Assembly: GCA_054600435.1 (NCBI GenBank) | Contig: BAAIJX010000007.1 | Span: 62,001 to 126,000 of the forward strand | Direction of reading: 5' to 3' | DNA: 64,000 bases | DNA from: Neophaeotheca triangularis | Taxonomy: Eukaryota | Shown here: one piece after another, positions 1-64,000 of the stretch | Position numbering within the stretch: the stretch's first letter is position 1 | How the letters are laid out: each line of letters starts with the position of its first letter | Notes under the pieces: model-generated | The model's input: the letters and a program-made list of their open reading frames with translations, nothing else | What the model was told of the DNA's origin: nothing | Database searches by the model: none | Made by a program: the position numbers and the translations under genes

Positions 1-1
1 C

Positions 2-682
2 CGCCATTGCGGCGGCGCTCTAGTCTGGCAACTCAACGACTGCTGGCCCGTGACCTCCTGGGCCATTGTCGACTACTTCCAGCGGAAAAAGCCCGCCTAC
101 TACGCTATGCGGCGCGTGCTTGCTCCCGTCGCCGTCGCCGTCAAACGCGCTCACCACGATTGGAGCGTCGTCCACGCCCGTCCGGCCAAAACCCTCGATT
201 ACGAAGTCTGGGTCGCCAGCAGCAGACTCGAGCCTTTCGACGCAGACGTTGAACTTCGCTACATCAGCATCGCCACGGGGGAAGAGATCAAGGAAAAAGT
301 CGTCAAGAAAGCCGTCACCATCACTCCAAACGGCACGACGGAGATTCTCCGCGGCAGCATCGACAATGTAAAGGAGGAACCGCACGTCCTCGCCGCGCGC
401 ATTTTTGTTGACGGGAAAGTTGTTCATCGCGATGTCGACTGGCCGCAGCCGTTGAAGTATCTAGATTTTGCTGAGAGGGGAGTTACGGTGGAGAGGGAGG
501 CGGATACCATCAAGGTTCGTGTTGATAGACCTACCAAGGGTTTGGTTTTTGAGGAGCGTGAGGGCGTGCTGGTTGATGACAGTGCGCTCGATGTTGTGCC
601 TGGGGATGAACAGATTATTAGGGTTAGAGGGTTGGGCAAGGGGGAGCCGATGCTTGGGTGGACTTATTTGGGTGCGCCGTAG
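2..682 (+). CDS. GH2 beta-mannosidase, 3' part (5' end outside window)
   Basis: Frame from nt 2 reads RHCGGALVWQLNDCWPVTSWAIVDYFQRKKPAYY, the conserved GH2 beta-mannosidase WQLNDCWP/SWAIVDY segment, followed by C-terminal Ig-like region (DWPQPLKYL...DVVPGDEQ); stop at 682. Confidence 0.92.
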   Translation, partial: RHCGGALVWQLNDCWPVTSWAIVDYFQRKKPAYYAMRRVLAPVAVAVKRAHHDWSVVHARPAKTLDYEVWVASSRLEPFDADVELRYISIATGEEIKEKVVKKAVTITPNGTTEILRGSIDNVKEEPHVLAARIFVDGKVVHRDVDWPQPLKYLDFAERGVTVEREADTIKVRVDRPTKGLVFEEREGVLVDDSALDVVPGDEQIIRVRGLGKGEPMLGWTYLGAP

Positions 683-964
683 GGGTGGGAAGAACATTAG
701 GAGGAACGTGTTCCGGATTTAAAGGTTGAGCTTTAGTTATTGAGATGTGGCCAGTCTTGCAGCACCCTCCCGTACTTCCTAATATCGAGATTTTGCATAT
801 CACTCTCGAATCAAGCGACTCAGCACTACCACGGGAGTACATAGATTATAACAAGCCTATCTAAAACCAGAGACACCATCAACTCCTTCGAGCATCAACG
901 TATCAAGCCGAAAAACCACCCCACCACCAGACCCAGTCCAGAAACCTTTTCCCTAAGAGCCCCC

Positions 965-3767
965 CTAGCCAACCACGCTCAACCCCCTCTCCACAACCGC
1001 CTTGATCCTCTGTGCCAAATTCTTGCTCTTACACTCCACGTCCAAGCCTTCCAACCACAACCTCGCCTCAGGCTGTCCCTGGACCTCGATCCTCAAGCCC
1101 GGGACCGGGATACCCTTGGCATGCAACCTCGCCAGCTCCTTGGCTACTGCGACTTCATCGAAAACCGGCTCCGCTGCTTCGGCACCCTCGCTCGCCGATG
1201 AAGCGGGCTTCGGCGTTGCGATCGGCGTGATGGAGTCCTCTCCAAATTGCGCTTCGAGGAACATGAAGAGGCGTTCGAGCTTTTCCTCGGGTGGGGGGCG
1301 GAGGAGGGGGTTGCGGGTTGCGGGCAGGGGTGAGGCGCTGTGGGAGTGGGTCGAGGAGGACTGTTTTATAGCGGCTGGGCTGGTTTCGACAGATAGTAGC
1401 ACCGCCATGACGGCGTCGGCGATACTGTCGTTAGTCGCGTTGCCTTCCCATTCCAGCTCTAGTTCGCCGTTGTTGGAGTGGTGCGTGAGGCGCACGGCGT
1501 TGGACATGATGGTGAAGACTGTGGTGGTGGCTGGGTCGGGGGTGGGGGTCTGGCCGTTAGTGGTGGTGGTGTCGGTGGGTTCAGGTTTGATGTTGGCGGG
1601 GTCTTCGACTTCGACGGCGCCAAAGGTGCTTTCGAGTGCCCAGCGTATGAGGTCCGGGCCTGCTGCGCCGAGGGTGAGGCGTTGGCGGCAGAGGATGGTG
1701 GTTGTCGCGAGCCCGGCATATTCTTTGAGATCTTCCGGGGCCATTAGGGAGAGTTTGAAATCGTTTTGGACTAGGACGCCGGAAATGACTTGGCCGGTAC
1801 CTTGGACTTGAGGCTCGGTTTTAAGCCTCTTAACGCCTTCGACAAGTTCTCCCTCGTCACTTGCGGGGGGCGAAGGGGGGAGTAGGGAGGGCGGCTGGAT
1901 AGCGCTCGCGAGGCGGCCGACTACTCGTACCATCTTGTCTTGCTGGAAGGGAATGCGGAGTTCTTCGCAGTTGACGGGGGAGAAGACTTTGTACTTCTTC
2001 GAGCGCAGCAGTTTTGACCGCAGACGTGCCATTTGGTGTTTTTCACCGTGGACGAGAATAATGACAGGGGCGTTGACTTGTTCGATGAAGTTGATGTTCT
2101 CATCGCCGTCGACGTGGGCCGCAAAACTGAACTCTTCAACGCTGCAACGACGAGGAATCATGACCTTGTCGTCACCTCCTGGGCGTTTTCCCATTGCTGG
2201 ACCTTGCTGACGGTTCTGCATCACGGAAGGGATACTGTCGGGCTGCGTGATGACTTGTTTTGCCATGGTGCCCTCGACACTGTAGCCTGTAATGACCACC
2301 CCGTTACGAGCATCGGGAGCCCATCGCTCGAGCAAGGCCCGCGAGACACCGTTTTGCAACATACCCGGCGCAGCAAGCATGATACACCCGCCCGTGTCGT
2401 CAAAGCGTTCGAGATTCTTGAGCGCGCGGATGAATTGGAAATCCCATGGCCCGTTGCCCTGGCCTCCCTCCGCGTTGACGGTAGTGGAGGCAATGCGGTT
2501 GTTGAATTTGCCACGAATGTTACTGTTCATGGCATCGATGTAGGTTTGGTATACAACCATACATTTCCGAGCCAGTGCAGAGGCGTAGTAGATGGGATAT
2601 TTCCGGTACTCTGGGTTGCGCTCCCAGTAGTCTTCCAAGATCAGCAAGAGTTCTTGAGCACGACCTATAGCAAAGACAGGTAGGAGGGCTCGGCCGCCAC
2701 GGTTGAGGATCTTGGTGATGGAACCCATGAGATTTCTCTCTCGTTCGGCACGAGGGATGTGTGAAGCTACGCCAAAGGTTGATTCAGTGATGAGGCAGTC
2801 AACGCGGGTATTGGGAGGCAGTGTCGCTGGGGTGAGGTGGCGATCATCTTCACGGCTATAGTCTCCTGTGAACAGAATGTTAAGACCGGCGATCTCAATC
2901 AGGTACATGCAAGCTCCGAGGACGTGACCGGCAGGGAAAGGAGTGAATCGTATGCCATTGTGCGTATGGGTCGTGTTGAAGCTTATGGTCTGGATGAGAG
3001 GGAGCGTCGAGAGAACATCCTGCTCATTGAAGAGTTGGTTCACATAGCCATCTGTGCCGCCGGAACTGTTCTTGGAAGTATGAGTGTTCTGCACCCGTAC
3101 GGAATCCTGCATTAAGTGCTTGTATATGGCCTTGGTAGGGTGTGTCATGTAGACCTTTCCAGAGAAGTTGGTCTTTGCCAGGACGTATGGCAGTGAGGCG
3201 GCATGGTCCATGTGAAAACTACGCAGAAGGGCGAGTTAGTCTTGCTGGAACGTCTTGTTATCGATTGACTGGCGGTCGTGGCTGCTGGCAAAGAAGGGGG
3301 AAAAGGAAGACGCTGAATCGAGTGTTTGTATACAGTGTCTATGTACGTTTACGTTTTTATGGTACGTCGCAGCTTGCGCGAAACCATCCCTCAAGTGACA
3401 TTGGCGGTACGAGAAATAATTGCCATAGGATGAAAGGGGTGTGCCATGCCATGACCGCCAGATGTCGTTTGAATGCTTCCATGGTAACAAAAAGTCAAAT
3501 GGTGCCGACTTACTGTGTGATGAGTAGTATATCAACTGTTCCCAGATCAAAGTCGTCATAGAAAGGCAGCGAGGCCAGTCCCTCGTGCGCAGGATGTATT
3601 CCAGCGTCCAACATCACCGTCTTCCCCTTGTATTCGAGTATGTGGCATGACCGTCCAACCTCACTGCCGCCACCCAACGCAGTGAATGCAAGCTCATCAC
3701 TGGGGTCTACAGGCTCTTCCAGTTCGGGTTTTGCGTTTGCCGCCGAGTGGGATCGTTTCGAGGTCAT
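965..3767 (-). CDS. YSH1: Pre-mRNA 3'-end processing endonuclease Ysh1/CPSF73; exons 3767-3514 and 3218-965
   Basis: Exon 1 has [11 protein letters not shown] and MLDAGIHP; splicing a GT-AG intron (3513-3219, CTAAC branch site) restores the metallo-beta-lactamase motif THFHMDH; exon 2 has AGHVLGA, GDYS, ESTFG, beta-CASP region and SFAAHVD. Confidence 0.96.
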
Positions 3768-4351
3768 GTTAACCTAGCATGCGATTTGCGCGGATGTGTA
3801 GGTCCCTTTCCTTGGATAGTTCGCGCGGTAGGACAGATGACCAGTATCTATGGGAAAGTTGGAGGCTAGTGTCTATGTAGCGTTTACAAGAACGCGAATG
3901 CTAGCTGTTAAGAGGGGAGAAGTGTCTGGTAAGGTGGAGGGGAAGGGAGCGAGAGAGACAGTACCTACACACCTAGAAGTGCAGTTCCAAGGTTGCATGT
4001 GAACCTTGAACCTGAGCAACGACCTACCTTAGGTAAGCACGGATATTTCTTGGCATTAGCGAGACGGAAGCAGCCGCAACCTTTCGCTGCTCGTCATTTA
4101 CTACAGCCTGCCTCTTGCTCTCACTTAAAGCTCACTTGACGAAGGGAGTACCTAGTATCTACAACATACTAAGCCGCCGTGGTTCTAGTTGCTGCAACTT
4201 CCTACTTAACCTTCACTGGCATTAGCACATCTCTAAACTATTGCCTTGCCGTTACCTGACCGTATCAGGGCAGCTCCAACGGGCGCGCGAAAGACGGGGC
4301 ATGAGCGCCAACACTCTATCCACGTGAAGAGTTAACTTCACTAGCAACAGC

Positions 4352-6340
4352 ATGTCTTTCAACAGTACCTCCCAGTCGCCGCCGCCTGGCCAAGGGCAAG
4401 GTCAACCTCAGCGGTCGTACTCTCCATACCAGTCGATCGGCTCCAACGCTGCTTCGCCTTACCAAAATGCCGCTTCACCACCCGCGCAGGGAGGCTTCAC
4501 AGCGCCTCCGCCGCCTAAGCGTCAGCGCATGTCACCAGATGCTCATTCCCCCCAAATGGGAAGTCCGATGAATGCCCCGTCTCCCATGCCTACGAACGGC
4601 AATGGCTACGCATATCCGCAACAGCAGCAGCAGCAGCAGCAGCATCCTCCTAGCAGCTACGGCAATCCATACGCGCAATCGCATCAGCAAGCGCATCCTA
4701 CGCAAAGGCCATACTCCAACTCACCCTTTCCACCGCCATCGGAACCTCAGCACTCCTTCAACACGCCTGATCCTCACCCGCTACATCAAAATCGCTTCCT
4801 CAACCATACGGATTCTTGGCCGAGCCAGCAGCGCAACGTTCAAACCTCGCGACATCAATCCCCCCAAGGCGGGATGCCACCTCCGCCGCGTCCTGCGCCC
4901 AAGGAAGAAAGGGAAACCCGTAATGAGGATTTCAACGACGTACTTGCCGGGTCTGGTATCAACCTCAAGGACGAAGAGGCTCTCATGTACGAACAGCAGA
5001 ACAACAGGGCCAACGACAGCTTCACCTCTAGCCGATACAACTCCTCCTTTGGTAGCTCCAATACCAACATCAGCAATGGCTTTGCCGACCTGATGCAAAG
5101 TATGCACAATCAGCCGGGGAGGAGGAACAGCGCAATGCAGGGGACCATGGGGGTTTCGCGCTCACAAAAAGAAATAGACGAGGAGATGGAACAGCAGCGC
5201 GCCAAAGCGGCCGAAGAACGCTCAAAGGCGGAACAACATCACATGCGGAACCCGTTCCTGCAGGGTAATATTTTGAGAGGCCGGCTGGATAGGATAGCAG
5301 CAAACCACGGTGTTACAGTTAATACGAGGGGCTTGTATGAGAAGAAACAGCCCCAGGCTAACGGAGTTCAAATGGTGCATGAGGATGGTGGTCAGGGGGT
5401 CGTTGCTGTGCAGAGTGATGTGATTGTCGAACAGGGAGCGCCTGTCGAGCAGGTCATGGCGCTACTCAGTCTGGCTACAGGGGAAAGAGTCCGCAACCTC
5501 GTCGATGACGGCCATATGTACGCAAGAGCGAGGCGCTATGGTGACCGCGGACGTGTGCCCCCCGATTTTGCCGACATCGCTACAGGGGAGGGTCCGCACA
5601 TCAACGACATGGTGGTGCCAGAGAGCATCACGGGCACACAGTGGGACAAAGTGCCAGAGCATGCTTCTATAAACGAGGACGGGACGCCAGAGCCGATGCA
5701 GACGCACCGATACCAGAATGCTATTGCCAAAACGCTCAATGACCTGGTGAAGAAGGACATTGCTGCGGAGGAGGCTCGCCTGGCTAAACGCGCCGCGCGG
5801 AAGAAGGCCGCTGAAGCCAAACAGAATGGGGACACTAGCATGGCAGACGGCGCCTCTACACCCGCAGACGCAGGTACTCCCGCCGCGGGCTCAGATGCCA
5901 CCAGTAGTCATACGAAGATCACCAAAAAGGAGCGCGAACGACAGGCCAAGGAGAAGGCTGAGCAGTCCTCTGGAGCGCATGCGGCTGCTCACACCAACGC
6001 TGCAGCAGTTGCAGCCATCATGGGAAAGAAGACCAAGAAGTACTCCTGGATGAACCAGGGCAAGGAAGACAAAACGGCTAATCGCTTCGCCAAGACGGCG
6101 GCGGAAGCGGCGGCTAAGGAAAGCGGAGGTGCCGTTCGCACAAAGACCGAGCCTTCGACTCCAGGCGCTACAGGAGGAACTCCCGCTCCAGAGGCCAAGC
6201 ACAAGCCGAGGGTGTGGGGTGAATGGAGCGAGCTCGGTCCCGAAGGCAAGGGAATACAAATGCGCGACTGGATTCTGGCGCTCGAAAAGGACGGCAAAGA
6301 CAAGAAAGCATTGAGCTGGGCTTATGATCATCAGGGTTAG
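4352..6340 (+). CDS. TAF4: TFIID subunit TAF4-like protein
   Basis: P/Q-rich N-terminus, DVLAGSGINLKDEE, NPFLQGNILRGRL histone-fold region, HTNAAAVAAIMGKKTKKYSWM and C-terminal IQMRDWILALEKDG, matching fungal TAF4; divergent from YSH1. Confidence 0.85.
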   Translation: MSFNSTSQSPPPGQGQGQPQRSYSPYQSIGSNAASPYQNAASPPAQGGFTAPPPPKRQRMSPDAHSPQMGSPMNAPSPMPTNGNGYAYPQQQQQQQQHPPSSYGNPYAQSHQQAHPTQRPYSNSPFPPPSEPQHSFNTPDPHPLHQNRFLNHTDSWPSQQRNVQTSRHQSPQGGMPPPPRPAPKEERETRNEDFNDVLAGSGINLKDEEALMYEQQNNRANDSFTSSRYNSSFGSSNTNISNGFADLMQSMHNQPGRRNSAMQGTMGVSRSQKEIDEEMEQQRAKAAEERSKAEQHHMRNPFLQGNILRGRLDRIAANHGVTVNTRGLYEKKQPQANGVQMVHEDGGQGVVAVQSDVIVEQGAPVEQVMALLSLATGERVRNLVDDGHMYARARRYGDRGRVPPDFADIATGEGPHINDMVVPESITGTQWDKVPEHASINEDGTPEPMQTHRYQNAIAKTLNDLVKKDIAAEEARLAKRAARKKAAEAKQNGDTSMADGASTPADAGTPAAGSDATSSHTKITKKERERQAKEKAEQSSGAHAAAHTNAAAVAAIMGKKTKKYSWMNQGKEDKTANRFAKTAAEAAAKESGGAVRTKTEPSTPGATGGTPAPEAKHKPRVWGEWSELGPEGKGIQMRDWILALEKDGKDKKALSWAYDHQG

Positions 6341-7488
6341 ACACAATGGCGACTGCGTTGCCGCGGCTCAAGGGACCGGAATACTTTGAGCTGATCGTTT
6401 TATACTAATCCGAATGTTTTCGTAACCAGAGGATAGCCCCGAGACTGTCGCCTGGCTCTACAGAGAGACTCAGCAGAAGCAGACGAATGCCGACGCGTCC
6501 CCCAGCATTATTACCTCTCAAAGAGAAGCTTCTTCTACCGGCATTTCCTCCGTCACTGCGCCTCTCTACAGACGCACCGACCCTAGCAACCGCATTGTCA
6601 GTGATCCAGTCTACGCGACCCACAGATCTGACACCAACGGCCCCCCTTCCCCAACTCGGACGCATAGAGCTGTTTCTGGCTCTGTCGTCGTGGATCTGGC
6701 TAGTCCTTAGCAAACACCGGCCCCCACACATGCACATGCAGCGACATCAACACATGGCTGGATACCCCTACAATCAACCCGCACTCTGCACAATTTTCCC
6801 TTCCATTTTTCCCGCATCCCTACGCGAACATCAGCACGACCACGTTGGCCCAGAGTCATTCGGAGGATCCGTCCGTTTGCGAGAAGCGATTCTAGAAGAG
6901 CAAGCGAGGCCAGATAAGACTCGATACCCTGGACTGTCTCTCTGCAGCTACGGATGGTTGTCTTCGATACTTATGGCTCTCGCAAGAAACTATCGGCACT
7001 ATGCTTGGGAGATTCTTGCACTTGCAAAGGTTGCAATGGCTCCTTATATGTAGCTACGGGTGGAGCTACGGGTGGCTAGACAGTAGTTTATATTGTGTTG
7101 CTAGAAGTGTGCAACCTTTGCTTAGAATGTGTGCAGCTCACATTTGTGGCTGATCCGATGATTCGATTTCTAAGTCAATTCACGGTGATGTGAACAGGCT
7201 TAAGGTTGCGAATGCTCCCAATTCACCTACAAAGTTTTAATAGATGAAGAAGTGATTAGGCCGCTTAGCCTCTAGGTGGCCCTCGCCCTTGGACTTTTGA
7301 CGAAATTTGGGCCGTGGGCTAGCGTTGCCTTAAGTTGAACCAATGGTAGTAGGTCGATAAGCAGGTGGTTAGATTAGATAGGATCATCTAGCGCCCGCCA
7401 AGTTTTCGAGCTCTTGAAGATTTACCAAAAGAGGAAGTCTGAGTGTAGACTTTCTCTCCAACAACATAACTTAGGGCCAACCTTCATA

Positions 7489-9789
7489 ATGAAACGCAAG
7501 ATCGGAGCCTTGGAGAAGGTGGATGCAGACCTGCCTAATCTGCAGCACAAGATTCGACGAGACCCTCCGTCCTATCGCGAAGACTTCATCAATCAGTACA
7601 GCCAATATGCATCGATCCACGAGCTGTTCCTGCAATCGCCCACCACCACCGATGATACTGGATTGATACGGCTACGCGATCTCATCGACTTCATCTCGCA
7701 TGTCGCGGAATGCTATCCCGAGATCACTTCGACCTTTCCTCAAGACTTGATCAGACTGCTTGAACTACACCACGCTACTCTTGACCCAGAACTACGAGAC
7801 AAGATAGTAGGGAGTCTGGTACTGTTACGCAAAAAGGGCACAATCGACAGCAACACCCTGCTATCCACATTATGGCCTCTTCTCGTCTCCACGCCCTCCA
7901 AAGCTCTCCGCGAGCTTCTCTTCCAAAAGATACTTTCCGACTTGCGCAACAGCAATAGCAAGACCACAAACCACAAGCTCAACCGCAATATTCAGACCAC
8001 ATGTTACAACCTCATAGCCTCCGACCCGGCTTCTCCGAAAGGTCTCTGGGCCATCAAGCTCACCCGTGAGCTGTGGAGACGACAAATATGGAACGATGCC
8101 AAAGCCGTTAGTATAATGGAGCTCGCGGCTCTGTCTCAAGACGCCAAAGTCGTCACGGGGGGTGTGCGCTTCTTTCTTGGTGGTGACCAAGAGCGTGAGG
8201 AGGCAGCTGCGGAAGAGGATACGGATGAAGAGGCTGTTGACATGGGCAAGCTGAAGCATCAGCAGGGTATCAACAAAAAGAGCGGAAAACGCCAGAAAGA
8301 GTTGAAAGCGGCGGCCGCAAAGCAGAAGCGTAAGAACAAGAAGAAGAATGCACCGCATCCGCTGAATTTCAGTGCTCTGCACTTGCTGCATGATCCTCAA
8401 GGTTTTGCTGAGAAGCTGTTCGGACAACATTTACAACCCGCGCAACCTAAAGTGCGTTTGAACCTCGAGCAGAAGTTGTTGGTGCTGCAGCTCCTCTCCC
8501 GCCTGATTGGTCTGCACAAGCTTACCTTGATACCGCTCTATTCCTACTTTCTGAAATTCCTCACACCCAAGCAGCCGAGCGTGACGGGCTTCCTCGCTAG
8601 CTTGGCGCAAAGTTCGCATTCTCTCGTACCGCCAGACGTCCTGGAGCCCCTGATCTTGAAGATTGCGAATGAATTCGTTTCCGAGGCCGCTGCGAGTGAA
8701 GTCGCGAGCGCTGGGTTGAATGCTATCAGAGAAGTGTGTGCTCGTCAGCCGCTCGCGATGAACGAAACGCTGTTGCAAGATTTGGTCCTGTACCGGAAGA
8801 GCAAGGACAAAGGAGTGCAAATGGCTGCGAGGGGGTTGATGTCTTTGTATAGGGAAGTTGGCGCGGATATGTTGAGCAAGAGGGATAGGGGGCGAGATGC
8901 GGCTTTGGGGTTGAGAACGGGCGAGAGGCAGGCTGCGAGGTTCGGTGCTGTGGAGGAGGGTGGTATTGAGGGATTGGATCTGCTGGAGAAGTGGAAGGAG
9001 GAGCAAGGAGCTGACAGTGAGGAAGACGAGGCCGAAGGCTGGAACAACTGGGATGCAGAGGAGGATGACTCGGATGACAGTGGTGGTTGGATCAACGTGG
9101 AGAGCGACGGCGAGGATATCGACATCTCGGACTCCGAAGACGAGCGAGAAAAGGCCAAGGACAAGGCAAAGAAAGCCAAACTCGACAGCGAAACGCCCAA
9201 ACCGAAAGAAGATGGTGAGCCTCCTGCAAACGAGGCCTCCGAAGCTGCCTCTCGCGCCACCGCGTCCCTCGAGCCCGAGGCCGCCCTCAAGCGCGAAGAA
9301 CAACGCATCTCCAAACTCGCCACCACACGCATCCTCACCCCTGCCGACCTGGCCAAGCTCAACGAACTCCGCAACTCGACCGCCATAACCTCCAACCTCG
9401 CCTCCAACAAACGCCGCAAAACCCCGACCTCGCAAAACGCGATCGCAGCCCGCCACTCTGACGACCCGCTCACAGCGGCCGAAATCGAAGGCCTCGCGTC
9501 CCTGTCCTCCAACAAAGCCACAAAGGAGGAACGTATCGCGGCCATCAAGAGTGGCAAGGAAGAGGACAAGAACGATCACCGCTCGACGACGGCCCGGCGC
9601 AAGGAGAAGAAGGAGGCTGAGGGTAAGAGCACGACGAACAAGGAGAAGGCGCGGAAGAAGAATTTCATGATGACGCTGGGTAAGGCAAAGAGGAAGGGGA
9701 AAAGGAGCTTAGTCGAGCATCAGAAGGTCTTAAAGGCGCATGTGAGCCGGGGGAAGAGAGGCGGTAAGAGAGGCAATGCTGGAAATTAG
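7489..9789 (+). CDS. SDA1: Sda1 60S ribosome biogenesis protein
   Basis: ATG at 7489 gives MKRKIGALEKVDADLPNLQHKIRRDP; NFSALHLLHDPQGFAEKLF, GLNAIRE, RILTPADL and STTNKEKARKKNFMM are characteristic Sda1 motifs. Confidence 0.95.
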   Translation: MKRKIGALEKVDADLPNLQHKIRRDPPSYREDFINQYSQYASIHELFLQSPTTTDDTGLIRLRDLIDFISHVAECYPEITSTFPQDLIRLLELHHATLDPELRDKIVGSLVLLRKKGTIDSNTLLSTLWPLLVSTPSKALRELLFQKILSDLRNSNSKTTNHKLNRNIQTTCYNLIASDPASPKGLWAIKLTRELWRRQIWNDAKAVSIMELAALSQDAKVVTGGVRFFLGGDQEREEAAAEEDTDEEAVDMGKLKHQQGINKKSGKRQKELKAAAAKQKRKNKKKNAPHPLNFSALHLLHDPQGFAEKLFGQHLQPAQPKVRLNLEQKLLVLQLLSRLIGLHKLTLIPLYSYFLKFLTPKQPSVTGFLASLAQSSHSLVPPDVLEPLILKIANEFVSEAAASEVASAGLNAIREVCARQPLAMNETLLQDLVLYRKSKDKGVQMAARGLMSLYREVGADMLSKRDRGRDAALGLRTGERQAARFGAVEEGGIEGLDLLEKWKEEQGADSEEDEAEGWNNWDAEEDDSDDSGGWINVESDGEDIDISDSEDEREKAKDKAKKAKLDSETPKPKEDGEPPANEASEAASRATASLEPEAALKREEQRISKLATTRILTPADLAKLNELRNSTAITSNLASNKRRKTPTSQNAIAARHSDDPLTAAEIEGLASLSSNKATKEERIAAIKSGKEEDKNDHRSTTARRKEKKEAEGKSTTNKEKARKKNFMMTLGKAKRKGKRSLVEHQKVLKAHVSRGKRGGKRGNAGN

Positions 9790-9814
9790 GGTGGATGAAA
9801 TGTAAGGTTCTAAT

Positions 9815-10151
9815 GTCGGTTTTGAGCGAAACCCGACGCAGTATAGGCATACACTGTGCTATATGCATACTCAACTATTGCAGGAACACATCGAGCAGAT
9901 AAAGAAGTAACTCAATTTGTAAGAAGAAGTCAGTTAGCGCCTTATTAACGAAAAATTGAATTGAATGTCATCATTTTATATGTCTAGGTAGAAAAGGAAT
10001 AGCAATAGTTCCGTACATGCCGTAATCTAACAAGATTTTGTTTAGGACATATTCAATGTTGAATTTTGACACCTATATGTGCGTGCGCGAAATTAAGCTT
10101 TGCGCCAAGCCCTACTTTGTAGGGGTAATTGACCAGATTACTGTAGGGGTG
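9815..10151 (+). repeat. Left copy (A) of the direct repeat flanking the island (SDA1-tRNA intergenic region plus first 5 nt of the tRNA)
   Basis: Aligns by eye with 53409-53776 from GTCGGTTTT to GATTACTGTAGGGGTG; 10090-10151 is identical to 53715-53776 (62 bp). Confidence 0.95.
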
Positions 10152-10176
10152 TTCGACAGAGTTGGTCAATTACCAC

Positions 10177-10580
10177 AGCAAATTGTTTTGCATTCAAAAC
10201 ATGTCTTCAAAAGCGCAAACAACCTTTAGGTTTTTTGCGCAAGCTTAGATGAGGGTTAAAATCAGAAATAGCTTATATACTATCTTTTTAAAAGCTTAGA
10301 TTACGCCTCGGTGAAAAACCTATCTACTATTCAACATTCGTTAGATTCTATATAGGAGTTGCTATTTCCTTATCTTCTAGCTATGTTCCGTATATTTCTG
10401 TAGTTATTAAGTATAGATATAGTATAGTGTATACCGATACTACGTCGGGTCTCGCTCAAAACCGATATTAGAACCTTACATTTTATCTACCCTAATTTCT
10501 AGCATTGCCTCTCTTCTACCTCTCTTCCCCCGGCTCTTTATATTATTATAGCAAATTGTTTTGCATTCAAAACATGTCTT
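10177..10580 (+). repeat. 31-bp direct repeat AGCAAATTGTTTTGCATTCAAAACATGTCTT at 10177-10207 and 10550-10580
   Basis: Exact match of both copies; contains hairpin TGTTTTG-CATT-CAAAACA; the second copy supplies the probable ATG (10574) of the helicase gene. Confidence 0.93.
10296..10536 (-). repeat. Inverted, RIP-mutated copy (C) of the SDA1 3' end and downstream region
   Basis: 10405-10536 is the reverse complement of ~9744-9877 (last ~15 SDA1 codons plus 3' flank) with C>T/G>A changes; shorter mirrored fragments (TTAGATTACG, TTGCTATT.CCTT) extend to ~10296. Confidence 0.9.
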
Positions 10581-13500
10581 AAAATGTAGAGACAGCCTAG
10601 GCAGACAGTATGCGACTAAAGGCGCTAAGGCACTCTATAGCCCTAGGGGTTTAAGCACTGTCGCTTAGTAATACCCTTCCCCCCGAGTTATTAGATCCTA
10701 GGCGTTAAAGTAGTGTCGGTAGGTAAGGATCATGTAGCTACTTAGGCGTCGTCGAGTGTTACGTAGCCTTGACATATACCTACTTATAGTAAGTTAGTTG
10801 CTCTAATATAGACACCTATAACAATATAGCTCTAATAAGATAGCTAGAATACGGCGTAAGGATAGGGGAGCTGACCTACCTAGCACTAGTACTAAGCGGA
10901 ATATCGACTAAGTAGACCCTTAAGCAAAAGAAGAAGCTAAGTTTTCAGCATACCTTACTAAATAGAAGAAAGCTAAGCGAGACGACGGCTTTACTAGGAG
11001 GGCTAATCTTACGGAGGAGACTACCGGCTAGAGTGACCAAGAGCGCTTCGAAGCCGCTATACTAACTCTAGAGGATAAGAAGGCGAAGCGCGTAGCTAAG
11101 TTAAAGGAGAAAGGCGAGCTCGTTCTATGCCTACCGGACTACGGGGTTTACGTCCTTAAGAAGGACAGCTCTAGCGAGGGTATACTAGGCATCGCGGGTT
11201 ACCTTAACTGTCCTACGACGGCCGTAGTATGGTAGCGCTTCGTCGACGATCCGGCGGTAGAGGCGATCTTAAAGGGCCTACACGAGGAAAGCTTAGTAAG
11301 TCTACATCCGGTCCTCTAGGCTTTAAGCTCGCACATGGCGTATAACATGGCGCCGGTGTTATTCTTTAGATATTAAATGTAGGTACCTAGTAAAAGATCT
11401 GCTAGTTAGCGGATCTTCGCTATTTTTAGCCACAAGAAAACTGCCGATTAGCGAATCCTTTAATAGTCGTTTTAAAAGGATCTACTAGTCGGCATGTCTT
11501 TACTAGCTCTTCGTACTTCGAAGACTATCCGATAAAATCCCTACGACCGCGTCACATGTAGAGCTAGCGTAGGAGGATGCAACTATATACTGACTAATGC
11601 TATCTGTCGTAGAAGGCGAACGCCTACGGTATAGTGATTAAAGAAAAGGCCGGTAGCTTCGTGGCGCTAACGTTCGTGAAGACAGACTTCTTCGCTAACC
11701 TAAAGTAAGGCCGGTTCTAGGCTTATGACGTCGCTAGTGATACGAGCCCGCTATTAGACAGATACCCTGCTAGCTCGACGTTACGAATACACCTCTACTA
11801 GCTAAGGGCCGCCGTTAAAATGATTAAAGCGGTGCCTATCTCGTTTATAGGCGCGGCGGCAATAAAGGGCAGAAAGTATGTTAAAGGCCTAGACATTAAA
11901 GCGGAGGACCTACACCGTTTCATCGTCTACTTTACGAAGTTCTACATCCGTAAGGTAGTGGAAAAGAGCTACGGTAAGAAGGCGCGGACGGTCGCATTCG
12001 CTAACCTACCTATCTTCTACCTCCTAGGCGAGTAATAGGCTAATACGGATAAGTAAGCCGCGTAAAATCATTACGCATTCGACAATTTGTTTAACTAGAC
12101 TATTCCCTCCGAGCACCTACTACGTTAGTTCGGCGACCGCTATAGCGAAACAGAGGGCGGCGACGGTAAAGGTAATGGCGGTAGCGGCGACGATACCGAC
12201 TTCGAGGAAAGCCCTAGGCTAGGCGGCGCCGCACTACGTTAGAGTTTGCCGCATCTCGAAGGGAAGGACTTGTCTCGATTACTCGGTTTCTTCGCCGACG
12301 GGGTTAATTATCTTTACGGCTCGAGGGAGAGGGGCAACCGTTTCTTTATACCCCCGTTAGAAAGTGTGCGTTTGTAAAGCGGTACGGTAACAGAAACGGA
12401 AAAGGCTCGCGAGGCTTCGAACGCACTTACCTATAGCGAGAGGCTCGCCTTTAACTAGGAGGAGTTTGCTAAACTATAACAGCGCGCTAACACGTGCTCT
12501 ACGGTAGCGCCCGACTAGGAAGACGCCGTGAATACGCTAGGCCTAAAGGTCTAGGAGCTCGATGAAGGAGAAATCGATTTGCTGACGCGACAAAACTTTC
12601 GAGTATCCTACCGCGGGCTATAACTTATACTATAGTAACCGTAGTCGTCCGCGTATATATACCGTATAATTAACGGCCCCCTTAGAGCGTGTATTAACAC
12701 CGACGACATAGGACTCGGTAAGACTATATCGACGCTCGTTACCGTAGTGTAGCGGTCTATAGACGTTCACTCTAGCCTCTAAGGATACTAGAACAAATAC
12801 TAGAGCCTAGTCGAGAGAGTACGGCGCGAGTAGGTAGTCGATTCGTCACAATCCGCAGATAGGGAAGATAAGAGCGACCCGAGCGACGAGAGGCTTATTA
12901 GTATAGTAGGACTAGAAGGCGCCGCTACTAACCTAGGCTATAAGCCGACACATAAGCTAGTACTTATCGTAGTGCCCCCGTCTACACTTAGCGCTTAGAC
13001 ACATTATGCCGCAAGGTACTTTTAAAATCGAGAACAGCGTATAAACATCACTATACGCACGTTCTTCGGCGTTAGCGGCGTAAAAGCTACCTCCCTCGAG
13101 CGGTAGTTGTCCGTCGGCACTACGGCGAGCGAGCTCTAGAGTTATTACGCTAGCCTCGACCCTAGCGACGATACTACAAGTCGAACGTGTATCCTAACGA
13201 CTTTTCGAAGCTTCTCGAGCCGCTGTCTAGATGCTTAAAGATCGGGGTTGTTAGACGGAGACGTTATAATGGAAGATTCGCCTAACGAAGTCGTAGAGGA
13301 AGTCCTTAACAGCGACGAGGAAGGACAAGAGTATGACGACTTGCTCGAGACGTAAGCCTACGAGCCCGACGAGGACGACGCCGACGCCCTTTAGAAGGTG
13401 CAATTCTCTACGCTTAGAATAGCTGCGGACACGTTTTCCTTACTAGTCGTTAACGAGGCTTATTAGGTCAAGAACCGCGTAAGCCTATAGACCGCCGCTT

Positions 13501-15868
13501 TATACAAGCTAGAATGTCGCGCCACGATACTCTATACCGCTACGCCGTACATTAACTCCGTGTATAATATGTACGGACTACTACGGTTTATGTAGAAGGG
13601 TATCGAAGGTCGCTTTAGCGGCTATTCCGCCGAGAGGCCTAACCGCGCCGCTTACGTCGAGCTCCTTAACAGCCTAACGAACAAGTACCGTCGTAGTATG
13701 TTTATAGTCCCGCCGGAGCACCTAGACACCTATCTTATAGCTCTCGATCCCGAGAATTTCAAGTCGCTACTAGGCGCCGGCGTTAGCGCGGTCGACATAG
13801 ACGTGAGCCACGACATAGTACGCTTACCCATAATGCTCACTTGTCTCCGCCGCGTAATAGGTAACAAGTTATAGGTAGCCGGCCGTAGCATTAGACTAGG
13901 CGCGGACATCCCGCCCTTCGAGGTTATCGTTATAGAGCTCCGCTAGGGCGACGCGGAATCGTCGTTATACGGGGCGGCGTACGAGGCGTGCTTTAGGGGA
14001 TCTAGTAGCGGGCTAAAGCGATCGTACGAGGAAGAGGGTCGACGTGCTATAGGCAGGCGCCGTAGGCTATAGCACGCCGCATTTAACCCGGCTTCCGATT
14101 AAATGTACATACGAAACATCGAAATAGGACCCGACACGATTTAGAAGATTACGAAGTAAGGACTCGACAGGTTCTTACTCTACTATAGCTAGACTAAAGG
14201 CAACCTCCACTATCATTTACTAGAGTCACGTATTACAATAGCGCTTTATGTTATAGGCGACTCTTATAAGATGCAAGCCGTGTACGCCGAACTTCTCTAA
14301 GTAGTTATTAGGGAAGACCGCAAAATGCTCCTATATGCGGAGTGGCCATTAAACCTCGAGCTACTAGAGTTGTTACTTTACATACTCGAAATCGAACACC
14401 TTTCTATCCGAGCGGGCGTTAAGGCTAGTAAAAGGATAGAGGCAGAAAACGAGTACAATAGTAACCCCGTAGTCAAGGTCCTCGTCTACTCTTCTAGATC
14501 GGCCGTAGAGTCGCTTAATTTGCAAAAGGGCGGCCACTACATTATAGTAGTAGATGTCATCCTAATTATAACGCTTATGCAGATTATTAGGAGGGGGTTC
14601 CGTGTCGGCTAGTCTTACCCGCAGACTATTAAGCTACTTACGGTTAACGAGACCTACGACTAATACCTCTTATATAGATACGTCGCCAACTATAGCGCCT
14701 AGCTAGCTGCTATATCCACTATCGAATTACCTAAGGCTGCCGTTAAAAGAGCTTGCCGTTAAGCCGACGAGCGCGATAGGCGCGGGCACTAAGGGGAACC
14801 GTCGGATTACGCCGAATACCTTAACAAAGCCTTACGGGAAGCGTTCGTAGGAGGCCTCGTATGTTGTATGCTAGGTATACGTTCGAACCGCGCCGACGAT
14901 TAGGGTGACGTGCGTAACGTGCGTAAGAAAAACTTGCTTCTAGAAGAGCGCCTCTTCCGCCTAGTAATAGGCGGGCCGGTAGCCACCGAGCTACTCCGTT
15001 AAATTTAGGAGAACAATTCTACTAAGTCCGTAGAGCTAGGCGACACGGTGCCTACGTTCTAGGCTAGCGTTTTCTCCGCCGCCATAGTTATACGTAGGGC
15101 TAATAGAGAGTCGTTTTTAGAAGGCAGCTACGTTCGCGCCTTAATTACTACGGCCCGGGACATAGCGGCGACCCGTGAATTCGCCCTAAACGCCGTTAGC
15201 GCGACCGACTACCTCGTTACTACTAAAGGCTAGGTAGAGACACCGTCGCCTTATCTGTACACGGTAATTAACCGCCTAGCGGGCGCGGAACAGTCCGGTT
15301 TAGCGTCTAGCTTAGATAGTCTAAATGTAGGCGGACAAGACGAACTATAATACGAAGCCTCGCGTACGGAGGATAGGCTACGGGTAGAGGCTATATGCTA
15401 GAGCGCGCTAGGTAGGAATTCCCCCTACTAACGCCGCTAGACCGCGCTAACTATATATAGACGGTAACGAAGCGTTAGTAGACAGCCTAACGAGGCAGGA
15501 GGATGTTCATAGTACGTTTCCGTTAACGTCGTGAAGGTGGATATGTGTTTTAATGCTGATAGAAAGTAGTTCCTTAAAGCGTAGACGAGTTGACCGACGA
15601 TTAAAGTCGAGCCTACTAGGAATGCCTTAGCGTGGTGAAAAACTTTTATTCGAGGTAGGGTATAGTAGCATTTACTAGGCAGGAATTTAAGGGAGAGGTC
15701 GACGCTAGCAAACGGCGCGACACGGTCGAAGTCGGCATGGCATTCTTATAGGTCGAGAAGGAGATCCGCGAAGGCAAGGCACATATTCTAGACTAGGCCA
15801 AGTATTCTAGGCAAGAGAAAGCATTGTGGGAGAAATGCTAGCGAGCAATTGAAAGTCCGAAAGAGTGA
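10574..15868 (+). pseudogene. SNF2/SWI2-family (SF2) helicase-ATPase, RIP-inactivated
   Basis: Motif I CINTDDIGLGKT (~12690-12725), Ia LIVVPPSTL (~12960-12990), II LVVNEAY*VKN (=DEAHQVKN after RIP reversion, ~13443-13475), III TATP (~13535), HELICc with ESLNLQ and motif VI QIIRRGFRVG* (=QIIGRGFRVGQ, ~14580-14612); probable introns ~11379-11611 and ~15512-15561. Confidence 0.9.
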
Positions 15869-18800
15869 CGAACGAGAGGGGGTCGGATCGAGGTAGAAGT
15901 AGAGGTTACACTACGGAGAAACAAACTGTTAGCATCTTCGGCGGTTTATTAGAACAGACGAATCGGCTCTAGGTATGGCTGTTTAAAAGGTAGTAGAAGT
16001 ATTAGGTAGCCTTACTCATTAATATAACCATGGTTTATGTCCGTCTGTTTTAGCGTTAATAGATCCTAGCGGCTTTTCATGATGCAGTAGATAGCACGAG
16101 GCTAATGGTCGAGTCTTAGAAAACTTCGAGGTGTTAGTCGGGGAGAGGCGGGAAGAGTACCTTGAGTTAACGCCTCCCCGACCCCCTTTACTAAGCGTAC
16201 TTAGTACTCGTGTAACCTGCCTTGGCTATTACAAGGTTTCACGCTACTACCTTACATATAGGCAATAAGGGCATATATGAATATAAAGTAGGCAAGAAGC
16301 GCTTTTCTAGTATCTACTATACTATATCCGCCCTAATCGACCCGAAAAAAGTATACTACGTGTTGAATCCTATTAAACAAAGAGCTATGTCTAGCGCTAC
16401 CCTTAATACATTACCTTATAGTAAGTCTTTCGCCCCGTTTTGCCTACCGAGTCTCTAGGACCTAGCCGAACCTCGCCCTCTAGCTCGCTACTATCTAAGC
16501 CCGGCGTTACCTTGCCTCTACAGTTCCGCGCCCGTTAGCTGTACGTGAAAAGACTAGAAGCTATTAGAAGGAAGGGCATGATTAATCGGAGGCCGTGTTA
16601 TCTACGAAGATTAGACAAGGAATGTCGCTATAGCCGGCCGATATACCGCGAGAGAGGTACTTAAGAACAAGAGGACCTCCGTTAGGGCTGCATACTAGGC
16701 GCATAATGACAGTGGGTGTCGTCGTCCGTAGCAAGATGTAAGGTGCCGACTTCGATATTCCTGTTACTATTTACCGGTTTCTTAGTTAACGACCCTAGGC
16801 CTTAAAGTCTGCTACCTTTATCGCTTCTACCTCTACTAGGGGCATCTTCGCCTATAAGATCGACAATCCCCGTCTCGAGAGAGAGACCGTAAGGCTTTAG
16901 GCGAAGGTCGAATTCCGCCCACGATAGTAGCCGAAGAGTCCGTGTCTATCCGTAGTGTTAGCCTAAGGGTCTTTACCTATCTAAGAATGCCGTTCTACAT
17001 GCCTCTTATAGCTAGTAGGGTTTACTTAGTGCTTTGTAGGGGCGTAGTAATCTAGCTCTTTACTCTATTCCTACATTGATTTAAATCGCTAAGTTAAGGA
17101 GTGTTAGCGGCAACGAGTTCAAGAATGTCGACGTAAGAGGCGTTAACTACGATCGACAGAAGTCTTACTATTAGCTCTTGTGTTAGACATCCGCTAGAGG
17201 TGTTTCTAGCGCGCTTCCGATACAAATGCATATTGCTATAACACTATCTCCGAATTGCAGAAATCTTTTAGAAGCACGTTCGGACCTAGGTCGACTAAAA
17301 GAGTTTATAGCCCTCTAGGTACTACCTTATAAAAGCTTACTAACTACTATGCCATTTAGAGCACTACGTTTAAGCTTCCCGTAAACACAAGAGTGCTAGT
17401 TGTGCTGTCTCCCTCCTATACAATCGGAGTAAGTTCATAGTATCTATCTAGATATAAGGCTTAAAAGCGGCCTAGTACTAATCGACAAGGCCGCATTGCT
17501 ATTAGCAATGCCCTTCGACGAAACGTGGGTTTAGAGCGCACTAATGCTCGACGAGCGAGGCGAATTGTTTAAGTACGGCATGAAGTTAAAAGTCGTCCTA
17601 CGGCTCGGGGATAACTAGGTAGCTAGTATTACTTTCGAGGTTTTAGAAGAGGTTAAAGTACCCTTACACGGTATATAGGAGTACGAAGCTCCGGAGAGTA
17701 ACGCGGCCACGGAACGAAGCGACGGTACTACTCGATCTAATAACGGTCTTAACGAGTGCTTCTAGGGTAAAAGGGGGGGCGGGGGGGGTCCGATTTTTAG
17801 GAAAGAGGCTCGTATGTTTGCAAGGGATATGATAGGTCGGCTTAGGCCTTAAGGAGGACGCCGTTATAAGGACCGAGGCTAGCAATAGCACACTGCCTAG
17901 GATTTAGATAGGGTTTAGGTGATGCTACCATTTCTATACTCGTTACGTTTGATTCTCCGCCGGCTAGGTACTATGTAATAAGTTCAAGCCCGGTTTACGT
18001 TAGGTAGCAAAACTTAAGAAGCTAAAACGCAGTAGTGTCTTGCTCTAACACGCGCGTTTATTAGATATACTAGAAATTGTCTAGATACTATCTCGTTACT
18101 ACCCGCTATCGCTAGTTTAGCTACTATAGTCATAGTCTTTAATAGTTATACGGTTCGGATCCACTAAACCACCTTAGCTTCTATCACACTAATACTAAGC
18201 GGGTATTAGTACGGCTCGCCTTTAATAAGAGTGCTATAAGCCTAAGCGTACGAGTAGCGCCCTAACGTCTACATGATTACGAAAATCAAAAGCCCCGGTT
18301 ACTCTCATTAGTTCCTCCTTGTCGCTACTAATCGAGCCCTTAGTACATCTTAATATCTACTATAACAGCTCCTATCGGTAGGAACTTGCCGAGGGTTCTA
18401 TCGAGCTATTTCCGCTATGTTAATGGTTAGCTAGCTAAACGGCGTACTGCTCCTTCGTACCCGGTTTTTCAAGCGCAGTAAATTATCCCCCGTAATGCCG
18501 ATCTTAGAAGCACGGCGCGATCGCTACGTATAGCCTCTAGAGCGCCTAATTGTACGACTAAGAACGTAGACGCTAGCGGCGTTAATACTAGTGTCTAGCG
18601 TAGCGTCGAGTATTCCTAACCTGTAGGGCACTAGGAGAGCTCGATACCGGAAGTCCTAGCTAAAGCCGATACGGAATAGGACGCGAAAGTGCTTACTTGC
18701 GCCTTCGAGGAGTCGTTCTTTGACTATATCGCTATCGAGAATGTAGAGGTATTACGGCGAGGAGTTAGTGACTACGATTGCTTATAAGGATAAATCTAGC

Positions 18801-19496
18801 CGAATAGTGAAGTGGTAACTACTAATGTCTAAGGCCTAAGGTATTACCATTTTAGCTACTCGAGAAGATCTAATCGATACCACTTACCGCCCGAGGAGAT
18901 AGCTCAAGTTAAGTTAAGTAATAGCCGTTCTAGAACGTTTATAGCATTCGAGATGCTTAGGGAGAGATTAGGGCATGAACCGAGCCTACCTATTCGTTCT
19001 TGCTTTAAGAGCTACGTGGAACTCTTGCGACTACGGTAGGATATAAAGGAAGGGCATTATTACTAAGAAGATATAGAAGAAGGCTTTGCGGTTTATCGTA
19101 GCGAGCTATGTTAGCGCATATATAAGTATTAAAGAACAAGATACGTGGGCGGACTACGGCTATACTGTAAATAGGTTGACTCGCCGCTATAGCTAAGTTC
19201 CCTAACCGTAAACTATGATTTAGCTAACTATTCGAGACAAAGTAAGACCGCGGACATGCGAGCGCTACGACTACTAGTCTACTCAGGCTTTTACTTGTCT
19301 AATGCTTACTGTAGACTTCGAGTAGCTCTAAGCTATTCGGGTTAAAGGTAGTGTCGTAGTTTTGCACGGCGCTTCGTTTACACCTAAAGCCACCGAACTA
19401 TAGCCAAAAGAGGTCAAGACAATCCGCTTCGTGGACTAAGCAAGTTAAGACCTTGTCGAGGTTTCGGTTTTACACAACAAATACATGTCCCTTTCT

Positions 19497-20560
19497 TTAT
19501 GCGCCCGGTATCATGTCCGAGTCTTCCGTCTCCCTAAGTAAGGTTTCATCGTCTTGAAATTCGGCCCTCTTCCTTTTCGTTTTCCGCGCAACTCGCTTCT
19601 CTCTAAATCTGCTAGAGGCCCCGGCAAGACGTGATTGCCCTAAGGATGTTCTAGGTTCCGTCGCTTCTATAGAAGGTCGAGGGAAAATGCTATTCAGATC
19701 ATCCCCGTGACATCCCGCTAGTAGGCCTATTAATACCCGGCGAATGATGTCGTAGTAGAGATCCTCTAGGGTTTCTATAGTAAGGGACTTAAGCCGACGA
19801 GCAGCCGAACTAGCGGGATTCTCTTTGTCGTCGACGTGCGGGCCGTCTAGTAGAGGCACTAGATTTCGAAATTTTCCTCGACTCGAGCCCCCTAAAAGCT
19901 AGTATAACTCGGATGTTGTAGTTAGAACGAAGAGCTTTTTGGTAGCGTATAAGACTATCGAATCGGAGTTCGTTCGGAAGACGGGGACATTGCCGTAGGG
20001 GGCGAATTGTATACCGAAAAGCGGTGTACTAGCCGAAGGAGGGTTCATTATAGCGCTACTTTTAAGATATCTACTACGCTAAATGTCTTGCTAAAACGCC
20101 GTTCTCGAAGCGTGCGACCACTTGTACTTAGCGAAGTAGATAGGTGTATACTCTAGCCTTTATCGATGTTAGTAAGACCGCCTCGTAGAGCTTCATATTA
20201 TAGGAACTTACCCCGGAGGACAAGGGCGCCGGGCTTCTAGTACCCTAGAATTAACACCCTACTTACGCTAGGTAAAGCGCGAAGGTTAGTGGAAGAAGAA
20301 GCCGTCCCTATAGTGTGTAGCTAGCTTATTTAGAGCTATGACAAGCAATTCATTCTACGGTAGCGTACGCCTAATGTAGCCGACATCGATGTTATCTACC
20401 CGAAGTTATAGGTGTTTAGTCCTTATATCTCTCTAAAAGAACTTTAGGCTTGCTACGATGTTACGTAGTAAGTAAGTGGACTAATTAACGTCTACAGTGT
20501 CCGTTCTAGGGCTAGAGGTTAACCCCGACATATCGTCGATATAGCAATACTCCTATGATT
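19497..20560 (-). pseudogene. Hypothetical protein, decayed; C-terminal ~120 codons still open
   Basis: ORF 19497-19859 with basic NLS-like KRVARKTKRKR; frame continues upstream through RIP-type stops. No family recognised. Confidence 0.4.
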
Positions 20561-22285
20561 AGAGCGAGGTAGGAGGAAGACCTTATAGTGTTTAAAAGCA
20601 CGACACGTTCAAGACACTATCTGTGAAAGTACCGACACCGTGTCACAATGTGTTTCGAATGGCGGCGCGACTCCTCTATAGCACGAAACAAGACAAGGAC
20701 TAACTAGTTTACTCACTCGCATAATACATAAAAGCATCGTCCTTAGACTGTCGAGTCCGACTCGAGGCAAAGACCCTCTCCCCTTTGCCGCTTTACTAAT
20801 AGACGACTTAAACGTAGTTATTAGTTTTATGTCTATGTTATAGCACTAACAACTAACATTCGGAGCCGTGTACGACTAGCGCTCGAAATGGCAAAGCGCA
20901 TGCGAAAGGTTTTAGTTAGCATTAGGCGGCCCTCCGGCAATCTATTAACATTATGTCCTCTTATTCTCTTAGCTCCTAGGGCAACTAGACCTCTTCGACC
21001 TTATAAGGCTCGTTATACTAGAACTTCGAAGCGCCGGAACTCCCTAGTCGACCTCTTAACTATAGAGCTAAGTACTTAACACCGTCTCCGACATCCGTCA
21101 TTAGGCTCTACGAATCGAGTTAAGAACGCAAGCCGACTTCGATTTACCGCTTTATCTTAGCGAGAAACGTGTATAGCTAGAGGCGGAGATTCACCGCGCT
21201 AGAGTTCTACTCTATTAAGGCGGGAGCTACACTTTACAAGAGTAGAGGGAGATAAGCGAATGGCTAGTAAAGCGTCCGCTAGGCATCGCCTAGCCGATAG
21301 TTAGCGAAGAAACCTCGAGTCCTACTAGAAGGCCTTCGAACGAGGGGAGCGGCAATTAAGGAACTCCCCCGGAGTAAGAGGCTACATCCTCGCGCCTCTT
21401 ATTCTTACGACTGCCCTTAAACGCGATATAATAGTTAGGGCGGATAGCTAGGTAGTAGGAGAACGATTGTCTGTAGAACATCTAAGGGAAGTTAATTTAA
21501 GTAGTGTACCTGAAGGGGACTTGTGTATAAGAACACGTAGAACTAGTTTGCGAGATAGGTCGATTCGTGGAGGCTTATAGGCTAAACCGGGTAGGAGGGT
21601 AGTATCGGCTAAATTAGTTAGGTAGCGGAAGGGTAACCGTCGAGGTGCTTTTACAGCAAGTTCTTAGTAGGCAATATACGTGGTTAGTTAAAGGAATTTA
21701 TGCACGTGCCTTCCTACTAGGTCATGTGCAGATCACGTGATTCTTCTACTCTTGCCTTATGGCTTTATAAATGCCTTAGGCATGAAATTCCCGCCGGACG
21801 GATTCATCTTCTAACGTACAGCTCGGTAGATAGCTCTATCCTATTTAACACTAGATCTACGCCTATAGAACTATAGCCTAGGAATTTCCGCATTACCGGC
21901 TGTAAGAATCCAAGTAAAAAGACCTTACGGTAGGAAAACGCTACATGATATACTTCCCGTGTCTATCTAGTAGGACGAGTATAACAGGACTCTAGTATCT
22001 ACTATGTCTTTAGTCCTAAGTCACGAATCACTTATAAACTTCCCTTGTCCTATTCCGCAAATATCTAGCTTATAAGTTAAGGCCGTTAGGTAGGAGACAA
22101 GTACAAAGGGTTTATTAGTCTTCGTACGATTAGCGCAGTTCTTTCCGTAAAGTTACATTAACAAAATCGAGACCTCCGCCCCTTCTAACCTCCCTAGGCC
22201 CTCGCCCTCGTACTAAGTGAACTGTAGTCGAGATTATACACCCCTCCTAAATCATACTCCGCCCGCCCTTAGACCTACGCTTGCC

Positions 22286-22639
22286 TTAGTCTCCGTCATC
22301 GCTACTGTCGACAACTTTAGTAACCGGTTCGTCCGGAGCATCTTTTTCGTAGTCGAAAATCTCCTTAATGTCGCCTAAGGAATCCTGAAAAGCCGCTAGG
22401 AAGCCCGCTACTCGCTTAATATTAGAGGTATCTAGATATTGCATATCGGCTTTTCGCTTAAGAACCAAATTGCTTAGAACTGTCTTAAGTTTACCGATCG
22501 TTTCGTAGGCTTCTTCGGTTTTAGCGGCGAGTTCTTTAAGTGCTACTAGCATGTCCCGGCAAAGCTTTCTATTAGCCGCTCGATAGGACGCTAGAGGTAG
22601 CTAGAGCGTAGGCGGCCTAGTAGAGGTAGTTTCTTGCAT
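22286..22639 (-). pseudogene. Small helical hypothetical protein
   Basis: ATG at 22639, one TAG, then the open 88-aa ORF MLVALKELAAKTEEAYE... with an acidic tail. Confidence 0.45.
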
Positions 22640-23139
22640 TGTTTGCGTGCGGTAAGGCGTCGTTAGTCGTAGCGGTATATGTAAGGGTGTGTGCTATAGG
22701 GCCTTTATGTGTAGGTAGGTGTACGAGGGTGTAGTAGGGCGTGTAAGTATGTTTAAGTGTGTATGTTGTTAATCCTAGACCCGTGATGAAGTTAAAGAAG
22801 AATGCGATCGTAGCAAAAGGTCGTTTAGATACACATTATTATATAAGGAATCGTTAGGGAAAATCAGGTGCGCTACTAGCGCCTCTATCTAGGTTCTATT
22901 TACGACCTATAAGACATGTAGCTTAGTTATAGAATACAACCGGCCTTTAAAGCAAGATAGGGAAATCAAGCGAAACAGTGTAGTACGGTTACTTGCTACG
23001 CTAAAGTTAGATCTTGTCTAAAACAAGATAGATAGAGCTTTATAGGAAAGGAGAGAAGAAGCTATAACCGTACGAGGTTTCATTCAATTAACGTGCGCTA
23101 ACTTAATGCGTGTTGTTACAATTTGTAAGACCGAATTAA

Positions 23140-24252
23140 AGTAAATGTAAGTCCTCCTGTCAGGCAAACCTCGTCTCTATTAGCGCCTACTAGTCTATTC
23201 CTCTAACTCTTTTAGTTATTCCCGTACTCCTAATCCTCGCCTAGTGTCTACGTCGCTAGGTAAGTCTACATCTTACGGCGACACAGTATTATCTCCTTCT
23301 ATGACTATCGTACTACCCGTCCGGAGCCGCTACGAAGCCTCGGCGATCGTACTATAGACGCCTATAAAGCTAAGGTAGAACGAGGAGCGATCGTAGACCG
23401 GCTTAGCCTAGGGGATAGACCTGTCTAAGGCTAGGAAGGAGACCGGATCGTAGCGCTCGAGAGGTAGTAGATACGGCTCCTAGGCGTTATCGCGGTAAAC
23501 GTTATCGGTTACCCTAAAGCACCCCTCGTTATAGTAAATATCATTGTAGTTACGCGGTACTTGTTAAAGGTAAGGGTAATTAAGCAAGAACTAGTTAAAG
23601 GAAAGCTAGTCCTTAGTCGAGACGATAGTACCGTCGGAGCGTTATACGGCGTAATCGAATCGGATCTATAGGCGCGTGATTCTCCTATCTACTTAAGCCT
23701 AGATTTTCGAGCTTTCGTATTACGTAGAGGGATGCTTACTTAAAGTGTATTAAGAGGCTCTAGCGGTAAAGGCTTACACGAGTAATAGGCCGTCTTCCCT
23801 TCTACTAGCGGCTCCGATTTTGCACACTAGCTAAGTAGTAAAGGCCTCGTCTACATGTCGGTCGGCAAATTCGGGTAGATAGCGGAAGCCGAAGGTAGTG
23901 GCTAGGAAAGGCGGACGCTAGTGTTCGGCGACGAGCAATGCACCTTTACGATCGAGACCGTTCTTTACGCGAATATGTTAGCCCGTAGGATAAGATCTAG
24001 GACATTAATAATACTTGCCTCGAAAACCGTCCTCTCGTACTATAGCTGCCCTATTGACCTAGAACGTTTAACCGACCAGATTATATCCTTCTTCACAAAA
24101 CCTCCGTCGATATATAGCTTTAACAGCAAGTCCGCCAAAATGGTTCTACCGGCGACGATAACTTAGCGCTAAGCTAGCTCCTCGACTATTCCTAGAGGCG
24201 GTAGATACCTAACCGCGATGCCTATCATCTCGTAGTCGTTAAGTGCGTTCAT
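23140..24252 (-). pseudogene. Hypothetical protein, RIP-inactivated
   Basis: MNALNDYEMIGIAVRYLPP... long protein-like frame broken only by TAG/TAA, with one probable intron or frame change. Confidence 0.4.
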
Positions 24253-26559
24253 GCTTGTAGTACGGCCTATAAAGAGAGGAGGCGGGGATCTTACAGTTAA
24301 ACAAAAGCATGGAAATAAAGAACTAGGGGCTAGAAGACGGGATGCGGTAGCCTCGCAGTTAAATAGAAGAACGGAAACGAACGGCTAGGGGCCGGAGGCG
24401 TGTGAATGTTAACTAGTAAGGTTACTAGAGTGCTAGCGTAAGCATGTCTTACTCGGGTATATTAGGGTGGACTAAAGACTTAAGAAAAGAAATGAACGGA
24501 TAGATTTCTTGGTCTATTAGGCGGTGTTTAGCACGTGAAAGTAGAGAGCTGTTATCGGTTAGTAGGAATATAGTAAATGCGACTCGATTGCTCACTATCA
24601 TGTTATGCGACAACATGTCCTCTAGCCGGAGTCTCTCTCTATATTGTAGCGACGCTAACTCTATCCGTTCTCCTTAATACGTTCATCCTACTAGCCTTCG
24701 AGCAAGCTAGCGTCTACGCCGTAACGCGGACATAGGACACCCTAGAATTGCCTAGGCCCTAGTAGCTCATGCCTAGCGAAAGGGTAGGTGTATAGGTATT
24801 TAAGCTAATAGTGTCTGTGTAAGGTTACCGAGCATTCCGAGCATTACTAGGGGTTCTCGCCGATGTCGTAGAAATGTAAGCAAACTATATATTAAAGATA
24901 CAGTTCCGCATTGTCGCGCGCATGTATGTAGTCGTTTCTCTTAGTATTAGCGTGCTAGCTTTATACCACTCGGTTAGGTTACTATAACTCATGTCGGTAG
25001 CGTAATAGAGGGGGTGAAATCGACCTCGCTAGCGTTAGGACATCGCCTCCTACACGTGTTTCCCGAGGTATATTATATAGATTGTGATAGAGCGGTAGGG
25101 TATTATAGGGGCTACGAAGGTGCTCGAGGGTACGCGCTACGGCGTTATAGTCGGCGCCGTTTTCGAATAGGCCTATTCGGCGGGGTAGAGTCCTCTATCG
25201 AGATAACGTTAGATTTGCGCTAGATATATAATAGCAAAGCGAGGGAGCTTACCGATAAGATTCGCTAGTAATCTATAACATCGGTAAGGAGGCGCTAAGC
25301 GAAATCTTGTGTTGCTGTCCTAGCGTAGTCTTTATAGACAAGTAAGTTTGCGATGATCTCGACTATAGTAAGGGTATCGCGTATCGCGAGCAGATGTGAC
25401 CTTAGCGAGTTAAGACGGTTTAGGACCTAGAGGTAGGGATCTGCGGTGAGGTAGAAGCGATAACTTTAGTAAACGTACGTCCGAATCGCGAGACGGTTTA
25501 GCCAAGTGATCGCATAGCTAATATCGTCCTCTATACCTAGGTAAGGGTAGGAAGTCAAATCCTTCTAAGGCAGACATCGTGCTATAAATCGTGCGCTATA
25601 TGTCTTAGACACTTACTTTTTTAGGGGCTCTCGGTTAGTCTTTTATTAGACATTTGAACACCACTAGGGAGCAGGAAAAGGCGGTCTACATGTAATAACT
25701 AAGCGTTACGGTACACGCAACGGTTTAGTTCTAGCTTTCGGGGCGCTAGGGATCTCCTAACCGGGAACGTAAGAGACATCGTGTTCCCGTATATACGTCC
25801 GTAGTATGAAGAGGTAGAGGTGTTTAGGTAGGAAGGATGAAACGAAGTGTGAAGGACGTGATTTTCTATAAGCTAGTATCTACTAGAAAGCTTACTAAGT
25901 GTATAGAAGTGCACGTGCCTTCTAAGCTAGGTCATGTGATATTCACGTGTCTGTCCTACTCTTATTACACACGTACTATAACGTTAGGTAATGTCTTAAT
26001 AGAGTTGATTACCTAACCTAGTGGAAGTCGCGCGCTAGTACCTAGGTAGCTAGACCGAACCGTAATTTTCTAACCGTCTGTACTAGGAGGCCACTATTAT
26101 TAGGACCCCGGATTCGCTATTAACATGTTCAGATAACTTGAGCACCTAGGAAATGTAATGCCTACGTACAATGAGTAGAAGGTATGTAGAGCTCCGATAG
26201 TAGGTATTACCTACCGAATAATCGATACACTAACTTAGGGCACGATAGGTTTACCGTTTAGAGCGCTGTCTACTAAATACTAAAGGGTTCGGGTAAACGC
26301 AGCGATCCGCGTCGCTAAGAATGTGACGATAGCTTATCTCCTAATAGGGTCGGGCGCCGTATCTAAGCCTTCTACGAGCGGAACGGGCTAATGAAACGTG
26401 TAAGTTATTAATCTTAGCAGTATTGTATTCACCGGGTCCCGACGACACCTTATAGCGAAGGGCCTATTACCAAATTCTTGTGAGACTTTATCTAATAGCA
26501 TACAAACACCCGTCTTAACACTAACTAATCCTCGTATAGGAAACAAAACACTTTAAGCG

Positions 26560-27648
26560 TCTAGTAAAGGCTGTAAAAGGATTTGCAAGGCCCTCTTAGC
26601 TACTACATTAGCCCCCAAAGACATAGCTAGTTACTTAAGGCTAAGGGCGGATAAGCTGCTTGTAGCCCTCTTATACGCTCCTCCGGACTTAGAGAATTTG
26701 TTCTTTAGGCTGCCGACAGCGCTATTAGTAGAGGTTAGATGCGCTGCTACCGTGGCTTTACTTATAACTCCTCTATTAGAACATCGCCTAAGTATAACAG
26801 ACATCTAACACCGTAAATGCTATAAAGCACGTCGAGGTGCGTACTAAGGAGGCTCTATCTGTATATCTCTTTTAACATGTCGTCCGTCTTCACGGCGCCG
26901 CGTACGCTCTCGTACGCTTTCCCGAGAAGTGTATCTAGCTTAGGGATAATATCCTTCTACATCTATAGGCCGATTCTACCTTTGTATCTAGGCTTGAGCT
27001 TAGTCGTAACATAGCGGTAGTAAGCGAGGAAGCCGAGGTTTTGTCGGTAGACGTTAGTCTTTCCTTGCCGCATAACCTCGAGCACGTACGAGTACGTACT
27101 CATGTAGGAATCGATACCCGTAGTTTCGCCAACTCGCTTTAAAGATTCGCCGACCGGCCTATTTTCGGTAAGTAGCCCGTAGGCATCGTTTTCGCTTACG
27201 ATTACTTGTAGGTCTTGCGACAGGCTTAGCTCTTCTAATCTCTCTACTAACTCCTACCGTGAGCGGCGCGAAGGGCTCTCGCTAGTCCTCTACCTCTTCC
27301 TACCGCGCGCTACGCCGCCTTGTTTTTGCTTCGTAGGACTATCTTCGTCTTATGCGAAGTGTTCCTACACACGTTTTAACCCCCTTCTTGCGTTAGTATT
27401 AAGAGCCGTTCTATCTTCTACTAAAAGCGCCTCTAGATACTAGTCGAGGTACATTAGTCTAGCGCTGTCGGCTTCTAGGGAATCATGCTTACCTAGCCTT
27501 ATACTATAGCTATAAGCTACGCTAGTGGAGACTCTAACAGGTCGGTCGATTCGCTACTACTATCGCTAGCTGCTAAGTATACCGTTACCTCGGACTCTTT
27601 AGTCTCTAGTGGGGTCATCGGTATTAGTGTCGTTACCGCGGCTTGCAT
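26560..27648 (-). pseudogene. Intron-containing hypothetical protein, RIP-inactivated
   Basis: ATG at 27648, GTAAG intron, then ~240-codon frame (…ELVERLEELSLSQDLQVIVSENDAYGLL…HLDVLYSIYGVRCLLYL) with only TAG/TAA stops. Confidence 0.45.
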
Positions 27649-28124
27649 TTTCTCTATTGTGCTTACTAGGTTAATCGAAAGGATAGGGCCGGCCTTTCTT
27701 ATATCTCCCTCGTAACTCGAGTGCTAACCTCGTCTATCGACGTTTCGTCGAATCTATATGTGCGTAGAATAGAGCGCACGTAAGTGTCTAAAACGAGTCT
27801 CTGTTTTAACGGTAGAAGCTAGCGCGTAGACAATGTGAGCGTTGTCACGCTCCCCTTACACTTAGTACATTTCTAGCGCAGCACTACTATACGCATTGTC
27901 CCGAGTCCTTATGAGACTCGATACCTCGATTAGGTCTTACGTGTAGTAACACTAAACAAATCATGTCTCTACTTTGTCGAAGTTAGACTATGACTGTGCT
28001 TGTTCGTGACCGCATTACTACCTAAGCTATCGTAACTTGCTTTACCTCTAACTTCTAATTTCGAAGACTTTGAAATTTTACCCTAGTTTAAAAGACTTAA
28101 TCTCATATCTAACGAAGTCAAACT

Positions 28125-30090
28125 ATGCTCAAGCTACGGTCGATATCCGTAAGTAACGCGCCTACGATCTTATTAGACAGGAACATAGCTAACGTCGTCG
28201 ATAAGCTGCCCGTATTTCGACATATTCCGCGAGTCTTCGCGAGTATTATAGTAAACGTCTGCTTTCTAGCCTTAAGCCTATAGGTTGCCTAGGATGGGTT
28301 GTTTAGAGCTTCGTTATAAGCTTTAGCGTCCCTAGAAGAATGGCGATACCTAGAGTCGCTTTATTTAGTCTATATCGTAACGGCATGTTTATAGCTAGTC
28401 GTAGCCATAATGTTACTATAGTAGCGCACGTAACATTGTTAGAGAATATATCGGTTAGTCTACAGCCTAGGATTGTGGGATGACTGTTATGCTAACCATT
28501 TATTCTAAGCGGGCAAAGTCCTCTACCTCTAGCGACGCTTTTACGCTATGCTTTCGCGATCTTCGATAGCTTTGCGCCAGACTATCTCACATTTAGGAAC
28601 TGCGAGCGTAGCTAAGGCGTCGCGATTCGCACTTAATCGGTACGGACTGCCGCTTAAGTAGCGTAAGTGTGCCATGAAACAGCAGCCGCGGCGGTAGAGT
28701 CTTATAGGAGTAATGCTTAGTACCTAAATACACTAAGTAAGGCGCGTATACCGGCTCGGATTCCTAATGGTATGTCGTATTCCTAATGCCACGTAGACAA
28801 CTCGACATTCGGACGAGACCGACCTAATCTACGGCGCGCTCGTCGGTATAGTAGTGGCGATGTTTAGTATAGGCGCGTAGGCCTAAACGCTCCTAACGAG
28901 TAGCTCTTCGCATTCGCTAGCAGTTCGTAAGCACATGTTAGGTCTCGCATACCGGAGTTAACTAATAGTAATTTTGGTGTGCTAGCATTACTATAGGCGT
29001 CTAAATCTAAGTAGAAACATAGAGCGAAAACCCTAAGATCCGAGCTAGTCGATAAGAGAAGCCGTGGCGAGAAAGAAAGGGTAGAGCGAGATAGGGTAAT
29101 TCTTCATTTACGTCGGGAGCTCGATTAGCTTAAAGACGACTATAATAACTAGGAGCTTCGGTTCTCGAGGACTTAGGCGGCTCCGAATAGACGTCTTCGT
29201 AAGGATTTAGAAAGGGCTCGAAGGGACTACGATTACGAAGTCCGAGAGCGAACAGAGCTCGCCTAGAGCCTCTCTATACACTAAAAGAGCATAAGATCGA
29301 TAATGTAGCTTTCTAAACAGGAGTCAGCTCGGATTTCAAAGGTACTTGACTAAAGCGACAAAAATCAATGTTAAGGAGGCTTCTAGACAGGTAGGCTATC
29401 TTGCGAGCCTCTCGTTAGATACCGCGCTTACAGGCATATTCGACGTTTACTATTCGAGCCCGCCTAGGATTACTTGGAAATAGGCACCTAACTAGTATCG
29501 GGTATCGATTCGTGAACACCTCTTAAGGTCCTCGTAGAAGTAATGTATCGCGCGTCAACCTATGCCGTACGGCCGATCCCGGCTCGTAATAAGCTAGCGG
29601 TTACAATATCCGGTGCTTCGCGAATTCACGAACTAGTATAGTATCGGCCCGCCAAGGATAACAAGGTCTATAGGAGCAACATTGCGCGAGCGAACCTATA
29701 CTAGTACCGGTTCGCAAAGAGCCGCCTTGCCTTACGAATCAAGAAGCTCTTATGAAAAGAAGGGATCGCAAGCTAACCGGTACCGGTACCGGTTCGCGAG
29801 TAGCCAGCGTTTCCTTTAAGCTCTAATAGAAGCGACGTATCGTAAACCGACCTATACTAGTATAGAATCCCGAGTAACTAGCGTTTCTAGAGAACTCGAG
29901 CGACGGCGCCAACGAGTAGTTCGCAGTCACTAAGGACAGACGTAGGCCGTATAGGTTTACTAGTCTTCGGGCCTAGTCGACTGTTTAACGCGCCTCGTAG
30001 AACGGCCACTACGCGGACTCGTGCAATAGACTTCATTTCTACCGGGGCATGTTCTATTATGTACGTAAGGCGAGATTAAAACAATTAATT
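28125..30090 (+). pseudogene. Membrane-anchored coiled-coil protein, RIP-inactivated
   Basis: Two N-terminal hydrophobic segments, an intron near 28453, then heptad-like ILHLRRELD*LKDDY…LRKDLERARRDYDYEVRER. Confidence 0.4.
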
Positions 30091-31479
30091 TAAAAGAAGA
30101 GCTAACTACTAGCTATCCTAATTAAGAACAGATAGATGTGTGCTCTTAGCATACATGCCTTAGGCATAAGTCGCCTCCTACGTTTTAGGAGCATCCTACG
30201 TATAGACCCCCTATCGTCACGACCTAAATGACTAGGTAGGTAGGTAGTGTTAGGGGAGGGTCTAGAGTAGACTTGCAATTGTGAACCGAAAACCCACATT
30301 CGCATACTATAGCTCGCATAACAGAGCAACGGCTACACGCTTTACATTAGCTATAGCTAGGTTCTAGTCTCACATCGTCACATGGCGAGCGGCGAAACAT
30401 GCTTCTATGACAACGCGGCATAAATATCTATCGAATGGAATATACCCGGTCTTTATTACAACCTAACCGATACTCTTCGCAATACTCACTTCTACTCGCT
30501 ACCACTAAATAAACCTACGCGTGGCGAGTAAAATTCATCTCTAACGATAGGGCCTTGCTATATTTGCCGCAGATGCCTACCGCGACCTAATGGCTCTTAA
30601 TAGCGGCGGCGACGCTCGCTAATTTGTTCGTTTTCGGCCCGTTAATCGTTTTGCTATCTAAGGCCTTTGTCGTCTACATAGTAGCGCCGATCTTGAGCTA
30701 ACACGAAGCTATCCTCGTTTTACACTACATACGCATGTCGAGCTTTGGCTTTAGTGTAGCTATTACGGTGTAGTTGCTTGTTAAGTAGGGCCTTGTCCTA
30801 CGTCGTAGATATTAACACCTATAGACGGATGGTTATAAGGACGACGGCATGGCTACGTTCAGATTTCAGAAATGAAGCACTTTGTGACCCGTTCGAAGCG
30901 ATCGAGTCGTACTATCGCACGATCGACTTGCCGACGATACCCGCCCCTAACCGCGATACTTTTACTAAGCTCACGAACTATCCTATCTAACCTCGAAGAT
31001 CCTCCTCTACGCTACTATCGATACTGTCACGAAGCTCACGAACCATTATGTCTAACTTCTAAGATCCTCCTCGCTACTATCGGCTTTAGCGAATAGTCGG
31101 TATCGAACTAATAGTCTAACACGGACCGAAACAAGCATCGACGTAATACGGTCGTAAAGATCGGTCGACCGTCGGTTAATAGAGCAGTTATGGGTAGGAA
31201 CGAGGACCCTAGGGCCAAATCTGCTATTTAGCACTTCGATCTTTTACGTGCTATCTATTAGAACACGTGATCACGAAGGCATCCGGATTGGTGTCTAGTG
31301 CTAGGTAGAAGGTCAATTTGTCACGCGTACTTCGGCATTATAGAAGTAGGTATTATCATATTATGCGACTAAAATATCATATATGGCCTTTAGTAGCAAA
31401 ACGGCATACGCGCTATCGCTTCTCCCCTCTACATAGGTGCCCGATTAAGGCTTACTGTTCCTACCGGCCTAATAATACC

Positions 31480-32485
31480 GAGTGATTATTTTCTACTTCT
31501 TAGAACTACCTTTCTTATTCTTCTCCTCTTTGTCTCCTTTTCGTTTCTAAACGCGTTTCGCTAGAGTACTAGCTTTAGGGGCATCTTTTGTACTAGATCC
31601 CGGGTCTTCTACGCTCTCTAACGACATAGGTCCGGATACGTTAGCGCCCGCCCGAGCTTCGTCGAGGTTTAAGAGCTAAGCAATCGGGTCTTTATGCGAT
31701 CTAGCGACGGCGAGCTGTAGTTTCACTTGTATTATGTGTTAGCATGCTTCTAAGACTATACCTTTAACTAGAATTACCTAAAGTAGCACGCAAGTAGAAA
31801 AGTAGGTTACGCCTAACCGCCTAAGGAGTAGATTTGTCCGGAGTTTTGCCTTATAGCTAAAAGTCGATATGGGCACGCTGTCTCTATACGGAAGAAAGCA
31901 CCGTGGATTTTAGTAGCTTGCTACGAGCGCGTTCGAATGGCGCGGCTAACGGAGTTTAGAGTAATCGCGACTTTATAGTCTACTCCTAGTCTAGTACTAC
32001 GCTAGTGCGATCGTTAGACTAGTCTACTTAGATTAGAATCGCGACTCGTAGATAAGCGCTACTAGGTACGTATAGTCTATAAGCGCCTACGCCTACGACA
32101 CTTAGCGATCGGCTTCCTTAACGCCTTCGAACTAATACTAGTCTATCTAACGGCGCTAGGCTACTACGTAGAAACCCGCTACTAAGGGCGCTTTCCTAGA
32201 AGTTGTTACGGTACTGTTAGCGTTCTACCTCTACACGACCGACTTAAGAGCTACGAGGTAGACCGCTTCCCGTTACGAAGAGCTAGCGCTATCCCGCTTA
32301 AACTAAGATAATATAACCTCCGAGGCAACGGGGTCACGAGTAGCGCCGTAAAGGAATTTAAGTTCTATATAGGAGGGAGCGTCCTTATAGTCAATTTCGG
32401 AAAGTATCCTGGCCATAACTTCTCCTATTAAAGACGACATAGAGGGGAGAGTGTAAGTAGCGGGCAAAGAACTATAGTTCGACAC
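31480..32485 (-). pseudogene. Hypothetical protein with basic C-terminus, RIP-inactivated
   Basis: Frame of ORF 32303-32485 continues through TAG/TAA stops to a probable intron near 31776; K-rich tail (KRKGDKEEKNKK). Confidence 0.35.
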
Positions 32486-32539
32486 TAACTATATAGGATG
32501 CTATAATAGCCCTCGCGTGTCATAAGGTGTTGTTTCGTA

Positions 32540-35500
32540 CTCTTTAACAATGTACAGCGTTTCGACATAGGGACAACGCCTCTTTAGCGGACTAGACAGC
32601 TAGCGCGTCGTTGCTTTAAGTGTCATCCTTACTTAAGGGGTCCGCTACCTTCTTCGAGCTATCGCGCCTACGCGTTACTTTTCTATAACTGTTAGTAGTG
32701 ATTAATCATTAGTGGAGACGTGTGAGGTAACTAACCTCCGAAATCCTAAGCCGCTTAGTGAACTTTATAGAGCGTTGTCCGATACTCACGTCTTAGGAAA
32801 GGCTTACTAATAGTACTACTCTATAGATTTACTACGCTTATAGGCCCGTCACGATCGCTATATAGAAGATCGAAAAGGTTAGTGTAGATAGAATCCGTGC
32901 TAATAATGTACCGTAATGGATTAATCGTCTTATCTACGATAAAGGGTAAGCCTTTAGTGACGGCCTTAACGTTAACAGTATTAGTCCTAGAGAACTAAAG
33001 GGGCTCGGCAGATTCCTGCCTAAGAGACAAAGGTTTTCGGAAAAAGGATTTTGGTCGATCTTTGCATGCGATAGGCTGCCTCGGTAGTCTATCGTGAATA
33101 GCGGTGTAGCCCGAAGGAAGGAAGAGGTAGGAATCTGCGAGCTACAACGACTAGGCCATTTTAGCTTTATATGTGCTACTAAGCAGTACGAAGCGGGAGT
33201 CGGGCAAAGGAACCGTCTAGTAGGCCTTACGCATATAAATCGGATAAGTGTAGCGCCCCCTACTAGCTATAGACAAATCCATGAAGCGGAGGACAACGTA
33301 TTCGGTATCGGCGAGATAGGAAGAGTATACTTAGACCGGTAAAGCTCCATTTGCGCAAAATTTGATGCGCGCTTCGTGGCTCTAGCTATACTTCACGACA
33401 ACGTGATTACTATAGCCGTAGCCTCTATCTAGCGGGTAGCAGATTAGCGGCAATTCTAGCGTGTAAAACCGAAAGTTTAGGTCGTAGTACACCTAGGGTA
33501 GGGACTTCGAGTAGAATGTTCGGCCGATGTCCTACTTTAATTAGTTAAAGTCGGGCTAGCGGAGTTCATCTAGTCGTGTGAAGCTAGACTTAATAGCGAT
33601 CTCTATGTCGGTACTACTAGCTATAGTAGCTATAGCGATGCTGTCCACTTTAGCGAATGCCGCCCTAGCGTGCGACTAGACGTACTATAGCATACGCTAC
33701 ATCTACTCTCTACTAGGGCTAAACGTATGACTGTCGAAAGACGCCTAGTCTAGACGTCCCGTTTTGGATTCGGACCACGCTTCGTTAATGTCGTCGCGGC
33801 TAAAGCACACTAAAAGGCCGTCTAGGAACTAAATTATAAGAATGTGCTATTAACGGCCTAGGGCGAAAGGCGAACGTAAGCTAGTTTCCATATTTCCGCC
33901 GCGCTAGAGATACTTAACTTTAACACGAAGAGCCTCGTCACATCTAGGTATCGCGAGTAAAAAGTCACACTAAAGAGGCTAAAGAGGATTCTGCATAACG
34001 CGGTAGCCTAAGGTAGAGAGGTCGTCCTAGAGCTTTAGCATGTATTTAATTAATGTGCCTAGCCTTACGTTACCTTCCGGCCAGATCGCTACTATCTTCT
34101 ACTTCGAAGGGTAGAAGCCCTATAAGACGACCTTCGTCGTCGGGTTAACATACGGCGAGTTAGCGGTAGCCTCTAATAAGCGGTTCGCGGCTGTAGCGAC
34201 GTCTTTCTATTTAACTATAAAGGCCTATGCCCACGTTAGGATGTTTAAGATAAGTGGCTAGATTCCGCTCGACTAATCTGTGCTAGCGTCGAAGACGTGC
34301 TTTAGCACTATAGCGATATGACTACGAACGTTCTCGAAGCCGATGAAGTACACCTTAGCCTATTCTTTCTACTAGCTATATCCCGAAACGAAGGCGAAGT
34401 CTTCCTCTTTTAGCCCGCTAGGTAATAGAGAAAGATACTTGACGTTATATAGTAGGAATCTAACAGCGGAATTTTTCATTTTGGACTTTTTATTAGCCCA
34501 TTCGAGCTTCTTACCGTCGGAGAAGTCTTCGAGGCCTCGATCGGCTTCCGTGTTAGGGTTATATACGAGGACGAAGTCGACTAGGGCGGATTCGTAAGCT
34601 ATCGTAGTGGTTAGTTTGCCGCTCGGCGGAGTAAGTAGAATCGCCGTACGAATAGCGGATAAGGTTAATTCCGGCCTACTAGAGCATCCATACAATCTCG
34701 TCTTTAGCTAGATACCCTAAGCAGGTGTAGTGGTAAGGGGGCTTCATTATGTATCGTATCCCCCTCCCTAGTGTATCGAAGTCTAGCTTAGTGTTATGAA
34801 TTCGATGTGCTATTGTGACTACTAATGTAAGCCTGTCTTGGGTAGAAGAGTAGTCGGACATCATTCTGCTTTACAAGTATACCTAGTAAATAATGTAGTA
34901 GGAAATGCTCGCTTAATTATATAGCTAGCCGAAGAGGTAATATAAGCACGGTAGGGCTTGCCGAGCCTATCGTATAGGCGCTACCTACATCGGAGCGGCG
35001 TAGGAGGAATAGAAGGCGACTTAGGAGGCGGAGTGTAGGTATAAGCAAGTAAGTACCTAAGTCCTCTAAATCTACGATACCGGTACTACTCTTACTAACC
35101 CGGACAAAAGAGATCGTAATACTCGCCCTATAGCGCGGTAGATTAGCTAGCTAATGCAAGGCTTTAGAGTCTCTCGTGGAGTACTGCCTCGAGAGGGCGA
35201 CTAGGCTCGCTTTTTATGTGCCTCGCGTCAGCCCACGCTATATATCTAGTCGACGATTCTAGAAACACCTAGTTGATTCGCCTAAACTTTGTTAAAGCCT
35301 CGTGGACGTTCTATACAAGGACCGGTCCCTTAAGCGAGCCTTGTAGATTAGTAAGTAGCTAGGTATAAAGGGTCAATTCACGCCTACTAGCTACTTGCCC
35401 GGCCCGCTTTAAGGTCGTAGGCCTCTCCTTACAAGCAAGTATATCGCCTATAGTTGTAAGGAGGAGTTTTCCGCCTAGCTATAGTAGGATTAGTGTCTTA

Positions 35501-36600
35501 GCGACAAATTCAGACCTCCCGGGCTTATTATCCTTTAGCCGAAACTCGAAGGATACAACTCCGTTATTATAGCGCGTAAATAGTATTAGGAAACGCAGGC
35601 GTAGAGCGGGCATAGCGGCGCTAAGTGAGATTAGTAGACGGGAATTTTAGGGTTTCATTCTTAGATACATACCTGCTCTAGTGCTAGCCTTACGTCAGGG
35701 CGCTAACCCGTAGACGTTATATAGGCGTGTAATTTCCGTACTCGTACTTCTATAGGGCTTGCCATTCGATATCCGCGAAGAATATTAGGAGATCTACTAC
35801 TACATCCGCAGCCCTCCCTGTTCCCCTCTCGTAAAGGCTTTATAGTGGCTAGCTATATTACACATGTCCTATGTCCTGCTTTTAGCGCCTTTAATTAAAT
35901 AGTCTATAGGAGGCCATGCCTACTTACCCTTTAGCCTAGGCGTCGAGCGAATGTAATCGTTAAGGGCTAAGCTAACAAGCCCTTCGAGGGACGCCCTAGC
36001 GCGATTTCTCCTAGTGAATCCTTAGACGAACGTGCTAAAGAAGGTTTCGAGTAGCCACTAGAGGTCCGCGAAGGAAGTCTCGGCTCCAAGAGCGGGGAGT
36101 ATCGCAATGCCCGAATCGTTACTCGCCCTTATCAAAACTATAGCTTGTACTACTATAAGTAGGATCTTAGGGTTCTTCTTCTTCTTCTTCTTCTTCTTCT
36201 TTCCCTAACTTACACTCCCTAGCTCTACCTTAGGGTCCTACTTATCGGAAATGTTATCTACTACGTCTCTATCGTTCGCTAGGCCTCTACTAGTCTTCTC
36301 GTTAGACTACTCTCCTTTACCTACTATAGTTAGCTTCGTAGACGTGCTTAGGAGAGTTAGTTGTTCTAGTATGTAGCGGAAAGTATGTAATACTAATCGA
36401 CCGCTAGAGTATACTATTTTAAAGACACTATAGTAATGTTTGTAGCCTTCTTTCTTACGCGTTTAAGTCTATTATGTCTTAAGGAGATAAAGACCTGCCG
36501 TTCGATCTTAGCTACCTACATCTTCTAGGTCAGCTTGATTTCACTTATACTACCCTCCGTTTTAAGGGGGCCGCGCGGTCGCGTCTAATGGTTACTATAC
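32540..36600 (-). pseudogene. Large multi-exon protein with PD-(D/E)XK-like nuclease motifs (paralog 1)
   Basis: Long exon ~34860-32738 with LGYLAKDEIVWML, LGYRVMQNPL*PL*CDFLLAIPRCDEALRVKVK (D…ExK after RIP reversion, ~34010-33914) and GYGYSNHVVVKYS*SHEA; upstream exons include a poly-Lys run encoded by (AAG)n. Confidence 0.55.
36173..36200. repeat. (TTC)n microsatellite
   Basis: About 9 TTC units; reads as poly-Lys on the minus strand. Confidence 0.9.
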
Positions 36601-38819
36601 TAGGTGCCTATATATACATCATCTAAGATGCTCCTACGTGTGTAACTAACTAGGTAATGAGTGCAGGTAGTAATAGAGGTATACTACCTAGAAGGTACCT
36701 AGATACCTAAACCGACGTACTTATTAGAATTAGGTACCGACGTTACCGAGGCATACCTTATGTAGAGCCCCCGTCACTACCCGCGTGTCGTAACACGCTA
36801 AACACCTCATGCGTGAATACTCGGTCACGTGCTTCACGACTCGGCTAGGGCCGATTGTTTTTTGGCTTTAAGAAAACTGCTGACTAGCAAATCTTGTCAG
36901 CAATTTTAAAAGGATCTGCTAGTCGGCATGTCTTTAGAGTGAGCGCGTACGGTAGAATGGAAGGCTCTATAGGACCTCTATAGCCACTCATGTAATAAAG
37001 AATTAGCCGTAACCCGTGTTGCCGTGGTAGTAGCTACCTATAGTCGTCTACCGTAGAAGATTAGCTATTACCGCTCGATGTAGTATAGTGTATGTACTAG
37101 TTAATCGTTGTCCTTATAGACAGACGTCGCCTAGTAGTAAGATATGGCTTTTCGAAGGACCTTAAAGTACGGAACTACGTACCGACGGCTATAACCGAGA
37201 CTACTACTACCTCCGTGGTACGGCTAGAGAAAGGGAAGTAAAAAGGAATCGCGCTACGTTCTATTAAAACCCCCTAGGCAGCTTACAACCTTGCATAATA
37301 ATAACCGTAGACCCGCCGACCCCTTTAAACGCAACCCGCCTTATCTATAGAGGAAATACACTATATTGCCCGAACCCGACTATTGCAGCCTATAGGCTAG
37401 ATATCTCGAACCCCTACACCCCTACCCGGGCCTACTCTCACATGTTTCCACGGCGCTAAATCACCCGCAAGTACTAAACAAATAGCCTAACTGTAACGAG
37501 CCACACTAATTTGATTATGGCAATAATCGTTACTATCTAGTTATAAGTAAACCCTAGCAATACTACTACAATCGTTATGACAAGGAAGGTCGTAAGCTCC
37601 TCGTTAATAGCTAGGGAAGCCGTAGAATAGAAGAAGACCAAAAAGTGAAGAATAGATTACCCGATAAGCTTCCCGAACAGCACGGTCAAAGAACTAGTTT
37701 TGATGAGTTTTCTAATAGTTAGGATATGCTTTAAGGCGAAAAGCTTGATCGACATAGCGTTTATAGCATGCTAAAAGAGGTAGGCGGCCTAGGTAGCAAA
37801 GTCCTACAGTTTAAGGTCGAATACGTAGATGTAACCGCAGCCTAAGCCGGTAATGGCTACGATAGAGAGGATAGCGAAGGACAATATCTTGAAGGGGTTG
37901 ATTAGAAGATGCTAGGACAAAGTTTGCTGATTTAATCGGTTTAATTAGGTCGGAGGCCTTAAGGGTTCCCTAGTACGAGGCGGTTTTGCGTAGGTAGGAA
38001 GTTTGTAAGTTAGAAGTAAGCTGTCGACAGGCTATGTTAAACGGAGTTAAGTGCTTAGGATTAATGGTATAAGGCAATTGTGTGTAGGAAGATCTTGATT
38101 ATAGCGGGCTTAAGTTTATAGGCGTCCGGTAACATCCTATATAGCTATAAATCATGTACATAAGGAGGGCCCGGGACAAGGTCGCAATACACTAGAACCG
38201 TTTCGCTAAGCCGAGCCAGACTTCCCCTTAGATTCTTGTCTAGAACAGGAACAGTGCATTTTCGTAGGCGAGACACTTAAGAAAGACACAAGGCTAAATC
38301 TAGCCGCCTAGAGAGTTTCCGTGCTAGCTCTACACGAGGAACCCTCCCCGACTTCGAGACGATCTTAGGCTGCTATGGTTTAAGGAAGACTTTTACGTCG
38401 ATACATGTTCTATAAGTGCGGTATACTCTCTACTTTATTGTAAGTTAGTAAGTGACAAGCCATTATACGAACCTATCCTATCACTCCTAGCTAGTCCCCC
38501 TAATTAAGAGCTAGCTATAGTAAGATTATTCTACTTATAATAGTTACATCTTGTAAACGGCTTAGTGTGCAAGAAGCGGTAGACTGAGCACCATCCGTCA
38601 TTTTGCTTACCTTCGTAGGAAGGCTTCCTAGCTATTAACCGAGAGAAGTCTCACTACCTATTAGCCCTAGTTTTAAGCCTGCCGCTTCCTAGGGGCTAGT
38701 ACTCGCGTTCTTACTACGCTACTAAGAGGTATTGTCAGAACATGAAGTTCACTTAATTACGATCCCTCCCTAATCGTTTAACATTCGGACGCTCGTAACA
38801 CGTCGACCCTCGTCCGAAA

Positions 38820-39866
38820 ATGTCATTAGTTATAAGCATTAGCTTAGACATATGCAGAAAACACGCGGGTAGTAGGCTAATAACCCCGAAAGCCGCAAGT
38901 ATAGCCTTACGCAAACCTACCGCGCCGCCCCGGAGTATCTAGCCTATATTAACGAACTTAGCACTAAGCATAACATCGAGCGTCTAAGATCTAGCGATAA
39001 GTAGGCCTACGCCTAACATCCGACCATCCTAGTTACGCAAGACGATTTGGCAATTATTGCTGTACTTAATCGCCTTTATCTCTTTCTACGCTATTCCCTA
39101 CCTAGCCTTAAACCACTTCATAACTAGGAGCTAGCGGCTTTCGATCTATGTAGTGCCGTTAGAAATGTTGTACACATTTAGAGCTAATATCTGAAACATT
39201 AACAAGAAGATAGTAGACATAGGGGTAGGGATAGAGTGCGAATTTTCCACTATCGCTCGGAATGGCATCTAATTCGCACGCGCGGCTAATATAGGCATCG
39301 AGAACGTCGCCTAGAATTGCATTATAGGACCGACAGATGTCGACGCTTACTAGCGTGCGCTTACGACACTTTAGGAATAGACCTAAGGTTTTGAGCTTAA
39401 CGTCAACGCAATCGATATATGCCTTAGCGTCGATACCGGTACTGTCCATAATGCGCGAAAACAATCTCTATCCGCAGCTACGGATAGAGCAACCTCGCTA
39501 TAGCCGTAGGAAGTGTTTCGCAGCTTCTCTAGAGAACTGGGCAGCTTAGGCCTCGAAAGGCAAAAGATAAAAGATATGGAGGACCTCTTGCAAAAAACGC
39601 AAGACACTCTAGCGCCTTACCTCTGGGTCGTTAAGGACTTAAACGCGGCCGTCTAAGAGTTAAAAACATCGCTTACCGACACACGGGCCTTTAAGGCACG
39701 CTTCTTATTAATGTTACAAGGGCTACTATCTAGCCATGAAAAGGCTCGCGAGGCTAAGAATGCCTACTATCGAAACCCGAAGACGTGGCACCGTATAGAT
39801 AGCTAAAGCAATTCTCTAACGCGTACTAGTCGATCTAGGACGAACTACTTGTACGTAGCACAATGA
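38820..39866 (+). pseudogene. Single-TM plus coiled-coil protein, RIP-inactivated
   Basis: 349-codon frame with TIWQLLLYLIAFISFYAIPYLAL hydrophobic helix followed by long amphipathic helices; interrupted by TAG/TAA stops and one TGA. Confidence 0.5.
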
Positions 39867-41078
39867 AACTCTCTACACGCTCGGCTTAGCTTGCTTGCCA
39901 TTTTGACTAAAAACCCTAGCGCTTATCTTAACTAACGATACATCGTGTAGCGTGATCCCTCTACCACTCCATTAGCAAGTTTAACTCTCCTCTTACACTG
40001 CTTCCTAAGTCTTGTCTTTACTTAGCAACGAATCTCTATGGCTACCTCGTGTTCTAGACTAGTCTCTAGGGTCGGTAAAAGCGTCGTAAGGCGATCCTGT
40101 TTCCCTTCATGTTGTCTTGAAATAGTCGGGTAATTCTCTGTCTTGATGTTAGTGTAGTCATTGCCGATAATACTATGACCTGACGAAGATTTAGGTAGGA
40201 AGTAATAGTTCCGGGTTGCTCGATATTATAACTCCCCTTCGACTTTAGGCTAGATAGCAGGTTAACCTCGTGTATAGATAAATAGCTAGTTAAAGAAGAA
40301 TTCATGCTCTATAAACCTCTCGACAAGATCGCGCTCTCTTCGAAAGATTATCGTGATAAGAGCCTAATAGAAACTATAGACATTGACAATGACGTACTCG
40401 ATGTAACGAACGATGAACACTATATTGGTAGGCGTATACTCGCTAGCCTCCGAGCTATCTAACGGGGAGGGACCACATTTTACGTCGTTACTAAGGGGAG
40501 GCTTGTTAAAAATTTAATAAGTAGGACCTAGAGAGCTTCGTAGTTCAATCGGTATTGTAAGCGGCAACATGCCCGCTAGGTAGAGGTGATCTATATAGCT
40601 ATACAGGGGAAAAGTATCCTCTTCGCTCTAATTAGACCACATTGTCTTAGTACATAGCATCGTAATATACACAGCTTATAGAGCGATAGAACCTTATCTC
40701 GAAAAAGTATGCTCTATAGTAGCGTGTTAGAGCTAAACAAGGTTAACTTAAAGTACTTAGGGGATTGAAGTGTACTAGCAGACAGCTTACTAAGACATGT
40801 CGTACTTTGTTACTAAATTTCTCTAAGTCGGCTAAGCGGTAATTAAACACGTTCTACTATCTTACTTACATATTGCAAGAATGCCTAATATGCTGATTTA
40901 TTTTCATTATAGACAGGCGCTTATAGCGAGGGAAGGGGCCTATAGCGAAGGCTTAGTAGACCGTGGCCTATTACTAAGGGGGCAATGCTAAAGTACATTT
41001 ATATAACGTAAACTCTTCCGTTTAGTTAATCACTACAACTTCACACTACACACAACTAAACGATTATATACTTCCTAT

Positions 41079-42404
41079 ATAGCAAACAAATCTATTACTA
41101 TCGTGCTTAAACCCGGAGGGGAGATTATCCGCGAGTCCTTAACCTTACTCGACCGCTCGTCTAAGCTCTTCTACGGGTTCGCTAACGCTTAAGACCCTAC
41201 CGCTTCATGGAGTACGCTCGCGAGCGCCTTCGGTATAAAAAGGTTACCTTCTATACTAGACTTCGAGCTTAACGACACGTCGCCCGGAGACTAGGCAATC
41301 TATATCGATTTCTTAGATAATAACTAAATCCTTTACGCCTTAGTCCTAGACGTTATTAAGCCGGAAGCATAGGGCCCGGTGTTTAATACTCTCACCTTAG
41401 CTTTCCTACTTAGTATACGCATTTAGGATAGGGTCTTCTACGAGGAATCTTCTAAAGCTATACTATCGCTTCTCGACAAGATCTACTATACTAACGACTT
41501 TTTCGAGATTAGGAACTTTATCGCTCGCCTCCTCCGCACTAGCTTCATAGAATCCGCTAGCGACCTTATGTCTTTTACTGTTAACAATGTAGTCTACTGC
41601 TTACAGTACGCTAGCGCTTCTCGACCCGATCCTATCGAGAAACGCTACTATAGACTACGGGAACGCCTACTCGACGCACGCGTAACGGCTAAGGACGAGG
41701 TCGCCGTCCTTCGTCGTAGACTCGTAGAGGTGTAAGAAACTCTATAGCTTACTATATAGGTCGAGAGAATAGCAGCTCATAGTAACGTTACGACGGAGCT
41801 AGCGCAAAAGCTCATCGAAAAGGAGGCTACTCTTAACGCTATATACGATGATTTGCTATAGCTACGCCGGGACTACGACCTTCGGACGGAAGTATTACGA
41901 GTAATAGTCGTAAAATAAGGCCGAGCGTTACTCGAGGAGACGGTAGAAAAGCGAACACGACGGGAGTAACTATAGAATGCGAGCGCGGTGCTCACGAGCC
42001 TATTAGAATCGGATAATAGGCCTCCTCTCCTATTTATACCTACGCTACTAGAGTACGTTCCGTCTACTTCCTCGATTGCCGACGGCGCTAGCCCTATCCC
42101 TCCTAACTTCGGCGCGGATCAAGCGACCCTATTGCCTAGCCACGTCGACATGACTAAAGAGCTAAACGCATAGCTTCTAGGTAAAGTAGAAGTTGCTAAC
42201 GCGTTAGCCGAAGTCGTCGATGTAGCCGAGTCTTAGCTAGCCCTAGACGAAGTATTAGATGCGGTTAGTAGCGAGGAAAGTAGGGAAGGCGGCAAGGTCG
42301 GGAAAAGGGGTTCGGACGATTTAGAGACTAAGAGTATCGAAGGCGTGCCCGTGTCGAAGCGTAGTCGTATTAGATCTCTATCGCTCTCTTTACCGAGGGT
42401 CTGA
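41079..42404 (+). pseudogene. BTB/POZ-like domain plus coiled-coil protein, RIP-inactivated
   Basis: 442-codon frame starting ATA (probable RIP'd ATG): ITIVL..LTLLDRSSKLF…LNDTSPGD*AIYIDFL…LTLAFLLSIRI*DRVF, resembling the fungal BTB pattern; then heptads and an acidic/basic tail. Confidence 0.6.
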
Positions 42405-44960
42405 TTTAGGCGGCACAAGTGATTTGGATTTGCTATCTTGTAAACTTTATCTATTAAATCATCGACAGATTAACTCCCCCTAGCTAGAGCGCTATTGTAA
42501 GATCCTATAGCCTCGTCGATTTAGCGACTTTATAATAATAAGCTTACGACGACGGCCCGTAGCGGCCTTATCGAAAGAAGCAGATCTTAAACGCCAAGAA
42601 ATATTGACCTAGCGGCTGCTAAAAGGTATTACGAAAAACCTCATGTAGAGTAGGACTATAGAAGAAGCATGCCGAATAAGACATGAGTCGGGGTAGAAAG
42701 TTAATTGAAAACAGCTCGTAACGCTCGATACTCTATAAATGTGGACCGAAGAGCCGATCGTTACACGTGCTAAAGTGGCCGGTAACGCTACGAGGGCTAC
42801 TGCTTTTTGCTCTTCTAATCGCGGCGGCTAGATAAACTAAGTGCTATCCGCACCGTTACCTATGTCTATGTCATTCTCCCCCTTTATAGAGAAAGGCTCC
42901 TCCTCGTCATCCTACTACTACTCCTCCGAGGGTTAGTTCTTCGAGGTTTTACGCTTACGCTTTAATGCGTTTAAGCTATAGCCGTCTCCTATACTACTAG
43001 TCGTGTTAGCAATAGTAACGGGCTACATGTCTAGTAGCGACACCTCGACTTGTTTAGCGACTTCGACGACTACCTCGGCGGACTAAGTCTTGATTTTAAG
43101 CTTTATGCCACACTTAAACTAAACGCCCTATTCATCTAGTATAGGGGCCGTCTAGACCCATTTGTCGACGATAGACATTACTGTAATAGTTTAGCACGAA
43201 GCAACTTATTAGGGTTAAAAGGGTTTACTTACCGAGAAAGAAGAGTCTAACGATAGAGGTTAGGTATACGTATAGCGGGTTAGGTGGTTAGGTAGTAGTA
43301 GTGAGAGGTATCGGCGTAGGTTATGTTAGACTGACCGTAATTTGTCGTAAAGAGACGTGCGGATCGGGGTATTAAGTATCTTAGGGTATTGTATGCGATT
43401 CTTAACAACGCCGTGTTCTATAGCGCACATTAGAGGCGTATAAAGGTGAAGCGAAACACTTACCAAATTAGCTAGGACAAGAGAAATAAGTCGCACCTCG
43501 GATAGGTTGCCTATTAGTAGCTGTTTAGGCTAGCCATGTACGGTGTTGTCTCGTTAATCTATTTACTAAGCATTCCTTCCATGTGTAGTTACTAGGACAC
43601 TTGACTTCTTCCTATAACCTATAGGTAGCGTGCTACGTCGCTTTTTCGTAAGATTTGGCTAGCTAGGTACGAAGCTGCTAGTACGCTTACCTACCTTCTA
43701 GGTGTTCAAATTCGCGCCGGCGGGGTGTTAAGATCTGCCTAGATCTTGTCGAAGAGTTTTAAACCGACGACCTTAGGAGGTTATTCATAATTAAAGGTAG
43801 CGTTGCCGCTCGAAACACCTTACGTGCCCAATATATAGCTGTATTATGTAATTCTAGTAGAACGCTTTAGCCTTTGCCCGTATACCCGTATCCTTCCTTA
43901 GCCCTTCTCCTATCTCTACCGACGGACATGTCAAAATATGGCTCTAATCCCTAAATATCTATTACTGAAATTCTTCTACTCCGACGAAGAGAGTCGCGGC
44001 GTTTTCTGACAGGTTTAGCTTACACAAATGGCTGACTCCGTGTTTTAACATGATTAAGTCTAGCTTCCTATCCCCTTCGGTGTTGTAGAGGGTAGTATAG
44101 TCGAACTTGTTTCCGACATCTAGCTAGCCGTTTAACGCTTAGAGAAAGGTGAAGCAGTATTCGCGGTAGACTATAGTCGCGTGTAGCCTATAAGCTATCG
44201 GATAAGGCTTAGTAACGGTAGTGTCGTATAAGATACACGGAAAAGTCGTCGTTAGCGATAGGGTACGCTGTGCACTAAAGTAGACAGGCGCCTTTTCATC
44301 GGTCTAATCCGGCGATGCCTCTATCTCTTTCTCGGCACGGAACGATATACGAATGTCTAGTCCATTTTCTGCTAATAGCTTGATAATGAAGAAGTCCTTT
44401 ACGCTAGTACTAAGTACTATCGAGGATAGGCTGTTCGATACAATGTAGCCTTAGGCCTTATAGTTTTAGGTCTAAGTCATAGTCCCTACGAAGATGCCTC
44501 CTACTTTACTACCTCCGCCGTTACTACCGGTTGCCGCCCCTTAGTGCTATAGGTTAGCAACGCTATCTTGTATCTTTAGGGTAGGGTTACATTACTATCG
44601 TCTTCTGCGAGCTTCTCTATAGTAATGAAGGACGTTAAGTTCTAGTTCGACAGGATTTGAATAGGCTAGAAGAAGACTAGCTAGCGTAGCTACGTAGTAT
44701 CGTAGGTAAGTAAGTCATGGTGTTGCGTTCGTTGCGTTGTCCTGTAAACGCTTTAGGTAATGGCAACATCGCTAGACATCTCTTTTACCGACGCTCGCCT
44801 ACTTTTAAGGGGCGACTAGAATAACATACGCCGTGTTAAAACGAGCCTACGTTTCCTATATTATGCTAACCTCTCACTAGAATTCAGCCCTCAAACAAAC
44901 TACCTCTTTCTAACGAACTACGGCGAACTAAGCCTTAAGGAATCACGTATCCCCTCTTAA

Positions 44961-45560
44961 ATGACGGGCACCTTACCGGCTTCGGGCAAGGGGGACTACG
45001 GCGGTCGGCAAAGTTTAATCTTCTTCTCCCTACCGAGCGAACTCCGTAATAAAGTCTACACCTATAGCCTCGTCGCACTAGAACCGATCACAATTACTAG
45101 CAACAACGCAAGAATGTTTAAGGAGCTAGCAATACTAGTCGTCTATAAGCAGATTAGGGAAGAAGTATCGTATATCTTCTAGGCCAACAATCGCTTTAGG
45201 ATCCTAATCGACCATGTAATCGACGACAGCATTATGGCCTAGCTTAAAGTCGTCTCACGCTATCACTAGCACTTAATCGAGCAGCTAGTACTAGTATACG
45301 TGACCACTTAATCCGGTATCGACTTCGTAAAAAGCGTCACCTATAGGATGTCGGAACCGCGGGCGAGCTTATAACATAACGCTACGGAGACTCTATAGGT
45401 GATATACTAGGCCGGCTTCCTAATAAGGAAGTTAAGTTTTAAGCCCTTCTACCCTTTCGAGAGCTTAGAGAGGCAAGACAAGGCTATAGGGCGGTTCTAG
45501 CGATAGTTGTCGGCTATAGTAGAACAGAAGTAGGATATACTAGGGAGGAGATAATTAACG
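44961..45560 (+). pseudogene. F-box-like (2EXR/DUF7730-type) protein, RIP-inactivated
   Basis: FFSLPSELRNKVYTYSLV…ELAILVVYKQIREEVSYIF*ANNRF matches the LP.ELR..IY…P.LL..C.QIR.E….F…N.F pattern of this expanded Dothideomycete family. Confidence 0.75.
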
Positions 45561-45759
45561 ATATAATAGGTTAAAGGGCGGGCGGGCGCTAGGGCGGACG
45601 GGGCGGGTACTACTATAAAAGGCCGTAAGAGTAGTGTAAATGGCATCCGATAACGAAGAGCATCTATCGCCGTTATACATAATCCCTCCCTACTACTATA
45701 AGAGAACTTCTAAACCCCTACTACGACTAACCTCGATAAAGGAAGTTTACGACGACAGC

Positions 45760-46410
45760 TAGGCGCAGCTCTTATCTATACGGTCTAAGACTCCTTACGC
45801 GTTCCTTAATGCTTCTTCTAGCTCGTTGTAGCGCTACCGAAGGTAGTCGCTTTCGAGTTTAGTCTCTAGCGATAGCGCTATCCGATCGCCCTCCTAATGT
45901 CCCTCTAAGCTACTAAATTCATGCCGTTACTATAATCTTTCACGTATATCGTTCCTTTCGAATACATTTTCCTCTAAGGCTCGTTTAAGCTTCTCTAGCC
46001 TAGAGTTAGAGAAATCTAACGACCTCTAAGTGTCGGCAAGATCGGCACGAAGCGAGTACGAGCGAGCGACCAGGTCTCGTATCGCGTCTAGCATTAAGGG
46101 TATATAGGCATTAATCTTACTTTCCTATCCTAGAGCCTCTACGCTTTCTATTGCTATCCTATAGAAGTGTTGCTCCTACTTACTAGTCTTAGCCTAGTCG
46201 TCTTTAAGGTCCTTGATCTGTATCGTGTATCGGAGCCGCTCTTCTTAGGCCGTTTCTAATGCAACCTTAGTTGCCTACAACTCCTAACCGATTTCGTGAA
46301 CCTTGTTGTGTTTAGTACGCGCTGCCTCCTTCTACGCCTCGAGGTCTTTCGATCTTTCCGCTCTTACTACCTCTACTATCTTACTGTAGAGCTTACCTCT
46401 AGTGAATACG
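45760..46410 (-). pseudogene. Coiled-coil protein, RIP-inactivated
   Basis: Heptad-rich frame (KDLEA*KEAAR…RLEKLKRALEE…RYNELEEALRN) with TAG/TAA stops. Confidence 0.4.
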
Positions 46411-46819
46411 TAACTCATTTGAAAAGTGTTAATCACTACGTACGCCGTTATGATGTTGTTACTAGATACTTAGTACTGTCGTTCAAGTTGCCTAGGACTC
46501 GTATATAATTAGAGGTCGATCGTAGGCGATAATGATGTATCCGGTCGAGGCGTCCTATAGAGTAACAGCATAGTAGTGAAGGCCTATTTATAGTATAGAC
46601 ATGAGCACTATAAAGAGTGTTCTACTTGTTTAAAGTTGACTTAGAGCCTTAAGACAATTTAAAACTACCGGTACACGCTCGTTCGAGTAAGCGTTCGTCT
46701 AACGGACCATTCGCCAAAATCACTTAAAACACAACACATCTTGCTCGTAGTAAGTAGATCAAAGCTGAGGATGTTTAGGTAGATACGTTCGAGCTATAGG
46801 CTAAGGCTTCGACAGAAAG

Positions 46820-47451
46820 GCCTTTATCTACTCCCCTATCCCGCTCTAGCCCTTGTTAAATCGCCACAATCGGGTGTCTTAGAGACATGTTTACCGCCCT
46901 ATAGCAGAATTCGGTAAGAGCCCTTCTAGTATCTCTAATAACTATACACGGAGACTCTTAAGATCTGCGTTTGTAGGGTTAAGCGTGTACATCGTGTCGT
47001 TAAGAGTTTTAAGGGATAGTTAATTCGGCGATAGCTTAGCCCTTATCGCAATAGCCGTGCTACTAGCTTCATCGTAAAGCTTCTATAGCCTACGCTTAGG
47101 GCGCGTACTTAATAAGCCATATACCTATGCCTTCGGATCGAGCTTAAACGTATATACTTCCCTCGCTTCTCGAGCGTTACGTTTCGATTCATTAATGTAT
47201 TAGGCTGTTAAGTCGAGGCAACGATCGAGGCTTTATGCATTACTATAGGCATCCGACATGCCTAGCTAAGCGCTAATCGCTAGTGACTCCTAGTAGTAGC
47301 GATTAATGGGTTCTCCTAAAGCTATGGCGTATACATTTAGGCGGTCGTCTACTTGTGTGGCGAGTAGCGTACTCCTATTAATGGGATCGCTAAAGTTACA
47401 CTTGTGCCTAAGCCCTAGAATATCCGTTTGATATTCGAGATCAATGCTCAT
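46820..47451 (-). pseudogene. Hypothetical protein, RIP-inactivated
   Basis: ATG at 47451 (MSIDLEYQTDILGL…), ~200 codons broken only by TAG/TAA. Confidence 0.4.
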
Positions 47452-48148
47452 TTTAGTTAGTTATCGAATGTAGTCGATCGGTATCACTTCGAGGGGAGAT
47501 CTAGCGATAGCTACGGGAGTATAGTCGCGTCGTACGGCTAATACTAGGACTGCGGCGCCTACTATTAGGAGTAGTAGGGCGAGTATTTGCCACGTTTATA
47601 GGGCAGGAATATGGGCCCGCGAGGGTACCTCTACATCTTTCGCGTCTCGTGAGTTCTACACTAGCGTTAGGGGTCGTTACGAGATCCGTATAGCCGCGGA
47701 AGATGTTGTCGTTATAGGTAATGGCGATTCTAGCGAACGGGTCGCCTATATGCTTTATGAAGTCCTACTACGGGGCGTACTAGTACGCCCTTTACCGGCG
47801 CGCTTGTTGTACTCGTATAATCCTCTTCTTTCTACCCTATCTATACCGGTTTGATACTAGACTAGAGCAGATAGCCGTCGCCGATCTTAATAACGGACTT
47901 AATAAACTCGAACGAGCTCGCTAAGCACGTGGTTTATTTGTTTCTCCCCTTACTCTAGAGACAATCCCAAAAATGGCCCGGAAGCCGTACGTAGTTATGT
48001 TGTATAGCTAAGTTAGGGGTGTCTAGTGAACTCGATTATATCTTGGCCGACCGTCAAATGAGGTATATAAGGCGTGCTCAAAACTCAACTAGCTATTTAT
48101 ACGCTATAATCTAACACAACGTATACTGTACTAACTTCGGCCTTTACT

Positions 48149-48727
48149 ATGACATTTGTATAGGGCTAGAACGCCGTCACGGGCGACTTAGCCCTCGTAG
48201 ACGCGGCTAACGACGATTCGTACAGTAGGCTACAGATTGTTAACGCCGCTCACAAAGATTTGGCAATCAACCTACTAGGTGAAATCGTTACCTACCTCTA
48301 CAACATGCGCTAGCTTTCCCTACTACCCGAGGCAATAAGTGAGCTAGATGAACTCGAGCTAAGAACTAACGACATCGCTACTTCGAAGTTAAAGGACTGC
48401 CTACTAGCTCTTGAAACAGAAAACGACGAAGGGAACAGCGCATAACCGATAGATGACAATGCGTCTAGACCGTCGCGGCCCCGTAGTTAGCTTAGCCGGT
48501 TTCGCTTAACCTAGTAGACCCGGTACGTAGCTTTAAGTAGAGCGAATACTTCGGCCCGAGTTGCTACCTTTTCTAGCTTCGGCTAGGATAAAGTTACATC
48601 TCGTCGGCCGCTCGCTTTCCCGCCACTAACGTTATTCTTCTATAGACGTCAATACGATATCGCCGAACATGCCGTCGCATTGTTTAACTACGTGGCCCCG
48701 CCCGATTATAGCACTTGTAACTGTTAA
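48149..48727 (+). pseudogene. Hypothetical protein, RIP-inactivated
   Basis: ATG at 48149; protein-like frame (…AHKDLAINLLGEIVTYLYNMR…) with TAG/TAA stops; TATA-like TATATAA ~80 bp upstream. Confidence 0.4.
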
Positions 48728-49630
48728 AACTCACGGACTAATTAGCTAGATAGTCGGGAGATAGAGCGATAACAAGGGGTTACGTTATCGGTATAGCTAG
48801 GAGTGTCGGTCTTATAGATAGTATCATAAGTTAGTTGTAAGAAGAAAACTAGAGGCTTCCTACAAGATAGTAGAGGTATTACTAGGTGCTATAGTTAGGA
48901 GGTAGGGAGCGAGGGTAGTTAGGAACGGTAGAAGCTATCTATACCTTTTGAGATTGCGTACGTGACGGAGTAGTGTTCGGGCGGCCCGTCTCGGCCCGTG
49001 AGCGGCGTATAACGCTTAATTAAGACCTTACCTCCTGTCTAGCCTTGTATTACGCCGAGTAATTAGTAGGATAGTCATTTCAATGAGATAGGGAGCTACT
49101 AACTTTGTCTTTCTAATTACATGTTCGTTCATAACATAACTCTTAATTTGTGCCTTAAAGCTATTACCCGAGAGACAGCAATCTTAGGTAAAGATAGACC
49201 TCCCCCCCCCCCCCCCGTTTCCTTTGATTCACATCGTATGTACATATATATAGCTTTCTAGAAAGTGTAATAGCCTAATACTAGGTGTTTAGGGCCGACG
49301 CATATTCCTAGAGATAGCGAAATTACTAGCGAAAATACTTTCAAGGTAGTTAATCCTAATAGACTTAAACATAAGATTAGAAAAACTAACAAATAAGACA
49401 TATACATGACTTACTTAAATGTTGACTTACTTAAATGTTTTACCCGATTAAACCCCTAATCCTAACGAGGCCGGGCGAAATAAGCCCTACCTAGATGTAT
49501 AAAAAGTGATCGCCGGATTTTTAGGTTTGTCTCCTTCCTCTAAATCCTTAGATCAATCAATTCTTCGACAAACACACTTAACGCCTATCCCTTATCACTC
49601 TACGAGTTTAGTATATATAACACTCCCTAC

Positions 49631-50350
49631 TATAGACAGAGAACTGCTCGCTCGTCTTAGCGAAACCTTACGTAACGTCCTTACGACTTCTCCCGTCAAA
49701 TTCTCTAAGAGGGCATCCCTCTTCCTATAGTCTCTAGCTAATGGCTTCGCCTACTAAACTACCGACGAAACTTTTAAGAGTCTCCTATAGGCCGCCCTCT
49801 AGACTAAGGAGTCATTGTCTCGTCGCGCGCAAGATCTTTTTCTAGCTACTACTGTTACCGTTGCCGAGTTTCCGGTTAGCTACGACTAGAGTACCGCGGT
49901 CGCCGCCATCATCATTATCATCGTCGTAGCCTAATGCGGACGCGGTCGATTCATCTACCGCTTTAAGGCTCATATCTCGAGCATCATCTTCTACGCTTTT
50001 TCGTGGGTTCGATTAACTAGACGCCTTCTATCGGTTTCCCTTACATTCGCATTAGCTACGGTCTAGGTCGCTTTTACTATCGCAACCTACACAGTGTAAG
50101 TTTAAGCTCGACTTATGTTATATCATATCCTCTACTAACCTAGCCTACATAGGCTTTTCCTGTTAGCGCTCTAAATACGGAGGCGCCGATAGTCGCGAAC
50201 GGGTTACGGCGCTAGCTTGTGAGAATTACTCGTAGAGGCGGAGTTAGGCGTTACTTAGCTATACATTAGAAGGGACTAGGATGTCTAGGAGAACAACTAA
50301 ACTTTGTGTAATGAGATCGGTTATAATTACCGACACGATAAACGATAAAA
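49631..50350 (+). pseudogene. Membrane protein, RIP-inactivated
   Basis: Hydrophobic segments (TAVAAIIIIIVVA; LLSVSLTFALATV*VAFTIA) and a GTAAGT…CTAAC…AG intron at ~50096-50151. Confidence 0.4.
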
Positions 50351-50969
50351 CAATACACTCTATAGTCTACTAGCCTATTCCTATCTACTACATAATCCTT
50401 CTCCGCAATTCCCCGCCCTAGCTATACTAAGTACCTTAGTGCCTACGGGCTACTGCCGATGTGCCGCCTTCTTAGTTCTAGTTATCGTGGCCTAACTCTA
50501 GGCTCTTAGGGATAGTCATTGCCTTACTACTATTACTAGACATAGCTCCCCCCTCTTAGTAGATCTCTAGTACGTTGTCGACGAACGTGTTAACCTTGTC
50601 GGTAACCTCTACGGAAGCGTTAATAGTGTAGTCCTCGGCGAGGCGAACGACGATACGGAGTTTTAGGCTGTACTCGACCTAGCGGCCTCGCCGATCCTAA
50701 TGCGGCGAGACAAACACCTATCGCTCGAACGTCGCTATCGTAAGGAGTAGTAAAGGAGTCTTTAGCGCCTAAGTTCTTAAAGTTAGCAATACGTTCTTAG
50801 CGGGTATTTGCTACCCTCTTACACTTACCGAGTAAACCTAAGCGTAAGTACCGGTTTTTAGTTAGGAGGAGCGGTAGCCGTAGAGTCTATCCTGTTTTCT
50901 TAGAATTAGGCCGGGTTCAATTCTCTCTCCTTACGATTAATAATAACGAGACAAACTAACCTGACACGA

Positions 50970-53408
50970 TATAGATCCGATTAAATTTGCCACATAAATA
51001 ATCGCTTATACGGAGTAGTAGACAAGGAAGCAACTAGCGGCGAGGACCTCCCTATATTTGTACATAGGATAGCCTCTTAATAGTGTCGTTTGACCGCCTC
51101 TACTTAGCGACTAGCTATCTAAGATTGTCTCACTTTATAACTTGCCTATTAGACGATATAACGCCTTCGATGTAAGCTTGCGTCCGAATCTACCGTGCTT
51201 TAACTTATAGGTCTTACTTCCGTTCGGCAAAATGATACTGTCGGCGATCATTTCGTTAACGAGTTTTGCTACCCCGGGGTTAGAAGACTAGGCTTCCTTC
51301 CCTTATAGTAAGTCATTTACTCCTGATTTAGAATCCGCGTTAGAAATGAATGTCTTTTTTCAGCTTTCTAGGATCTTGCCGCATATAGCCGGAAAACTCT
51401 AACAGTTGTTTAAGCTATATATGAGGACGTAGTAGCGTAGTGTCTATGTCGCTATTTGTAGGAATAGCTATTCCATTACTTACGAGTATCTATAACGCCC
51501 TCTTCCTAAGTTAAAAGCTCCTCCCGCCTCCCCTTCGACAAGATAGCTAGGGACTTGAATTAGTTAGCACGGATAGTAGGGGTTTTTCGCGGCATCCTTT
51601 ACGAAGGAGACATCTTCGCGGCTCTTCACTAGTCACCTTACATAGTGCGATCGTTCGAGTTTGCCCTTACTAATGGCGTAGTAGACTACGATCACGAATT
51701 TGACGTAACGGAAAGCTATATAGACAGATTCTAGGCTATACACACAAGACGTATCGCGATAACCGAACGGCACACGTTATTACTCTTCGACGTAAAAGCA
51801 TCTCTTAGGGGCGCTACCGGCGATTAACACCGGATTACTACCGCTACTTAGGTAAAGGTAGTAGCTTTCTTCGTTAGACTCTACGTAGCTAATCTAACGT
51901 ACGTGGAGCTAATACCTAATTTCCGCCAGGATACTAGAGTAGCCCTCCGGATGTCACTAATAGAGGCTATAGTTACGCTCGTAGTGAATATTACAAGACA
52001 ATGTAGGCTACTTCTAAGTTCGTATAGCGGACTTAACTAATGCATAGCACCTTACCGTATGCCGCTAGCCCTCCTCTTAACAGCTATTAGTAGAGTAAGG
52101 GACGTGGCTCGGAACGGCGGGGTCTATATTAACCCGTAGACTAAAGTAGCATTTCCTAATTGGCATCCGGAGACGACAAAAGCCTTAGATTGGCTTCGGC
52201 CTTACGAGTAGTTAGCTTAATTCACGGCGAGTAGAGCTGTGTTAGAAATTTATCGCGTAGTTACATTCTTCTATGCCCTAAGTAGACAGGGCTTTCTAAA
52301 GGTCGACTTTATCGGCATATAGCCCTACCTTGCCGATCTTAAGGTCATTCTTAAGGATCGGCAAGTGTTTATATAGTACAAGATCGACTCACAATTACGT
52401 TCGGAAAGCTCGACGCCGTCGAGCGTTCTAGTCGCCCGACAGTTAAAAGGACGGATCAAGTATCATTTTTGCGCCTTCGATCGCTTCGACTTTTACCTAC
52501 TCGAATTCACATTTTCTAAGCATTAAGAGATATTGTTCTTCCTAGAAAGAATTTTGCTAGATGAAATGTACAGCACACTAGAAGAGCGTGCTAATTTCGA
52601 AATAGACCGCTTTCTCCCCTTTCGAATAGAAGTAGACGAAGAAGACAGGTAGATCTCTAGTATTCTACATATTATCGAAAACGACCCTTATCCTCGAGCA
52701 GTCGGCGAGCGACTACCCCGGATCAAGACGCCTTCTCCGTAAGACGTAGAGGCAACACAAGCAGTCTTACTATTAAACGAGATAGCTCTTAGACACCGGA
52801 TCTTCTTCTATAGTATTATGTGTCAATACGCCTAAAACCGCTCCGGCCTACTTATTATGCTTACGAGAGTATACCCATTCGGCGATTTCGGCTTTTACCG
52901 CTATACTTAGACTATATAAGAGGCATAAGATTACCTCGAGTACCTCCGCCCCCCCCGGACGGCTTATTAACTGCTAGTAGAGACGGAAATCCTCCCTATC
53001 TACTTTTTCACCTACCGTAGCGAAGCTTTCTTCTAAGGGCTAGAGGTAAGACCTGCCGACTTTCGCCGCTTAGATTCGTGTAGCGAAGCCCGTCTAACTG
53101 TTTAGGACCTATTTGGCGGTAACGCTACCCCCTCTACCGTCTAACTTTTCCTCATTCCTTTAGGTAACATCTTCCCGACGTCTATATAGCGCGAAATTTT
53201 CCTAAAGGCCTTAACTAGCACTAGTTGCTTCTAGGCGCGGACCCCTTGTCTTTTAGCACTACTTCGAATAGGATTATAGGCGTCTAAGTACTATTTACCT
53301 AGAGTAGATCGAGGGCCTTACATCTACGACACACGGAGCGAGCTACTATGGGGGCCTCCTTAGCGAATTTTGCAGCGCTTTATAGGACTTAAGCTTTTTA
53401 AGCACCCC
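50970..53408 (+). pseudogene. Protein with tandem PD-(D/E)XK-like nuclease motifs (paralog 2), running into the right repeat
   Basis: Single ~680-codon frame from ~51364: GILYEGDIFAALH (~51591), LLFDVKASL (~51780), *PYLADLKVIL…FI*YKID (~52320-52388), RFDFYLLEF, YPFGDFGFYRYT*T (~52872); two short upstream introns. Confidence 0.6.
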
Positions 53409-53776
53409 GTCGGTTTTAAGCGAGACCCGACGTAGTATCGGCATACACTGTGCTATGTGTATACTTAACTATTGTAGGAACATATCGAGTAGATGAAGAA
53501 GTAATTAAATTTGTAAGAAGAATAGATTTAGCGCCTTATTAACAAAAAACTGAATTGAAGGACATCATTTTATAGGTCTAGAAAAGGAATAGCAATGGTT
53601 CCGTACATGCCGTAATCTAACAAATTCTAGTTGTATCATATCCAACGTTCACTTAACACATTTTGGTTAGAACATAATCAATTTTGAATTTTGACACATA
53701 TGTGTGCGTGCGCAAAATTAAGCTTTGCGCCAAGCCCTACTTTGTAGGGGTAATTGACCAGATTACTGTAGGGGTG
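53409..53776 (+). repeat. Right copy (B) of the flanking direct repeat
   Basis: Aligns with 9815-10151; has ~35 extra nt near 53623-53660, several transversions, and RIP-type changes in its proximal part. Confidence 0.95.
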
Positions 53777-53875
53777 GTTGGCGCAATGGTAGCGCGTTGG
53801 TTTTCGGTCCACCGAAAGTATAACGGTACTTCTGTACTGCACCAAAGGTTGAGGGTTCGAGCCCCTTGCTGCTCG
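53772..53875 (+). tRNA. tRNA-Arg(TCG) with 32-nt intron (53808-53839)
   Basis: Cloverleaf: acceptor GGGTGGT/GCTGCTC, D arm GCGC-AATGGTA-GCGC, anticodon stem TTGGT/ACCAA, anticodon TCG at 53804-53806, intron after position 37 containing CCGAAA complementary to the anticodon loop, T arm GAGGG-TTCGAGC-CCCTT, G73, followed by T-runs. Confidence 0.92.
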
Positions 53876-53885
53876 CCATAATCTC

Positions 53886-53897
53886 TTTTTGTTTTTT
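53886..53897 (+). terminator. RNA polymerase III terminator (T-runs)
   Basis: TTTTTGTTTTTT about 10 nt after the tRNA 3' end. Confidence 0.75.
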
Positions 53898-54253
53898 CTT
53901 CTTTTCCGGATCGCATATGTGCCTATGCGAGGCACTATTTGCTTTTTGGCCTTCTTGGTGTTGCATTGTGAGTTTTTGAGAGTTAATGACCTTTTTTACG
54001 ACGGGAGGACTCGAGGTCTAGCACACCTACGATCACGAGATCTAGGTAGCGCTCTAGAACATTTACCGCTTCCACTCACCATCAGTTATCTCATTTCAAG
54101 ACTTGCTGACCATGTAGCATTCAATAGACGTCAAAGGCATCAGGTCTATTAATATCACTTACTCGTCGATTTCCCCCGCGTATCCCTCGGCGAAAGACTA
54201 TATACATTGCTCCCCGTGGACCAGTAATAAACCAGCACTGTTGTTGTTGGCTT

Positions 54254-54530
54254 GAGTAGAGGAGGCAGGGGGTGGTGTGGGATAAAGGATTAACTACTCA
54301 AACCAACAACAATTCCCCCAAAACGCCAGAATTTGCGACACTAGAGCAGATATCTCACGAGAAAGTCCAAATCTGCCCAGCGTTCATTCGCTCCTCCCTG
54401 CTCAATGGATCCCTATCAACCTAAGCGAGTACTTGCTCTAATGTCGCAAATTCTGGCGTTGTGGGGGAAGTGTTGTTGGCTTGAGTAATCAATCATCCCA
54501 TCCCACACCACCCCTTGCCTCCTCCGACTC
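54254..54530. repeat. Imperfect ~100-bp inverted repeat downstream of the PP2C stop codon
   Basis: 54254-54356 pairs with 54427-54530 (e.g. AACGCCAGAATTTGCGACA / TGTCGCAAATTCTGGCGTT; GGAGGCA.GGGGTGGTGTGGGAT / ATCCCACACCACCCC.TGCCTCC). Confidence 0.9.
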
Positions 54531-54541
54531 CACACCGCACC

Positions 54542-56242
54542 CTATCTCCTCCGACTCCTCGGATCACTAGCCTCATTTCTCCGCCACTCCCTCAACTCCC
54601 TCGTCCCCAAAGCGCCCTCTCCACCTTCACCCCTCCTCTCCCACCCCCCCAATCTAACCACTAAAGCCGTAGCATTATCCCCGCTTTCCCCAACTTCAGT
54701 CGCAAAACCCACGAGCGCCCTGCCCGCCTCCTCCGGCGTTCTGGCCTCCTTGACCACATCCACGACTTCCTGGTCGCTGAGTTCCGCCGCAACACCGTCG
54801 GACATGAGAACCAAGAACGAGTACTCAGCCGCTTTGAGCTGCGTGGTGACGATTTGCGGTTCAGCGCTGACGCCTATGCGCTTGCTGGCAATGTCGCCAA
54901 AAGAGCGGGTGTTGGCGAGACCTAGCACACGTTCTTCGCCGAAAGAATCGGTGACGAAGGAGGCGGCGTAGCGGCGGAGGCGGTTGGCTTCGACGGGGGT
55001 TGAGGGGTGGTGGTTGACTGTTAAAGGGACAGCAGCACCGTCTGAGGTGCGGCATAACAGGATGCGCGTGTCGCCGACATGGGCGGTTAAAAGGGTTGAT
55101 GGGGAGGCGGGGTGCCAAAAGGGGGTTGGGGTGGCGGTGCTGATAAGGGCTACTGAGGCTGTTGAGCCGCCTTTGAAGCGGGTGTTGCCGCCGATGGGAG
55201 CGCTGAGATCAGGTGTCTGGCTAGAAGAGGGGTGTTTGGGGTGGGCGCGAAGGTTTTGGGAAGCCGGTCGGTCGGGGTGAAAGAGGAGGTCGTTTTCGTT
55301 GAGGGGTTTGTCCGAGAGGACGGGGTCGTCGACGGAAGTTTTGGGGGTGGATGGTTGAGTGTGTTTGGCTGCTTGGGCGGCGGTAAAGTCGAGATCCGCT
55401 TTGAGGAAGGCGTAGCTGAGGATCGTCTCAATGGAACTGTTGTTGGCGGTTTCTGGGAGATCTTCGACATCTCGAGAGGCTGCGACGGCGGGGAAGAATT
55501 CAGGCTTGAAGCGTTTGAAGTAGCCGCCTACGGTTTCGCGCCAGCTGCTTACCAGGGATTTTTGCAAGTCTTCTGCATCCATTTCTCCCATGATTCCGCC
55601 TTCGCTGTCCAGTTCTCCGGCGTCCTGTGTCCCGCCTTGAGGTTGGAGAGAAGAAGTCATGCCGAACAAGAGGGCGGCTTCCTCCACATAACCGTGCAAC
55701 CTGTCTCTTAAGAACTCACTACACTCGGTCCCGCCATGTCCGTCAAAGACTCCAAAGTAGAAGACTTGAGGGTCGCCAGACTCGCTCTGCGCGGCATGTC
55801 CTTCTCCTGCGCCTTTTTTGGGTAGTTTCGAGGTCAAGCTCTGGGGTTGCCTCTGCGCAAAGGCGGGCATTTCAATGGTTCCAGCTTGGTATGTATCTTC
55901 ATTGTAAGGTCTGCTGCCCCTACTAACTCCAGCTCCGAAATGGTGTTTGGCGCTCTTGATGGGTATGCGAACAATGGTAGTGTCTCGGTTCGGTTGGGGG
56001 AATTGAGAGGGCGTGCGAGAGCCGGTATTGGAGGGTTGGCCATGCGGTTTGGATTCATCGCGAGGGAATTTGTGGTGTTGACCGGACGCTTTGTCGGGGG
56101 AGAGCGAAGAGGAAGGGAGGTGAGTGACGAAGTAGTCGTGAAAGGCTCGTCTTTGGGCGGGAGTGCGAGTGTGTGGGTTGATCTCTGTTAGAAACGTCCG
56201 CAAGGCTGCGGCGGTGTTGAAGGGAGCGCCCGGTTGCTTCAT
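54542..56242 (-). CDS. PP2C-family phosphatase, Ptc6-like (true start may be further upstream)
   Basis: RGSRPYNED, FGVFDGHGG, GGSTAS, AHVGDTR, LANTRSFGD, LVLMSDGV, GDNAT motifs. Confidence 0.93.
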   Translation of the reverse strand: MKQPGAPFNTAAALRTFLTEINPHTRTPAQRRAFHDYFVTHLPSSSLSPDKASGQHHKFPRDESKPHGQPSNTGSRTPSQFPQPNRDTTIVRIPIKSAKHHFGAGVSRGSRPYNEDTYQAGTIEMPAFAQRQPQSLTSKLPKKGAGEGHAAQSESGDPQVFYFGVFDGHGGTECSEFLRDRLHGYVEEAALLFGMTSSLQPQGGTQDAGELDSEGGIMGEMDAEDLQKSLVSSWRETVGGYFKRFKPEFFPAVAASRDVEDLPETANNSSIETILSYAFLKADLDFTAAQAAKHTQPSTPKTSVDDPVLSDKPLNENDLLFHPDRPASQNLRAHPKHPSSSQTPDLSAPIGGNTRFKGGSTASVALISTATPTPFWHPASPSTLLTAHVGDTRILLCRTSDGAAVPLTVNHHPSTPVEANRLRRYAASFVTDSFGEERVLGLANTRSFGDIASKRIGVSAEPQIVTTQLKAAEYSFLVLMSDGVAAELSDQEVVDVVKEARTPEEAGRALVGFATEVGESGDNATALVVRLGGWERRGEGGEGALGTRELREWRRNEASDPRSRRR

Positions 56243-56523
56243 GGTTGGTGGGAATGATTAGTAGGGAGGTGGCGGTGGAGAGGAAGGCAAGAATGCAGTG
56301 AGTTGGAAAAATATTTAAAGCATTGTCGCAGGGGAAGCGCAAAGGAGGTAGAATGAGCTAATCATCGGCCAGTGATGCAACTTGCGAGTGGTGTACAGTA
56401 GTAAGGTACTGTAGGTACTAAGGTAAGGTAGTTGGAGGTTGGAGGTGGGTGAAGTGCGGGCCAGCGGCGGGCCGATGGAAGAAGACTTCAAGGTTGGGAA
56501 GAGAACGAACCTCACCTCACCTC

Positions 56524-56558
56524 ACTACTACTACTACTACTACTACTACTAATACTAC
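56524..56558. repeat. (ACT)n microsatellite
   Basis: ACTACTACT… about 9 units plus a degenerate extension, intergenic. Confidence 0.9.
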
Positions 56559-57148
56559 TCCTCTAGGTACCTCCACTTCCCCTCTCACTAATATTTTCAA
56601 GACATATATGACTGGCAGACTGACGAGGAAATTCATCTTTACCTCATGTCGGATGGGGTTTCTACCATCCGTACCACTGCTCCATTCTCGAGTCGAGACA
56701 CATGTCCCGACTTCACCTCCATCCTGCACCAAAGCCAGCAGCCACCCCTCTCCAGTATGAAACACTTAACTTCTTTCCGCCAGTTCTACACTTTGAACTT
56801 CCCACATTCACTTCAAGTGGCATGCAAAGCTACTCAAGCTAGGTGTGAATCCTACTCAAGTCGTCAACAGCCTCCTTGTTATTGTCATCGTTTTCTCTCG
56901 CGTGACGCTGGCTTCTCGATGTGTTACTAGTTTCAGGACCACCTCGACCTTCAATTCTCCTCTTGAGCACAACCCTCCAACTCCAACATACTTTCGGCAC
57001 TCATCCCAACCATCGATCCATCGATTAACCAAGCCTTGACGACCAACGAACCCTAGCCCAAGACTGCGACAAGACCTCACCACCCAACAAACAATCCAGC
57101 ATACAACCCAACAACTAACCACCACAACAAGCACCGAAACCAGCCAAA

Positions 57149-57925
57149 ATGCTCCTCCTCACGCTCCTCCCAGCCCTCCTAACCCTCATAACCCTCCCCT
57201 TCCAAACAACCGCCCACATGCAACTCCACCATCCCGCCCCCTTCAACTCTACCTCCAACCCCCACCGCCTCACGCCCCCGGACCCCTACCTAACCCACCC
57301 CTACCACCCGCACCTCAACCCGTACCCGCTCCCCTGCCGCGGCTACCTGTCCCTCCTACACACCCCCGAAGGCGCGCCTACAGCCCACTGGCCCCAAACT
57401 TCGACTCAAAAGTTCTCCCTCTCAGGTAGCGGGAACCACTACGGTGGCAGTTGCCAGATCGGCTTCATCGACTTCCACACCCAGCGCACACAGTCCGACG
57501 AGCCGATCGTCAGAGTCGTGAGAAGTTACCAGGGCAACTGCCCCCACCGCCACGGCGGCATGGGACCCACGGGCCAGGAGTTCGAGTTTACCGTGCCCAG
57601 CGATCTGGAACCGGGGCTGGCAGTTTTCGTCTGGGCCTGGTGGAACCGCGAAGGCGAGGGGAATTGGAACTGCGCTCCCGTCGAAATCACTGCGCCCTCT
57701 GCTGCATCTCGTGCGCGCCTTTCCCGCTTTTCTGGCGCTGGGCCTGCTGCTGGAGATGTGCTTATCGCTGAACGCCCGGAGATGCTGAGGGCGGATGTCG
57801 GTGATGGTTGCGAAACGCCGCGTGGGACTGCGGAAGTCAGGTTTCCGCTGCCTGGGGACGATGTTTTGGGAGGGGATGGGGAGTATCCGCTTGAGTTGCC
57901 TATAGGGACTTGTAGAGGGTTATGA
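57149..57925 (+). CDS. Secreted AA11-like lytic polysaccharide monooxygenase homologue
   Basis: Signal peptide ending TTA followed by His (HMQLHHPAP), PCRGY, GNHYGGSCQ, VVRSYQGNCP, FVWAWWNRE…NCA, VRFPLPGDDV. Confidence 0.75.
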   Translation: MLLLTLLPALLTLITLPFQTTAHMQLHHPAPFNSTSNPHRLTPPDPYLTHPYHPHLNPYPLPCRGYLSLLHTPEGAPTAHWPQTSTQKFSLSGSGNHYGGSCQIGFIDFHTQRTQSDEPIVRVVRSYQGNCPHRHGGMGPTGQEFEFTVPSDLEPGLAVFVWAWWNREGEGNWNCAPVEITAPSAASRARLSRFSGAGPAAGDVLIAERPEMLRADVGDGCETPRGTAEVRFPLPGDDVLGGDGEYPLELPIGTCRGL

Positions 57926-58751
57926 GTGGAGGGAAACGGAGGGGGGGGAGGGGGTAGATTTGTGAAGGCTGGAATAGGGTTAAGGAAGGGGGGGAATGCA
58001 TTTGAGGAAGTGAAGCAAGGGTGTCGGAATCGATCCTGCGGTGCAGATCACGGGAAGGGTTGGGAATGCTGCTTCCGAAGTCAAAAGTTTTCTCTGCGTG
58101 AGGCGGTTTGAAGAGTTGAGATTGTTGTGCACCTGGAGAACTGAGGGACTGGCGGTCAACCGGGAGGAAGATCTGGAGTCTGGAGCACGACAACGAATTG
58201 GCGTGATGGAGCGTTCTCTGATCATCTTGAAAGTTTTGGCGTGACTTGCTGGCATCCCCGGGATGGCACACCAGGACAGCGCATAACTTGGTCGTGTACC
58301 CTTATCTAAGAGTACAGACTTTCGTCGATACCGCTCTCACACTGACCTAACCGATCATGTTCCAACCAACCACTGTCAGACGCAAGAAATCCTCGAGGTG
58401 ACTTCTTGTCAAATAGCAGTATCAAATAAGATCGCCGCGCTTGATATAGCCGCAGCACTATATTACATCCTTCCAACATTGGAATTTTGCCTGCTCCCTT
58501 GTTCCCGTGCAAGTTAGATGCACAAAGTCGCCTTTTGCATTCTGCCGCCTTGTAGTCCGACATTGTACAAGTCCGTCCTTCCCTCAACACCAAACTCCGC
58601 GCTTGTACCCAAAATTTACCGTGCAAGCAGATCTTTTGTCACCGTGCCTCCAATCGAGAAGAAAGATATTCTGAACCCATCAAGCGGTTGCCAATAATCC
58701 ATTCGCGATCTCTTGTACTATTCGCAAAGTCCGATGCAGCCCAAGCATGTT

Positions 58752-59751
58752 CTACTGCCTCCTCTCTTTCTCCGCCTTCCTCCTCTCTTTCCGATCCCCC
58801 TCCGCCAACCACTGCGCAGCTTTCCACAACTGCACGACGTTAATAATCTGCTTCGCAAACATGACCGGAAAGCTAGCGATGGTGAGAATCCACGGCAGCG
58901 TCGAGTCCATCTTGTTCGCTCGGGCCATTTCCATGGCGCCCGCCGAGAAGGGGGATTCAAAGAGCAGGCTCGGTTCTGGGGAAGCTGGGGAGCCCGGTTG
59001 GAGGGTCGTGGGCTGTTTGTTCGGGTCCGAGGGGAGGAGCATAGGGGTGATGTAGGGGGAGGAGAAGCAGAGGAGGTAGAGAGCGATGAAGAAGAGTTCG
59101 TTGAGGGCGCAGGTTACGAAGAGGACGGTCTGTGGGATTGGACGTCAGTTTGTGAGGGCTGCCTCTAGTCTTTAGGGATCGTCCTACCTTGCTAGTGTAA
59201 TAGATTTGCATGAGCCGTCCTGCCCTCGCCGTGACGTTCTTGTGACTCTCGCCTTGTCCACCCATTGCCAACGTGGCATACATGTGCAAGTAGTGCGAGG
59301 CAAAGTCCAAGCTGATGAGGATTTGAAATATCATACTCCATCGGGGTTTTGCGGTTGCGAGGAAGACTAGCAGGCAGGTGGTGGTGCAACGGTCGGTTAT
59401 CATGTCAAGGACAGCTCCAAAGCGAGTGGATTGCTTGAATTTGCGCGCGGCCCAGCCGTCGAGGGCGTCTAGCAAGCAGCTTATGGAGTAGAGGAAGCTG
59501 CATCGGCGGGGGTGGAGCGGCATGAAGTAGAGGGAGGCTAGGGCTAGGACGACACGGGCATAGCCTGGGGGTCGGGGATGTCAGTGATAATGCAATTGGG
59601 ATGTTATAGTGGGCGTAGATCTGCTCTTACCTATCAGGTTGGGAGCGAACAGGAAAATGCTTTCGTTTGTCTGCTCTTCCTCTTCCTCTTCTGGCCGAGC
59701 CATCTCAGGGGGGTGGCCGTTGGGCTGTCTCAATCTGACTTGCTCGGACAT
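58752..59751 (-). CDS. PIS1: Phosphatidylinositol synthase; exons 59751-59631, 59564-59188, 59129-58752
   Basis: Spliced product has IFLFAPNLIGYARV and the CDP-alcohol phosphotransferase motif DALDGWAARKFKQSTRFGAVLDMITDR; both introns GT-AG. Confidence 0.95.
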
Positions 59752-60739
59752 GTTGACAGGAGGTTTGGTGTGACCCTTTTCGATTGCGGCTTGCGTTGTC
59801 TGGTGGAAGATGTGCTTGAGAGTTTCGGCTGTACCTATTCGATGGCTCTTTCTTGTGGTACGAAAGGATATATGGCTGTTGTTGCTGCCTACGCAGTGAA
59901 AAGTTTGATCGGGGCAGCCGGGTTCGTGCAGGATTGATGGATCAGCTCTGGATGATAATGTTGCGCAGAGTGTTGAACTTGTCGCAATGGCTAGTCGGAG
60001 GGGTGATGAAGAGGTCGGCGACAGCGAGTTTGATCGAGTACAGGGGTGCGAATGTAGTTGGCCGGTACGGTACCTGGGTAAAGGTAGAATGAGAGGAGGG
60101 GAAGGATCAAGACTGCTGACTGATGCTGATAGCAGCGTAAAAGGTATCTTGAAAGGTACCTCACCTAGCTCGTCACCAACATCTTCTCATCACGCGTCTC
60201 GCTGGGCACATCGGAGCTTGTCGAGGCCGACACCGACCACCACCGACGACCTGACCTTTCCTTTGGTCTACCTCCTATCTTACTATTCCATGCCACATCT
60301 CACACACCACCGTGGCGTCGTAGACCTCCAGCTATACTAACATCGCACGCTTTGTCGGTCATCACATGGCAAACCGTTAGGATGCAGCCCTACGAGAGCA
60401 TCCAATGCCACAGTCTAGACCCCCGAGGGCATCTTGTAAGTTCCCGTCGTTTCGGCATGATGAACCGCTTTACGACGTCATATGGGAAACCATTCGATTG
60501 AGCGCGGGTCACGGTTGATGCTTCAACAAGTAGGCCTTGATGAAGACCATGAAAACCTCTTCAACAGTAGAATAAGCACAAACAAACGCATTTGCCTCAT
60601 CACCTTTCACCCCTCGATACAGCGATTAATCCGCCACTCGATGCCGCCGACCTAAACCTCCAATTGAATTACTCCCTTAACCCTAACTAAAACAATCCTA
60701 CCCCCGACCCCCGTCCCGATAACAAACCAAGCACCCACC

Positions 60740-61642
60740 ATGCCCTCCCCTTCCACTGGTGCCCTCTCCCCCATCGACGCCGCAGAAGAAACCCTCCAAC
60801 TCGGCCTCCACCACCTAACCGAGACCAGCGCCCTCTGCCTACTCAAAAACATCTACGGCGCCATGCTCCTCTCCGCCGCCGGCCTAACCTGCCTGACCCT
60901 CTCAACCGGATTCCCAGCGCCCTCGGCCTCCAACCCAGCCCTCCCGCACCTCCTCCAAGGTCTCACATTCCCTCTCGGCCTCATCCTTGTCTACCAAACC
61001 GGCGCCGAGCTCTACACAGGCTACCCAATGTGGCAAACCATGACAGCCCTCTCCAGAAAGCACAAACACACGACGCTCAACTACCCGCGAACGCTACTGC
61101 TAGCCTGGAGCGGCAACCTGCTCGGCGCGCTGCTCGTCTCCTCGCTCCTAGCCTACGCCACCGGCAGTCTGACATCCGAACCTCATCGCTCGGGCATCGT
61201 CGAGCAAATCCACTCTTCGGTCCTAGAGCCCCGATGGCACCAGATCTTCTTCCGCGCCATCGGTTGCGGTTGGCTAGTCACCGCGGCCATGTTCCTCGGT
61301 AGCCAGCAACATGACGGCGTCTCCAAATCTCTGGCGCTCCACTTGCCGTTCTTCGTGGCCACGGCGGCGCGCTGGCCGCACACGGTTGAGTATATGTTTT
61401 TAGGGAGTGTGGGGATGATGGTTGGAGGGGTCGACGAAACCATGGGGGTCGGGGTGTTTTTGTGGAAGTGCTTGCTCCCTGTGACTTTGGGAAATGCGGC
61501 CGGCGGTGCGGTGACGGGGGCGGTGCTCTGGTGGGTTTTTGTGTTGAGGAGAGATGATCATGCTTTGGCGAAGATTGGGGGGAGTGAGGTTGTGGGCGAT
61601 GGGTTTGGAAGGGAGGGGTATAGGGATGAGATTGAGGGTTGA
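60740..61642 (+). CDS. Formate/nitrite transporter (FNT) family channel, divergent
   Basis: Six-TM pattern with FPLGLIL…GAELYTG, GNLLGAL, WHQIFFRAIGCGWLV, H.V..MF and PVTLGNAAGG. Confidence 0.85.
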   Translation: MPSPSTGALSPIDAAEETLQLGLHHLTETSALCLLKNIYGAMLLSAAGLTCLTLSTGFPAPSASNPALPHLLQGLTFPLGLILVYQTGAELYTGYPMWQTMTALSRKHKHTTLNYPRTLLLAWSGNLLGALLVSSLLAYATGSLTSEPHRSGIVEQIHSSVLEPRWHQIFFRAIGCGWLVTAAMFLGSQQHDGVSKSLALHLPFFVATAARWPHTVEYMFLGSVGMMVGGVDETMGVGVFLWKCLLPVTLGNAAGGAVTGAVLWWVFVLRRDDHALAKIGGSEVVGDGFGREGYRDEIEG

Positions 61643-62431
61643 TGTCGCCGGATGGGGAATTTTGGAGCTAGATTCGTGGTTGAATGCGTCGTATCATCTC
61701 CAGTGAAAAGCTGGCGAGAGTCTGCGATTCGTTTCGAGGTCGATTCCTGGTTCCCGGAGGGAGGTGTACGCTACCAGCTGCTTACCTAGAGCTTCGGCGG
61801 TACATTACTGGACGCAGCCAGCTCCCGGGGGTTGTGTACAGTCTTCACGGACGAAGACCTCCTTCATTGTGTCAAATATCGAGGGCTGCACCGTTTGAAG
61901 TCTGTTGTTGCTGTTATCTTTAGCAGTGGCTTTTGTACCGCCAAAAATGGAATTGGGCTTCTGGGAGGAAAACTGCTACGAGGTTTGCCTCGCTTGAAGA
62001 AAGCATCGACTTGCCGTGAGCACCATGAGAAAGACTAGAGAAAGAGGATGTCTCAGGATAAAGAATAGAAAGCGACGGCCTAAGGAGGGAAGCAATATCA
62101 TGAACAATGCATTCGATTCACAAAAGAGTTACCTAAACGGAATCTCAGCTACAAGCCAGTAACTCCCCAGATCATTCATACGTGCCCACGAAAGCGGACA
62201 GAAACAACGCTTGAGGCTTCTTTGCAACCTTTGAGGCCCTCCCCAAGAAACGCCGAAGCCTAAAGCCAGCTGTCATTCCCACCGATGGCGAGCGAGACTG
62301 GCTCGTCACACGTCTGGTGGCTGAAGCGGGTATCCCTCGTATCTCCTTTCCTCGTTTTGACAGATGCGACGGGAAATCTGCAAAGATTAAGAAAAGGCGT
62401 GAGAGACTTTGAGGTCGAGGGTGTCCTCGAC

Positions 62432-64000
62432 TTAACGGCCAAAGATGGGGCTAAGGTAGTAACCGAGCGTGGCGCAGAAGTTGCTGCGGTTGTCGACGTC
62501 GAGGGGGCTGCGTGCAGCGGCGTCGTCGGTGATCATCCTGACGGCAGCCTTGGTGTTGAGGCCGTGGATCGAAACTTGGCTGTTCTGGATGCGGACCATG
62601 TGCTCCTGGCAATTCTGGCCCGGCACACACTCTTGGTCGTAGTTGTTGAAGAAAGAGTACAGACCGGCGCCGTAGATGTTGATACCGCGACTATTGAGGA
62701 TCCTAATCCCCCAGGCGTCGCGGCAAGGAACGCCGGGTGAGCCGCCGTTATTGCAGATGGAGAAGTCGGGGTCATCGTAGCGGCGGTCGATGGCAAAGGG
62801 GCCGGGCGCTGGGGGGTTCGGCTGCATGTATGGCGTTTCTGTCTGCATGTAACCGCTGAAGAGGGCGCGGACATTGCGGAATTGGTAGTTGTAGATTTGA
62901 GAGTGCTCGGAAGCACTGCCCCACATCCAAATCGGACCGGGAGAGTCGATCAAGACTCCGCGAGCGCTGAAGACGTTGATCTGGAGAGGTGCGTCTGCGT
63001 CGAGAGCGTGGTCTGCAACCCAGAACCAGGTGTTCTCGAGGTAGATATTGGTGGATTGGGCTCTTGCGTGGAACATCAAGAAGGCGCCAATGCATTCGTC
63101 GTCGATAGTTGGAGTTTGGGTAACATTCTCGTTCCTTGGGCAGTTACTGTACTCGAGGAGAGTACCAGAAGAGCCGCCAATACGAGCGTGTGTGTCCCAA
63201 AGACCGGACTGACGGGTTGGGTCGTCAAGGTTGTACTCGATCAAGATTGCGCCCGGGTTCGGTCCGATGGTCTCGAACATAAGGTCGCTAACTTGGATTG
63301 TACCTTGCTCAGCCGGCTGACCAGCACTACTGCGTCGGCCAAGTTGAAAGACAGGTTGAGGGTTGGCAGGGTCGTCAAAGCCTGATGCCATGATGAGCGG
63401 CCAGATTTCACCGACAATGGTGGTCCCAGCTGGAACGGTGACAGTCTTCTCCACGACGTATGCTCCATGATCAAAGTATGCAATGTCGTCCCCTGAAAGA
63501 CCATCGAAGAATCTCTGCAGACAGTCTGCGGTCGGAGTCCTGCCGTCGTTAGAGCACCCAGCTGATACGACAGACTTGAAGGCGCCAAGAGGACGATCGA
63601 GGTATTGAGGCTTGGGGGCGGTGAAGATCTTGCCGTCCTGGAGTAGGCTATCTTGCATGGCATCTCTTTCTGGAGCAGGGCCCTGCACTCGAGTGCCTCT
63701 GCCGCCAATGTAGCCTCGCCCGGAAACCCACTTCTCAATGTTGCCACCTGCTAGGACTTGACCGTTGGGGTTCGCAACAGCGTCTCTCACGTTGTTGCTC
63801 ATGTCGACGTTACGCATGACTAGGGTGCCTCCAGCTGGTGGTACAGAGACGGGGTCTAGGAGGAAGGAAGAGTTGACCCCAACTGCGGTGTCGCGGATAG
63901 TGGAATCAAGCAAACTGATCGAGCCGACGGTCTGGTTGCTTGGGCCGTTCGCCATATCAATTCCTATATCGCTGCCAGAGATGGTAACGTTCGAAAACAC
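62432..64000 (-). CDS. GH55 exo-beta-1,3-glucanase, 3' part (5' end outside window)
   Basis: YFDHGAY, GEIWPLIMA, GLWDTHARIGG, ENTWFWVADH, GSASEHSQIYNYQ and MQTETPYMQP motifs. Confidence 0.94.
   Translation of the reverse strand: MFSNVTISGSDIGIDMANGPSNQTVGSISLLDSTIRDTAVGVNSSFLLDPVSVPPAGGTLVMRNVDMSNNVRDAVANPNGQVLAGGNIEKWVSGRGYIGGRGTRVQGPAPERDAMQDSLLQDGKIFTAPKPQYLDRPLGAFKSVVSAGCSNDGRTPTADCLQRFFDGLSGDDIAYFDHGAYVVEKTVTVPAGTTIVGEIWPLIMASGFDDPANPQPVFQLGRRSSAGQPAEQGTIQVSDLMFETIGPNPGAILIEYNLDDPTRQSGLWDTHARIGGSSGTLLEYSNCPRNENVTQTPTIDDECIGAFLMFHARAQSTNIYLENTWFWVADHALDADAPLQINVFSARGVLIDSPGPIWMWGSASEHSQIYNYQFRNVRALFSGYMQTETPYMQPNPPAPGPFAIDRRYDDPDFSICNNGGSPGVPCRDAWGIRILNSRGINIYGAGLYSFFNNYDQECVPGQNCQEHMVRIQNSQVSIHGLNTKAAVRMITDDAAARSPLDVDNRSNFCATLGYYLSPIFGR

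Follow-up and report, generated by a model that had tools for sequence, protein, structure and literature searches.

The element and its surroundings

The window, meaning the whole stretch of 64,000 nucleotides that was analysed, belongs to a fungal genome of 25.4 Mb. It contains an island of RIP-mutated DNA that ends directly before an intact tRNA-Arg gene and is flanked by the genes CPSF73, TAF4, SDA1, and PP2C. The features are as follows.

7414-9789 (+): SDA1, a host housekeeping gene in the left flank (Pfam SDA1_HEAT, SDA1_dom, and SDA1_C)
9815-10146 (+): relic right end of an older element copy, 81% overall to 53409-53776
10124-10135 (+): left arm of the dyad, formed by the sub-terminal repeat at the right end of the relic; 11 bp separate it from the direct repeat GGGTG
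10147-10151 (+): direct repeat GGGTG, 5 bp equal to tRNA nucleotides 1-5, at the centre of the dyad
10152-53771 (+): RIP-mutated element of 43.6 kb, TpA-rich and CpA/TpG-poor
10163-10174 (-): right arm of the dyad, formed by the sub-terminal repeat at the left end of the element; again 11 bp separate it from GGGTG
10169-10211 (+): 43-bp repeat R of left-end sequence, with a second, RIP-altered copy at 10542-10584
10233-10536 (-): inverted block between the R copies, read as captured flank, with the SDA1 3' end and another relic allele; inner limit approximate
10858-15374 (+): broken SNF2-type helicase gene, cargo and first gene of the element (PF00176, E 5.8e-10)
19566-20399 (-): shared gene X, broken, of no family
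20964-21278 (+): shared gene Y, broken, of no family
32737-34599 (-): shared gene N2, broken, a distant paralogue of T
51591-53504 (+): terminal gene T, broken, reading towards the end, its stop about 265 bp from the direct repeat
53749-53760 (+): right-end sub-terminal repeat, partner of 10163-10174
53772-53875 (+): intact tRNA-Arg gene with an intron (Rfam RF00005, 43.9 bits), its first 5 nt being the second direct repeat

The composite RIP index is 0.7-2.1 per kb over 10001-54000 and negative in 19 of the 20 flank bins, and in 200-bp bins the signal fades at both island edges. The SNF2 gene resembles a Vermiconidia protein (37% over about 1250 aa). Its relatives formed only two clusters among the 8000 candidates scored, and the one that is named comes from Vermiconidia, a dothideomycete black fungus. 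Going by this single match, the host may belong to the same class. Relatives of the SNF2 gene and of T were absent from viral contigs and phages, and exact look-ups also returned none.

The anticodon of the tRNA-Arg gene is UCG by reading and by comparison with intron-less relatives; ARAGORN places the intron elsewhere and gives tct. A second copy of this tRNA gene was not found in the genome at E<=1.

Several smaller features were observed in and around the island. An 80-bp repeat (11423-11502 and 36859-36936) has one copy in a gap of the SNF2 gene that is probably an intron. A broken cargo gene at 44775-45638 (+) has a weak match to DUF7730 (E 0.02), and an imperfect 265-bp fold-back lies at 54259-54524, between the tRNA and the PP2C gene. 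Small non-coding repeats at 21722-21889, 30052-30177, and 36934-37221 have unmutated copies on other contigs; two of the three hold a near-palindrome around CCTTAGG, with no Rfam match. Island matches on contigs C59, C10, and C64 were considered as tRNAs or element copies and rejected, being small unmutated dispersed repeats. C64:1-3000 is a further RIP-mutated stretch. The tRNA-dense contig C114 is probably mitochondrial, and C10:11189-11612 was flagged beside it.

Structure of the dyad

A preliminary description of this DNA had reported a perfect 12-bp inverted repeat across the left junction of the island, and most of its observations are borne out. The sequence GGTAATTGACCA is found at 10124-10135 (+) and 10163-10174 (-), and it recurs, as described, before the tRNA at 53749-53760 (+). 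Inner arms CTGT (10141-10144) and ACAG (10156-10159) do stand on either side of AGGGGTGTTCG, and the junction was correctly set at 10151/10152, the match to the right-hand repeat ending at 10151. The inner pair has no counterpart at the homologous junction on contig C24. A short direct repeat is present as proposed; it is not AGGGGTG, the actual repeat and centre of symmetry being the 5-bp GGGTG, which is found at both ends of the 43.6-kb island 10152-53771. Around this centre the layout is exactly symmetric, with 12+11+5+11+12 bp.

The junction is not an assembly error, because 10122-10206 is covered by a read-derived contig that has 0 differences, at a depth of 148. The contig comes from the probable source run, and this run and the genome are not independent. 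The dyad is the only perfect 12-bp inverted repeat in the window with a spacer of at most 50 bp. Dinucleotide shuffles of the window contained at least one such repeat in 17 of 100 cases; thus, the weight of the dyad comes from its position and conservation and not from its length.

The relic and the inverted block in the left flank

The segment 9815-10151 is repeated at 53409-53776 and, in part, inverted at 10407-10536. Since T reaches within about 265 bp of the right end, this repeated "spacer" includes the last codons of T. On the left, 9815-9910 forms the unbroken final 32 codons of T, and its translation matches the C-terminus of the intact protein from contig C38; the left arm is therefore the right end of an older copy and not host target DNA, as had first been supposed. 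The origin assigned to the right arm, an element end, holds. Both arms are thus element ends: the left one ends a 330-bp relic of an older copy and the right one starts the island.

The final 62 bp of the two right ends (10090-10151 and 53715-53776) are identical, and the remainder is about 10% different with indels in addition (p about 0.001-0.015). The identical tips may reflect constraint or, alternatively, recent conversion. An extra GGGTG at 9789-9793 overlaps the SDA1 stop codon, 21 bp upstream of the relic start; it may be a coincidence or else the left-hand repeat from the oldest insertion.

The inverted copy at 10407-10536 is 88% identical to 9744-9874. At two variants (9830 and 9845) the block agrees with the right end against the left relic, and 10327-10369 matches a contig of sequencing run X2 that continues into the tRNA. 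This fold-back is a separate captured piece and does not account for the arm. The most plausible reading is capture of flank through template switching, at a time when an ancestor of the element was at the same tRNA in another haplotype.

Assembled contigs of other sequencing runs were also compared. In X2 and X6, a contig with SDA1 shares 9815-9875 and then leaves the window sequence, resembling the inverted copy from there on. These runs retain at least the first 60 bp of the relic; at 9845 their base is that of the left relic, and at 9830 no difference appears. An X2 contig passes from relic-type sequence through the arm region directly into the tRNA; its spacer also measures 11 bp and differs in sequence. 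There is almost no cover of 10152-13000 in X2, and no single contig bridges SDA1 to the tRNA; missing cover in X2 and X6 proves nothing, and run X3 scarcely covered the stretch. Over 9875-10151 of X2, two upstream sequences, each at about half depth (67 and 61 versus 127), seem to converge on tRNA nucleotide 1. Judging by contig overlap lengths, from which the convergence is deduced, the relic appears to be hypervariable in this run.

Related elements in the same genome

Through paralogues of N2, two relatives were located on contigs C38 and C24, so that all three element loci come from one genome. C24:226109-295368 consists of two RIP-mutated copies in tandem, about 33 and 36 kb long and about 92% alike. 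They have 5 bp in common where they overlap, and the pair stops at the 3' end of a tRNA-Arg(CCU) gene. Its direct repeat is ACGAC, and no fold-back exists at the junction between the copies. This region also carries nested insertions, which we take to be gypsy-like and copia-like from their motifs. Pfam gave no match on the plus strand of the C24 left end.

The copy at C38:113878-149537 is unmutated, 35.7 kb long, and splits a tRNA-Val(CAC) gene. When the element is removed in silico, ARAGORN calls a tRNA-Val(CAC), which is uncalled at the high junction as it stands. The element has a different, intact tRNA-Val(CAC) of its own at 119167-119239. Its ends bear 18-bp terminal repeats (2 mismatches by reading) and a 3-4 bp direct repeat GGT(C), with no TAATTG.

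T, N2, X, and Y are common to the three loci at 24-47% identity; no tblastx match to the SNF2 gene was found in the C24 and C38 copies. T and X each have exactly four copies in the genome, every one inside these elements. T adjoins one end at all three loci and is the sole shared gene at an end in every copy. The position of insertion in the tRNA gene varies: nucleotides 1-5 in the window, about nucleotides 9-12 on C38, and the 3' end on C24.

Conservation of the end motif

Comparison of the arms at homologous termini, which the preliminary description had proposed, supports conservation in part. Read from outside to inside, the core CAATTA begins at position 16 or 17 in six of the seven ends of the window and C24 copies, and in the seventh it has one mismatch; these seven ends are not mutually independent and really represent four kinds of end. 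In the C24 tandem pair, the repeat ACGAC at the junction is preceded by TAATTG at a distance of 15 bp and followed by CAATTA at 16 bp; in the window, both distances from GGGTG are 15 bp. The chance of both 6-mers at the C24 junction is about 4e-7, a rough, post-hoc estimate because the 6-mer was picked after C24 was seen. The motif is limited to two of the three loci, since the C38 ends lack TAATTG and have other terminal repeats; the tRNA target holds at all three.

Within each element the two arms agree over about 12 bp, and the spacer to the direct repeat varies, which is what a fixed-distance binding site would give. The earlier view of the arms as enzyme sites or the tip of a TIR stands in so far as they are sub-terminal inverted repeats at element ends; no recombinase was found, and the motif is missing from C38.

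In the genome as a whole, the pattern TAATTG-N33-38-CAATTA occurs at three places, two of which are the window and C24 junctions, and a control pattern gave five, so there is no enrichment. A dyad on C26 is situated away from any tRNA or RIP island. A scan for the arm with at most 1 mismatch gave 75 matches versus 36 for the control; five were exact, three of them in the window. No other match lies within 1 kb of a listed tRNA, and the five other sites fetched are outside RIP islands and do not match the junctions.

The arm was also considered as a tRNA promoter motif and rejected. Of 70 metagenome tRNA-Arg loci found, 2 were too short, and the arm (at up to 2 mismatches) is absent upstream of all the other 68; it is likewise absent near all 30 tRNA loci fetched from the 53 listed in the same genome. 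SDA1 synteny was seen at 0 of the 70 metagenome loci. Dyad patterns had 0 matches in metagenome and viral contigs, where homologous ends from outside this genome were not found.

Gene T and the search for a mobilising enzyme

No DUF3435 (PF11917) or Phage_integrase (PF00589) was found in the genome by loose searches, one of them without a positive control. In the C38 copy, none of 35 long ORFs reached the Pfam cut-off (two had weak matches below it), none of 137 short ORFs matched, and no recombinase or transposase family appeared in either set; the scan left out one 178-aa antisense ORF and cut ORFs that cross the borders of 10-kb stretches. The window island was Pfam-scanned in part, and RIP damage limits the captain test on this copy. 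DUF3723, FRE, PLP, and NLR were absent from the C38 ORFs and from the scanned segments of the window. Two recombinase-like motifs on the minus strand, at 50481-52760 (largely antisense to T) and 43401-45401, were rejected, as neither had matches.

T itself has no match in Pfam, PADLOC, PDB, or phage searches, and two structure predictions were unusable (pLDDT 32). Residues G23 and E27 and the motifs LLFDVK and LAD...K are invariant in all four T copies; the latter two we take to be two PD-(D/E)xK motifs. Atlas clusters for T include SmaI, PvuII, and ThaI at 0.83-0.84, below the reliable range of the Atlas, and a PHROG endonuclease matches at E 0.31. N2 is a distant paralogue of T (pairwise E 5e-4), and an Atlas search with X gave no usable match. 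The restriction-nuclease-like motifs of T may be regarded as a lead only.

The mobilising enzyme is most likely encoded by the element, with T as the best candidate, at a probability somewhat short of even; T is put forward only in this capacity because the Atlas leads are weak, the folds unusable, and the PDB search empty. A tyrosine recombinase, lost or acting in trans, is a possible but rather doubtful substitute, and an unrecognised DDE enzyme is a still less probable one.

Comparison with known elements

The family has traits in common with Starships such as Hephaestus, Voyager, and Tangerine, which, in the available parts of the sources, are elements of tens of kb with cargo, short direct repeats, set-back inverted repeats, and Pol III targets, and are RIP-prone. 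The elements here measure 43.6, about 33, about 36, and 35.7 kb and contain cargo, direct repeats GGGTG, ACGAC, and GGT(C), and near-end inverted repeats. Starships, however, have a DUF3435 captain as the first gene, whereas the first gene of the window element is SNF2 and no captain was found. Moreover, the conserved end gene T is unrelated to the captain and reads outwards. The Starship targets in the portions consulted are 5S rDNA and AT-rich sites, in contrast to the tRNA genes here.

Dada elements, as the available part of PMC3706591 describes them, also target tRNA genes, have sub-terminal inverted repeats at a fixed distance, and form tandem insertions. All three elements of this work are at tRNA genes, with duplications of 5, 5, and 3-4 bp. 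Dada differs, in the same source, by a DDE transposase and duplications of 6-7 bp; here no such transposase was detected by Pfam, the duplications are 3-5 bp, and the elements extend to 33-44 kb with cargo.

Bacterial integrative and Tn7-like elements sit at tRNA genes, and Tn7 duplicates 5 bp and employs TnsA, a restriction-like nuclease. The likeness lies in insertion at tRNA ends with a working gene left or restored and in tandem accumulation. The present family differs from them: it has a fungal host and introns in T, and neither an integrase nor TnsB or TnsC was detected in it. In the literature searched, no giant captain-less fungal element at tRNA genes was found, and the supplementary Starship insertion tables could hold tRNA sites. 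The family resembles Starships and Dada in its working; it is not shown to be either, and as tested it falls under neither definition.

Origin of the dyad

The dyad is probably the head-to-tail junction (right end, 5-bp repeat, left end) of two members of a family of DNA elements of 33-44 kb that carry cargo and insert into tRNA genes. This degree of confidence applies to the reading of the junction and the end motif and excludes the enzyme. The geometry, the repeats, the three loci, the shared genes, the tRNA targets, the tandem arrangement, and the relic are direct observations.

The following history is proposed. Insertion of an older copy at the 5' end of the tRNA-Arg gene would have come first, followed by a deletion that spared only the rightmost 330 bp of this copy. 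A second copy would then have entered the same GGGTG, the tRNA remaining intact, so that its left arm came to face the right arm of the relic. RIP would subsequently have inactivated the second copy; its trigger, two copies in one nucleus, is clear for C24 and assumed for the window. Insertion at the end of the gene leaves the tRNA gene whole; therefore, a further element can enter at the same site, which would produce a dyad of one right end and one left end. The arms are most likely binding sites that place the integrating enzyme at a distance of 11 bp from the cut. By binding both sub-terminal repeats, it may pair the ends and join them at a 3-5 bp site in the tRNA gene.

The alternative that survives best, although it must be considered doubtful, is that these are derelict or non-autonomous Starships without a captain, in which the dyad is attP-like, the tyrosine recombinase acts in trans or has disappeared, and T is no more than conserved cargo. 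The size, the short direct repeat, and the set-back 10-12 bp inverted repeats recall Tangerine, as the accessible portion of its report presents it (10.1101/2025.11.25.690456). Starships are also described, in the parts of the sources at hand, as moving through a circle whose junction joins both ends (10.64898/2026.09.21.753150) and as targeting Pol III 5S genes (PMC11162782, section 23); further background is contained in sections of PMC10104507, PMC9156397, and PMC13004909. Against this stand the loose first looks at the genome, which revealed no DUF3435 or Phage_integrase, the same outcome among the 35 and 137 ORFs of C38, and the identity of the conserved end gene, which is T and reads outwards.

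Dada-like DDE transposons enlarged with cargo, their arms being sub-terminal repeats of the Dada type, are an improbable source. Insertion into tRNA and snRNA genes, repeats at a fixed distance, tandem insertions, and fungal relatives are all described in the part of PMC3706591 available and would suit this origin; the 6-7 bp Dada duplications given there are longer than the 3-5 bp seen here, the C38 copy gave no match to a transposase family, and the three insertion positions (nucleotides 1-5, about nucleotides 9-12, and the 3' end) are unlike one another.

A reading of the dyad as nothing more than the end of a fold-back that locally duplicated host spacer DNA is very unlikely. In its favour, the inversion of 9744-9874 at 10407-10536 has nearly the same centre (10140 versus 10149), the inverted middle matches sequence upstream of the tRNA in X2, and shuffling yields such repeats at the rate given above. 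Against it, the supposed spacer belongs to the element, and the motif is present again at the C24 junction, which has no fold-back. The arm and the inverted block also lie about 60 bp of non-matching sequence apart, and a part of the arm recurs together with left-end sequence at 10542. An earlier reading, with three copies of a host spacer and the dyad as the fold-back tip, was dropped after the C24 and C38 relatives were found, and the counter-case named in the preliminary description, a fold-back remnant absent from the ends of related copies, is largely refuted by C24.

Within the preferred reading of a head-to-tail junction, we tentatively consider an undescribed class: giant fungal elements with tRNA genes as their homing sites, in which the gene that is hit is kept or replaced, C38 having its own tRNA-Val(CAC). 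A restriction-like nuclease encoded at one end would move them, in place of a tyrosine recombinase or a DDE transposase, and the dyad would be the paired binding site of this nuclease. Such a class is possible, though unlikely.

Implications

Starship finders start from the captain gene, according to the available sections of PMC11162782, and cargo elements without a captain would therefore be missed. The present finding marks the ends of a family of giant elements that target tRNA genes. A single genome of 25 Mb has three related elements of 33-44 kb, each at a tRNA gene, and this suggests a second route by which gene blocks move in fungi. The C38 copy, unmutated and with exact ends, makes the mechanism directly testable. 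If it were true, tRNA-specific integration by a nuclease alone would be a new chemistry of eukaryotic transposition and a possible tool for delivery to safe sites.

Follow-up and report, generated by a model that had tools for sequence, protein, structure and literature searches.

Within the 64,000-nucleotide stretch of DNA analysed here (the window), positions 10152–53776 form an island of approximately 43.6 kb made up of RIP-mutated pseudogenes, situated between an SDA1 gene and an intron-bearing tRNA-Arg(TCG) gene. The features of the locus are as follows (L-numbers refer to related metagenome loci):

7378–9789 (+): SDA1, left flank, intact and not RIP-mutated (Pfam SDA1_HEAT (PF08158) 3.5e-151, SDA1_dom 1.4e-38, SDA1_C 1.6e-19)
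9815–10151 (+): RE1, orphan right-end copy, with nuclease-like 3′ codons, approximately 240 nt of downstream sequence and tRNA nt 1–5
10152–10225 (+): LE1, first left-end copy, a direct repeat to LE2, with a TIR-like arm at 10163–10182
10374–10531 (−): inverted partial copy of approximately 9743–9907 (142 nt, 81% complementary)
10532–10598 (+): LE2, second left-end copy, more RIP-mutated than LE1 and directly 5′ of the SNF2 gene
10882–15317 (+): SNF2-family ATPase pseudogene, the first gene, in two frames (10882–11301 and 11613–15317)
18740–20468 (−): module of B1 (20277–20468), B2 (19671–20141) and FHA-like (18740–18958) pseudogenes
21150–21278 (+): possible F-like remnant, divergent from B1
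32737–34602 (−): gene C pseudogene, homologue of a 652-aa ORF, L007:5179–7134(−)
35941–36123 (−): gene G remnant, homologue of L007:8521–8862(−) (tblastn E 9e-5)
51483–53504 (+): PD-(D/E)XK-like nuclease-family pseudogene, the last gene, its last 31 codons inside RE2
53409–53776 (+): RE2, putative element right end, with a TIR-like arm at 53741–53760, terminating with tRNA nt 1–5
53772–53875 (+): tRNA-Arg(TCG) with intron (Rfam RF00005, 43.9 bits)
54545–56257 (−): PP2C phosphatase gene, right flank, not RIP-mutated (Pfam PP2C 9.2e-37)

GC content per kilobase is 0.39–0.52 across 10–54 kb, against 0.48–0.60 in the flanks. RIP is indicated by a TpA/ApT ratio above approximately 0.89 and a (CpA+TpG)/(ApC+GpT) ratio below approximately 1.03. 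The island lies beyond both thresholds (1.90 and 0.48, respectively, for 10152–53408) with a signal that is alike in every 2-kb bin of that range, whereas the flanks (0.73–0.75 and 1.15–1.23) lie beyond neither and show no RIP on either side. As RIP targets duplicated DNA, its uniformity over 10.15–53.4 kb and its sharp edges imply that the entire block once existed in two copies, in keeping with the point made by the first-pass annotation of this DNA that RIP needs duplicated DNA. All genes of the island are pseudogenes and only one stop-to-stop ORF of at least 120 aa lies inside it; RNY periodicity, which is RIP-invariant, gives a coding-like signal over approximately 13,400 codons. Internal repeats are few, and most of the pseudogenes have no recognisable family. 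The same annotation’s description of a gene-dense, RIP-mutated island reaching from SDA1 to tRNA-Arg(TCG) is borne out by GC content, RIP indices, Pfam and Rfam. Inspection of the tRNA gene by eye gave the anticodon TCG, an intron of approximately 32 nt and an acceptor stem (GGGTGGT/GCTGCTC) containing four G·U pairs. ARAGORN called no tRNA; 53772–53875 is the sole tRNA-like match in 9500–54500 at E ≤ 5.

A direct repeat links 9815–10151 to 53409–53776 (337/368 bp; 302 matches, 31 substitutions and 39 gap columns), and its alignment terminates at 10151/53776, confirming the earlier observation that it stops 5 nt inside the tRNA gene. The repeat opens with 93 nt that make up the final 31 codons of the nuclease-like gene, and its left copy is accordingly an orphan right end of the element: 9815–9907 comprises 31 codons with no stops (translation VGFERNPTQYRHTLCYMHTQLLQEHIEQIKK) followed by a stop codon at 9908–9910, and has Q codons where the right copy shows RIP stops. 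The repeat of approximately 340 bp is not a target duplication; it is a second copy of the element’s right end, complete with the 3′ end of the last gene. There are 13 transversions in 333 aligned sites between the copies, which are therefore either old or of different sources, and this counts against reading the island as an element. A reading of the repeats as LTRs was rejected by eye, as there is no TG...CA, primer-binding site or polypurine tract, and no reverse transcriptase was found.

The left junction holds two left-end copies, with LE2 (10542–10598) 82% identical to LE1 (10169–10225), and between them the inverted scrap, which takes in the final approximately 45 nt of SDA1’s coding region, a spacer and the beginning of RE1. 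A 20-nt inverted pair is shared by LE1 and the right end; its score was reached by 5 of 5000 random pairs. Together, the duplicated left end and the inverted SDA1 scrap point to integration in tandem or more than once, with rearrangement afterwards.

The left junction is crossed by Logan contigs from the source run (10122–10206 and 10178–10579); these contigs derive from the same sample and are not independent support. The source-run contigs contain no second copy of 10.5–25 kb at ≥80% identity, which counts against the island being an element. Run X2, which carries the same organism label, differs by approximately 1.5% in the flank, and one of its contigs covers RE1 up to 9875. Across 10370–25000, X2 contigs match at ≥80% identity only at 12516–12553 and 21793–21870, an uncovered stretch proving nothing; X2 pieces around 10095–10369 include a joint of 10095 to 10327 on opposite strands, and the 30-nt loose end in X2 had no match in the window when up to 7 errors were allowed. 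Run X3 gave only patchy SDA1 matches. An empty SDA1–tRNA-Arg site was not seen in these runs, and no X2 contig joins across the island, which is not itself evidence of an empty site.

The nuclease-like last gene, for which 10 homologues were found, belongs to a family of 374 clusters with no Pfam entry; tblastn of homologue P0004 against the pseudogene gave 34% identity over 661 aa (51588–53462). Residues D59, K98 and Q116 are invariant in 45/45 nuclease-like sequences and D96 is present in at least 90%, with no conserved cysteine cluster among the invariant columns. The window copy reads ...TNGVVD...LLFDVKA...; the last gene carries a D...(D/E)xK catalytic signature and is a putative nuclease. 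A first structure model (pLDDT 48.7), with weak RecU and Hjc matches, was superseded by a second (pLDDT 81.6), for which the best VIA matches were I-Ssp6803I (Z 6.3), Hjc (5.8, 5.3 and 5.2), NhoI (5.2) and RecU (5.2). Judged from entry titles, most of the best 39 VIA matches are restriction endonucleases, Holliday junction resolvases or a homing endonuclease. All VIA Z-scores are below 8, a range common for VIA, which counts against the fold call; the best Foldseek matches are to the same superfamily, but at E 0.016 or worse, and a PDB sequence search with the A2 nuclease profile gave no match. We predict, with modest confidence, that the core of the protein adopts a PD-(D/E)XK superfamily fold, and the original PD-(D/E)XK-like label gains support from predicted fold and conserved motif together. 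I-Ssp6803I, which is encoded by an intron within a tRNA gene, Hjc and RecU are the closest structural neighbours of this core and share its D...DxK...Q pattern. The similarity is weak, and the fungal proteins, unlike these three, are approximately 700 aa long with a conserved C-terminal half to which no fold is assigned.

We identified 14 related metagenome loci, corresponding to 10 distinct sequences (L005 and L006 are one lineage). Among these loci, relatives of the nuclease-like gene adjoin homologues of B1, B2, FHA-like, F, C and G in the order and orientation seen in the island. The window order of B1(−), F-like(+), C(−), G(−), nuclease(+) is collinear with that of L007 (B1(−), F(+), C(−), G(−), nuclease(+)), and the B1–B2–FHA order is also that of L005 and L008; this arrangement is kept in several lineages at only 25–40% protein identity. 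Supporting tblastn matches are 1.8e-7 for B1, 2.3e-10 for B2, and 6e-15, 6e-7 and 1.8e-8 for C, with a weak match for FHA-like (0.007). The F-like remnant has a weak match to F of L008 (E 0.10, against a database of the island only) and agrees in position and strand with F of L005, L007 and L008. In L001, too, gene G lies upstream of the nuclease-like gene. None of B1, B2, C, F and G has a recognisable family: C has no Pfam match, PDB sequence searches with B1, B2 and C gave nothing, and a homologue search with 18699–20423(−) found none. F and B1 stay adjacent in L005, L007 and L008, and the F gene of L005 falls beyond the unit bounded by the tRNA; a conserved host cluster would account for this no less well than a mobile unit would.

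One lineage ties these genes to a tRNA. In L005/L006, a B1–B2–FHA–nuclease unit of approximately 5.0 kb lies between a tRNA-Arg(TCG) gene, whose first 36 nt show 3 differences from the window tRNA, and a 33-nt copy of that tRNA’s 3′ end (97% identical, then a T-run). Both junctions in L005 read CAAAGG(T), and the nuclease-like gene of L005 is an uninterrupted 736-aa ORF. The sequence right after the tRNA copy in L005 resembles the left end in the window (4 of 4000 random windows score as high); the right-end likeness is marginal (72 of 4000). When the 10 distinct loci were checked for homologues in islands abutting tRNAs, as first proposed, L005/L006 was the only one with a tRNA-Arg sequence; L007 has a tRNA-Thr 9.4 kb away, and the remaining eight showed no tRNA at E ≤ 1 and no tRNA fragments. 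Ordinary genes (ArfGap, NIPA, SDR, JmjC, HeH and FHA) are neighbours in L006, L007, L010 and L012, and in L010 a solitary nuclease-like gene sits between ArfGap and NIPA. Conserved, non-mobile synteny had been named at the outset as an argument against mobility. The conserved gene order of the related loci could equally be such synteny, as it also fits a host locus, and mobility is therefore unproven.

The first gene has a match to Pfam PF00176 (E 2.8e-10), with 54 stops in the SNF2 region at 12303–15677. Homologues P0002 and P0003 were found at E 3e-232 and 2.2e-217, and tblastn with P0002 gave 37% identity over 1301 aa. Intact homologues have PF00176 and PF00271, and among solved structures ISWI/SNF2h-type remodellers come closest (1e-10). 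The ATPase domain of the SNF2 family is thus present in the first gene, though the window copy is a pseudogene that retains motif I (GLGKT) and has NEAY in place of the DEAH of motif II. A SNF2 gene starting approximately 420 bp from the left end had been proposed; the family assignment stands, and the distance does not, as homology is detectable from 10882, approximately 730 bp past 10152. There is no SNF2 relative within the retrieved flanks of the 14 related loci (10 distinct sequences), the smallest unit (L005) lacks one, and the SNF2 alignment found no relatives among metagenome contigs. Neither SNF2 nor the nuclease-like family had relatives among viral contigs, leaving a giant-virus origin without support. 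Of the helicase-plus-nuclease core machinery first envisaged, the SNF2 part is not supported, the retrieved flanks of 14/14 loci being free of SNF2 relatives, while the PD-(D/E)XK-type fold and motif of the last gene favour the other part.

No DUF3435, DDE, reverse transcriptase, integrase (tyrosine or serine) or Helitron domain was detected by Pfam in 79 translated segments of the island (21,752 residues, approximately one-quarter of six-frame space), picked for low stop density and RNY periodicity; within that quarter the first-pass annotation’s failure to see such motifs by eye is upheld. RIP reduces the sensitivity of domain searches, and the RIP-mutated SNF2 gene was nonetheless detected. 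A minus-strand frame at the right end of the island had no Pfam match. Among 77 ORFs neighbouring the related loci, none was a DUF3435 protein or a tyrosine or serine integrase. A literature search found no paper on such an element.

Our best reading, in which we place slightly less than even confidence, is that the island represents a copy, killed by RIP, of an element from an undescribed integrative family associated with tRNA-Arg. The element would span 10152/10532 to 53776, and the family would be located at tRNA-Arg(UCG) genes. Its backbone would consist of the nuclease-like protein of approximately 700 aa with B1, B2, FHA-like, F, C and G. SNF2 would be accessory rather than core, a role we favour only tentatively, and the approximately 25 kb of other pseudogenes may likewise be accessory genes or cargo. 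The right end, consisting of the 3′ end of the nuclease-like gene and approximately 270 nt, would abut the tRNA, and the second right and left ends on the SDA1 side would be a scar left by a copy, either earlier or in tandem, that subsequently was largely deleted and rearranged. We envisage that the nuclease may cut at or in the tRNA-Arg gene and that host recombination or repair may install the element, which would carry tRNA sequence along so that the tRNA gene remains. Two whole-element copies would once have shared one nucleus, where RIP destroyed the copy in the window. The initial proposal of a site-specific, cargo-carrying element of a possibly undescribed class is favoured by element-type ends at the tRNA and by the lack of a known transposase domain in the scanned segments; SNF2 as its core is not, and its mobility shares the status given above.

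The main rival, which we consider possible though unlikely, is a conserved host cluster of the same genes (nuclease-like, B1, B2, FHA, F, C and G), such as a locus for DNA repair or genome defence, that lies near tRNA-Arg by chance. A segmental duplication would then have exposed the region to RIP, with the end repeats and inverted scrap as by-products of rearrangement and no self-mobility, a scenario to which we give the same low weight. Retention of order and orientation across lineages at such low identity, including the F–B1 pair, is what a host cluster would show, as are the ordinary genes flanking several loci, the solitary gene of L010 and the lack of a transposase in the scanned segments. 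Against this, the RIP edges match element-type ends, where an orphan right end adjoins a left end and a TIR-like pair occurs; in L005/L006 the 3′ end of the tRNA is duplicated at the flanks of the unit; the same tRNA isoacceptor is found there and in the window; and the window flanks, SDA1 and PP2C, are unlike those of any other locus.

To our knowledge, Starships, which have a DUF3435 captain, are the sole established giant cargo-mobilising elements of fungi. The captain is a tyrosine recombinase and is the first gene of the element. A decayed Starship, with its captain deleted or mutated past recognition and SNF2 and the rest as cargo, is quite an improbable explanation for the island. In the available parts of the sources, Starships are described as tens of kb long, cargo-rich and RIP-prone (PMC11162782, PMC9156397), features shared by the island with its 43.6 kb, cargo-like content, defined ends and filamentous ascomycete host, and the Pfam scan, which took in approximately one-quarter of six-frame space, left room for a captain. 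Some Starships target 5S rDNA, a multicopy small RNA gene, and their direct repeats are at most 6–16 bp, at 5S rDNA or AT-rich sites, according to the portions of PMC11162782 consulted. The island, unlike the Starships so described, has a 337/368-bp repeat of element sequence, part of which codes for the end of the last gene, and it sits at a tRNA-Arg gene. The first gene at neither end is a DUF3435 gene, the left end starting with SNF2 and the right with the nuclease-like gene; DUF3435 was found in 0/79 segments, in a scan able to recover RIP-mutated SNF2; and where the backbone is found elsewhere, the 77 neighbouring ORFs include no DUF3435.

Two other kinds of element invite comparison with a tRNA-associated integrative family. 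Dada elements, in the excerpts of PMC3706591 at hand, encode a DDE transposase of approximately 1400 aa that bears zinc fingers of the CCCC and CCHC types, target U6, U1 and tRNA genes, and measure 4.7–11 kb, with sub-terminal inverted repeats and a 6–7-bp target duplication. Ties to a small RNA gene, together with inverted repeats in sub-terminal position, are common to Dada, so described, and the island, and CAAAGG(T) in L005 has the length of the Dada duplication. Unlike Dada, which was compared by this partial description only, the island is 43.6 kb long, no DDE domain was found in its scanned segments and the nuclease-like family has no conserved cysteine cluster; the island’s junctions share tRNA nt 1–5 embedded in the approximately 340-bp repeat rather than a 6–7-bp duplication. 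Prokaryotic islands, ICEs and prophages integrated at tRNA genes resemble L005/L006 in that a full tRNA stands at one border, a copy of its 3′ end stands at the opposite border and tRNA sequence is supplied by the element, and resemble the window in its tandem-type right-end/left-end junctions. Unlike them, the window belongs to a eukaryotic nuclear genome, no integrase was found in the scanned segments, the shared segment is only tRNA nt 1–5 and the long repeat consists of element sequence.

An AT-rich assemblage in which ordinary, unrelated transposons and fragments of genes are nested without unit identity, or an assembly artefact, for which the mosaic left junction (direct copy, inverted copy and second left end) and the many pseudogenes without recognisable family might speak, is hardly credible given the collinearity of the backbone with L007, the scarcity of internal repeats, the lack of any reverse transcriptase, integrase or DDE match in the scanned segments, and the source-run contigs, from the same sample, that cross the left junction.

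If the integrative-family reading is extended to the related loci, they could form a new superfamily of cargo-carrying integrative elements in filamentous ascomycetes, a generalisation we regard as doubtful. Its members would range from approximately 5 kb (B1–B2–FHA–nuclease) to more than 40 kb, with a PD-(D/E)XK nuclease replacing the tyrosine recombinase or DDE transposase, and would be tRNA-Arg(UCG)-homing, tRNA-rebuilding and tandem-capable, the window holding a RIP-killed giant with an acquired SNF2 gene. Were this true, a second and mechanistically different giant family, nuclease-based, tied to tRNA genes and target-preserving like bacterial genomic islands, would add to the known ways in which fungal genes move and are transferred horizontally and offer a natural site-specific nuclease module for study. 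Should the host cluster prove the right reading, the locus would still define an uncharacterised family of 374 clusters with a PD-(D/E)XK core and conserved partners.

The RIP-mutated block between SDA1 and tRNA-Arg(TCG) has sharp edges in the window, at ~10.15 and 53.4 kb, and stands apart from its flanks in G+C per kb (0.39-0.52 vs 0.48-0.60), TpA/ApT (1.90 vs 0.73-0.75) and (CpA+TpG)/(ApC+GpT) (0.48 vs 1.15-1.23). This RIP signature is block-wide, with all 2-kb bins similar. All block genes are dead, because the block has a single stop-to-stop ORF of 120 aa or more, yet RNY (purine/pyrimidine) periodicity, a signal that RIP transitions cannot erase, is coding-like across ~13,400 codons; "gene-dense but dead" therefore describes the block correctly. 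Its recognizable pseudogenes and the flanking genes are as follows.

7378-9786, SDA1, left flank gene
10882-11301 and 11613-15317, SNF2 pseudogene
18740-18958, minus strand, FHA-like (weak match, E 0.007)
19671-20141, minus strand, B2
20277-20468, minus strand, B1
21150-21278, plus strand, F-like (weak match, E 0.10)
32737-34602, minus strand, C
35941-36123, minus strand, G
51483-53504, plus strand, nuclease-like last gene
54545-56257, minus strand, PP2C phosphatase, right flank gene

Rfam identified a single tRNA at 53772-53875 (43.9 bits), which reads from the sequence as tRNA-Arg with anticodon TCG; ARAGORN missed it, probably owing to an intron. Four of its seven acceptor-stem pairs are G.U, a state expected of an all-G-C stem after four C-to-T changes. 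The direct repeat said to bound the island and to halt 5 nt inside the tRNA is real (9815-10151 vs 53409-53776; 302 matches, 31 substitutions comprising 18 transitions and 13 transversions, and 39 gap columns), and each copy contains CpA-to-TpA and TpG-to-TpA changes. We rejected a duplicated target as its origin, as the repeat starts with 3' coding sequence of the last gene: homology to relatives of that gene reaches 53462-53483, so its last 31 codons form the opening 93 nt of the repeat. The right copy translates as VGFKRDPT*YRHTLCYVYT*LL*EHIE*MKK and the left copy as the identical peptide with Q in place of all four stops. Because it encodes the C-terminal peptide of the last gene, the left copy, which starts 25 nt past the SDA1 stop, is an orphan right end of an element (RE1).

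RE1 abuts a left end, LE1 (from 10152). A second and more mutated left end, LE2 (10532-10598), lies ~380 bp further on, upstream of SNF2, and between the two sits an inverted copy of ~9743-9907, in which ~45 nt from the 3' end of the SDA1 coding sequence are included. An inverted pair of 20-nt arms links LE1 (arm 11 nt inside the boundary) with the right end (16 nt inside), and 5 of 5000 random island pairs scored as high. Two right ends, two left ends and a right-end/left-end junction suggest tandem or repeated integration, and the inverted SDA1 scrap would reflect rearrangement after it. X2, another sequencing run under the same organism label, has a contig that runs through SDA1 and 61 nt into the orphan fragment, then diverges from the window at 9875, so the fragment is older than the split of the two samples. 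On a second X2 contig, 10095 is joined to 10327 on opposite strands, and the junction arrangement of this sample differs from that of the window. In a third run, X3, SDA1 was matched in patches only, with ~15-20% differences; the label shared by the source run (X1), X2 and X3 therefore covers quite different genomes.

Segments of the island picked by low stop density or RNY phase (79 segments totalling 21,752 residues and covering roughly a quarter of the six-frame space) were translated with stops as X and searched against Pfam. One matched, to SNF2-rel_dom (E 2.8e-10), and no DUF3435, DDE, RT, integrase or Helitron domain was detected in these segments. Two intact proteins, of 1520 and 1623 aa, share 36-37% identity with the SNF2 pseudogene; one is a hypothetical protein from Vermiconidia calcicola. 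Both combine an SNF2 N lobe with a Helicase_C lobe and ~480 N-terminal residues without a family, and their nearest solved relatives are ISWI/SNF2h-type remodellers. Residues 1-480 are conserved between the two (e.g. ...LP.Y.V....AGYLNCP...W.RF), lack a Pfam family, and have a readable counterpart at 10882-11301 of the window.

For the last gene, word-indexed searching found 10 homologues and a profile search 374 clusters at E ≤ 1e-3 (299 of them at ≤ 1e-10). None of 15 family members scanned had a Pfam domain above cut-off. Across 45 aligned sequences, D59, K98 and Q116 never vary and D96 hardly does, giving the pattern D...DxK...Q. A model of a 360-aa member (pLDDT 81.6, pTM 0.80) yielded no Foldseek match at E ≤ 1e-3, the top rows being PD-(D/E)XK enzymes: I-Ssp6803I (E 0.016), then SPARDA and Hjc. 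An exhaustive aligner also placed I-Ssp6803I first (Z 6.3, 130 residues, rmsd 4.5), followed by Hjc (5.8, 5.3 and 5.2), NhoI (5.2) and RecU (5.2), all scores being below 8 and thus in the range that the aligner's own warning describes as common; restriction endonucleases, judged from entry titles, make up most of the top 39 rows. The recurring fold theme and the motif lend moderate support to the earlier description of the last gene's product as PD-(D/E)XK-like.

Scanning metagenome contigs with the alignment of the nuclease family recovered 14 loci representing 10 distinct sequences (L005=L006, L010=L011 and L012=L013=L014). Six-frame comparison with the island revealed that further island pseudogenes are neighbours of the nuclease gene elsewhere. 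No SNF2 relative was present in the available sequence of any of the 14 loci. The following gene orders were found.

L005/L006 and L008: F (minus), B1, B2, FHA-like, nuclease (plus)
L012-14: B1, B2, nuclease, with FHA inverted
L007: B1 (minus), F (plus), C (minus), G (minus), nuclease (plus)

L007 and the window agree in order and orientation, the window being longer in two gaps, by ~11 and ~15 kb. L007 also contains five tandem 21-nt units inside an HeH-domain ORF (18763-18888) and three 52-nt units immediately upstream of tRNA-Thr(CGT) (21373-21528).

Integration at a tRNA gene classically leaves the inserted DNA flanked by a complete tRNA and, opposite, by a repeat of the tRNA's end. At L005, the B1-B2-FHA-nuclease unit has a tRNA to its left and, to its right, a 33-nt duplicate of the tRNA 3' end.

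977-1113, left tRNA of L005 (Rfam 37.5 bits)
6124-6156, copy of the tRNA 3' end (32/33 identical, then a T-run)

L006 has the same right-hand copy. The L005 and window tRNAs differ at three of the first 36 nt and are identical in the anticodon loop. Sequence right after the copy resembles LE1 and LE2, with scores reached by 4 and 12 of 4000 random windows, respectively; the right ends have only a 9-mer in common (72 of 4000). The left tRNA-Arg of L005 has ~49 extra nt (1036-1084) between ...ACCAAAGG and the 3' part, so there are three occurrences of CAAAGG: one closing the tRNA 5' part, one in copy 1 (as CACAGG) and one in copy 2. A target duplication of 6-7 nt or a second event may explain this pattern.

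The best-supported account, which we hold tentatively, is that the island is an integrative element killed by RIP, from an undescribed family linked to tRNA-Arg(UCG), with a backbone of the nuclease-like gene, B1, B2, FHA, F, C and G, and SNF2 as an accessory; the nuclease-like protein would perform targeting. Several observations count against a general tRNA-link rule: the other eight distinct loci showed no tRNA-Arg (L007 has only the tRNA-Thr, 9.4 kb distant), F falls outside the tRNA-bounded unit of L005 though it is B1's neighbour also in L007 and L008, and several loci have ordinary neighbour genes. The main rival, duplication and RIP mutation of a conserved host cluster, is less likely. 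A captain-less Starship fits poorly and is improbable, since Starships are reported to have repeats of at most 16 bp, different targets and the captain as first gene (PMC11162782, PMC9156397). An integrative element at tRNA-Arg would share with Dada the habit of using small-RNA genes but differ from it in that Dada encodes a DDE transposase with zinc fingers and spans 4.7-11 kb (PMC3706591). No description of a fungal element of this kind was found in the open-access literature searched.

Smaller repeats were also seen. Beyond the block, in the interval from the tRNA to the PP2C gene, 54259-54524 is a nested inverted repeat with inner arms of 61 nt (54288-54348/54434-54494, 90% complementary) and outer arms of 25 nt (54259-54283/54500-54524, 96%). 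Within the island, 21793-21870 (~78 bp) is present on further contigs of X1 and X2 and appears to be a short dispersed repeat. Two 33-nt stretches in direct orientation, 97% identical, stand amid the otherwise heavily mutated sequence at 11470-11502 and 36904-36936, and an X1 contig joins across this repeat, linking 11502 to 9815.

What the first reader, a model, noticed from the sequence alone, without database searches (positions are those of the whole stretch)
10296..10536. Left end holds an inverted copy of the SDA1 3' end that matches copy B, not the adjacent host copy
Seen: copy C shares GCGAGACCCGAC and GTATCGG with B, whereas A has GCGAAACCCGAC and GTATAGG. C also extends into the last ~15 SDA1 codons. 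So both ends of the island are built from the same non-resident allele of the target locus and form imperfect terminal inverted repeats with each other. Inference: the element previously sat at this same locus in another lineage (or in an ancestral allele) and captured flank by imprecise excision or fold-back, suggesting recurrent homing and possibly introgression or horizontal transfer.
Basis: partly seen in the sequence, partly recalled or inferred. Interest (0 to 1): 0.75.

Follow-up and report, generated by a model that had tools for sequence, protein, structure and literature searches.

The report
Inverted spacer copy at island edge
A 44-kb mutated insertion beside a fungal tRNA gene is bracketed by three copies of the short stretch between the SDA1 gene and that tRNA, one of them flipped, which look like a scar of how the DNA got in and not like working transposon ends.

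Summary
10374-10534 (-) is an inverted copy of window 9746-9907, the last 41 nt of the SDA1 CDS, its stop codon and 3' flank. It carries the copy-B letters at 9830, 9839 and 9845.

The signal is thin. In the 93-nt three-way overlap, B=C in 6 sites and A=C in 4. Four of the six are CpA>TpA RIP sites, no more shared than chance predicts. Two non-RIP sites remain (9830 A>G, 9845 A>C). Contigs of two other runs (X2, X5) carry copy A's letters there, so the B/C states are derived and A's are not private.

New here:
- The inverted copy seems to span 10152-10536, a head-to-head palindrome with A. Its centre is the island junction, 5 nt inside an intron-bearing tRNA-Arg gene.
- A and B are 337-bp direct repeats whose last 62 nt are identical.
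- The arms are least alike at their termini.
- No recombinase or transposase was detected. The only recognisable gene is a RIP-killed orphan SNF2-like ATPase.
- A's own haplotype diverges sharply from X2/X5 from about 9711 onward.

Best reading (0.4): an integration scar, followed by RIP spill-over and allelic exchange. Rival (0.25): a self-homing element carrying its own target copy.

The parts
7489..9789 (+). SDA1 gene (single ORF, stop TAG 9787-9789). Its last 41 coding nt are duplicated in copy C.
   Evidence: ORF list. Pfam SDA1_HEAT 3e-151, SDA1_dom 1e-38, SDA1_C 1.5e-19. Nearest atlas clusters are Ascomycota SDA1.
9815..10151 (+). Copy A: the SDA1-tRNA spacer next to SDA1, direct-repeat partner of B. 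It ends with GGGTG, the first 5 nt of the tRNA.
   Evidence: the repeat finder D1, D2, D6. Alignments: 38 substitutions plus a 4-nt and a 35-nt indel against B.
10090..10151 (+). 62-nt block identical in A and B (partner 53715-53776): candidate crossover or gene-conversion tract.
   Evidence: last difference at 10089. Simulation: P = 0.00016 for a difference-free terminal 62 nt, 0.0065 for any such run. It forms a separate 62-nt unitig in X1 at depth 323, against about 128 for single-copy sequence.
10152..10373 (-). Inner, tRNA-proximal part of the inverted spacer copy. It is strongly diverged, has no RIP-like composition in 10150-10299, and is interrupted by the E core.
   Evidence: Transition-tolerant local alignment of rc(10152-10380): to B, score 79 against a shuffle maximum of 73 (200 shuffles); to A, score 63, equal to the shuffle maximum. 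The 12-mer GGTAATTGACCA occurs at 10124 (+), 10163 (-) and 53749 (+), with 0.08 matches expected. X2 contig 8 links 10327-10369 (rc) to 10095-10137 and the tRNA. Composition.
10374..10534 (-). Copy C proper: inverted copy of A 9746-9907 (SDA1 last 41 nt, stop, 3' flank), with many RIP-type changes.
   Evidence: (I1, I2).
10169..10225 (+). E1: first copy of a 57-nt direct repeat, with a 30-nt core identical to E2.
   Evidence: the repeat finder D5 (82%). The core occurs exactly twice in the window and 0 times in each of 100 shuffles. Alignment score 85 against a shuffle maximum of 49, 0 of 300 shuffles reaching it.
10542..10598 (+). E2: second copy of the 57-nt repeat. Together E1, 10226-10541 and E2 make about 1.15 tandem units of 373 nt.
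10599..53408 (.). RIP-degraded island body. Only 1 ORF of 120 aa or more overlaps window 10000-54000.
   Evidence: TpA/ApT 1.5-2.3 and (CpA+TpG)/(ApC+GpT) 0.34-0.67 in every 2-kb bin from 10001 to 54000, against 0.6-1.0 and 1.04-1.35 in the flanks. ORF count.
10924..15317 (+). Remnant of a large SNF2-like ATPase gene: two blocks (10924-11289 and 11613-15317) separated by an intron-like gap. It is the first gene inside the left end and reads inward.
   Evidence: Pfam SNF2-rel_dom 1.2e-09. Homologue P0001 (1520 aa): 39% identity, 98% coverage, E 7.7e-195. tblastn map. Only 2 relatives were found in two database searches.
53409..53776 (+). Copy B: direct copy of the spacer at the right end, continuous with the tRNA. 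Its canonical RIP-type changes relative to A are confined to the 82 nt next to the island (A 9824-9896).
   Evidence: There is no detectable extension left of 53409 (score 21; 195 of 300 shuffles did as well or better).
53772..53878 (+). tRNA-Arg gene with a 32-nt intron. The A/B homology ends after its 5th nucleotide.
   Evidence: Rfam RF00005, 43.9 bits against a gathering score of 29, covering 53772-53875. aragorn run with introns allowed. The default ARAGORN tool found nothing.

Best explanation
Copy C is the better-preserved outer half of an inverted copy, about 385 bp long, of the whole SDA1-tRNA spacer (10152-10536). That copy abuts the SDA1-side spacer (A) head to head. The meeting point is exactly where a 43.6-kb foreign, now RIP-destroyed island begins, 5 nt into a tRNA-Arg gene. 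At the other end a direct spacer copy (B) rebuilds the tRNA's native upstream region, so the tRNA gene stays whole.

I read the three copies as the scar of one complex insertion at the 5' edge of the tRNA gene. The proposed mechanism is break repair with fold-back and template switching. The short tandem E1/E2 duplication would be a by-product.

Later events:
1. While the island existed in two or more copies, RIP spilled over from it into the adjoining 100-250 bp of C and B.
2. The two direct copies, which can pair with ordinary alleles or with each other, were partly overwritten by crossing-over or gene conversion. The 62-nt identical block is the most recent tract.
3. The embedded inverted copy and the outermost 90 nt of B kept the original allele.

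On this reading 'C matches B, not A' means retention versus replacement. It does not mean repeated homing. The copies are not working terminal inverted repeats.

Shown: the anatomy, the RIP pattern, the polarity of the two non-RIP sites, the identity block, and the haplotype break near 9711.

Inferred: the single event, its repair mechanism, and the later allelic exchange.
For: - Palindrome centred on the junction. Arms 9746-9907 / 10374-10534 are listed by the repeat finder over 9766-9907 / 10374-10515 as 142 nt at 81%. The hairpin fold has z -15.7. The inner arm aligns to B above all 200 shuffles. A 12-nt exact inverted repeat brackets 10151/10152.
- A and B are direct repeats ending 5 nt into the tRNA.
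- RIP signature is present in every island bin and absent in the flanks. B's 7 canonical RIP-type changes all lie in the 82 nt next to the island. RIP-type sharing between B and C is at chance level (4 observed, 4.7 expected).
- B and C share 2 non-RIP derived states. X2 and X5 carry A's letters at both.
- C shares A-type letters against X2/X5 at 9753, 9771, 9783 and 9812. All three copies therefore come from one haplotype family.
- The 62-nt A/B identity block is non-random (P = 0.00016 terminal, 0.0065 anywhere), as expected for recent exchange.
- Divergence from X2 jumps from 3 of 137 codons to 7 of 25 codons at about 9711 (p = 8e-5). This shows recombination history at this flank.
- The arm termini are the least similar parts, and no further TIR exists beyond the spacer copies (19 of 300 shuffles reach the observed score).
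- No recombinase or transposase domain appeared in the frames scanned.
Against: - A fold-back copied from A should give uniform arm similarity. Instead the centre-proximal 220 nt are the most diverged, yet 10150-10299 shows no RIP-like composition.
- The inner arm resembles an X2 contig (38 of 43 nt) more than it resembles A or B. Either the template was another allele, or both A and B were later overwritten. That is several extra events.
- A and B differ by at least 12 transversions and 2 indels, a lot for copies made in one event. The allele type shared by A and B in 9876-10094 was not seen in X2 or X5 at 85% likeness or better (only two other runs cover the spacer).
- The B/C signal rests on only two sites.
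- Heavy RIP could hide a recombinase. Not all six frames of the whole island were scanned.
- The phasing of A to E1 versus B to tRNA across the 62-nt identical block cannot be confirmed from k=31 contigs.
Confidence: 0.4

Rival explanations
1. Campbell-type self-homing element. The island is, or was, a circularising element that carries its own copy of the SDA1-tRNA spacer (B, with C as a passenger). It integrates by a single crossover with the chromosomal spacer, either by homologous recombination or through a now-lost recombinase. The crossover lies within the 62-nt identity block at the tRNA 5' edge. This regenerates an intact tRNA and leaves direct repeats A (recipient allele) and B (allele of a former host).
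For: - Direct repeats bound the island, and one of them runs into the tRNA.
- A sharply bounded 62-nt identity block sits next to the junction inside otherwise diverged repeats of about 86% identity. This is the pattern expected around an integration crossover.
- B and outer C share derived non-RIP states absent from A, X2 and X5.
- B and C carry RIP-type damage next to the island, so they were linked to it when it was duplicated.
- The cargo gene is an orphan with 2 relatives found, which fits mobile DNA.
Against: - No integrase or recombinase was detected.
- B-inner and C-inner should be the same captured allele, but they barely align.
- The inverted copy has no role in this model and still needs a separate fold-back-type origin.
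- C shares several A-type states against X2/X5, so the 'former host' was not distant.
- No second insertion and no circle has been observed.
Confidence: 0.25
2. No special B-C kinship at origin. C and B were both copied from the resident allele. The two shared non-RIP states arose later by gene conversion between the inverted copies B and C, or a short conversion tract reset A's 9815-9860 to the common allele.
For: - Only 2 informative sites exist. A=C in 4 sites and B=C in 6 of 28 variable sites, and overall identities are nearly equal (76% versus 74%).
- Conversion clearly acts at this locus, as the 62-nt identity block shows.
- C shares A-type states in the SDA1 3' end.
Against: - A differs from X2/X5 at 9812, 9863 and 9866, on both sides of the supposed reset tract. 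The tract would have to be about 50 nt long.
- B-to-C conversion over 43 kb that covers just these sites is ad hoc.
- It does not explain C's distinct inner part.
Confidence: 0.12
3. Working long-TIR transposon or Starship-like element whose terminal inverted repeats were captured from the target locus.
For: - Mutually inverted spacer copies lie at both ends (I2: 92 nt, 77%).
- The size is 43.6 kb and the insertion lies beside a Pol III gene. Starships favour 5S rDNA (23% of curated sites; PMC11162782, passages).
- RIP implies the element was once multi-copy.
Against: - The termini (10152-10373 against the tRNA-proximal part of B) are the least similar part of the arms. The conserved 92-160 nt are internal.
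- No DUF3435 or other recombinase or transposase domain was found in the frames scanned. The first inward gene at the left end is SNF2-like.
- The direct repeat is 337 bp, not 2-16 bp.
- No TIR extends beyond the spacer copies.
Confidence: 0.08
4. Assembly artefact: a chimeric fold-back read, or mis-phasing across the identical 62-nt block.
For: - Palindromes are a known long-read artefact (recalled, not tested here).
- k=31 contigs cannot phase across the 62-nt repeat.
Against: - The arms differ by about 20%, with RIP-type and other changes. Artefactual fold-backs are identical.
- Unitigs of X1 span the A/E1 junction (10122-10206, depth 148) and all of C (10178-10579, depth 123.5) at single-copy depth. 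X1 may be the source data, so this is not independent support.
Confidence: 0.02

Closest known systems
Starship giant elements of Pezizomycotina (e.g. Voyager in 5S rDNA)
   Same: A tens-of-kb accessory insertion in an ascomycete, RIP-affected, sitting at a Pol III-transcribed gene. The element ends are related to the target sequence.
   Different: - Starships are defined by a DUF3435 tyrosine-recombinase gene at the 5' end and have 2-16 bp direct repeats (PMC11162782 and PMC9156397, passages read).
- Here no such gene was detected and the first inward gene is SNF2-like.
- The direct repeat is 337 bp.
- The target is the 5' edge of a tRNA gene, which is left intact. Starship 5S rDNA insertions are internal and likely disruptive (PMC11162782).
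Bacterial genomic islands and integrative conjugative elements integrated at tRNA genes (Campbell-type integration)
   Same: The island is bounded by direct repeats, one of which overlaps the tRNA gene. The gene is restored by the element-side copy. An identity block sits at the junction.
   Different: - The host is a eukaryote.
- The repeat covers the 5' end (5 nt) plus 332 nt of upstream spacer, not the tRNA 3' end.
- The homology extends far beyond the identity block.
- No integrase was found.
- An extra inverted copy is present.
- The comparison with the bacterial systems rests on general knowledge and on one passage in PMC9156397.
RIP (repeat-induced point mutation) with leakage into adjacent sequence
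   Same: CpA>TpA and TpG>TpA changes dominate the differences in C and outer B and fade with distance from the island. The island's dinucleotide indices are typical of RIP.
   Different: - RIP explains the decay, not the origin, of the copies.
- It cannot explain the transversions, the indels or the un-RIPped but diverged inner arm.
- The leakage distances known from Neurospora are recalled, not taken from a call.
Fold-back inverted duplications from break repair or replicative template switching (recalled class, not from a call)
   Same: A head-to-head inverted copy adjoins the original with essentially no spacer. There are extra duplicated segments and a short tandem piece (E1/E2) at the breakpoints.
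   Different: Arm similarity is not uniform, and the inner arm looks like a different natural allele. Such events are usually described in yeast and human genomes, not as the entry route of a 43-kb island.

Membership tests
Starship | DUF3435 tyrosine recombinase ('captain') as first gene at the 5' end, reading inward | tested here: inconclusive
   Pfam was run on stop-as-X translations. Covered: + frames 10540-28201; - frames 38300-53400; and 18 further low-stop segments. The only hit was SNF2-rel_dom. The first inward gene at the left end is SNF2-like. Heavy RIP and incomplete frame coverage (- frames 10150-38300 and + frames 28200-53400 scanned only in part) prevent a firm negative.
Starship | Short direct repeats (2-16 bp) matching the target core | tested here: not met
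   The direct repeat A/B is 337 bp with a 62-bp identity block. The 2-16 bp range comes from passages of PMC11162782.
Starship | Large cargo-carrying insertion absent from an empty site in other strains | tested here: inconclusive
   The size of 43.6 kb fits. X2 contigs run from the spacer end into the tRNA, but this could equally be a B-like copy. No contig joins SDA1 to the tRNA.
RIP-affected repeat | High TpA/ApT, low (CpA+TpG)/(ApC+GpT), and C>T / G>A changes at CpA/TpG between copies | tested here: met
   Indices are 1.5-2.3 and 0.34-0.67 across 10001-54000, against 0.6-1.0 and 1.04-1.35 in the flanks. Of 15 canonical sites in the overlap, 10 are mutated in C and 7 in B. The customary numerical thresholds are recalled.
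Campbell-type integrated island at a tRNA gene | Direct repeats bounding the island, one overlapping the tRNA gene, with an identity block at the crossover | tested here: met
   A 9815-10151 and B 53409-53776 end 5 nt into tRNA-Arg. Their last 62 nt are identical.
Campbell-type integrated island at a tRNA gene | Integrase or recombinase gene, and an excised circular form | tested here: inconclusive
   No recombinase domain was found in the frames scanned.
TIR DNA transposon | Terminal inverted repeats best conserved at the very termini, a short target-site duplication, and a transposase | tested here: not met
   The termini (10152-10373 against B's tRNA-proximal part) align only marginally. 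The conserved arms are internal. There is no short TSD and no transposase domain.
Fold-back inverted duplication | Inverted copy abutting its template with little or no spacer | tested here: met
   The centre of symmetry is at 10151/10152. A 12-nt exact inverted repeat lies at 10124-10135 / 10163-10174. Hairpin fold z -15.7.
Fold-back inverted duplication | Arms derived from the adjoining template, so similarity is uniform apart from later decay | tested here: not met
   The outer arms are 81% alike. The inner arms align barely above shuffles, yet 10150-10299 lacks a RIP signature. An inner 43-mer matches an X2 contig better than it matches A.

The most novel reading that the evidence does not exclude
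A fungal giant element with no Starship-type captain carries a copy of its own chromosomal target, the SDA1-tRNA-Arg spacer. It re-enters that locus by a single crossover in a 62-bp identity block at the 5' edge of the tRNA gene and rebuilds the gene as it integrates. This would be a eukaryotic analogue of tRNA-targeting integrative islands. The allele it carries (B/C) would record a previous host.
Probability: 0.2. Interest if true: 0.8.

Novelty: new variant of a known kind. Interest (0 to 1): 0.4.

Why it matters
Large accessory insertions in filamentous fungi are now mostly explained as Starships with short direct repeats and a tyrosine recombinase. This locus shows a different border anatomy:
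- a 337-bp direct duplication of the target spacer;
- an inverted copy forming a palindrome exactly at the junction;
- an intact tRNA gene;
- a non-random identity block at the junction.

If this is only a repair scar, it documents how a 43-kb DNA can enter at a tRNA-gene edge. It also shows how RIP leakage and allelic exchange can mimic a 'foreign allele' signal, which is a caution for inferring horizontal transfer from a few shared variants. If the element carries its own target copy and homes by homology, that would be a new integration strategy for eukaryotic cargo elements.

Tried and rejected
- Whole genome: none is held for this window, so other copies of the island could not be sought. 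Earlier scan notes: none.
- The default ARAGORN tool found no tRNA. Rfam, and aragorn run with introns allowed, did.
I repeated it in smaller pieces; only SNF2 was found. Not scanned: - frames of 10150-38300 and + frames of 28200-53400, except for 18 selected segments.
- B extending into the SDA1 CDS as C does: not found (score 21; 195 of 300 shuffles as good or better).
- A TIR beyond the spacer copies (10537-10900 against rc 53000-53408): not significant (19 of 300 shuffles as good or better).
- Metagenome contig scans for the spacer/tRNA junction (36-mer) and for the E core (28-mer): 0 matches each.
- Read laying: no contig of X2, X5 or X6 was laid on 10370-12300, and none of X2 or X5 on 9876-10094. 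An un-RIPped or differently RIPped copy would fall below 85% likeness in any case.
- Literature: a search for Starship + tyrosine recombinase + tRNA + target site gave 5 papers, 4 listed. Passages of PMC11162782 and PMC9156397 mention tRNA only as a method or for bacterial elements. Starship + SNF2 + captain gave 1 irrelevant review, seen in the listing only. A RIP / tRNA gene / insertion site / giant transposon search found 21 papers and listed 12; none was evidently about tRNA-edge insertion, judged from the listing only. Supplements were not read.
- Explaining the elevated divergence in 9711-9786 by RIP leakage alone: rejected. Only 2 of the 7 sites are canonical RIP-type in the window, and 3 (9753, 9762, 9765) cannot be RIP in the window at all.

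Full report
**Setting.** The window is from an ascomycete. 7489-9789 (+) encodes a complete SDA1 protein, with SDA1_HEAT, SDA1_dom and SDA1_C domains. The nearest atlas clusters are Ascomycota SDA1. From about 10.2 kb to 53.4 kb lies a lower-GC block with a strong RIP signature. In every 2-kb bin, TpA/ApT is 1.5-2.3 and (CpA+TpG)/(ApC+GpT) is 0.34-0.67. The flanks give 0.6-1.0 and 1.04-1.35. Only one ORF of 120 aa or more overlaps window 10000-54000.

**The three copies.**
- Copy A (9815-10151) and copy B (53409-53776) are direct repeats (D1, D2, D6). They differ by 38 substitutions, a 4-nt indel and a 35-nt indel.
- Their homology ends after GGGTG, the first five nucleotides of the tRNA. In A the next base begins the island. 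In B the tRNA simply continues.
- Copy C is inverted. A 9746-9907 pairs with 10534-10374. This is the longest inverted repeat in the window (142 nt, 81%), and the region folds as a giant hairpin (z -15.7).
- C includes the last 41 coding nt of SDA1 and its stop codon.

**How strong is 'C matches B'?** The 93-nt three-way overlap has 28 variable sites: B=C in 6, A=C in 4, A=B in 17, and one where all three differ. Four of the B=C sites are CpA>TpA. Of 15 canonical RIP targets, 7 are mutated in B and 10 in C, so 4.7 shared hits are expected and 4 are seen (P = 0.90). These four sites carry no information about ancestry. Two sites remain, 9830 (A>G) and 9845 (A>C), and RIP does not make either change.

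**Polarity from other runs.** One search found runs that hold the SDA1 3' end. I laid four on 9300-12300 at 85% likeness: X1 (probable source), X2 (same organism label), X5 (another label) and X6.
- X2's contig and X5's contig both cover 9830-9845.
- The 9845 row shows no other letter in either run.
- All 14 tallied X2 changes, and all of X5's A>G (7) and C>T (4) changes, are accounted for by other rows. Both runs therefore read A at 9830 and C at 9839, and C at 9872.
- The B/C states are thus derived and A's are not private. At 9866, however, B, C, X2 and X5 all read T, and at 9863 B agrees with X2 and X5.

**A is not a plain 'resident' allele.**
- Against X2, the window has 3 synonymous differences in the 137 codons of 9300-9710 but 7 in the last 25 codons (Fisher p = 8e-5). 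All are third-position changes. Only two are canonical RIP-type in the window, and three cannot be RIP in the window at all.
- Past 9875, X2 and X5 both run on unlike A, with the same 30 letters.
- C shares A's letters against X2/X5 at 9753, 9771, 9783 and 9812.
- So A, B and C belong to one haplotype family that is itself diverged from the X2/X5 type.

**The inverted copy is longer than reported.**
- With transition-tolerant scoring, rc(10152-10380) aligns to B's inner part above all 200 shuffles (79 against a maximum of 73). It aligns to A's inner part at the shuffle maximum (63).
- The 12-mer GGTAATTGACCA lies at 10124 (+), 10163 (-) and 53749 (+), with 0.08 matches expected.
- A 259-nt X2 contig holds a 43-nt match (5 mismatches) to rc(10327-10369). 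78 nt further on, in the same orientation, it holds a match to 10095-10137 and then runs into the tRNA.
- I therefore read the whole of 10152-10536 as an inverted spacer copy whose centre of symmetry is the island junction.
- Its inner 220 nt are very diverged, yet 10150-10299 shows no RIP-like composition. The inner arm is interrupted by a core that recurs just beyond C. E1 (10169-10225) and E2 (10542-10598) share a 30-nt core that is identical and found nowhere else in the window. This gives about 1.15 tandem units of 373 nt.

**The identity block.** The last 62 nt of A and B are identical, while the other 275 aligned positions carry 40 differences. A difference-free terminal 62 nt has P = 0.00016, and any such run P = 0.0065. 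X2's two variants differ from this block at 5 of 43 and 5 of 50 positions, so strong constraint does not explain the identity. Recent crossover or gene conversion does.

**What the island is.**
- I read stops as X and scanned with Pfam the + frames of 10540-28201, the - frames of 38300-53400, and 18 further low-stop segments. The only hit was an SNF2-related domain.
- The remnant (10924-11289 and 11613-15317, +) matches a 1520-aa hypothetical protein (P0001) at 39% identity over 98% of the query.
- Two database searches found only two relatives. P0001 has an SNF2/helicase core with long unassigned N- and C-terminal regions.
- This gene starts about 260-320 bp inside E2 and reads inward.
- No tyrosine recombinase, transposase or reverse transcriptase was detected. 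RIP damage and incomplete frame coverage limit that negative.

**Interpretation.**
- The arms are best conserved internally and worst at their termini, and no inverted repeat extends beyond the spacer copies. They do not look like functional TIRs.
- In the passages I read, Starships have a DUF3435 captain and 2-16 bp direct repeats, and often sit inside 5S rDNA (PMC11162782; PMC9156397). This locus fails the direct-repeat criterion. The captain test is inconclusive.
- I favour (0.4) a single complex insertion at the 5' edge of the tRNA gene that triplicated the spacer. RIP leakage from the island followed: B's seven canonical RIP-type changes all lie in the 82 nt next to it. Allelic exchange then overwrote much of A and B but spared the embedded inverted copy and B's outermost 90 nt.
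- The main rival (0.25) is a Campbell-type element that carries its own target copy and crosses over in the 62-nt block.
- Both readings struggle with the distinct inner part of C.
- Neither requires horizontal transfer. The divergence jump near 9711 does show that the island sits on a diverged haplotype.

**Limits.**
- Only two informative sites support the B-C kinship.
- Only two other runs cover the spacer, and only as k=31 contigs. The full X2 and X5 spacer sequences, the right flank and the phasing across the 62-nt block could not be examined.
- X1 is probably the source data and is not independent.

Noticed in passing
window 9300-9875: Divergence from the X2 and X5 contigs jumps inside the SDA1 3' end. 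There are 3 synonymous differences in 137 codons (9300-9710) against 7 in the last 25 codons (p = 8e-5). X2 also has a 12-nt insertion behind 9797. This suggests a recombination breakpoint between 9555 and 9711, bounding an island-linked haplotype.
   Followed up: partly
window 53772-53878: The tRNA-Arg gene has four G.U pairs in its acceptor stem and only a moderate Rfam score (43.9 bits). aragorn places the 32-nt intron at an unusual position (34/35). X2 has the same first 25-30 nt, so this form is not specific to the island carrier.
   Followed up: partly
runs X2 (contigs 8 and 9) on window 10095-10151: X2 holds two variants of the tRNA-upstream spacer, at depths 67 and 61. Together they equal the depth (127) of its SDA1 contig. 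This looks like two alleles or nuclei in one sample, or a duplicated spacer.
   Followed up: no
window 54259-54524: A compact GC-rich fold-back lies about 400 bp downstream of the tRNA and is not RIPped. Its arms are 54288-54348 / 54434-54494 (61 nt, 90%) and 54259-54283 / 54500-54524 (25 nt, 96%). It looks like a MITE.
   Followed up: no
window 11392-11502 and 36859-36936: A repeat of about 110 nt (80-97% identity; D9, D14, D16) occurs in the intron-like gap of the SNF2-like gene and again 25.4 kb further in. It may be a small mobile element inside the island.
   Followed up: no
window 10924-15317; proteins P0001, P0003: The SNF2-like ATPase belongs to a very sparse family: only 2 relatives were found in a word-indexed search of 5.8 billion proteins. 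P0001 has about 480 N-terminal and 400 C-terminal residues with no Pfam match.
   Followed up: partly
window 10090-10151: In X1 the 62-nt unitig shared by A and B has depth 323, against about 128 for single-copy sequence (2.5x, not 2x). This may be noise on a short unitig or a hint of a further partial copy elsewhere in the genome.
   Followed up: no
window 30954-31072: Two adjacent 54-nt direct repeats (83% identity, 65-nt spacing; D7) lie inside the island.
   Followed up: no

What the first reader, a model, noticed from the sequence alone, without database searches (positions are those of the whole stretch)
32540..36600. Two paralogous genes with tandem PD-(D/E)XK-like nuclease repeats
Seen by manual alignment after RIP reversion of this gene versus 50970-53408, in the same order: GYLAEDEIVWMLQ vs GILYEGDIFAALHQ; QPLQCDFLLAI…RVEVK vs QPHLADLKVIL…FVQHK; WHILIIQF…LVCF vs FDFYLLEF…LFF; HGHGDHVVVKHSWSHEA vs HPFGDFGFYRYTWTMQEA. 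Established: G…E helix, D and (D/E/Q)xK are restriction-endonuclease-fold hallmarks. Inference: two to three nuclease-fold units per protein, acting as targeting/homing nucleases or as toxin/drive factors of the element.
Basis: partly seen in the sequence, partly recalled or inferred. Interest (0 to 1): 0.72.

Follow-up and report, generated by a model that had tools for sequence, protein, structure and literature searches.

The report
Triple-nuclease genes in giant fungal element
Two broken, distantly related genes in a 44-kb inserted block beside a fungal tRNA gene each encode three restriction-enzyme-like domains in a row, an undescribed protein family that recurs in similar blocks in other fungi and may help these elements cut DNA to move or persist.

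Summary
Direct BLAST of the two mutated genes is not significant. Intact relatives do link them: family profiles align at probability 99.7, E 7.7e-26, over 462 columns. Confident models of one intact relative of each (pTM 0.82 and 0.88) show three tandem PD-(D/E)XK-fold domains. Nearest solved folds are I-Ssp6803I, RecU, Hjc and type II restriction enzymes (Z 4.4-8.8). Domains 1 and 2 keep the catalytic Asp and Lys in 19 of 19 aligned members of both families; domain 3 does not.

Corrections: gene A is about 34864-32700 with one intron, and gene B runs to 53504. Both are RIP-killed here.

They lie in a 44-kb RIP-mutated block ending at a tRNA-Arg(UCG) gene. Another sample of the organism has the tRNA but no cover of gene B. 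The A+B pair recurs on contigs C38 and C24 (tandem copies at tRNA-Arg(CCU)) and in a metagenome locus ending at tRNA-Thr. No recombinase or transposase was found, but those tests are weak.

Best guess: element-encoded DNA cutters serving mobility (0.4). A toxin or drive role is the main rival (0.25). No activity is shown.

The parts
32700..34864 (-). Gene A: three tandem PD-(D/E)XK-fold domains; RIP pseudogene; probable intron about 34654-34599; 3' end uncertain by a few dozen codons
   Evidence: model of relative P0059
34110..34760 (-). Gene A domain 1 (E helix on exon 1; D and DxK on exon 2)
   Evidence: fold inferred mainly from homology to domain 1 of B
33660..34070 (-). Gene A domain 2 (P..D..ExK in the family)
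32730..33510 (-). Gene A domain 3 (same fold, catalytic motif not conserved)
51555..53504 (+). Gene B: paralogue with the same three domains (about 51558-52145, 52206-52691, 52743-53489); RIP pseudogene; last gene of the block; start codon not fixed
   Evidence: model of relative P0010
10152..53776 (.). About 44-kb RIP-mutated block carrying A, B, an SNF2 helicase gene and unknown genes
9815..10151 (+). Left direct repeat: end of a second gene B copy, its 3' region, the tRNA leader and the first 5 nt of the tRNA; read as the remnant of a tandem copy
53409..53776 (+). Right direct repeat (gene B end, 3' region, tRNA leader, tRNA nt 1-5)
53772..53875 (+). tRNA-Arg(UCG) gene with intron, at the right junction; one copy found in the genome
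   Evidence: anticodon read by eye
11601..15600 (+). RIP-broken SNF2-family helicase gene
   Evidence: PF00176 E 3.5e-10
20964..21278 (+). Small gene shared with C38 and C24 ('C'); its relatives appear fused to the N-terminus of B in P0016-P0018
   Evidence: fusion seen by eye
19566..20399 (-). Gene shared with C38 and C24 ('D'); a likely relative follows the tRNA in L043
   Evidence: L043 by eye
16447..16777 (-). Gene fragment shared with C38 ('E')
7378..9789 (+). Host SDA1 gene, left flank
54542..56257 (-). Host PP2C gene, right flank

Best explanation
A and B are anciently diverged paralogues, each a single chain of three PD-(D/E)XK folds with two probably active sites (domains 1 and 2) and one inactive, probably DNA-binding unit (domain 3). 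This part is well supported (about 0.9). They are core genes of a family of large fungal inserted elements that tend to sit at tRNA genes (about 0.75). Inferred and untested: each chain acts alone as a double-strand DNA cutter, one site per strand. The element uses them to open its target or process its ends, in the manner of a homing endonuclease or TnsA, with host repair or a recombinase not detected here finishing the insertion. In this window both genes were inactivated by RIP, probably while the element stood as a tandem pair.
For: Homology and fold. Asp61, Lys102, Asp284 and Lys299 (P0010 numbering) are invariant in 19 of 19 rows mixing both families. A and B occur together in 5 element copies: window, C38, C24 twice and metagenome locus L050, while most other genes differ. 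The block is bounded by repeats and RIP-marked; C24 has two head-to-tail copies, 91-93% identical, ending at a tRNA. Sample X2 has no cover of gene B but holds the tRNA, with two contigs running off into other sequence. tRNA genes lie at the end of or inside 3 of 3 clusters in this genome and in 3 of 22 metagenome loci, 2 of them independent. I-Ssp6803I, a homing endonuclease (PMC3424549, passage), is the top Foldseek row for B and the top wide-search row for A (Z 7.3, rmsd 2.9, 120 aligned). No tyrosine recombinase or DDE transposase above cut-off turned up in 35 ORFs of the unmutated C38 region or in the genome searches.
Against: No activity, expression or target cleavage is shown. Z scores are middling (best 8.8) and no PDB Foldseek row reaches E<1e-3; RecU, Hjc and SPARDA nuclease domains tie with I-Ssp6803I, so the fold does not choose a function. 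The elements abut different tRNAs at different ends (5' of Arg-UCG, 3' of Arg-CCU, 5' of Thr-CGU), which one conserved nuclease specificity does not easily explain. Gene B has no tRNA directly downstream in any of the 22 metagenome loci (many are short). The negative recombinase searches are weak: the DUF3435 control rang nowhere, the window is RIP-damaged, only part of its frames were scanned, and C38 exons under about 140 codons were not scanned.
Confidence: 0.4

Rival explanations
1. A and B are nuclease toxins of an addiction or meiotic-drive system that keeps the element in the population, like Spok genes or Wolbachia CinB, with one of the small conserved genes (C, D or the FHA gene) as antidote.
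For: CifB is built of four tandem REase folds, two active and two inactive (PMC11342252, passages), a close architectural parallel. Spok killing needs a restriction-like nuclease domain (PMC9972908, passages). Gene C appears fused to B in P0016-P0018 (by eye).
Against: The models show no kinase domain as in Spok, and three units, not four. No antidote is identified. The CifB/CR-REase7 His three residues after the catalytic Glu is not conserved.
Confidence: 0.25
2. A and B are structure-specific nucleases (single-chain junction resolvases) that resolve circular or tandem intermediates of the element, and some other enzyme picks the target.
For: RecU (Z 8.8, rmsd 3.4, 131 aligned) and Hjc (Z about 6) are among the best folds. 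Tandem copies exist at C24 and are inferred here. It would explain why the targets differ.
Against: These Z values tie with sequence-specific enzymes. No intermediates were looked for.
Confidence: 0.15
3. A and B are passive cargo, for example restriction-like defence nucleases against invading DNA, on Starships whose captain is lost or unrecognisable.
For: Size, cargo, short direct and imperfect inverted repeats and tandem insertion all fit Starships. Captains can be very divergent or truncated (PMC13486527, passages). Multi-domain structural relatives exist in giant viruses.
Against: The pair is kept in 5 of 5 element copies where both were looked for, while other cargo turns over. No captain was seen even in the unmutated C38 region.
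Confidence: 0.17

Closest known systems
I-Ssp6803I homing endonuclease (PF11645 PDDEXK_5, PDB 2OST)
   Same: PD-(D/E)XK fold; best or near-best structural match to domain 2 of both proteins (Z 7.3 and 6.4). Its home in a tRNA-gene intron is recalled, not from a call.
   Different: About 150 residues, one domain, bacterial. No PF11645 hit for any of the 59 A members or 9 B members scanned. Here there are three fused domains and spliceosomal introns.
RecU and Hjc Holliday-junction resolvases
   Same: Fold match to domains 2 and 3 (Z 5.9-8.8).
   Different: Small single-domain prokaryotic enzymes; no sequence match in the PDB.
Wolbachia CifB/CinB
   Same: Tandem REase folds mixing active and inactive units (PMC11342252).
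   Different: Four units with 2 and 4 active, against three with 1 and 2 active; upstream CifA; the diagnostic His is absent here.
Spok spore killers
   Same: Fungal, restriction-like nuclease domain.
   Different: Spok has a putative kinase resistance domain in the same chain; A and B are nuclease folds throughout.
Starship elements
   Same: Tens of kb, variable cargo, short direct repeats, imperfect inverted ends, insertion at Pol III genes (5S rDNA in 23% of sites; PMC11162782).
   Different: No captain found (weak test); targets here are tRNA genes; the conserved genes are A and B.
Uncharacterised giant-virus proteins A0A076FH51, A0A1V0SIJ8, A0A3G5A8P9
   Same: Only Foldseek matches at E<1e-3 (4.9e-6 to 1.4e-4), spanning 377-422 columns, so more than one domain.
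   Different: 8-10% identity, TM-score by query 0.20-0.31, function unknown. No B relative in viral contigs.

Membership tests
PD-(D/E)XK superfamily | alpha-beta-beta-beta-alpha-beta core | tested here: met
   Models. All top-ten rows of both wide searches are members or recalled members. Ranges in B cover three separate domains: 23-223, 244-407, 438-655. In A, domains 2 and 3 match directly; domain 1 rests mostly on homology to B.
PD-(D/E)XK superfamily | Catalytic (E)..D..(D/E/Q)xK, domains 1 and 2 | tested here: met
   A4: D61 and K102 invariant; E38, D100, D284, Q297, K299 at 90% or more. A3: D288, E303, K305 at 90% or more. The domain 2 helix Glu is not conserved. Assignment is by position in the predicted strands, not by residue-level superposition.
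PD-(D/E)XK superfamily | Catalytic motif, domain 3 | tested here: not met
   No conserved acidic or Lys column in domain 3 among 19 rows.
PD-(D/E)XK superfamily | Metal-dependent nuclease activity | not testable with these tools
   Needs an assay.
PDDEXK_5 / I-Ssp6803I family | Pfam PF11645 match | tested here: not met
   No hit; the atlas lists it only as a weak neighbour (score 0.80, 18% of members).
CifB/CinB | Four tandem REase domains | tested here: not met
   Three domains in both models.
CifB/CinB and CR-REase7 | His three residues after the catalytic Glu | tested here: not met
   The family His is at +1 (ExK = EHK/QHK); +3 varies (criterion).
CifB/CinB | Upstream CifA gene | not tested
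   No CifA profile was compared.
CR-effector (Crinkler) REases | NTPase domain before the REase | tested here: not met
   No NTPase in the models or in Pfam scans of family members.
Spok | Kinase resistance domain in the same chain | tested here: not met
Starship | Tyrosine-recombinase captain as first gene | tested here: inconclusive
   PF11917: no match but control silent. PF00589: no match, control rang in 14 of 14. 35 C38 ORFs negative. Window only partly scanned and RIP-damaged.
Starship | Direct repeats and imperfect terminal inverted repeats | tested here: inconclusive
   C24: about 4-nt repeat from the tRNA 3' end and an imperfect inverted match of about 20 nt, by eye. Window: about 340-nt repeat, and a 12-nt inverted match that is altered in sample X2.
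Starship | Large size with variable cargo | tested here: met
   About 44 kb here; C24 spans of 33 and 36 kb including later inserts.
Starship | Presence/absence at an empty site | tested here: inconclusive

The most novel reading that the evidence does not exclude
This is a class of giant fungal element distinct from Starships. It has no tyrosine recombinase or DDE enzyme and is mobilised by a pair of single-chain triple PD-(D/E)XK proteins that cut at tRNA genes, giving tandem arrays. It would be a eukaryotic cargo element driven by restriction-fold enzymes, with structural kin in giant viruses.
Probability: 0.25. Interest if true: 0.87.

Novelty: new variant of a known kind. Interest (0 to 1): 0.64.

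Why it matters
The family has at least 114 representatives at 50% identity on the A side and 39 clusters at 90% on the B side. Named members come from Dothideomycetes (Hortaea, Elasticomyces, Zymoseptoria, Aureobasidium and others). It has no Pfam or PDB sequence match and nothing below E 0.03 in PHROGs. It gives a marker for large fungal elements that captain-based searches would miss. If the proteins cut tRNA-gene targets, they would be a new mobilisation chemistry and single-chain double-strand cutters with long sites. If they are toxins, they would be a new fungal drive system parallel to CinB. An unmutated copy on C38 makes either directly testable.

Tried and rejected
Direct BLASTP of the two broken genes: not significant.

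Pfam, PHROGs and PDB sequence searches: nothing meaningful. Atlas search: only leads under 0.9.

The idea that the element replaced the tRNA's 5' end (the acceptor stem has four G-U pairs) is rejected: an X2 contig covers 53772-53892 with no difference.

The idea that the terminal repeats are LTRs is disfavoured: they contain the end of gene B's reading frame and the tRNA leader, and no retroelement gene was seen.

The idea that B is always the last gene next to a tRNA was not borne out in 22 metagenome loci.

Real two-domain forms of B (300-400 aa) are doubtful: they stop where the C38 copy has an intron.

A weak hAT dimerisation hit next to B in L051 (E 0.0016, below cut-off) has no match in this genome.

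Viral contigs hold no B relative; A could not be searched there. Prokaryote genome contigs were not scanned.

Runs X3 and X7 do not cover the junction and say nothing.

Earlier-findings look-ups were empty. Seven paper searches listed nothing describing this family; subscription journals and supplements were not seen.

The script machine was lost, so no tree, no frame model and no full gene map were made.

Full report
Setting. The window is fungal (G000:C7:62001-126000). From about 10 to 54 kb the RIP index is +0.9 to +1.9, against negative values outside. The block lies between host SDA1 (7378-9789) and PP2C (54542-56257) genes. It is bounded by direct repeats at 9815-10151 and 53409-53776. 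The finding's stretch has no second DNA copy in the genome.

Observation. Read with X at stops, the quoted motifs are present. The two broken genes do not match each other significantly (best E 0.037 and 0.012). Intact relatives settle the matter. Gene B found 9 proteins at 29-40% identity, and a profile of six of them found 39. The genome itself holds an unmutated copy of both genes on C38 and RIP-mutated copies on C24. The C38 gene A found 114 representatives. I aligned 59 of the 114 (A3) and 36 of the 40 B-type proteins, leaving out the four with an N-terminal fusion (A4). The profiles match at probability 99.7, E 7.7e-26, over 462 columns. A B HMM scores 19 of the 114 at E<1e-3. The window genes belong to these families (E 1e-71; E 2e-102). 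Gene A is shorter than stated: about 34864-32700, with its first helix on a separate exon. That exon has only a weak match of its own, and the intron position is read by eye against C38. The stretch 34870-36540 is unassigned. Gene B's frame ends at 53504.

Structure. AlphaFold models of intact relatives are confident: B (P0010) pLDDT 81, pTM 0.82; A (P0059) pLDDT 86, pTM 0.88. Foldseek against the PDB gives no row at E<1e-3, but the top rows are I-Ssp6803I, Hjc and EcoRV. The wide search places three domains in B. Residues 23-223 match PvuII (Z 4.8) and NaeI (4.4). Residues 244-407 match RecU (Z 8.8, rmsd 3.4, 131 aligned) and I-Ssp6803I (6.4). Residues 438-655 match Hjc (6.0) and Cfr10I (5.5). 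In A, residues 250-390 match I-Ssp6803I (Z 7.3) and 441-678 match BsaWI (5.2); a second look adds SPARDA nuclease domains at 7.7. These Z values are middling, and the tool warns they do not show function. The case rests on all leading rows being one superfamily and on motif conservation. In a mixed alignment of 6 B and 13 A proteins, Asp61, Lys102, Asp284 and Lys299 are invariant, while domain 3 has no such column. In the window copies several of these positions read Asn, Lys or stop, as RIP would give. The only structural matches at E<1e-3 are three uncharacterised giant-virus proteins, over 377-422 columns.

The element. The right junction overlaps the first five bases of a tRNA gene at 53772-53875, read by eye as Arg(UCG); one copy was found. 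The left repeat holds the last codons of another gene B copy, the tRNA leader and those five bases. I read it as the remnant of a tandem copy, which would also explain RIP of a now single-copy block (inference). C24 shows that arrangement intact: two head-to-tail copies, 91-93% identical, each with A and B, ending at the 3' end of a tRNA read as Arg(CCU). C38 has A, B and three other shared genes, with a tRNA-Val inside the cluster; its ends were not defined. Among 22 metagenome loci with B, L050 also has A 2.8 kb away (E 2e-77) and an FHA gene. There, TpA-rich DNA runs up to a tRNA-Thr 9.4 kb downstream of B. L043 has a tRNA that looks like the same Arg(UCG) 2.6 kb upstream of B. L049 repeats L050. 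The other 19 loci show no tRNA, many being short, and none has one directly after B. A was tested for only in L050. Sample X2 of the same organism has no cover over 50500-53627 but covers the tRNA and about 50-55 nt of its leader, then runs into other sequence in two contigs. This fits presence/absence variation and shows that the tRNA's 5' end is native, against my first idea. A very diverged element in X2 is not excluded.

Mobilising enzyme. None was found: PF11917 (control silent), PF00589 (control rang), 35 ORFs around the C38 cluster, 46 ORFs next to B in metagenome loci (one weak hAT hit), and part of the window's frames (only SNF2 scored). This is weak evidence of absence.

Mechanism. 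Shown: paralogy, three folds, two conserved catalytic sets, co-occurrence of A and B, insertion-like context. Inferred: two active sites in one chain cut both strands. The same logic is proposed for the four-domain CifB (PMC11342252, passages seen). I favour a role in mobility (0.4) because the pair is the most constant content and nothing else catalytic was seen. Against this, the targets differ in tRNA and in end. A toxin or drive role (0.25; Spok, PMC9972908, passages), a junction-resolving role (0.15) and passive cargo on captain-less Starships (0.17; PMC13486527 and PMC11162782, passages) stay open.

Novelty. The fold and the tandem-REase plan are known; this family and its element are not in Pfam and did not appear in seven paper searches (listings only, with passages of five papers, including PMC3424549). 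Supplements of Starship surveys, not seen, may list these genes as unnamed cargo. Verdict: a real, undescribed family on a probable mobile element, a new variant of a known kind, interest 0.64.

Noticed in passing
window 9766-10598: Left junction is rearranged: an inverted, RIP-marked copy of 9766-9907 (including the SDA1 stop region) at 10374-10515, and a direct repeat 10169-10225 / 10542-10598.
   Followed up: partly
window 53772-53875: Apparently single-copy tRNA-Arg(UCG) whose acceptor stem has four G-U pairs; ARAGORN misses it, Rfam finds it, and sample X2 has the same letters.
   Followed up: yes
window 11392-11502 and 36859-36936: A motif of about 80-110 nt occurs twice, each time before a probable gene start; could be a shared promoter or an internal end (D8/D16/D17).
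   Followed up: no
window 34870-36540 (-): About 550 codons upstream of gene A in the frame of its second exon; no match in A-family proteins, Pfam, C24 or C38.
   Followed up: partly
window 11601-15600 (+): Broken SNF2 helicase gene, not seen among the C38 ORFs scanned.
   Followed up: partly
G000:C24:232527-240286 and 263419-271148: A 7.7-kb insert with 220-nt terminal repeats, present twice in opposite orientation plus a solo repeat at 284251-284474; LTR-element-like.
   Followed up: no
G000:C38:119167-119239 (L019:9167-9239): tRNA-Val inside the unmutated A/B cluster, with TpA-rich flanks on both sides; may mark a junction between two insertions.
   Followed up: partly
L050:20386-21189, L051:2180-3085, L042:1317-2111: An FHA-domain gene recurs next to B; C38:139930-140607 looks similar by eye.
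   Followed up: partly
P0016-P0018: B fused behind a helical domain that is a separate small gene in the window (20964-21278) and on C38.
   Followed up: partly
P0023, P0164, P0078: A-family proteins with long extensions (about 1,900 aa in Hortaea werneckii), and one joined to a superoxide dismutase piece, possibly a gene-calling error.
   Followed up: no
window 54259-54524: Long hairpin-forming inverted repeat next to the PP2C 3' end (I3/I9), variable between samples.
   Followed up: no
L051:8165-9019: Weak hAT dimerisation hit downstream of B; ORFs of the same length follow B in L045 and L054.
   Followed up: partly
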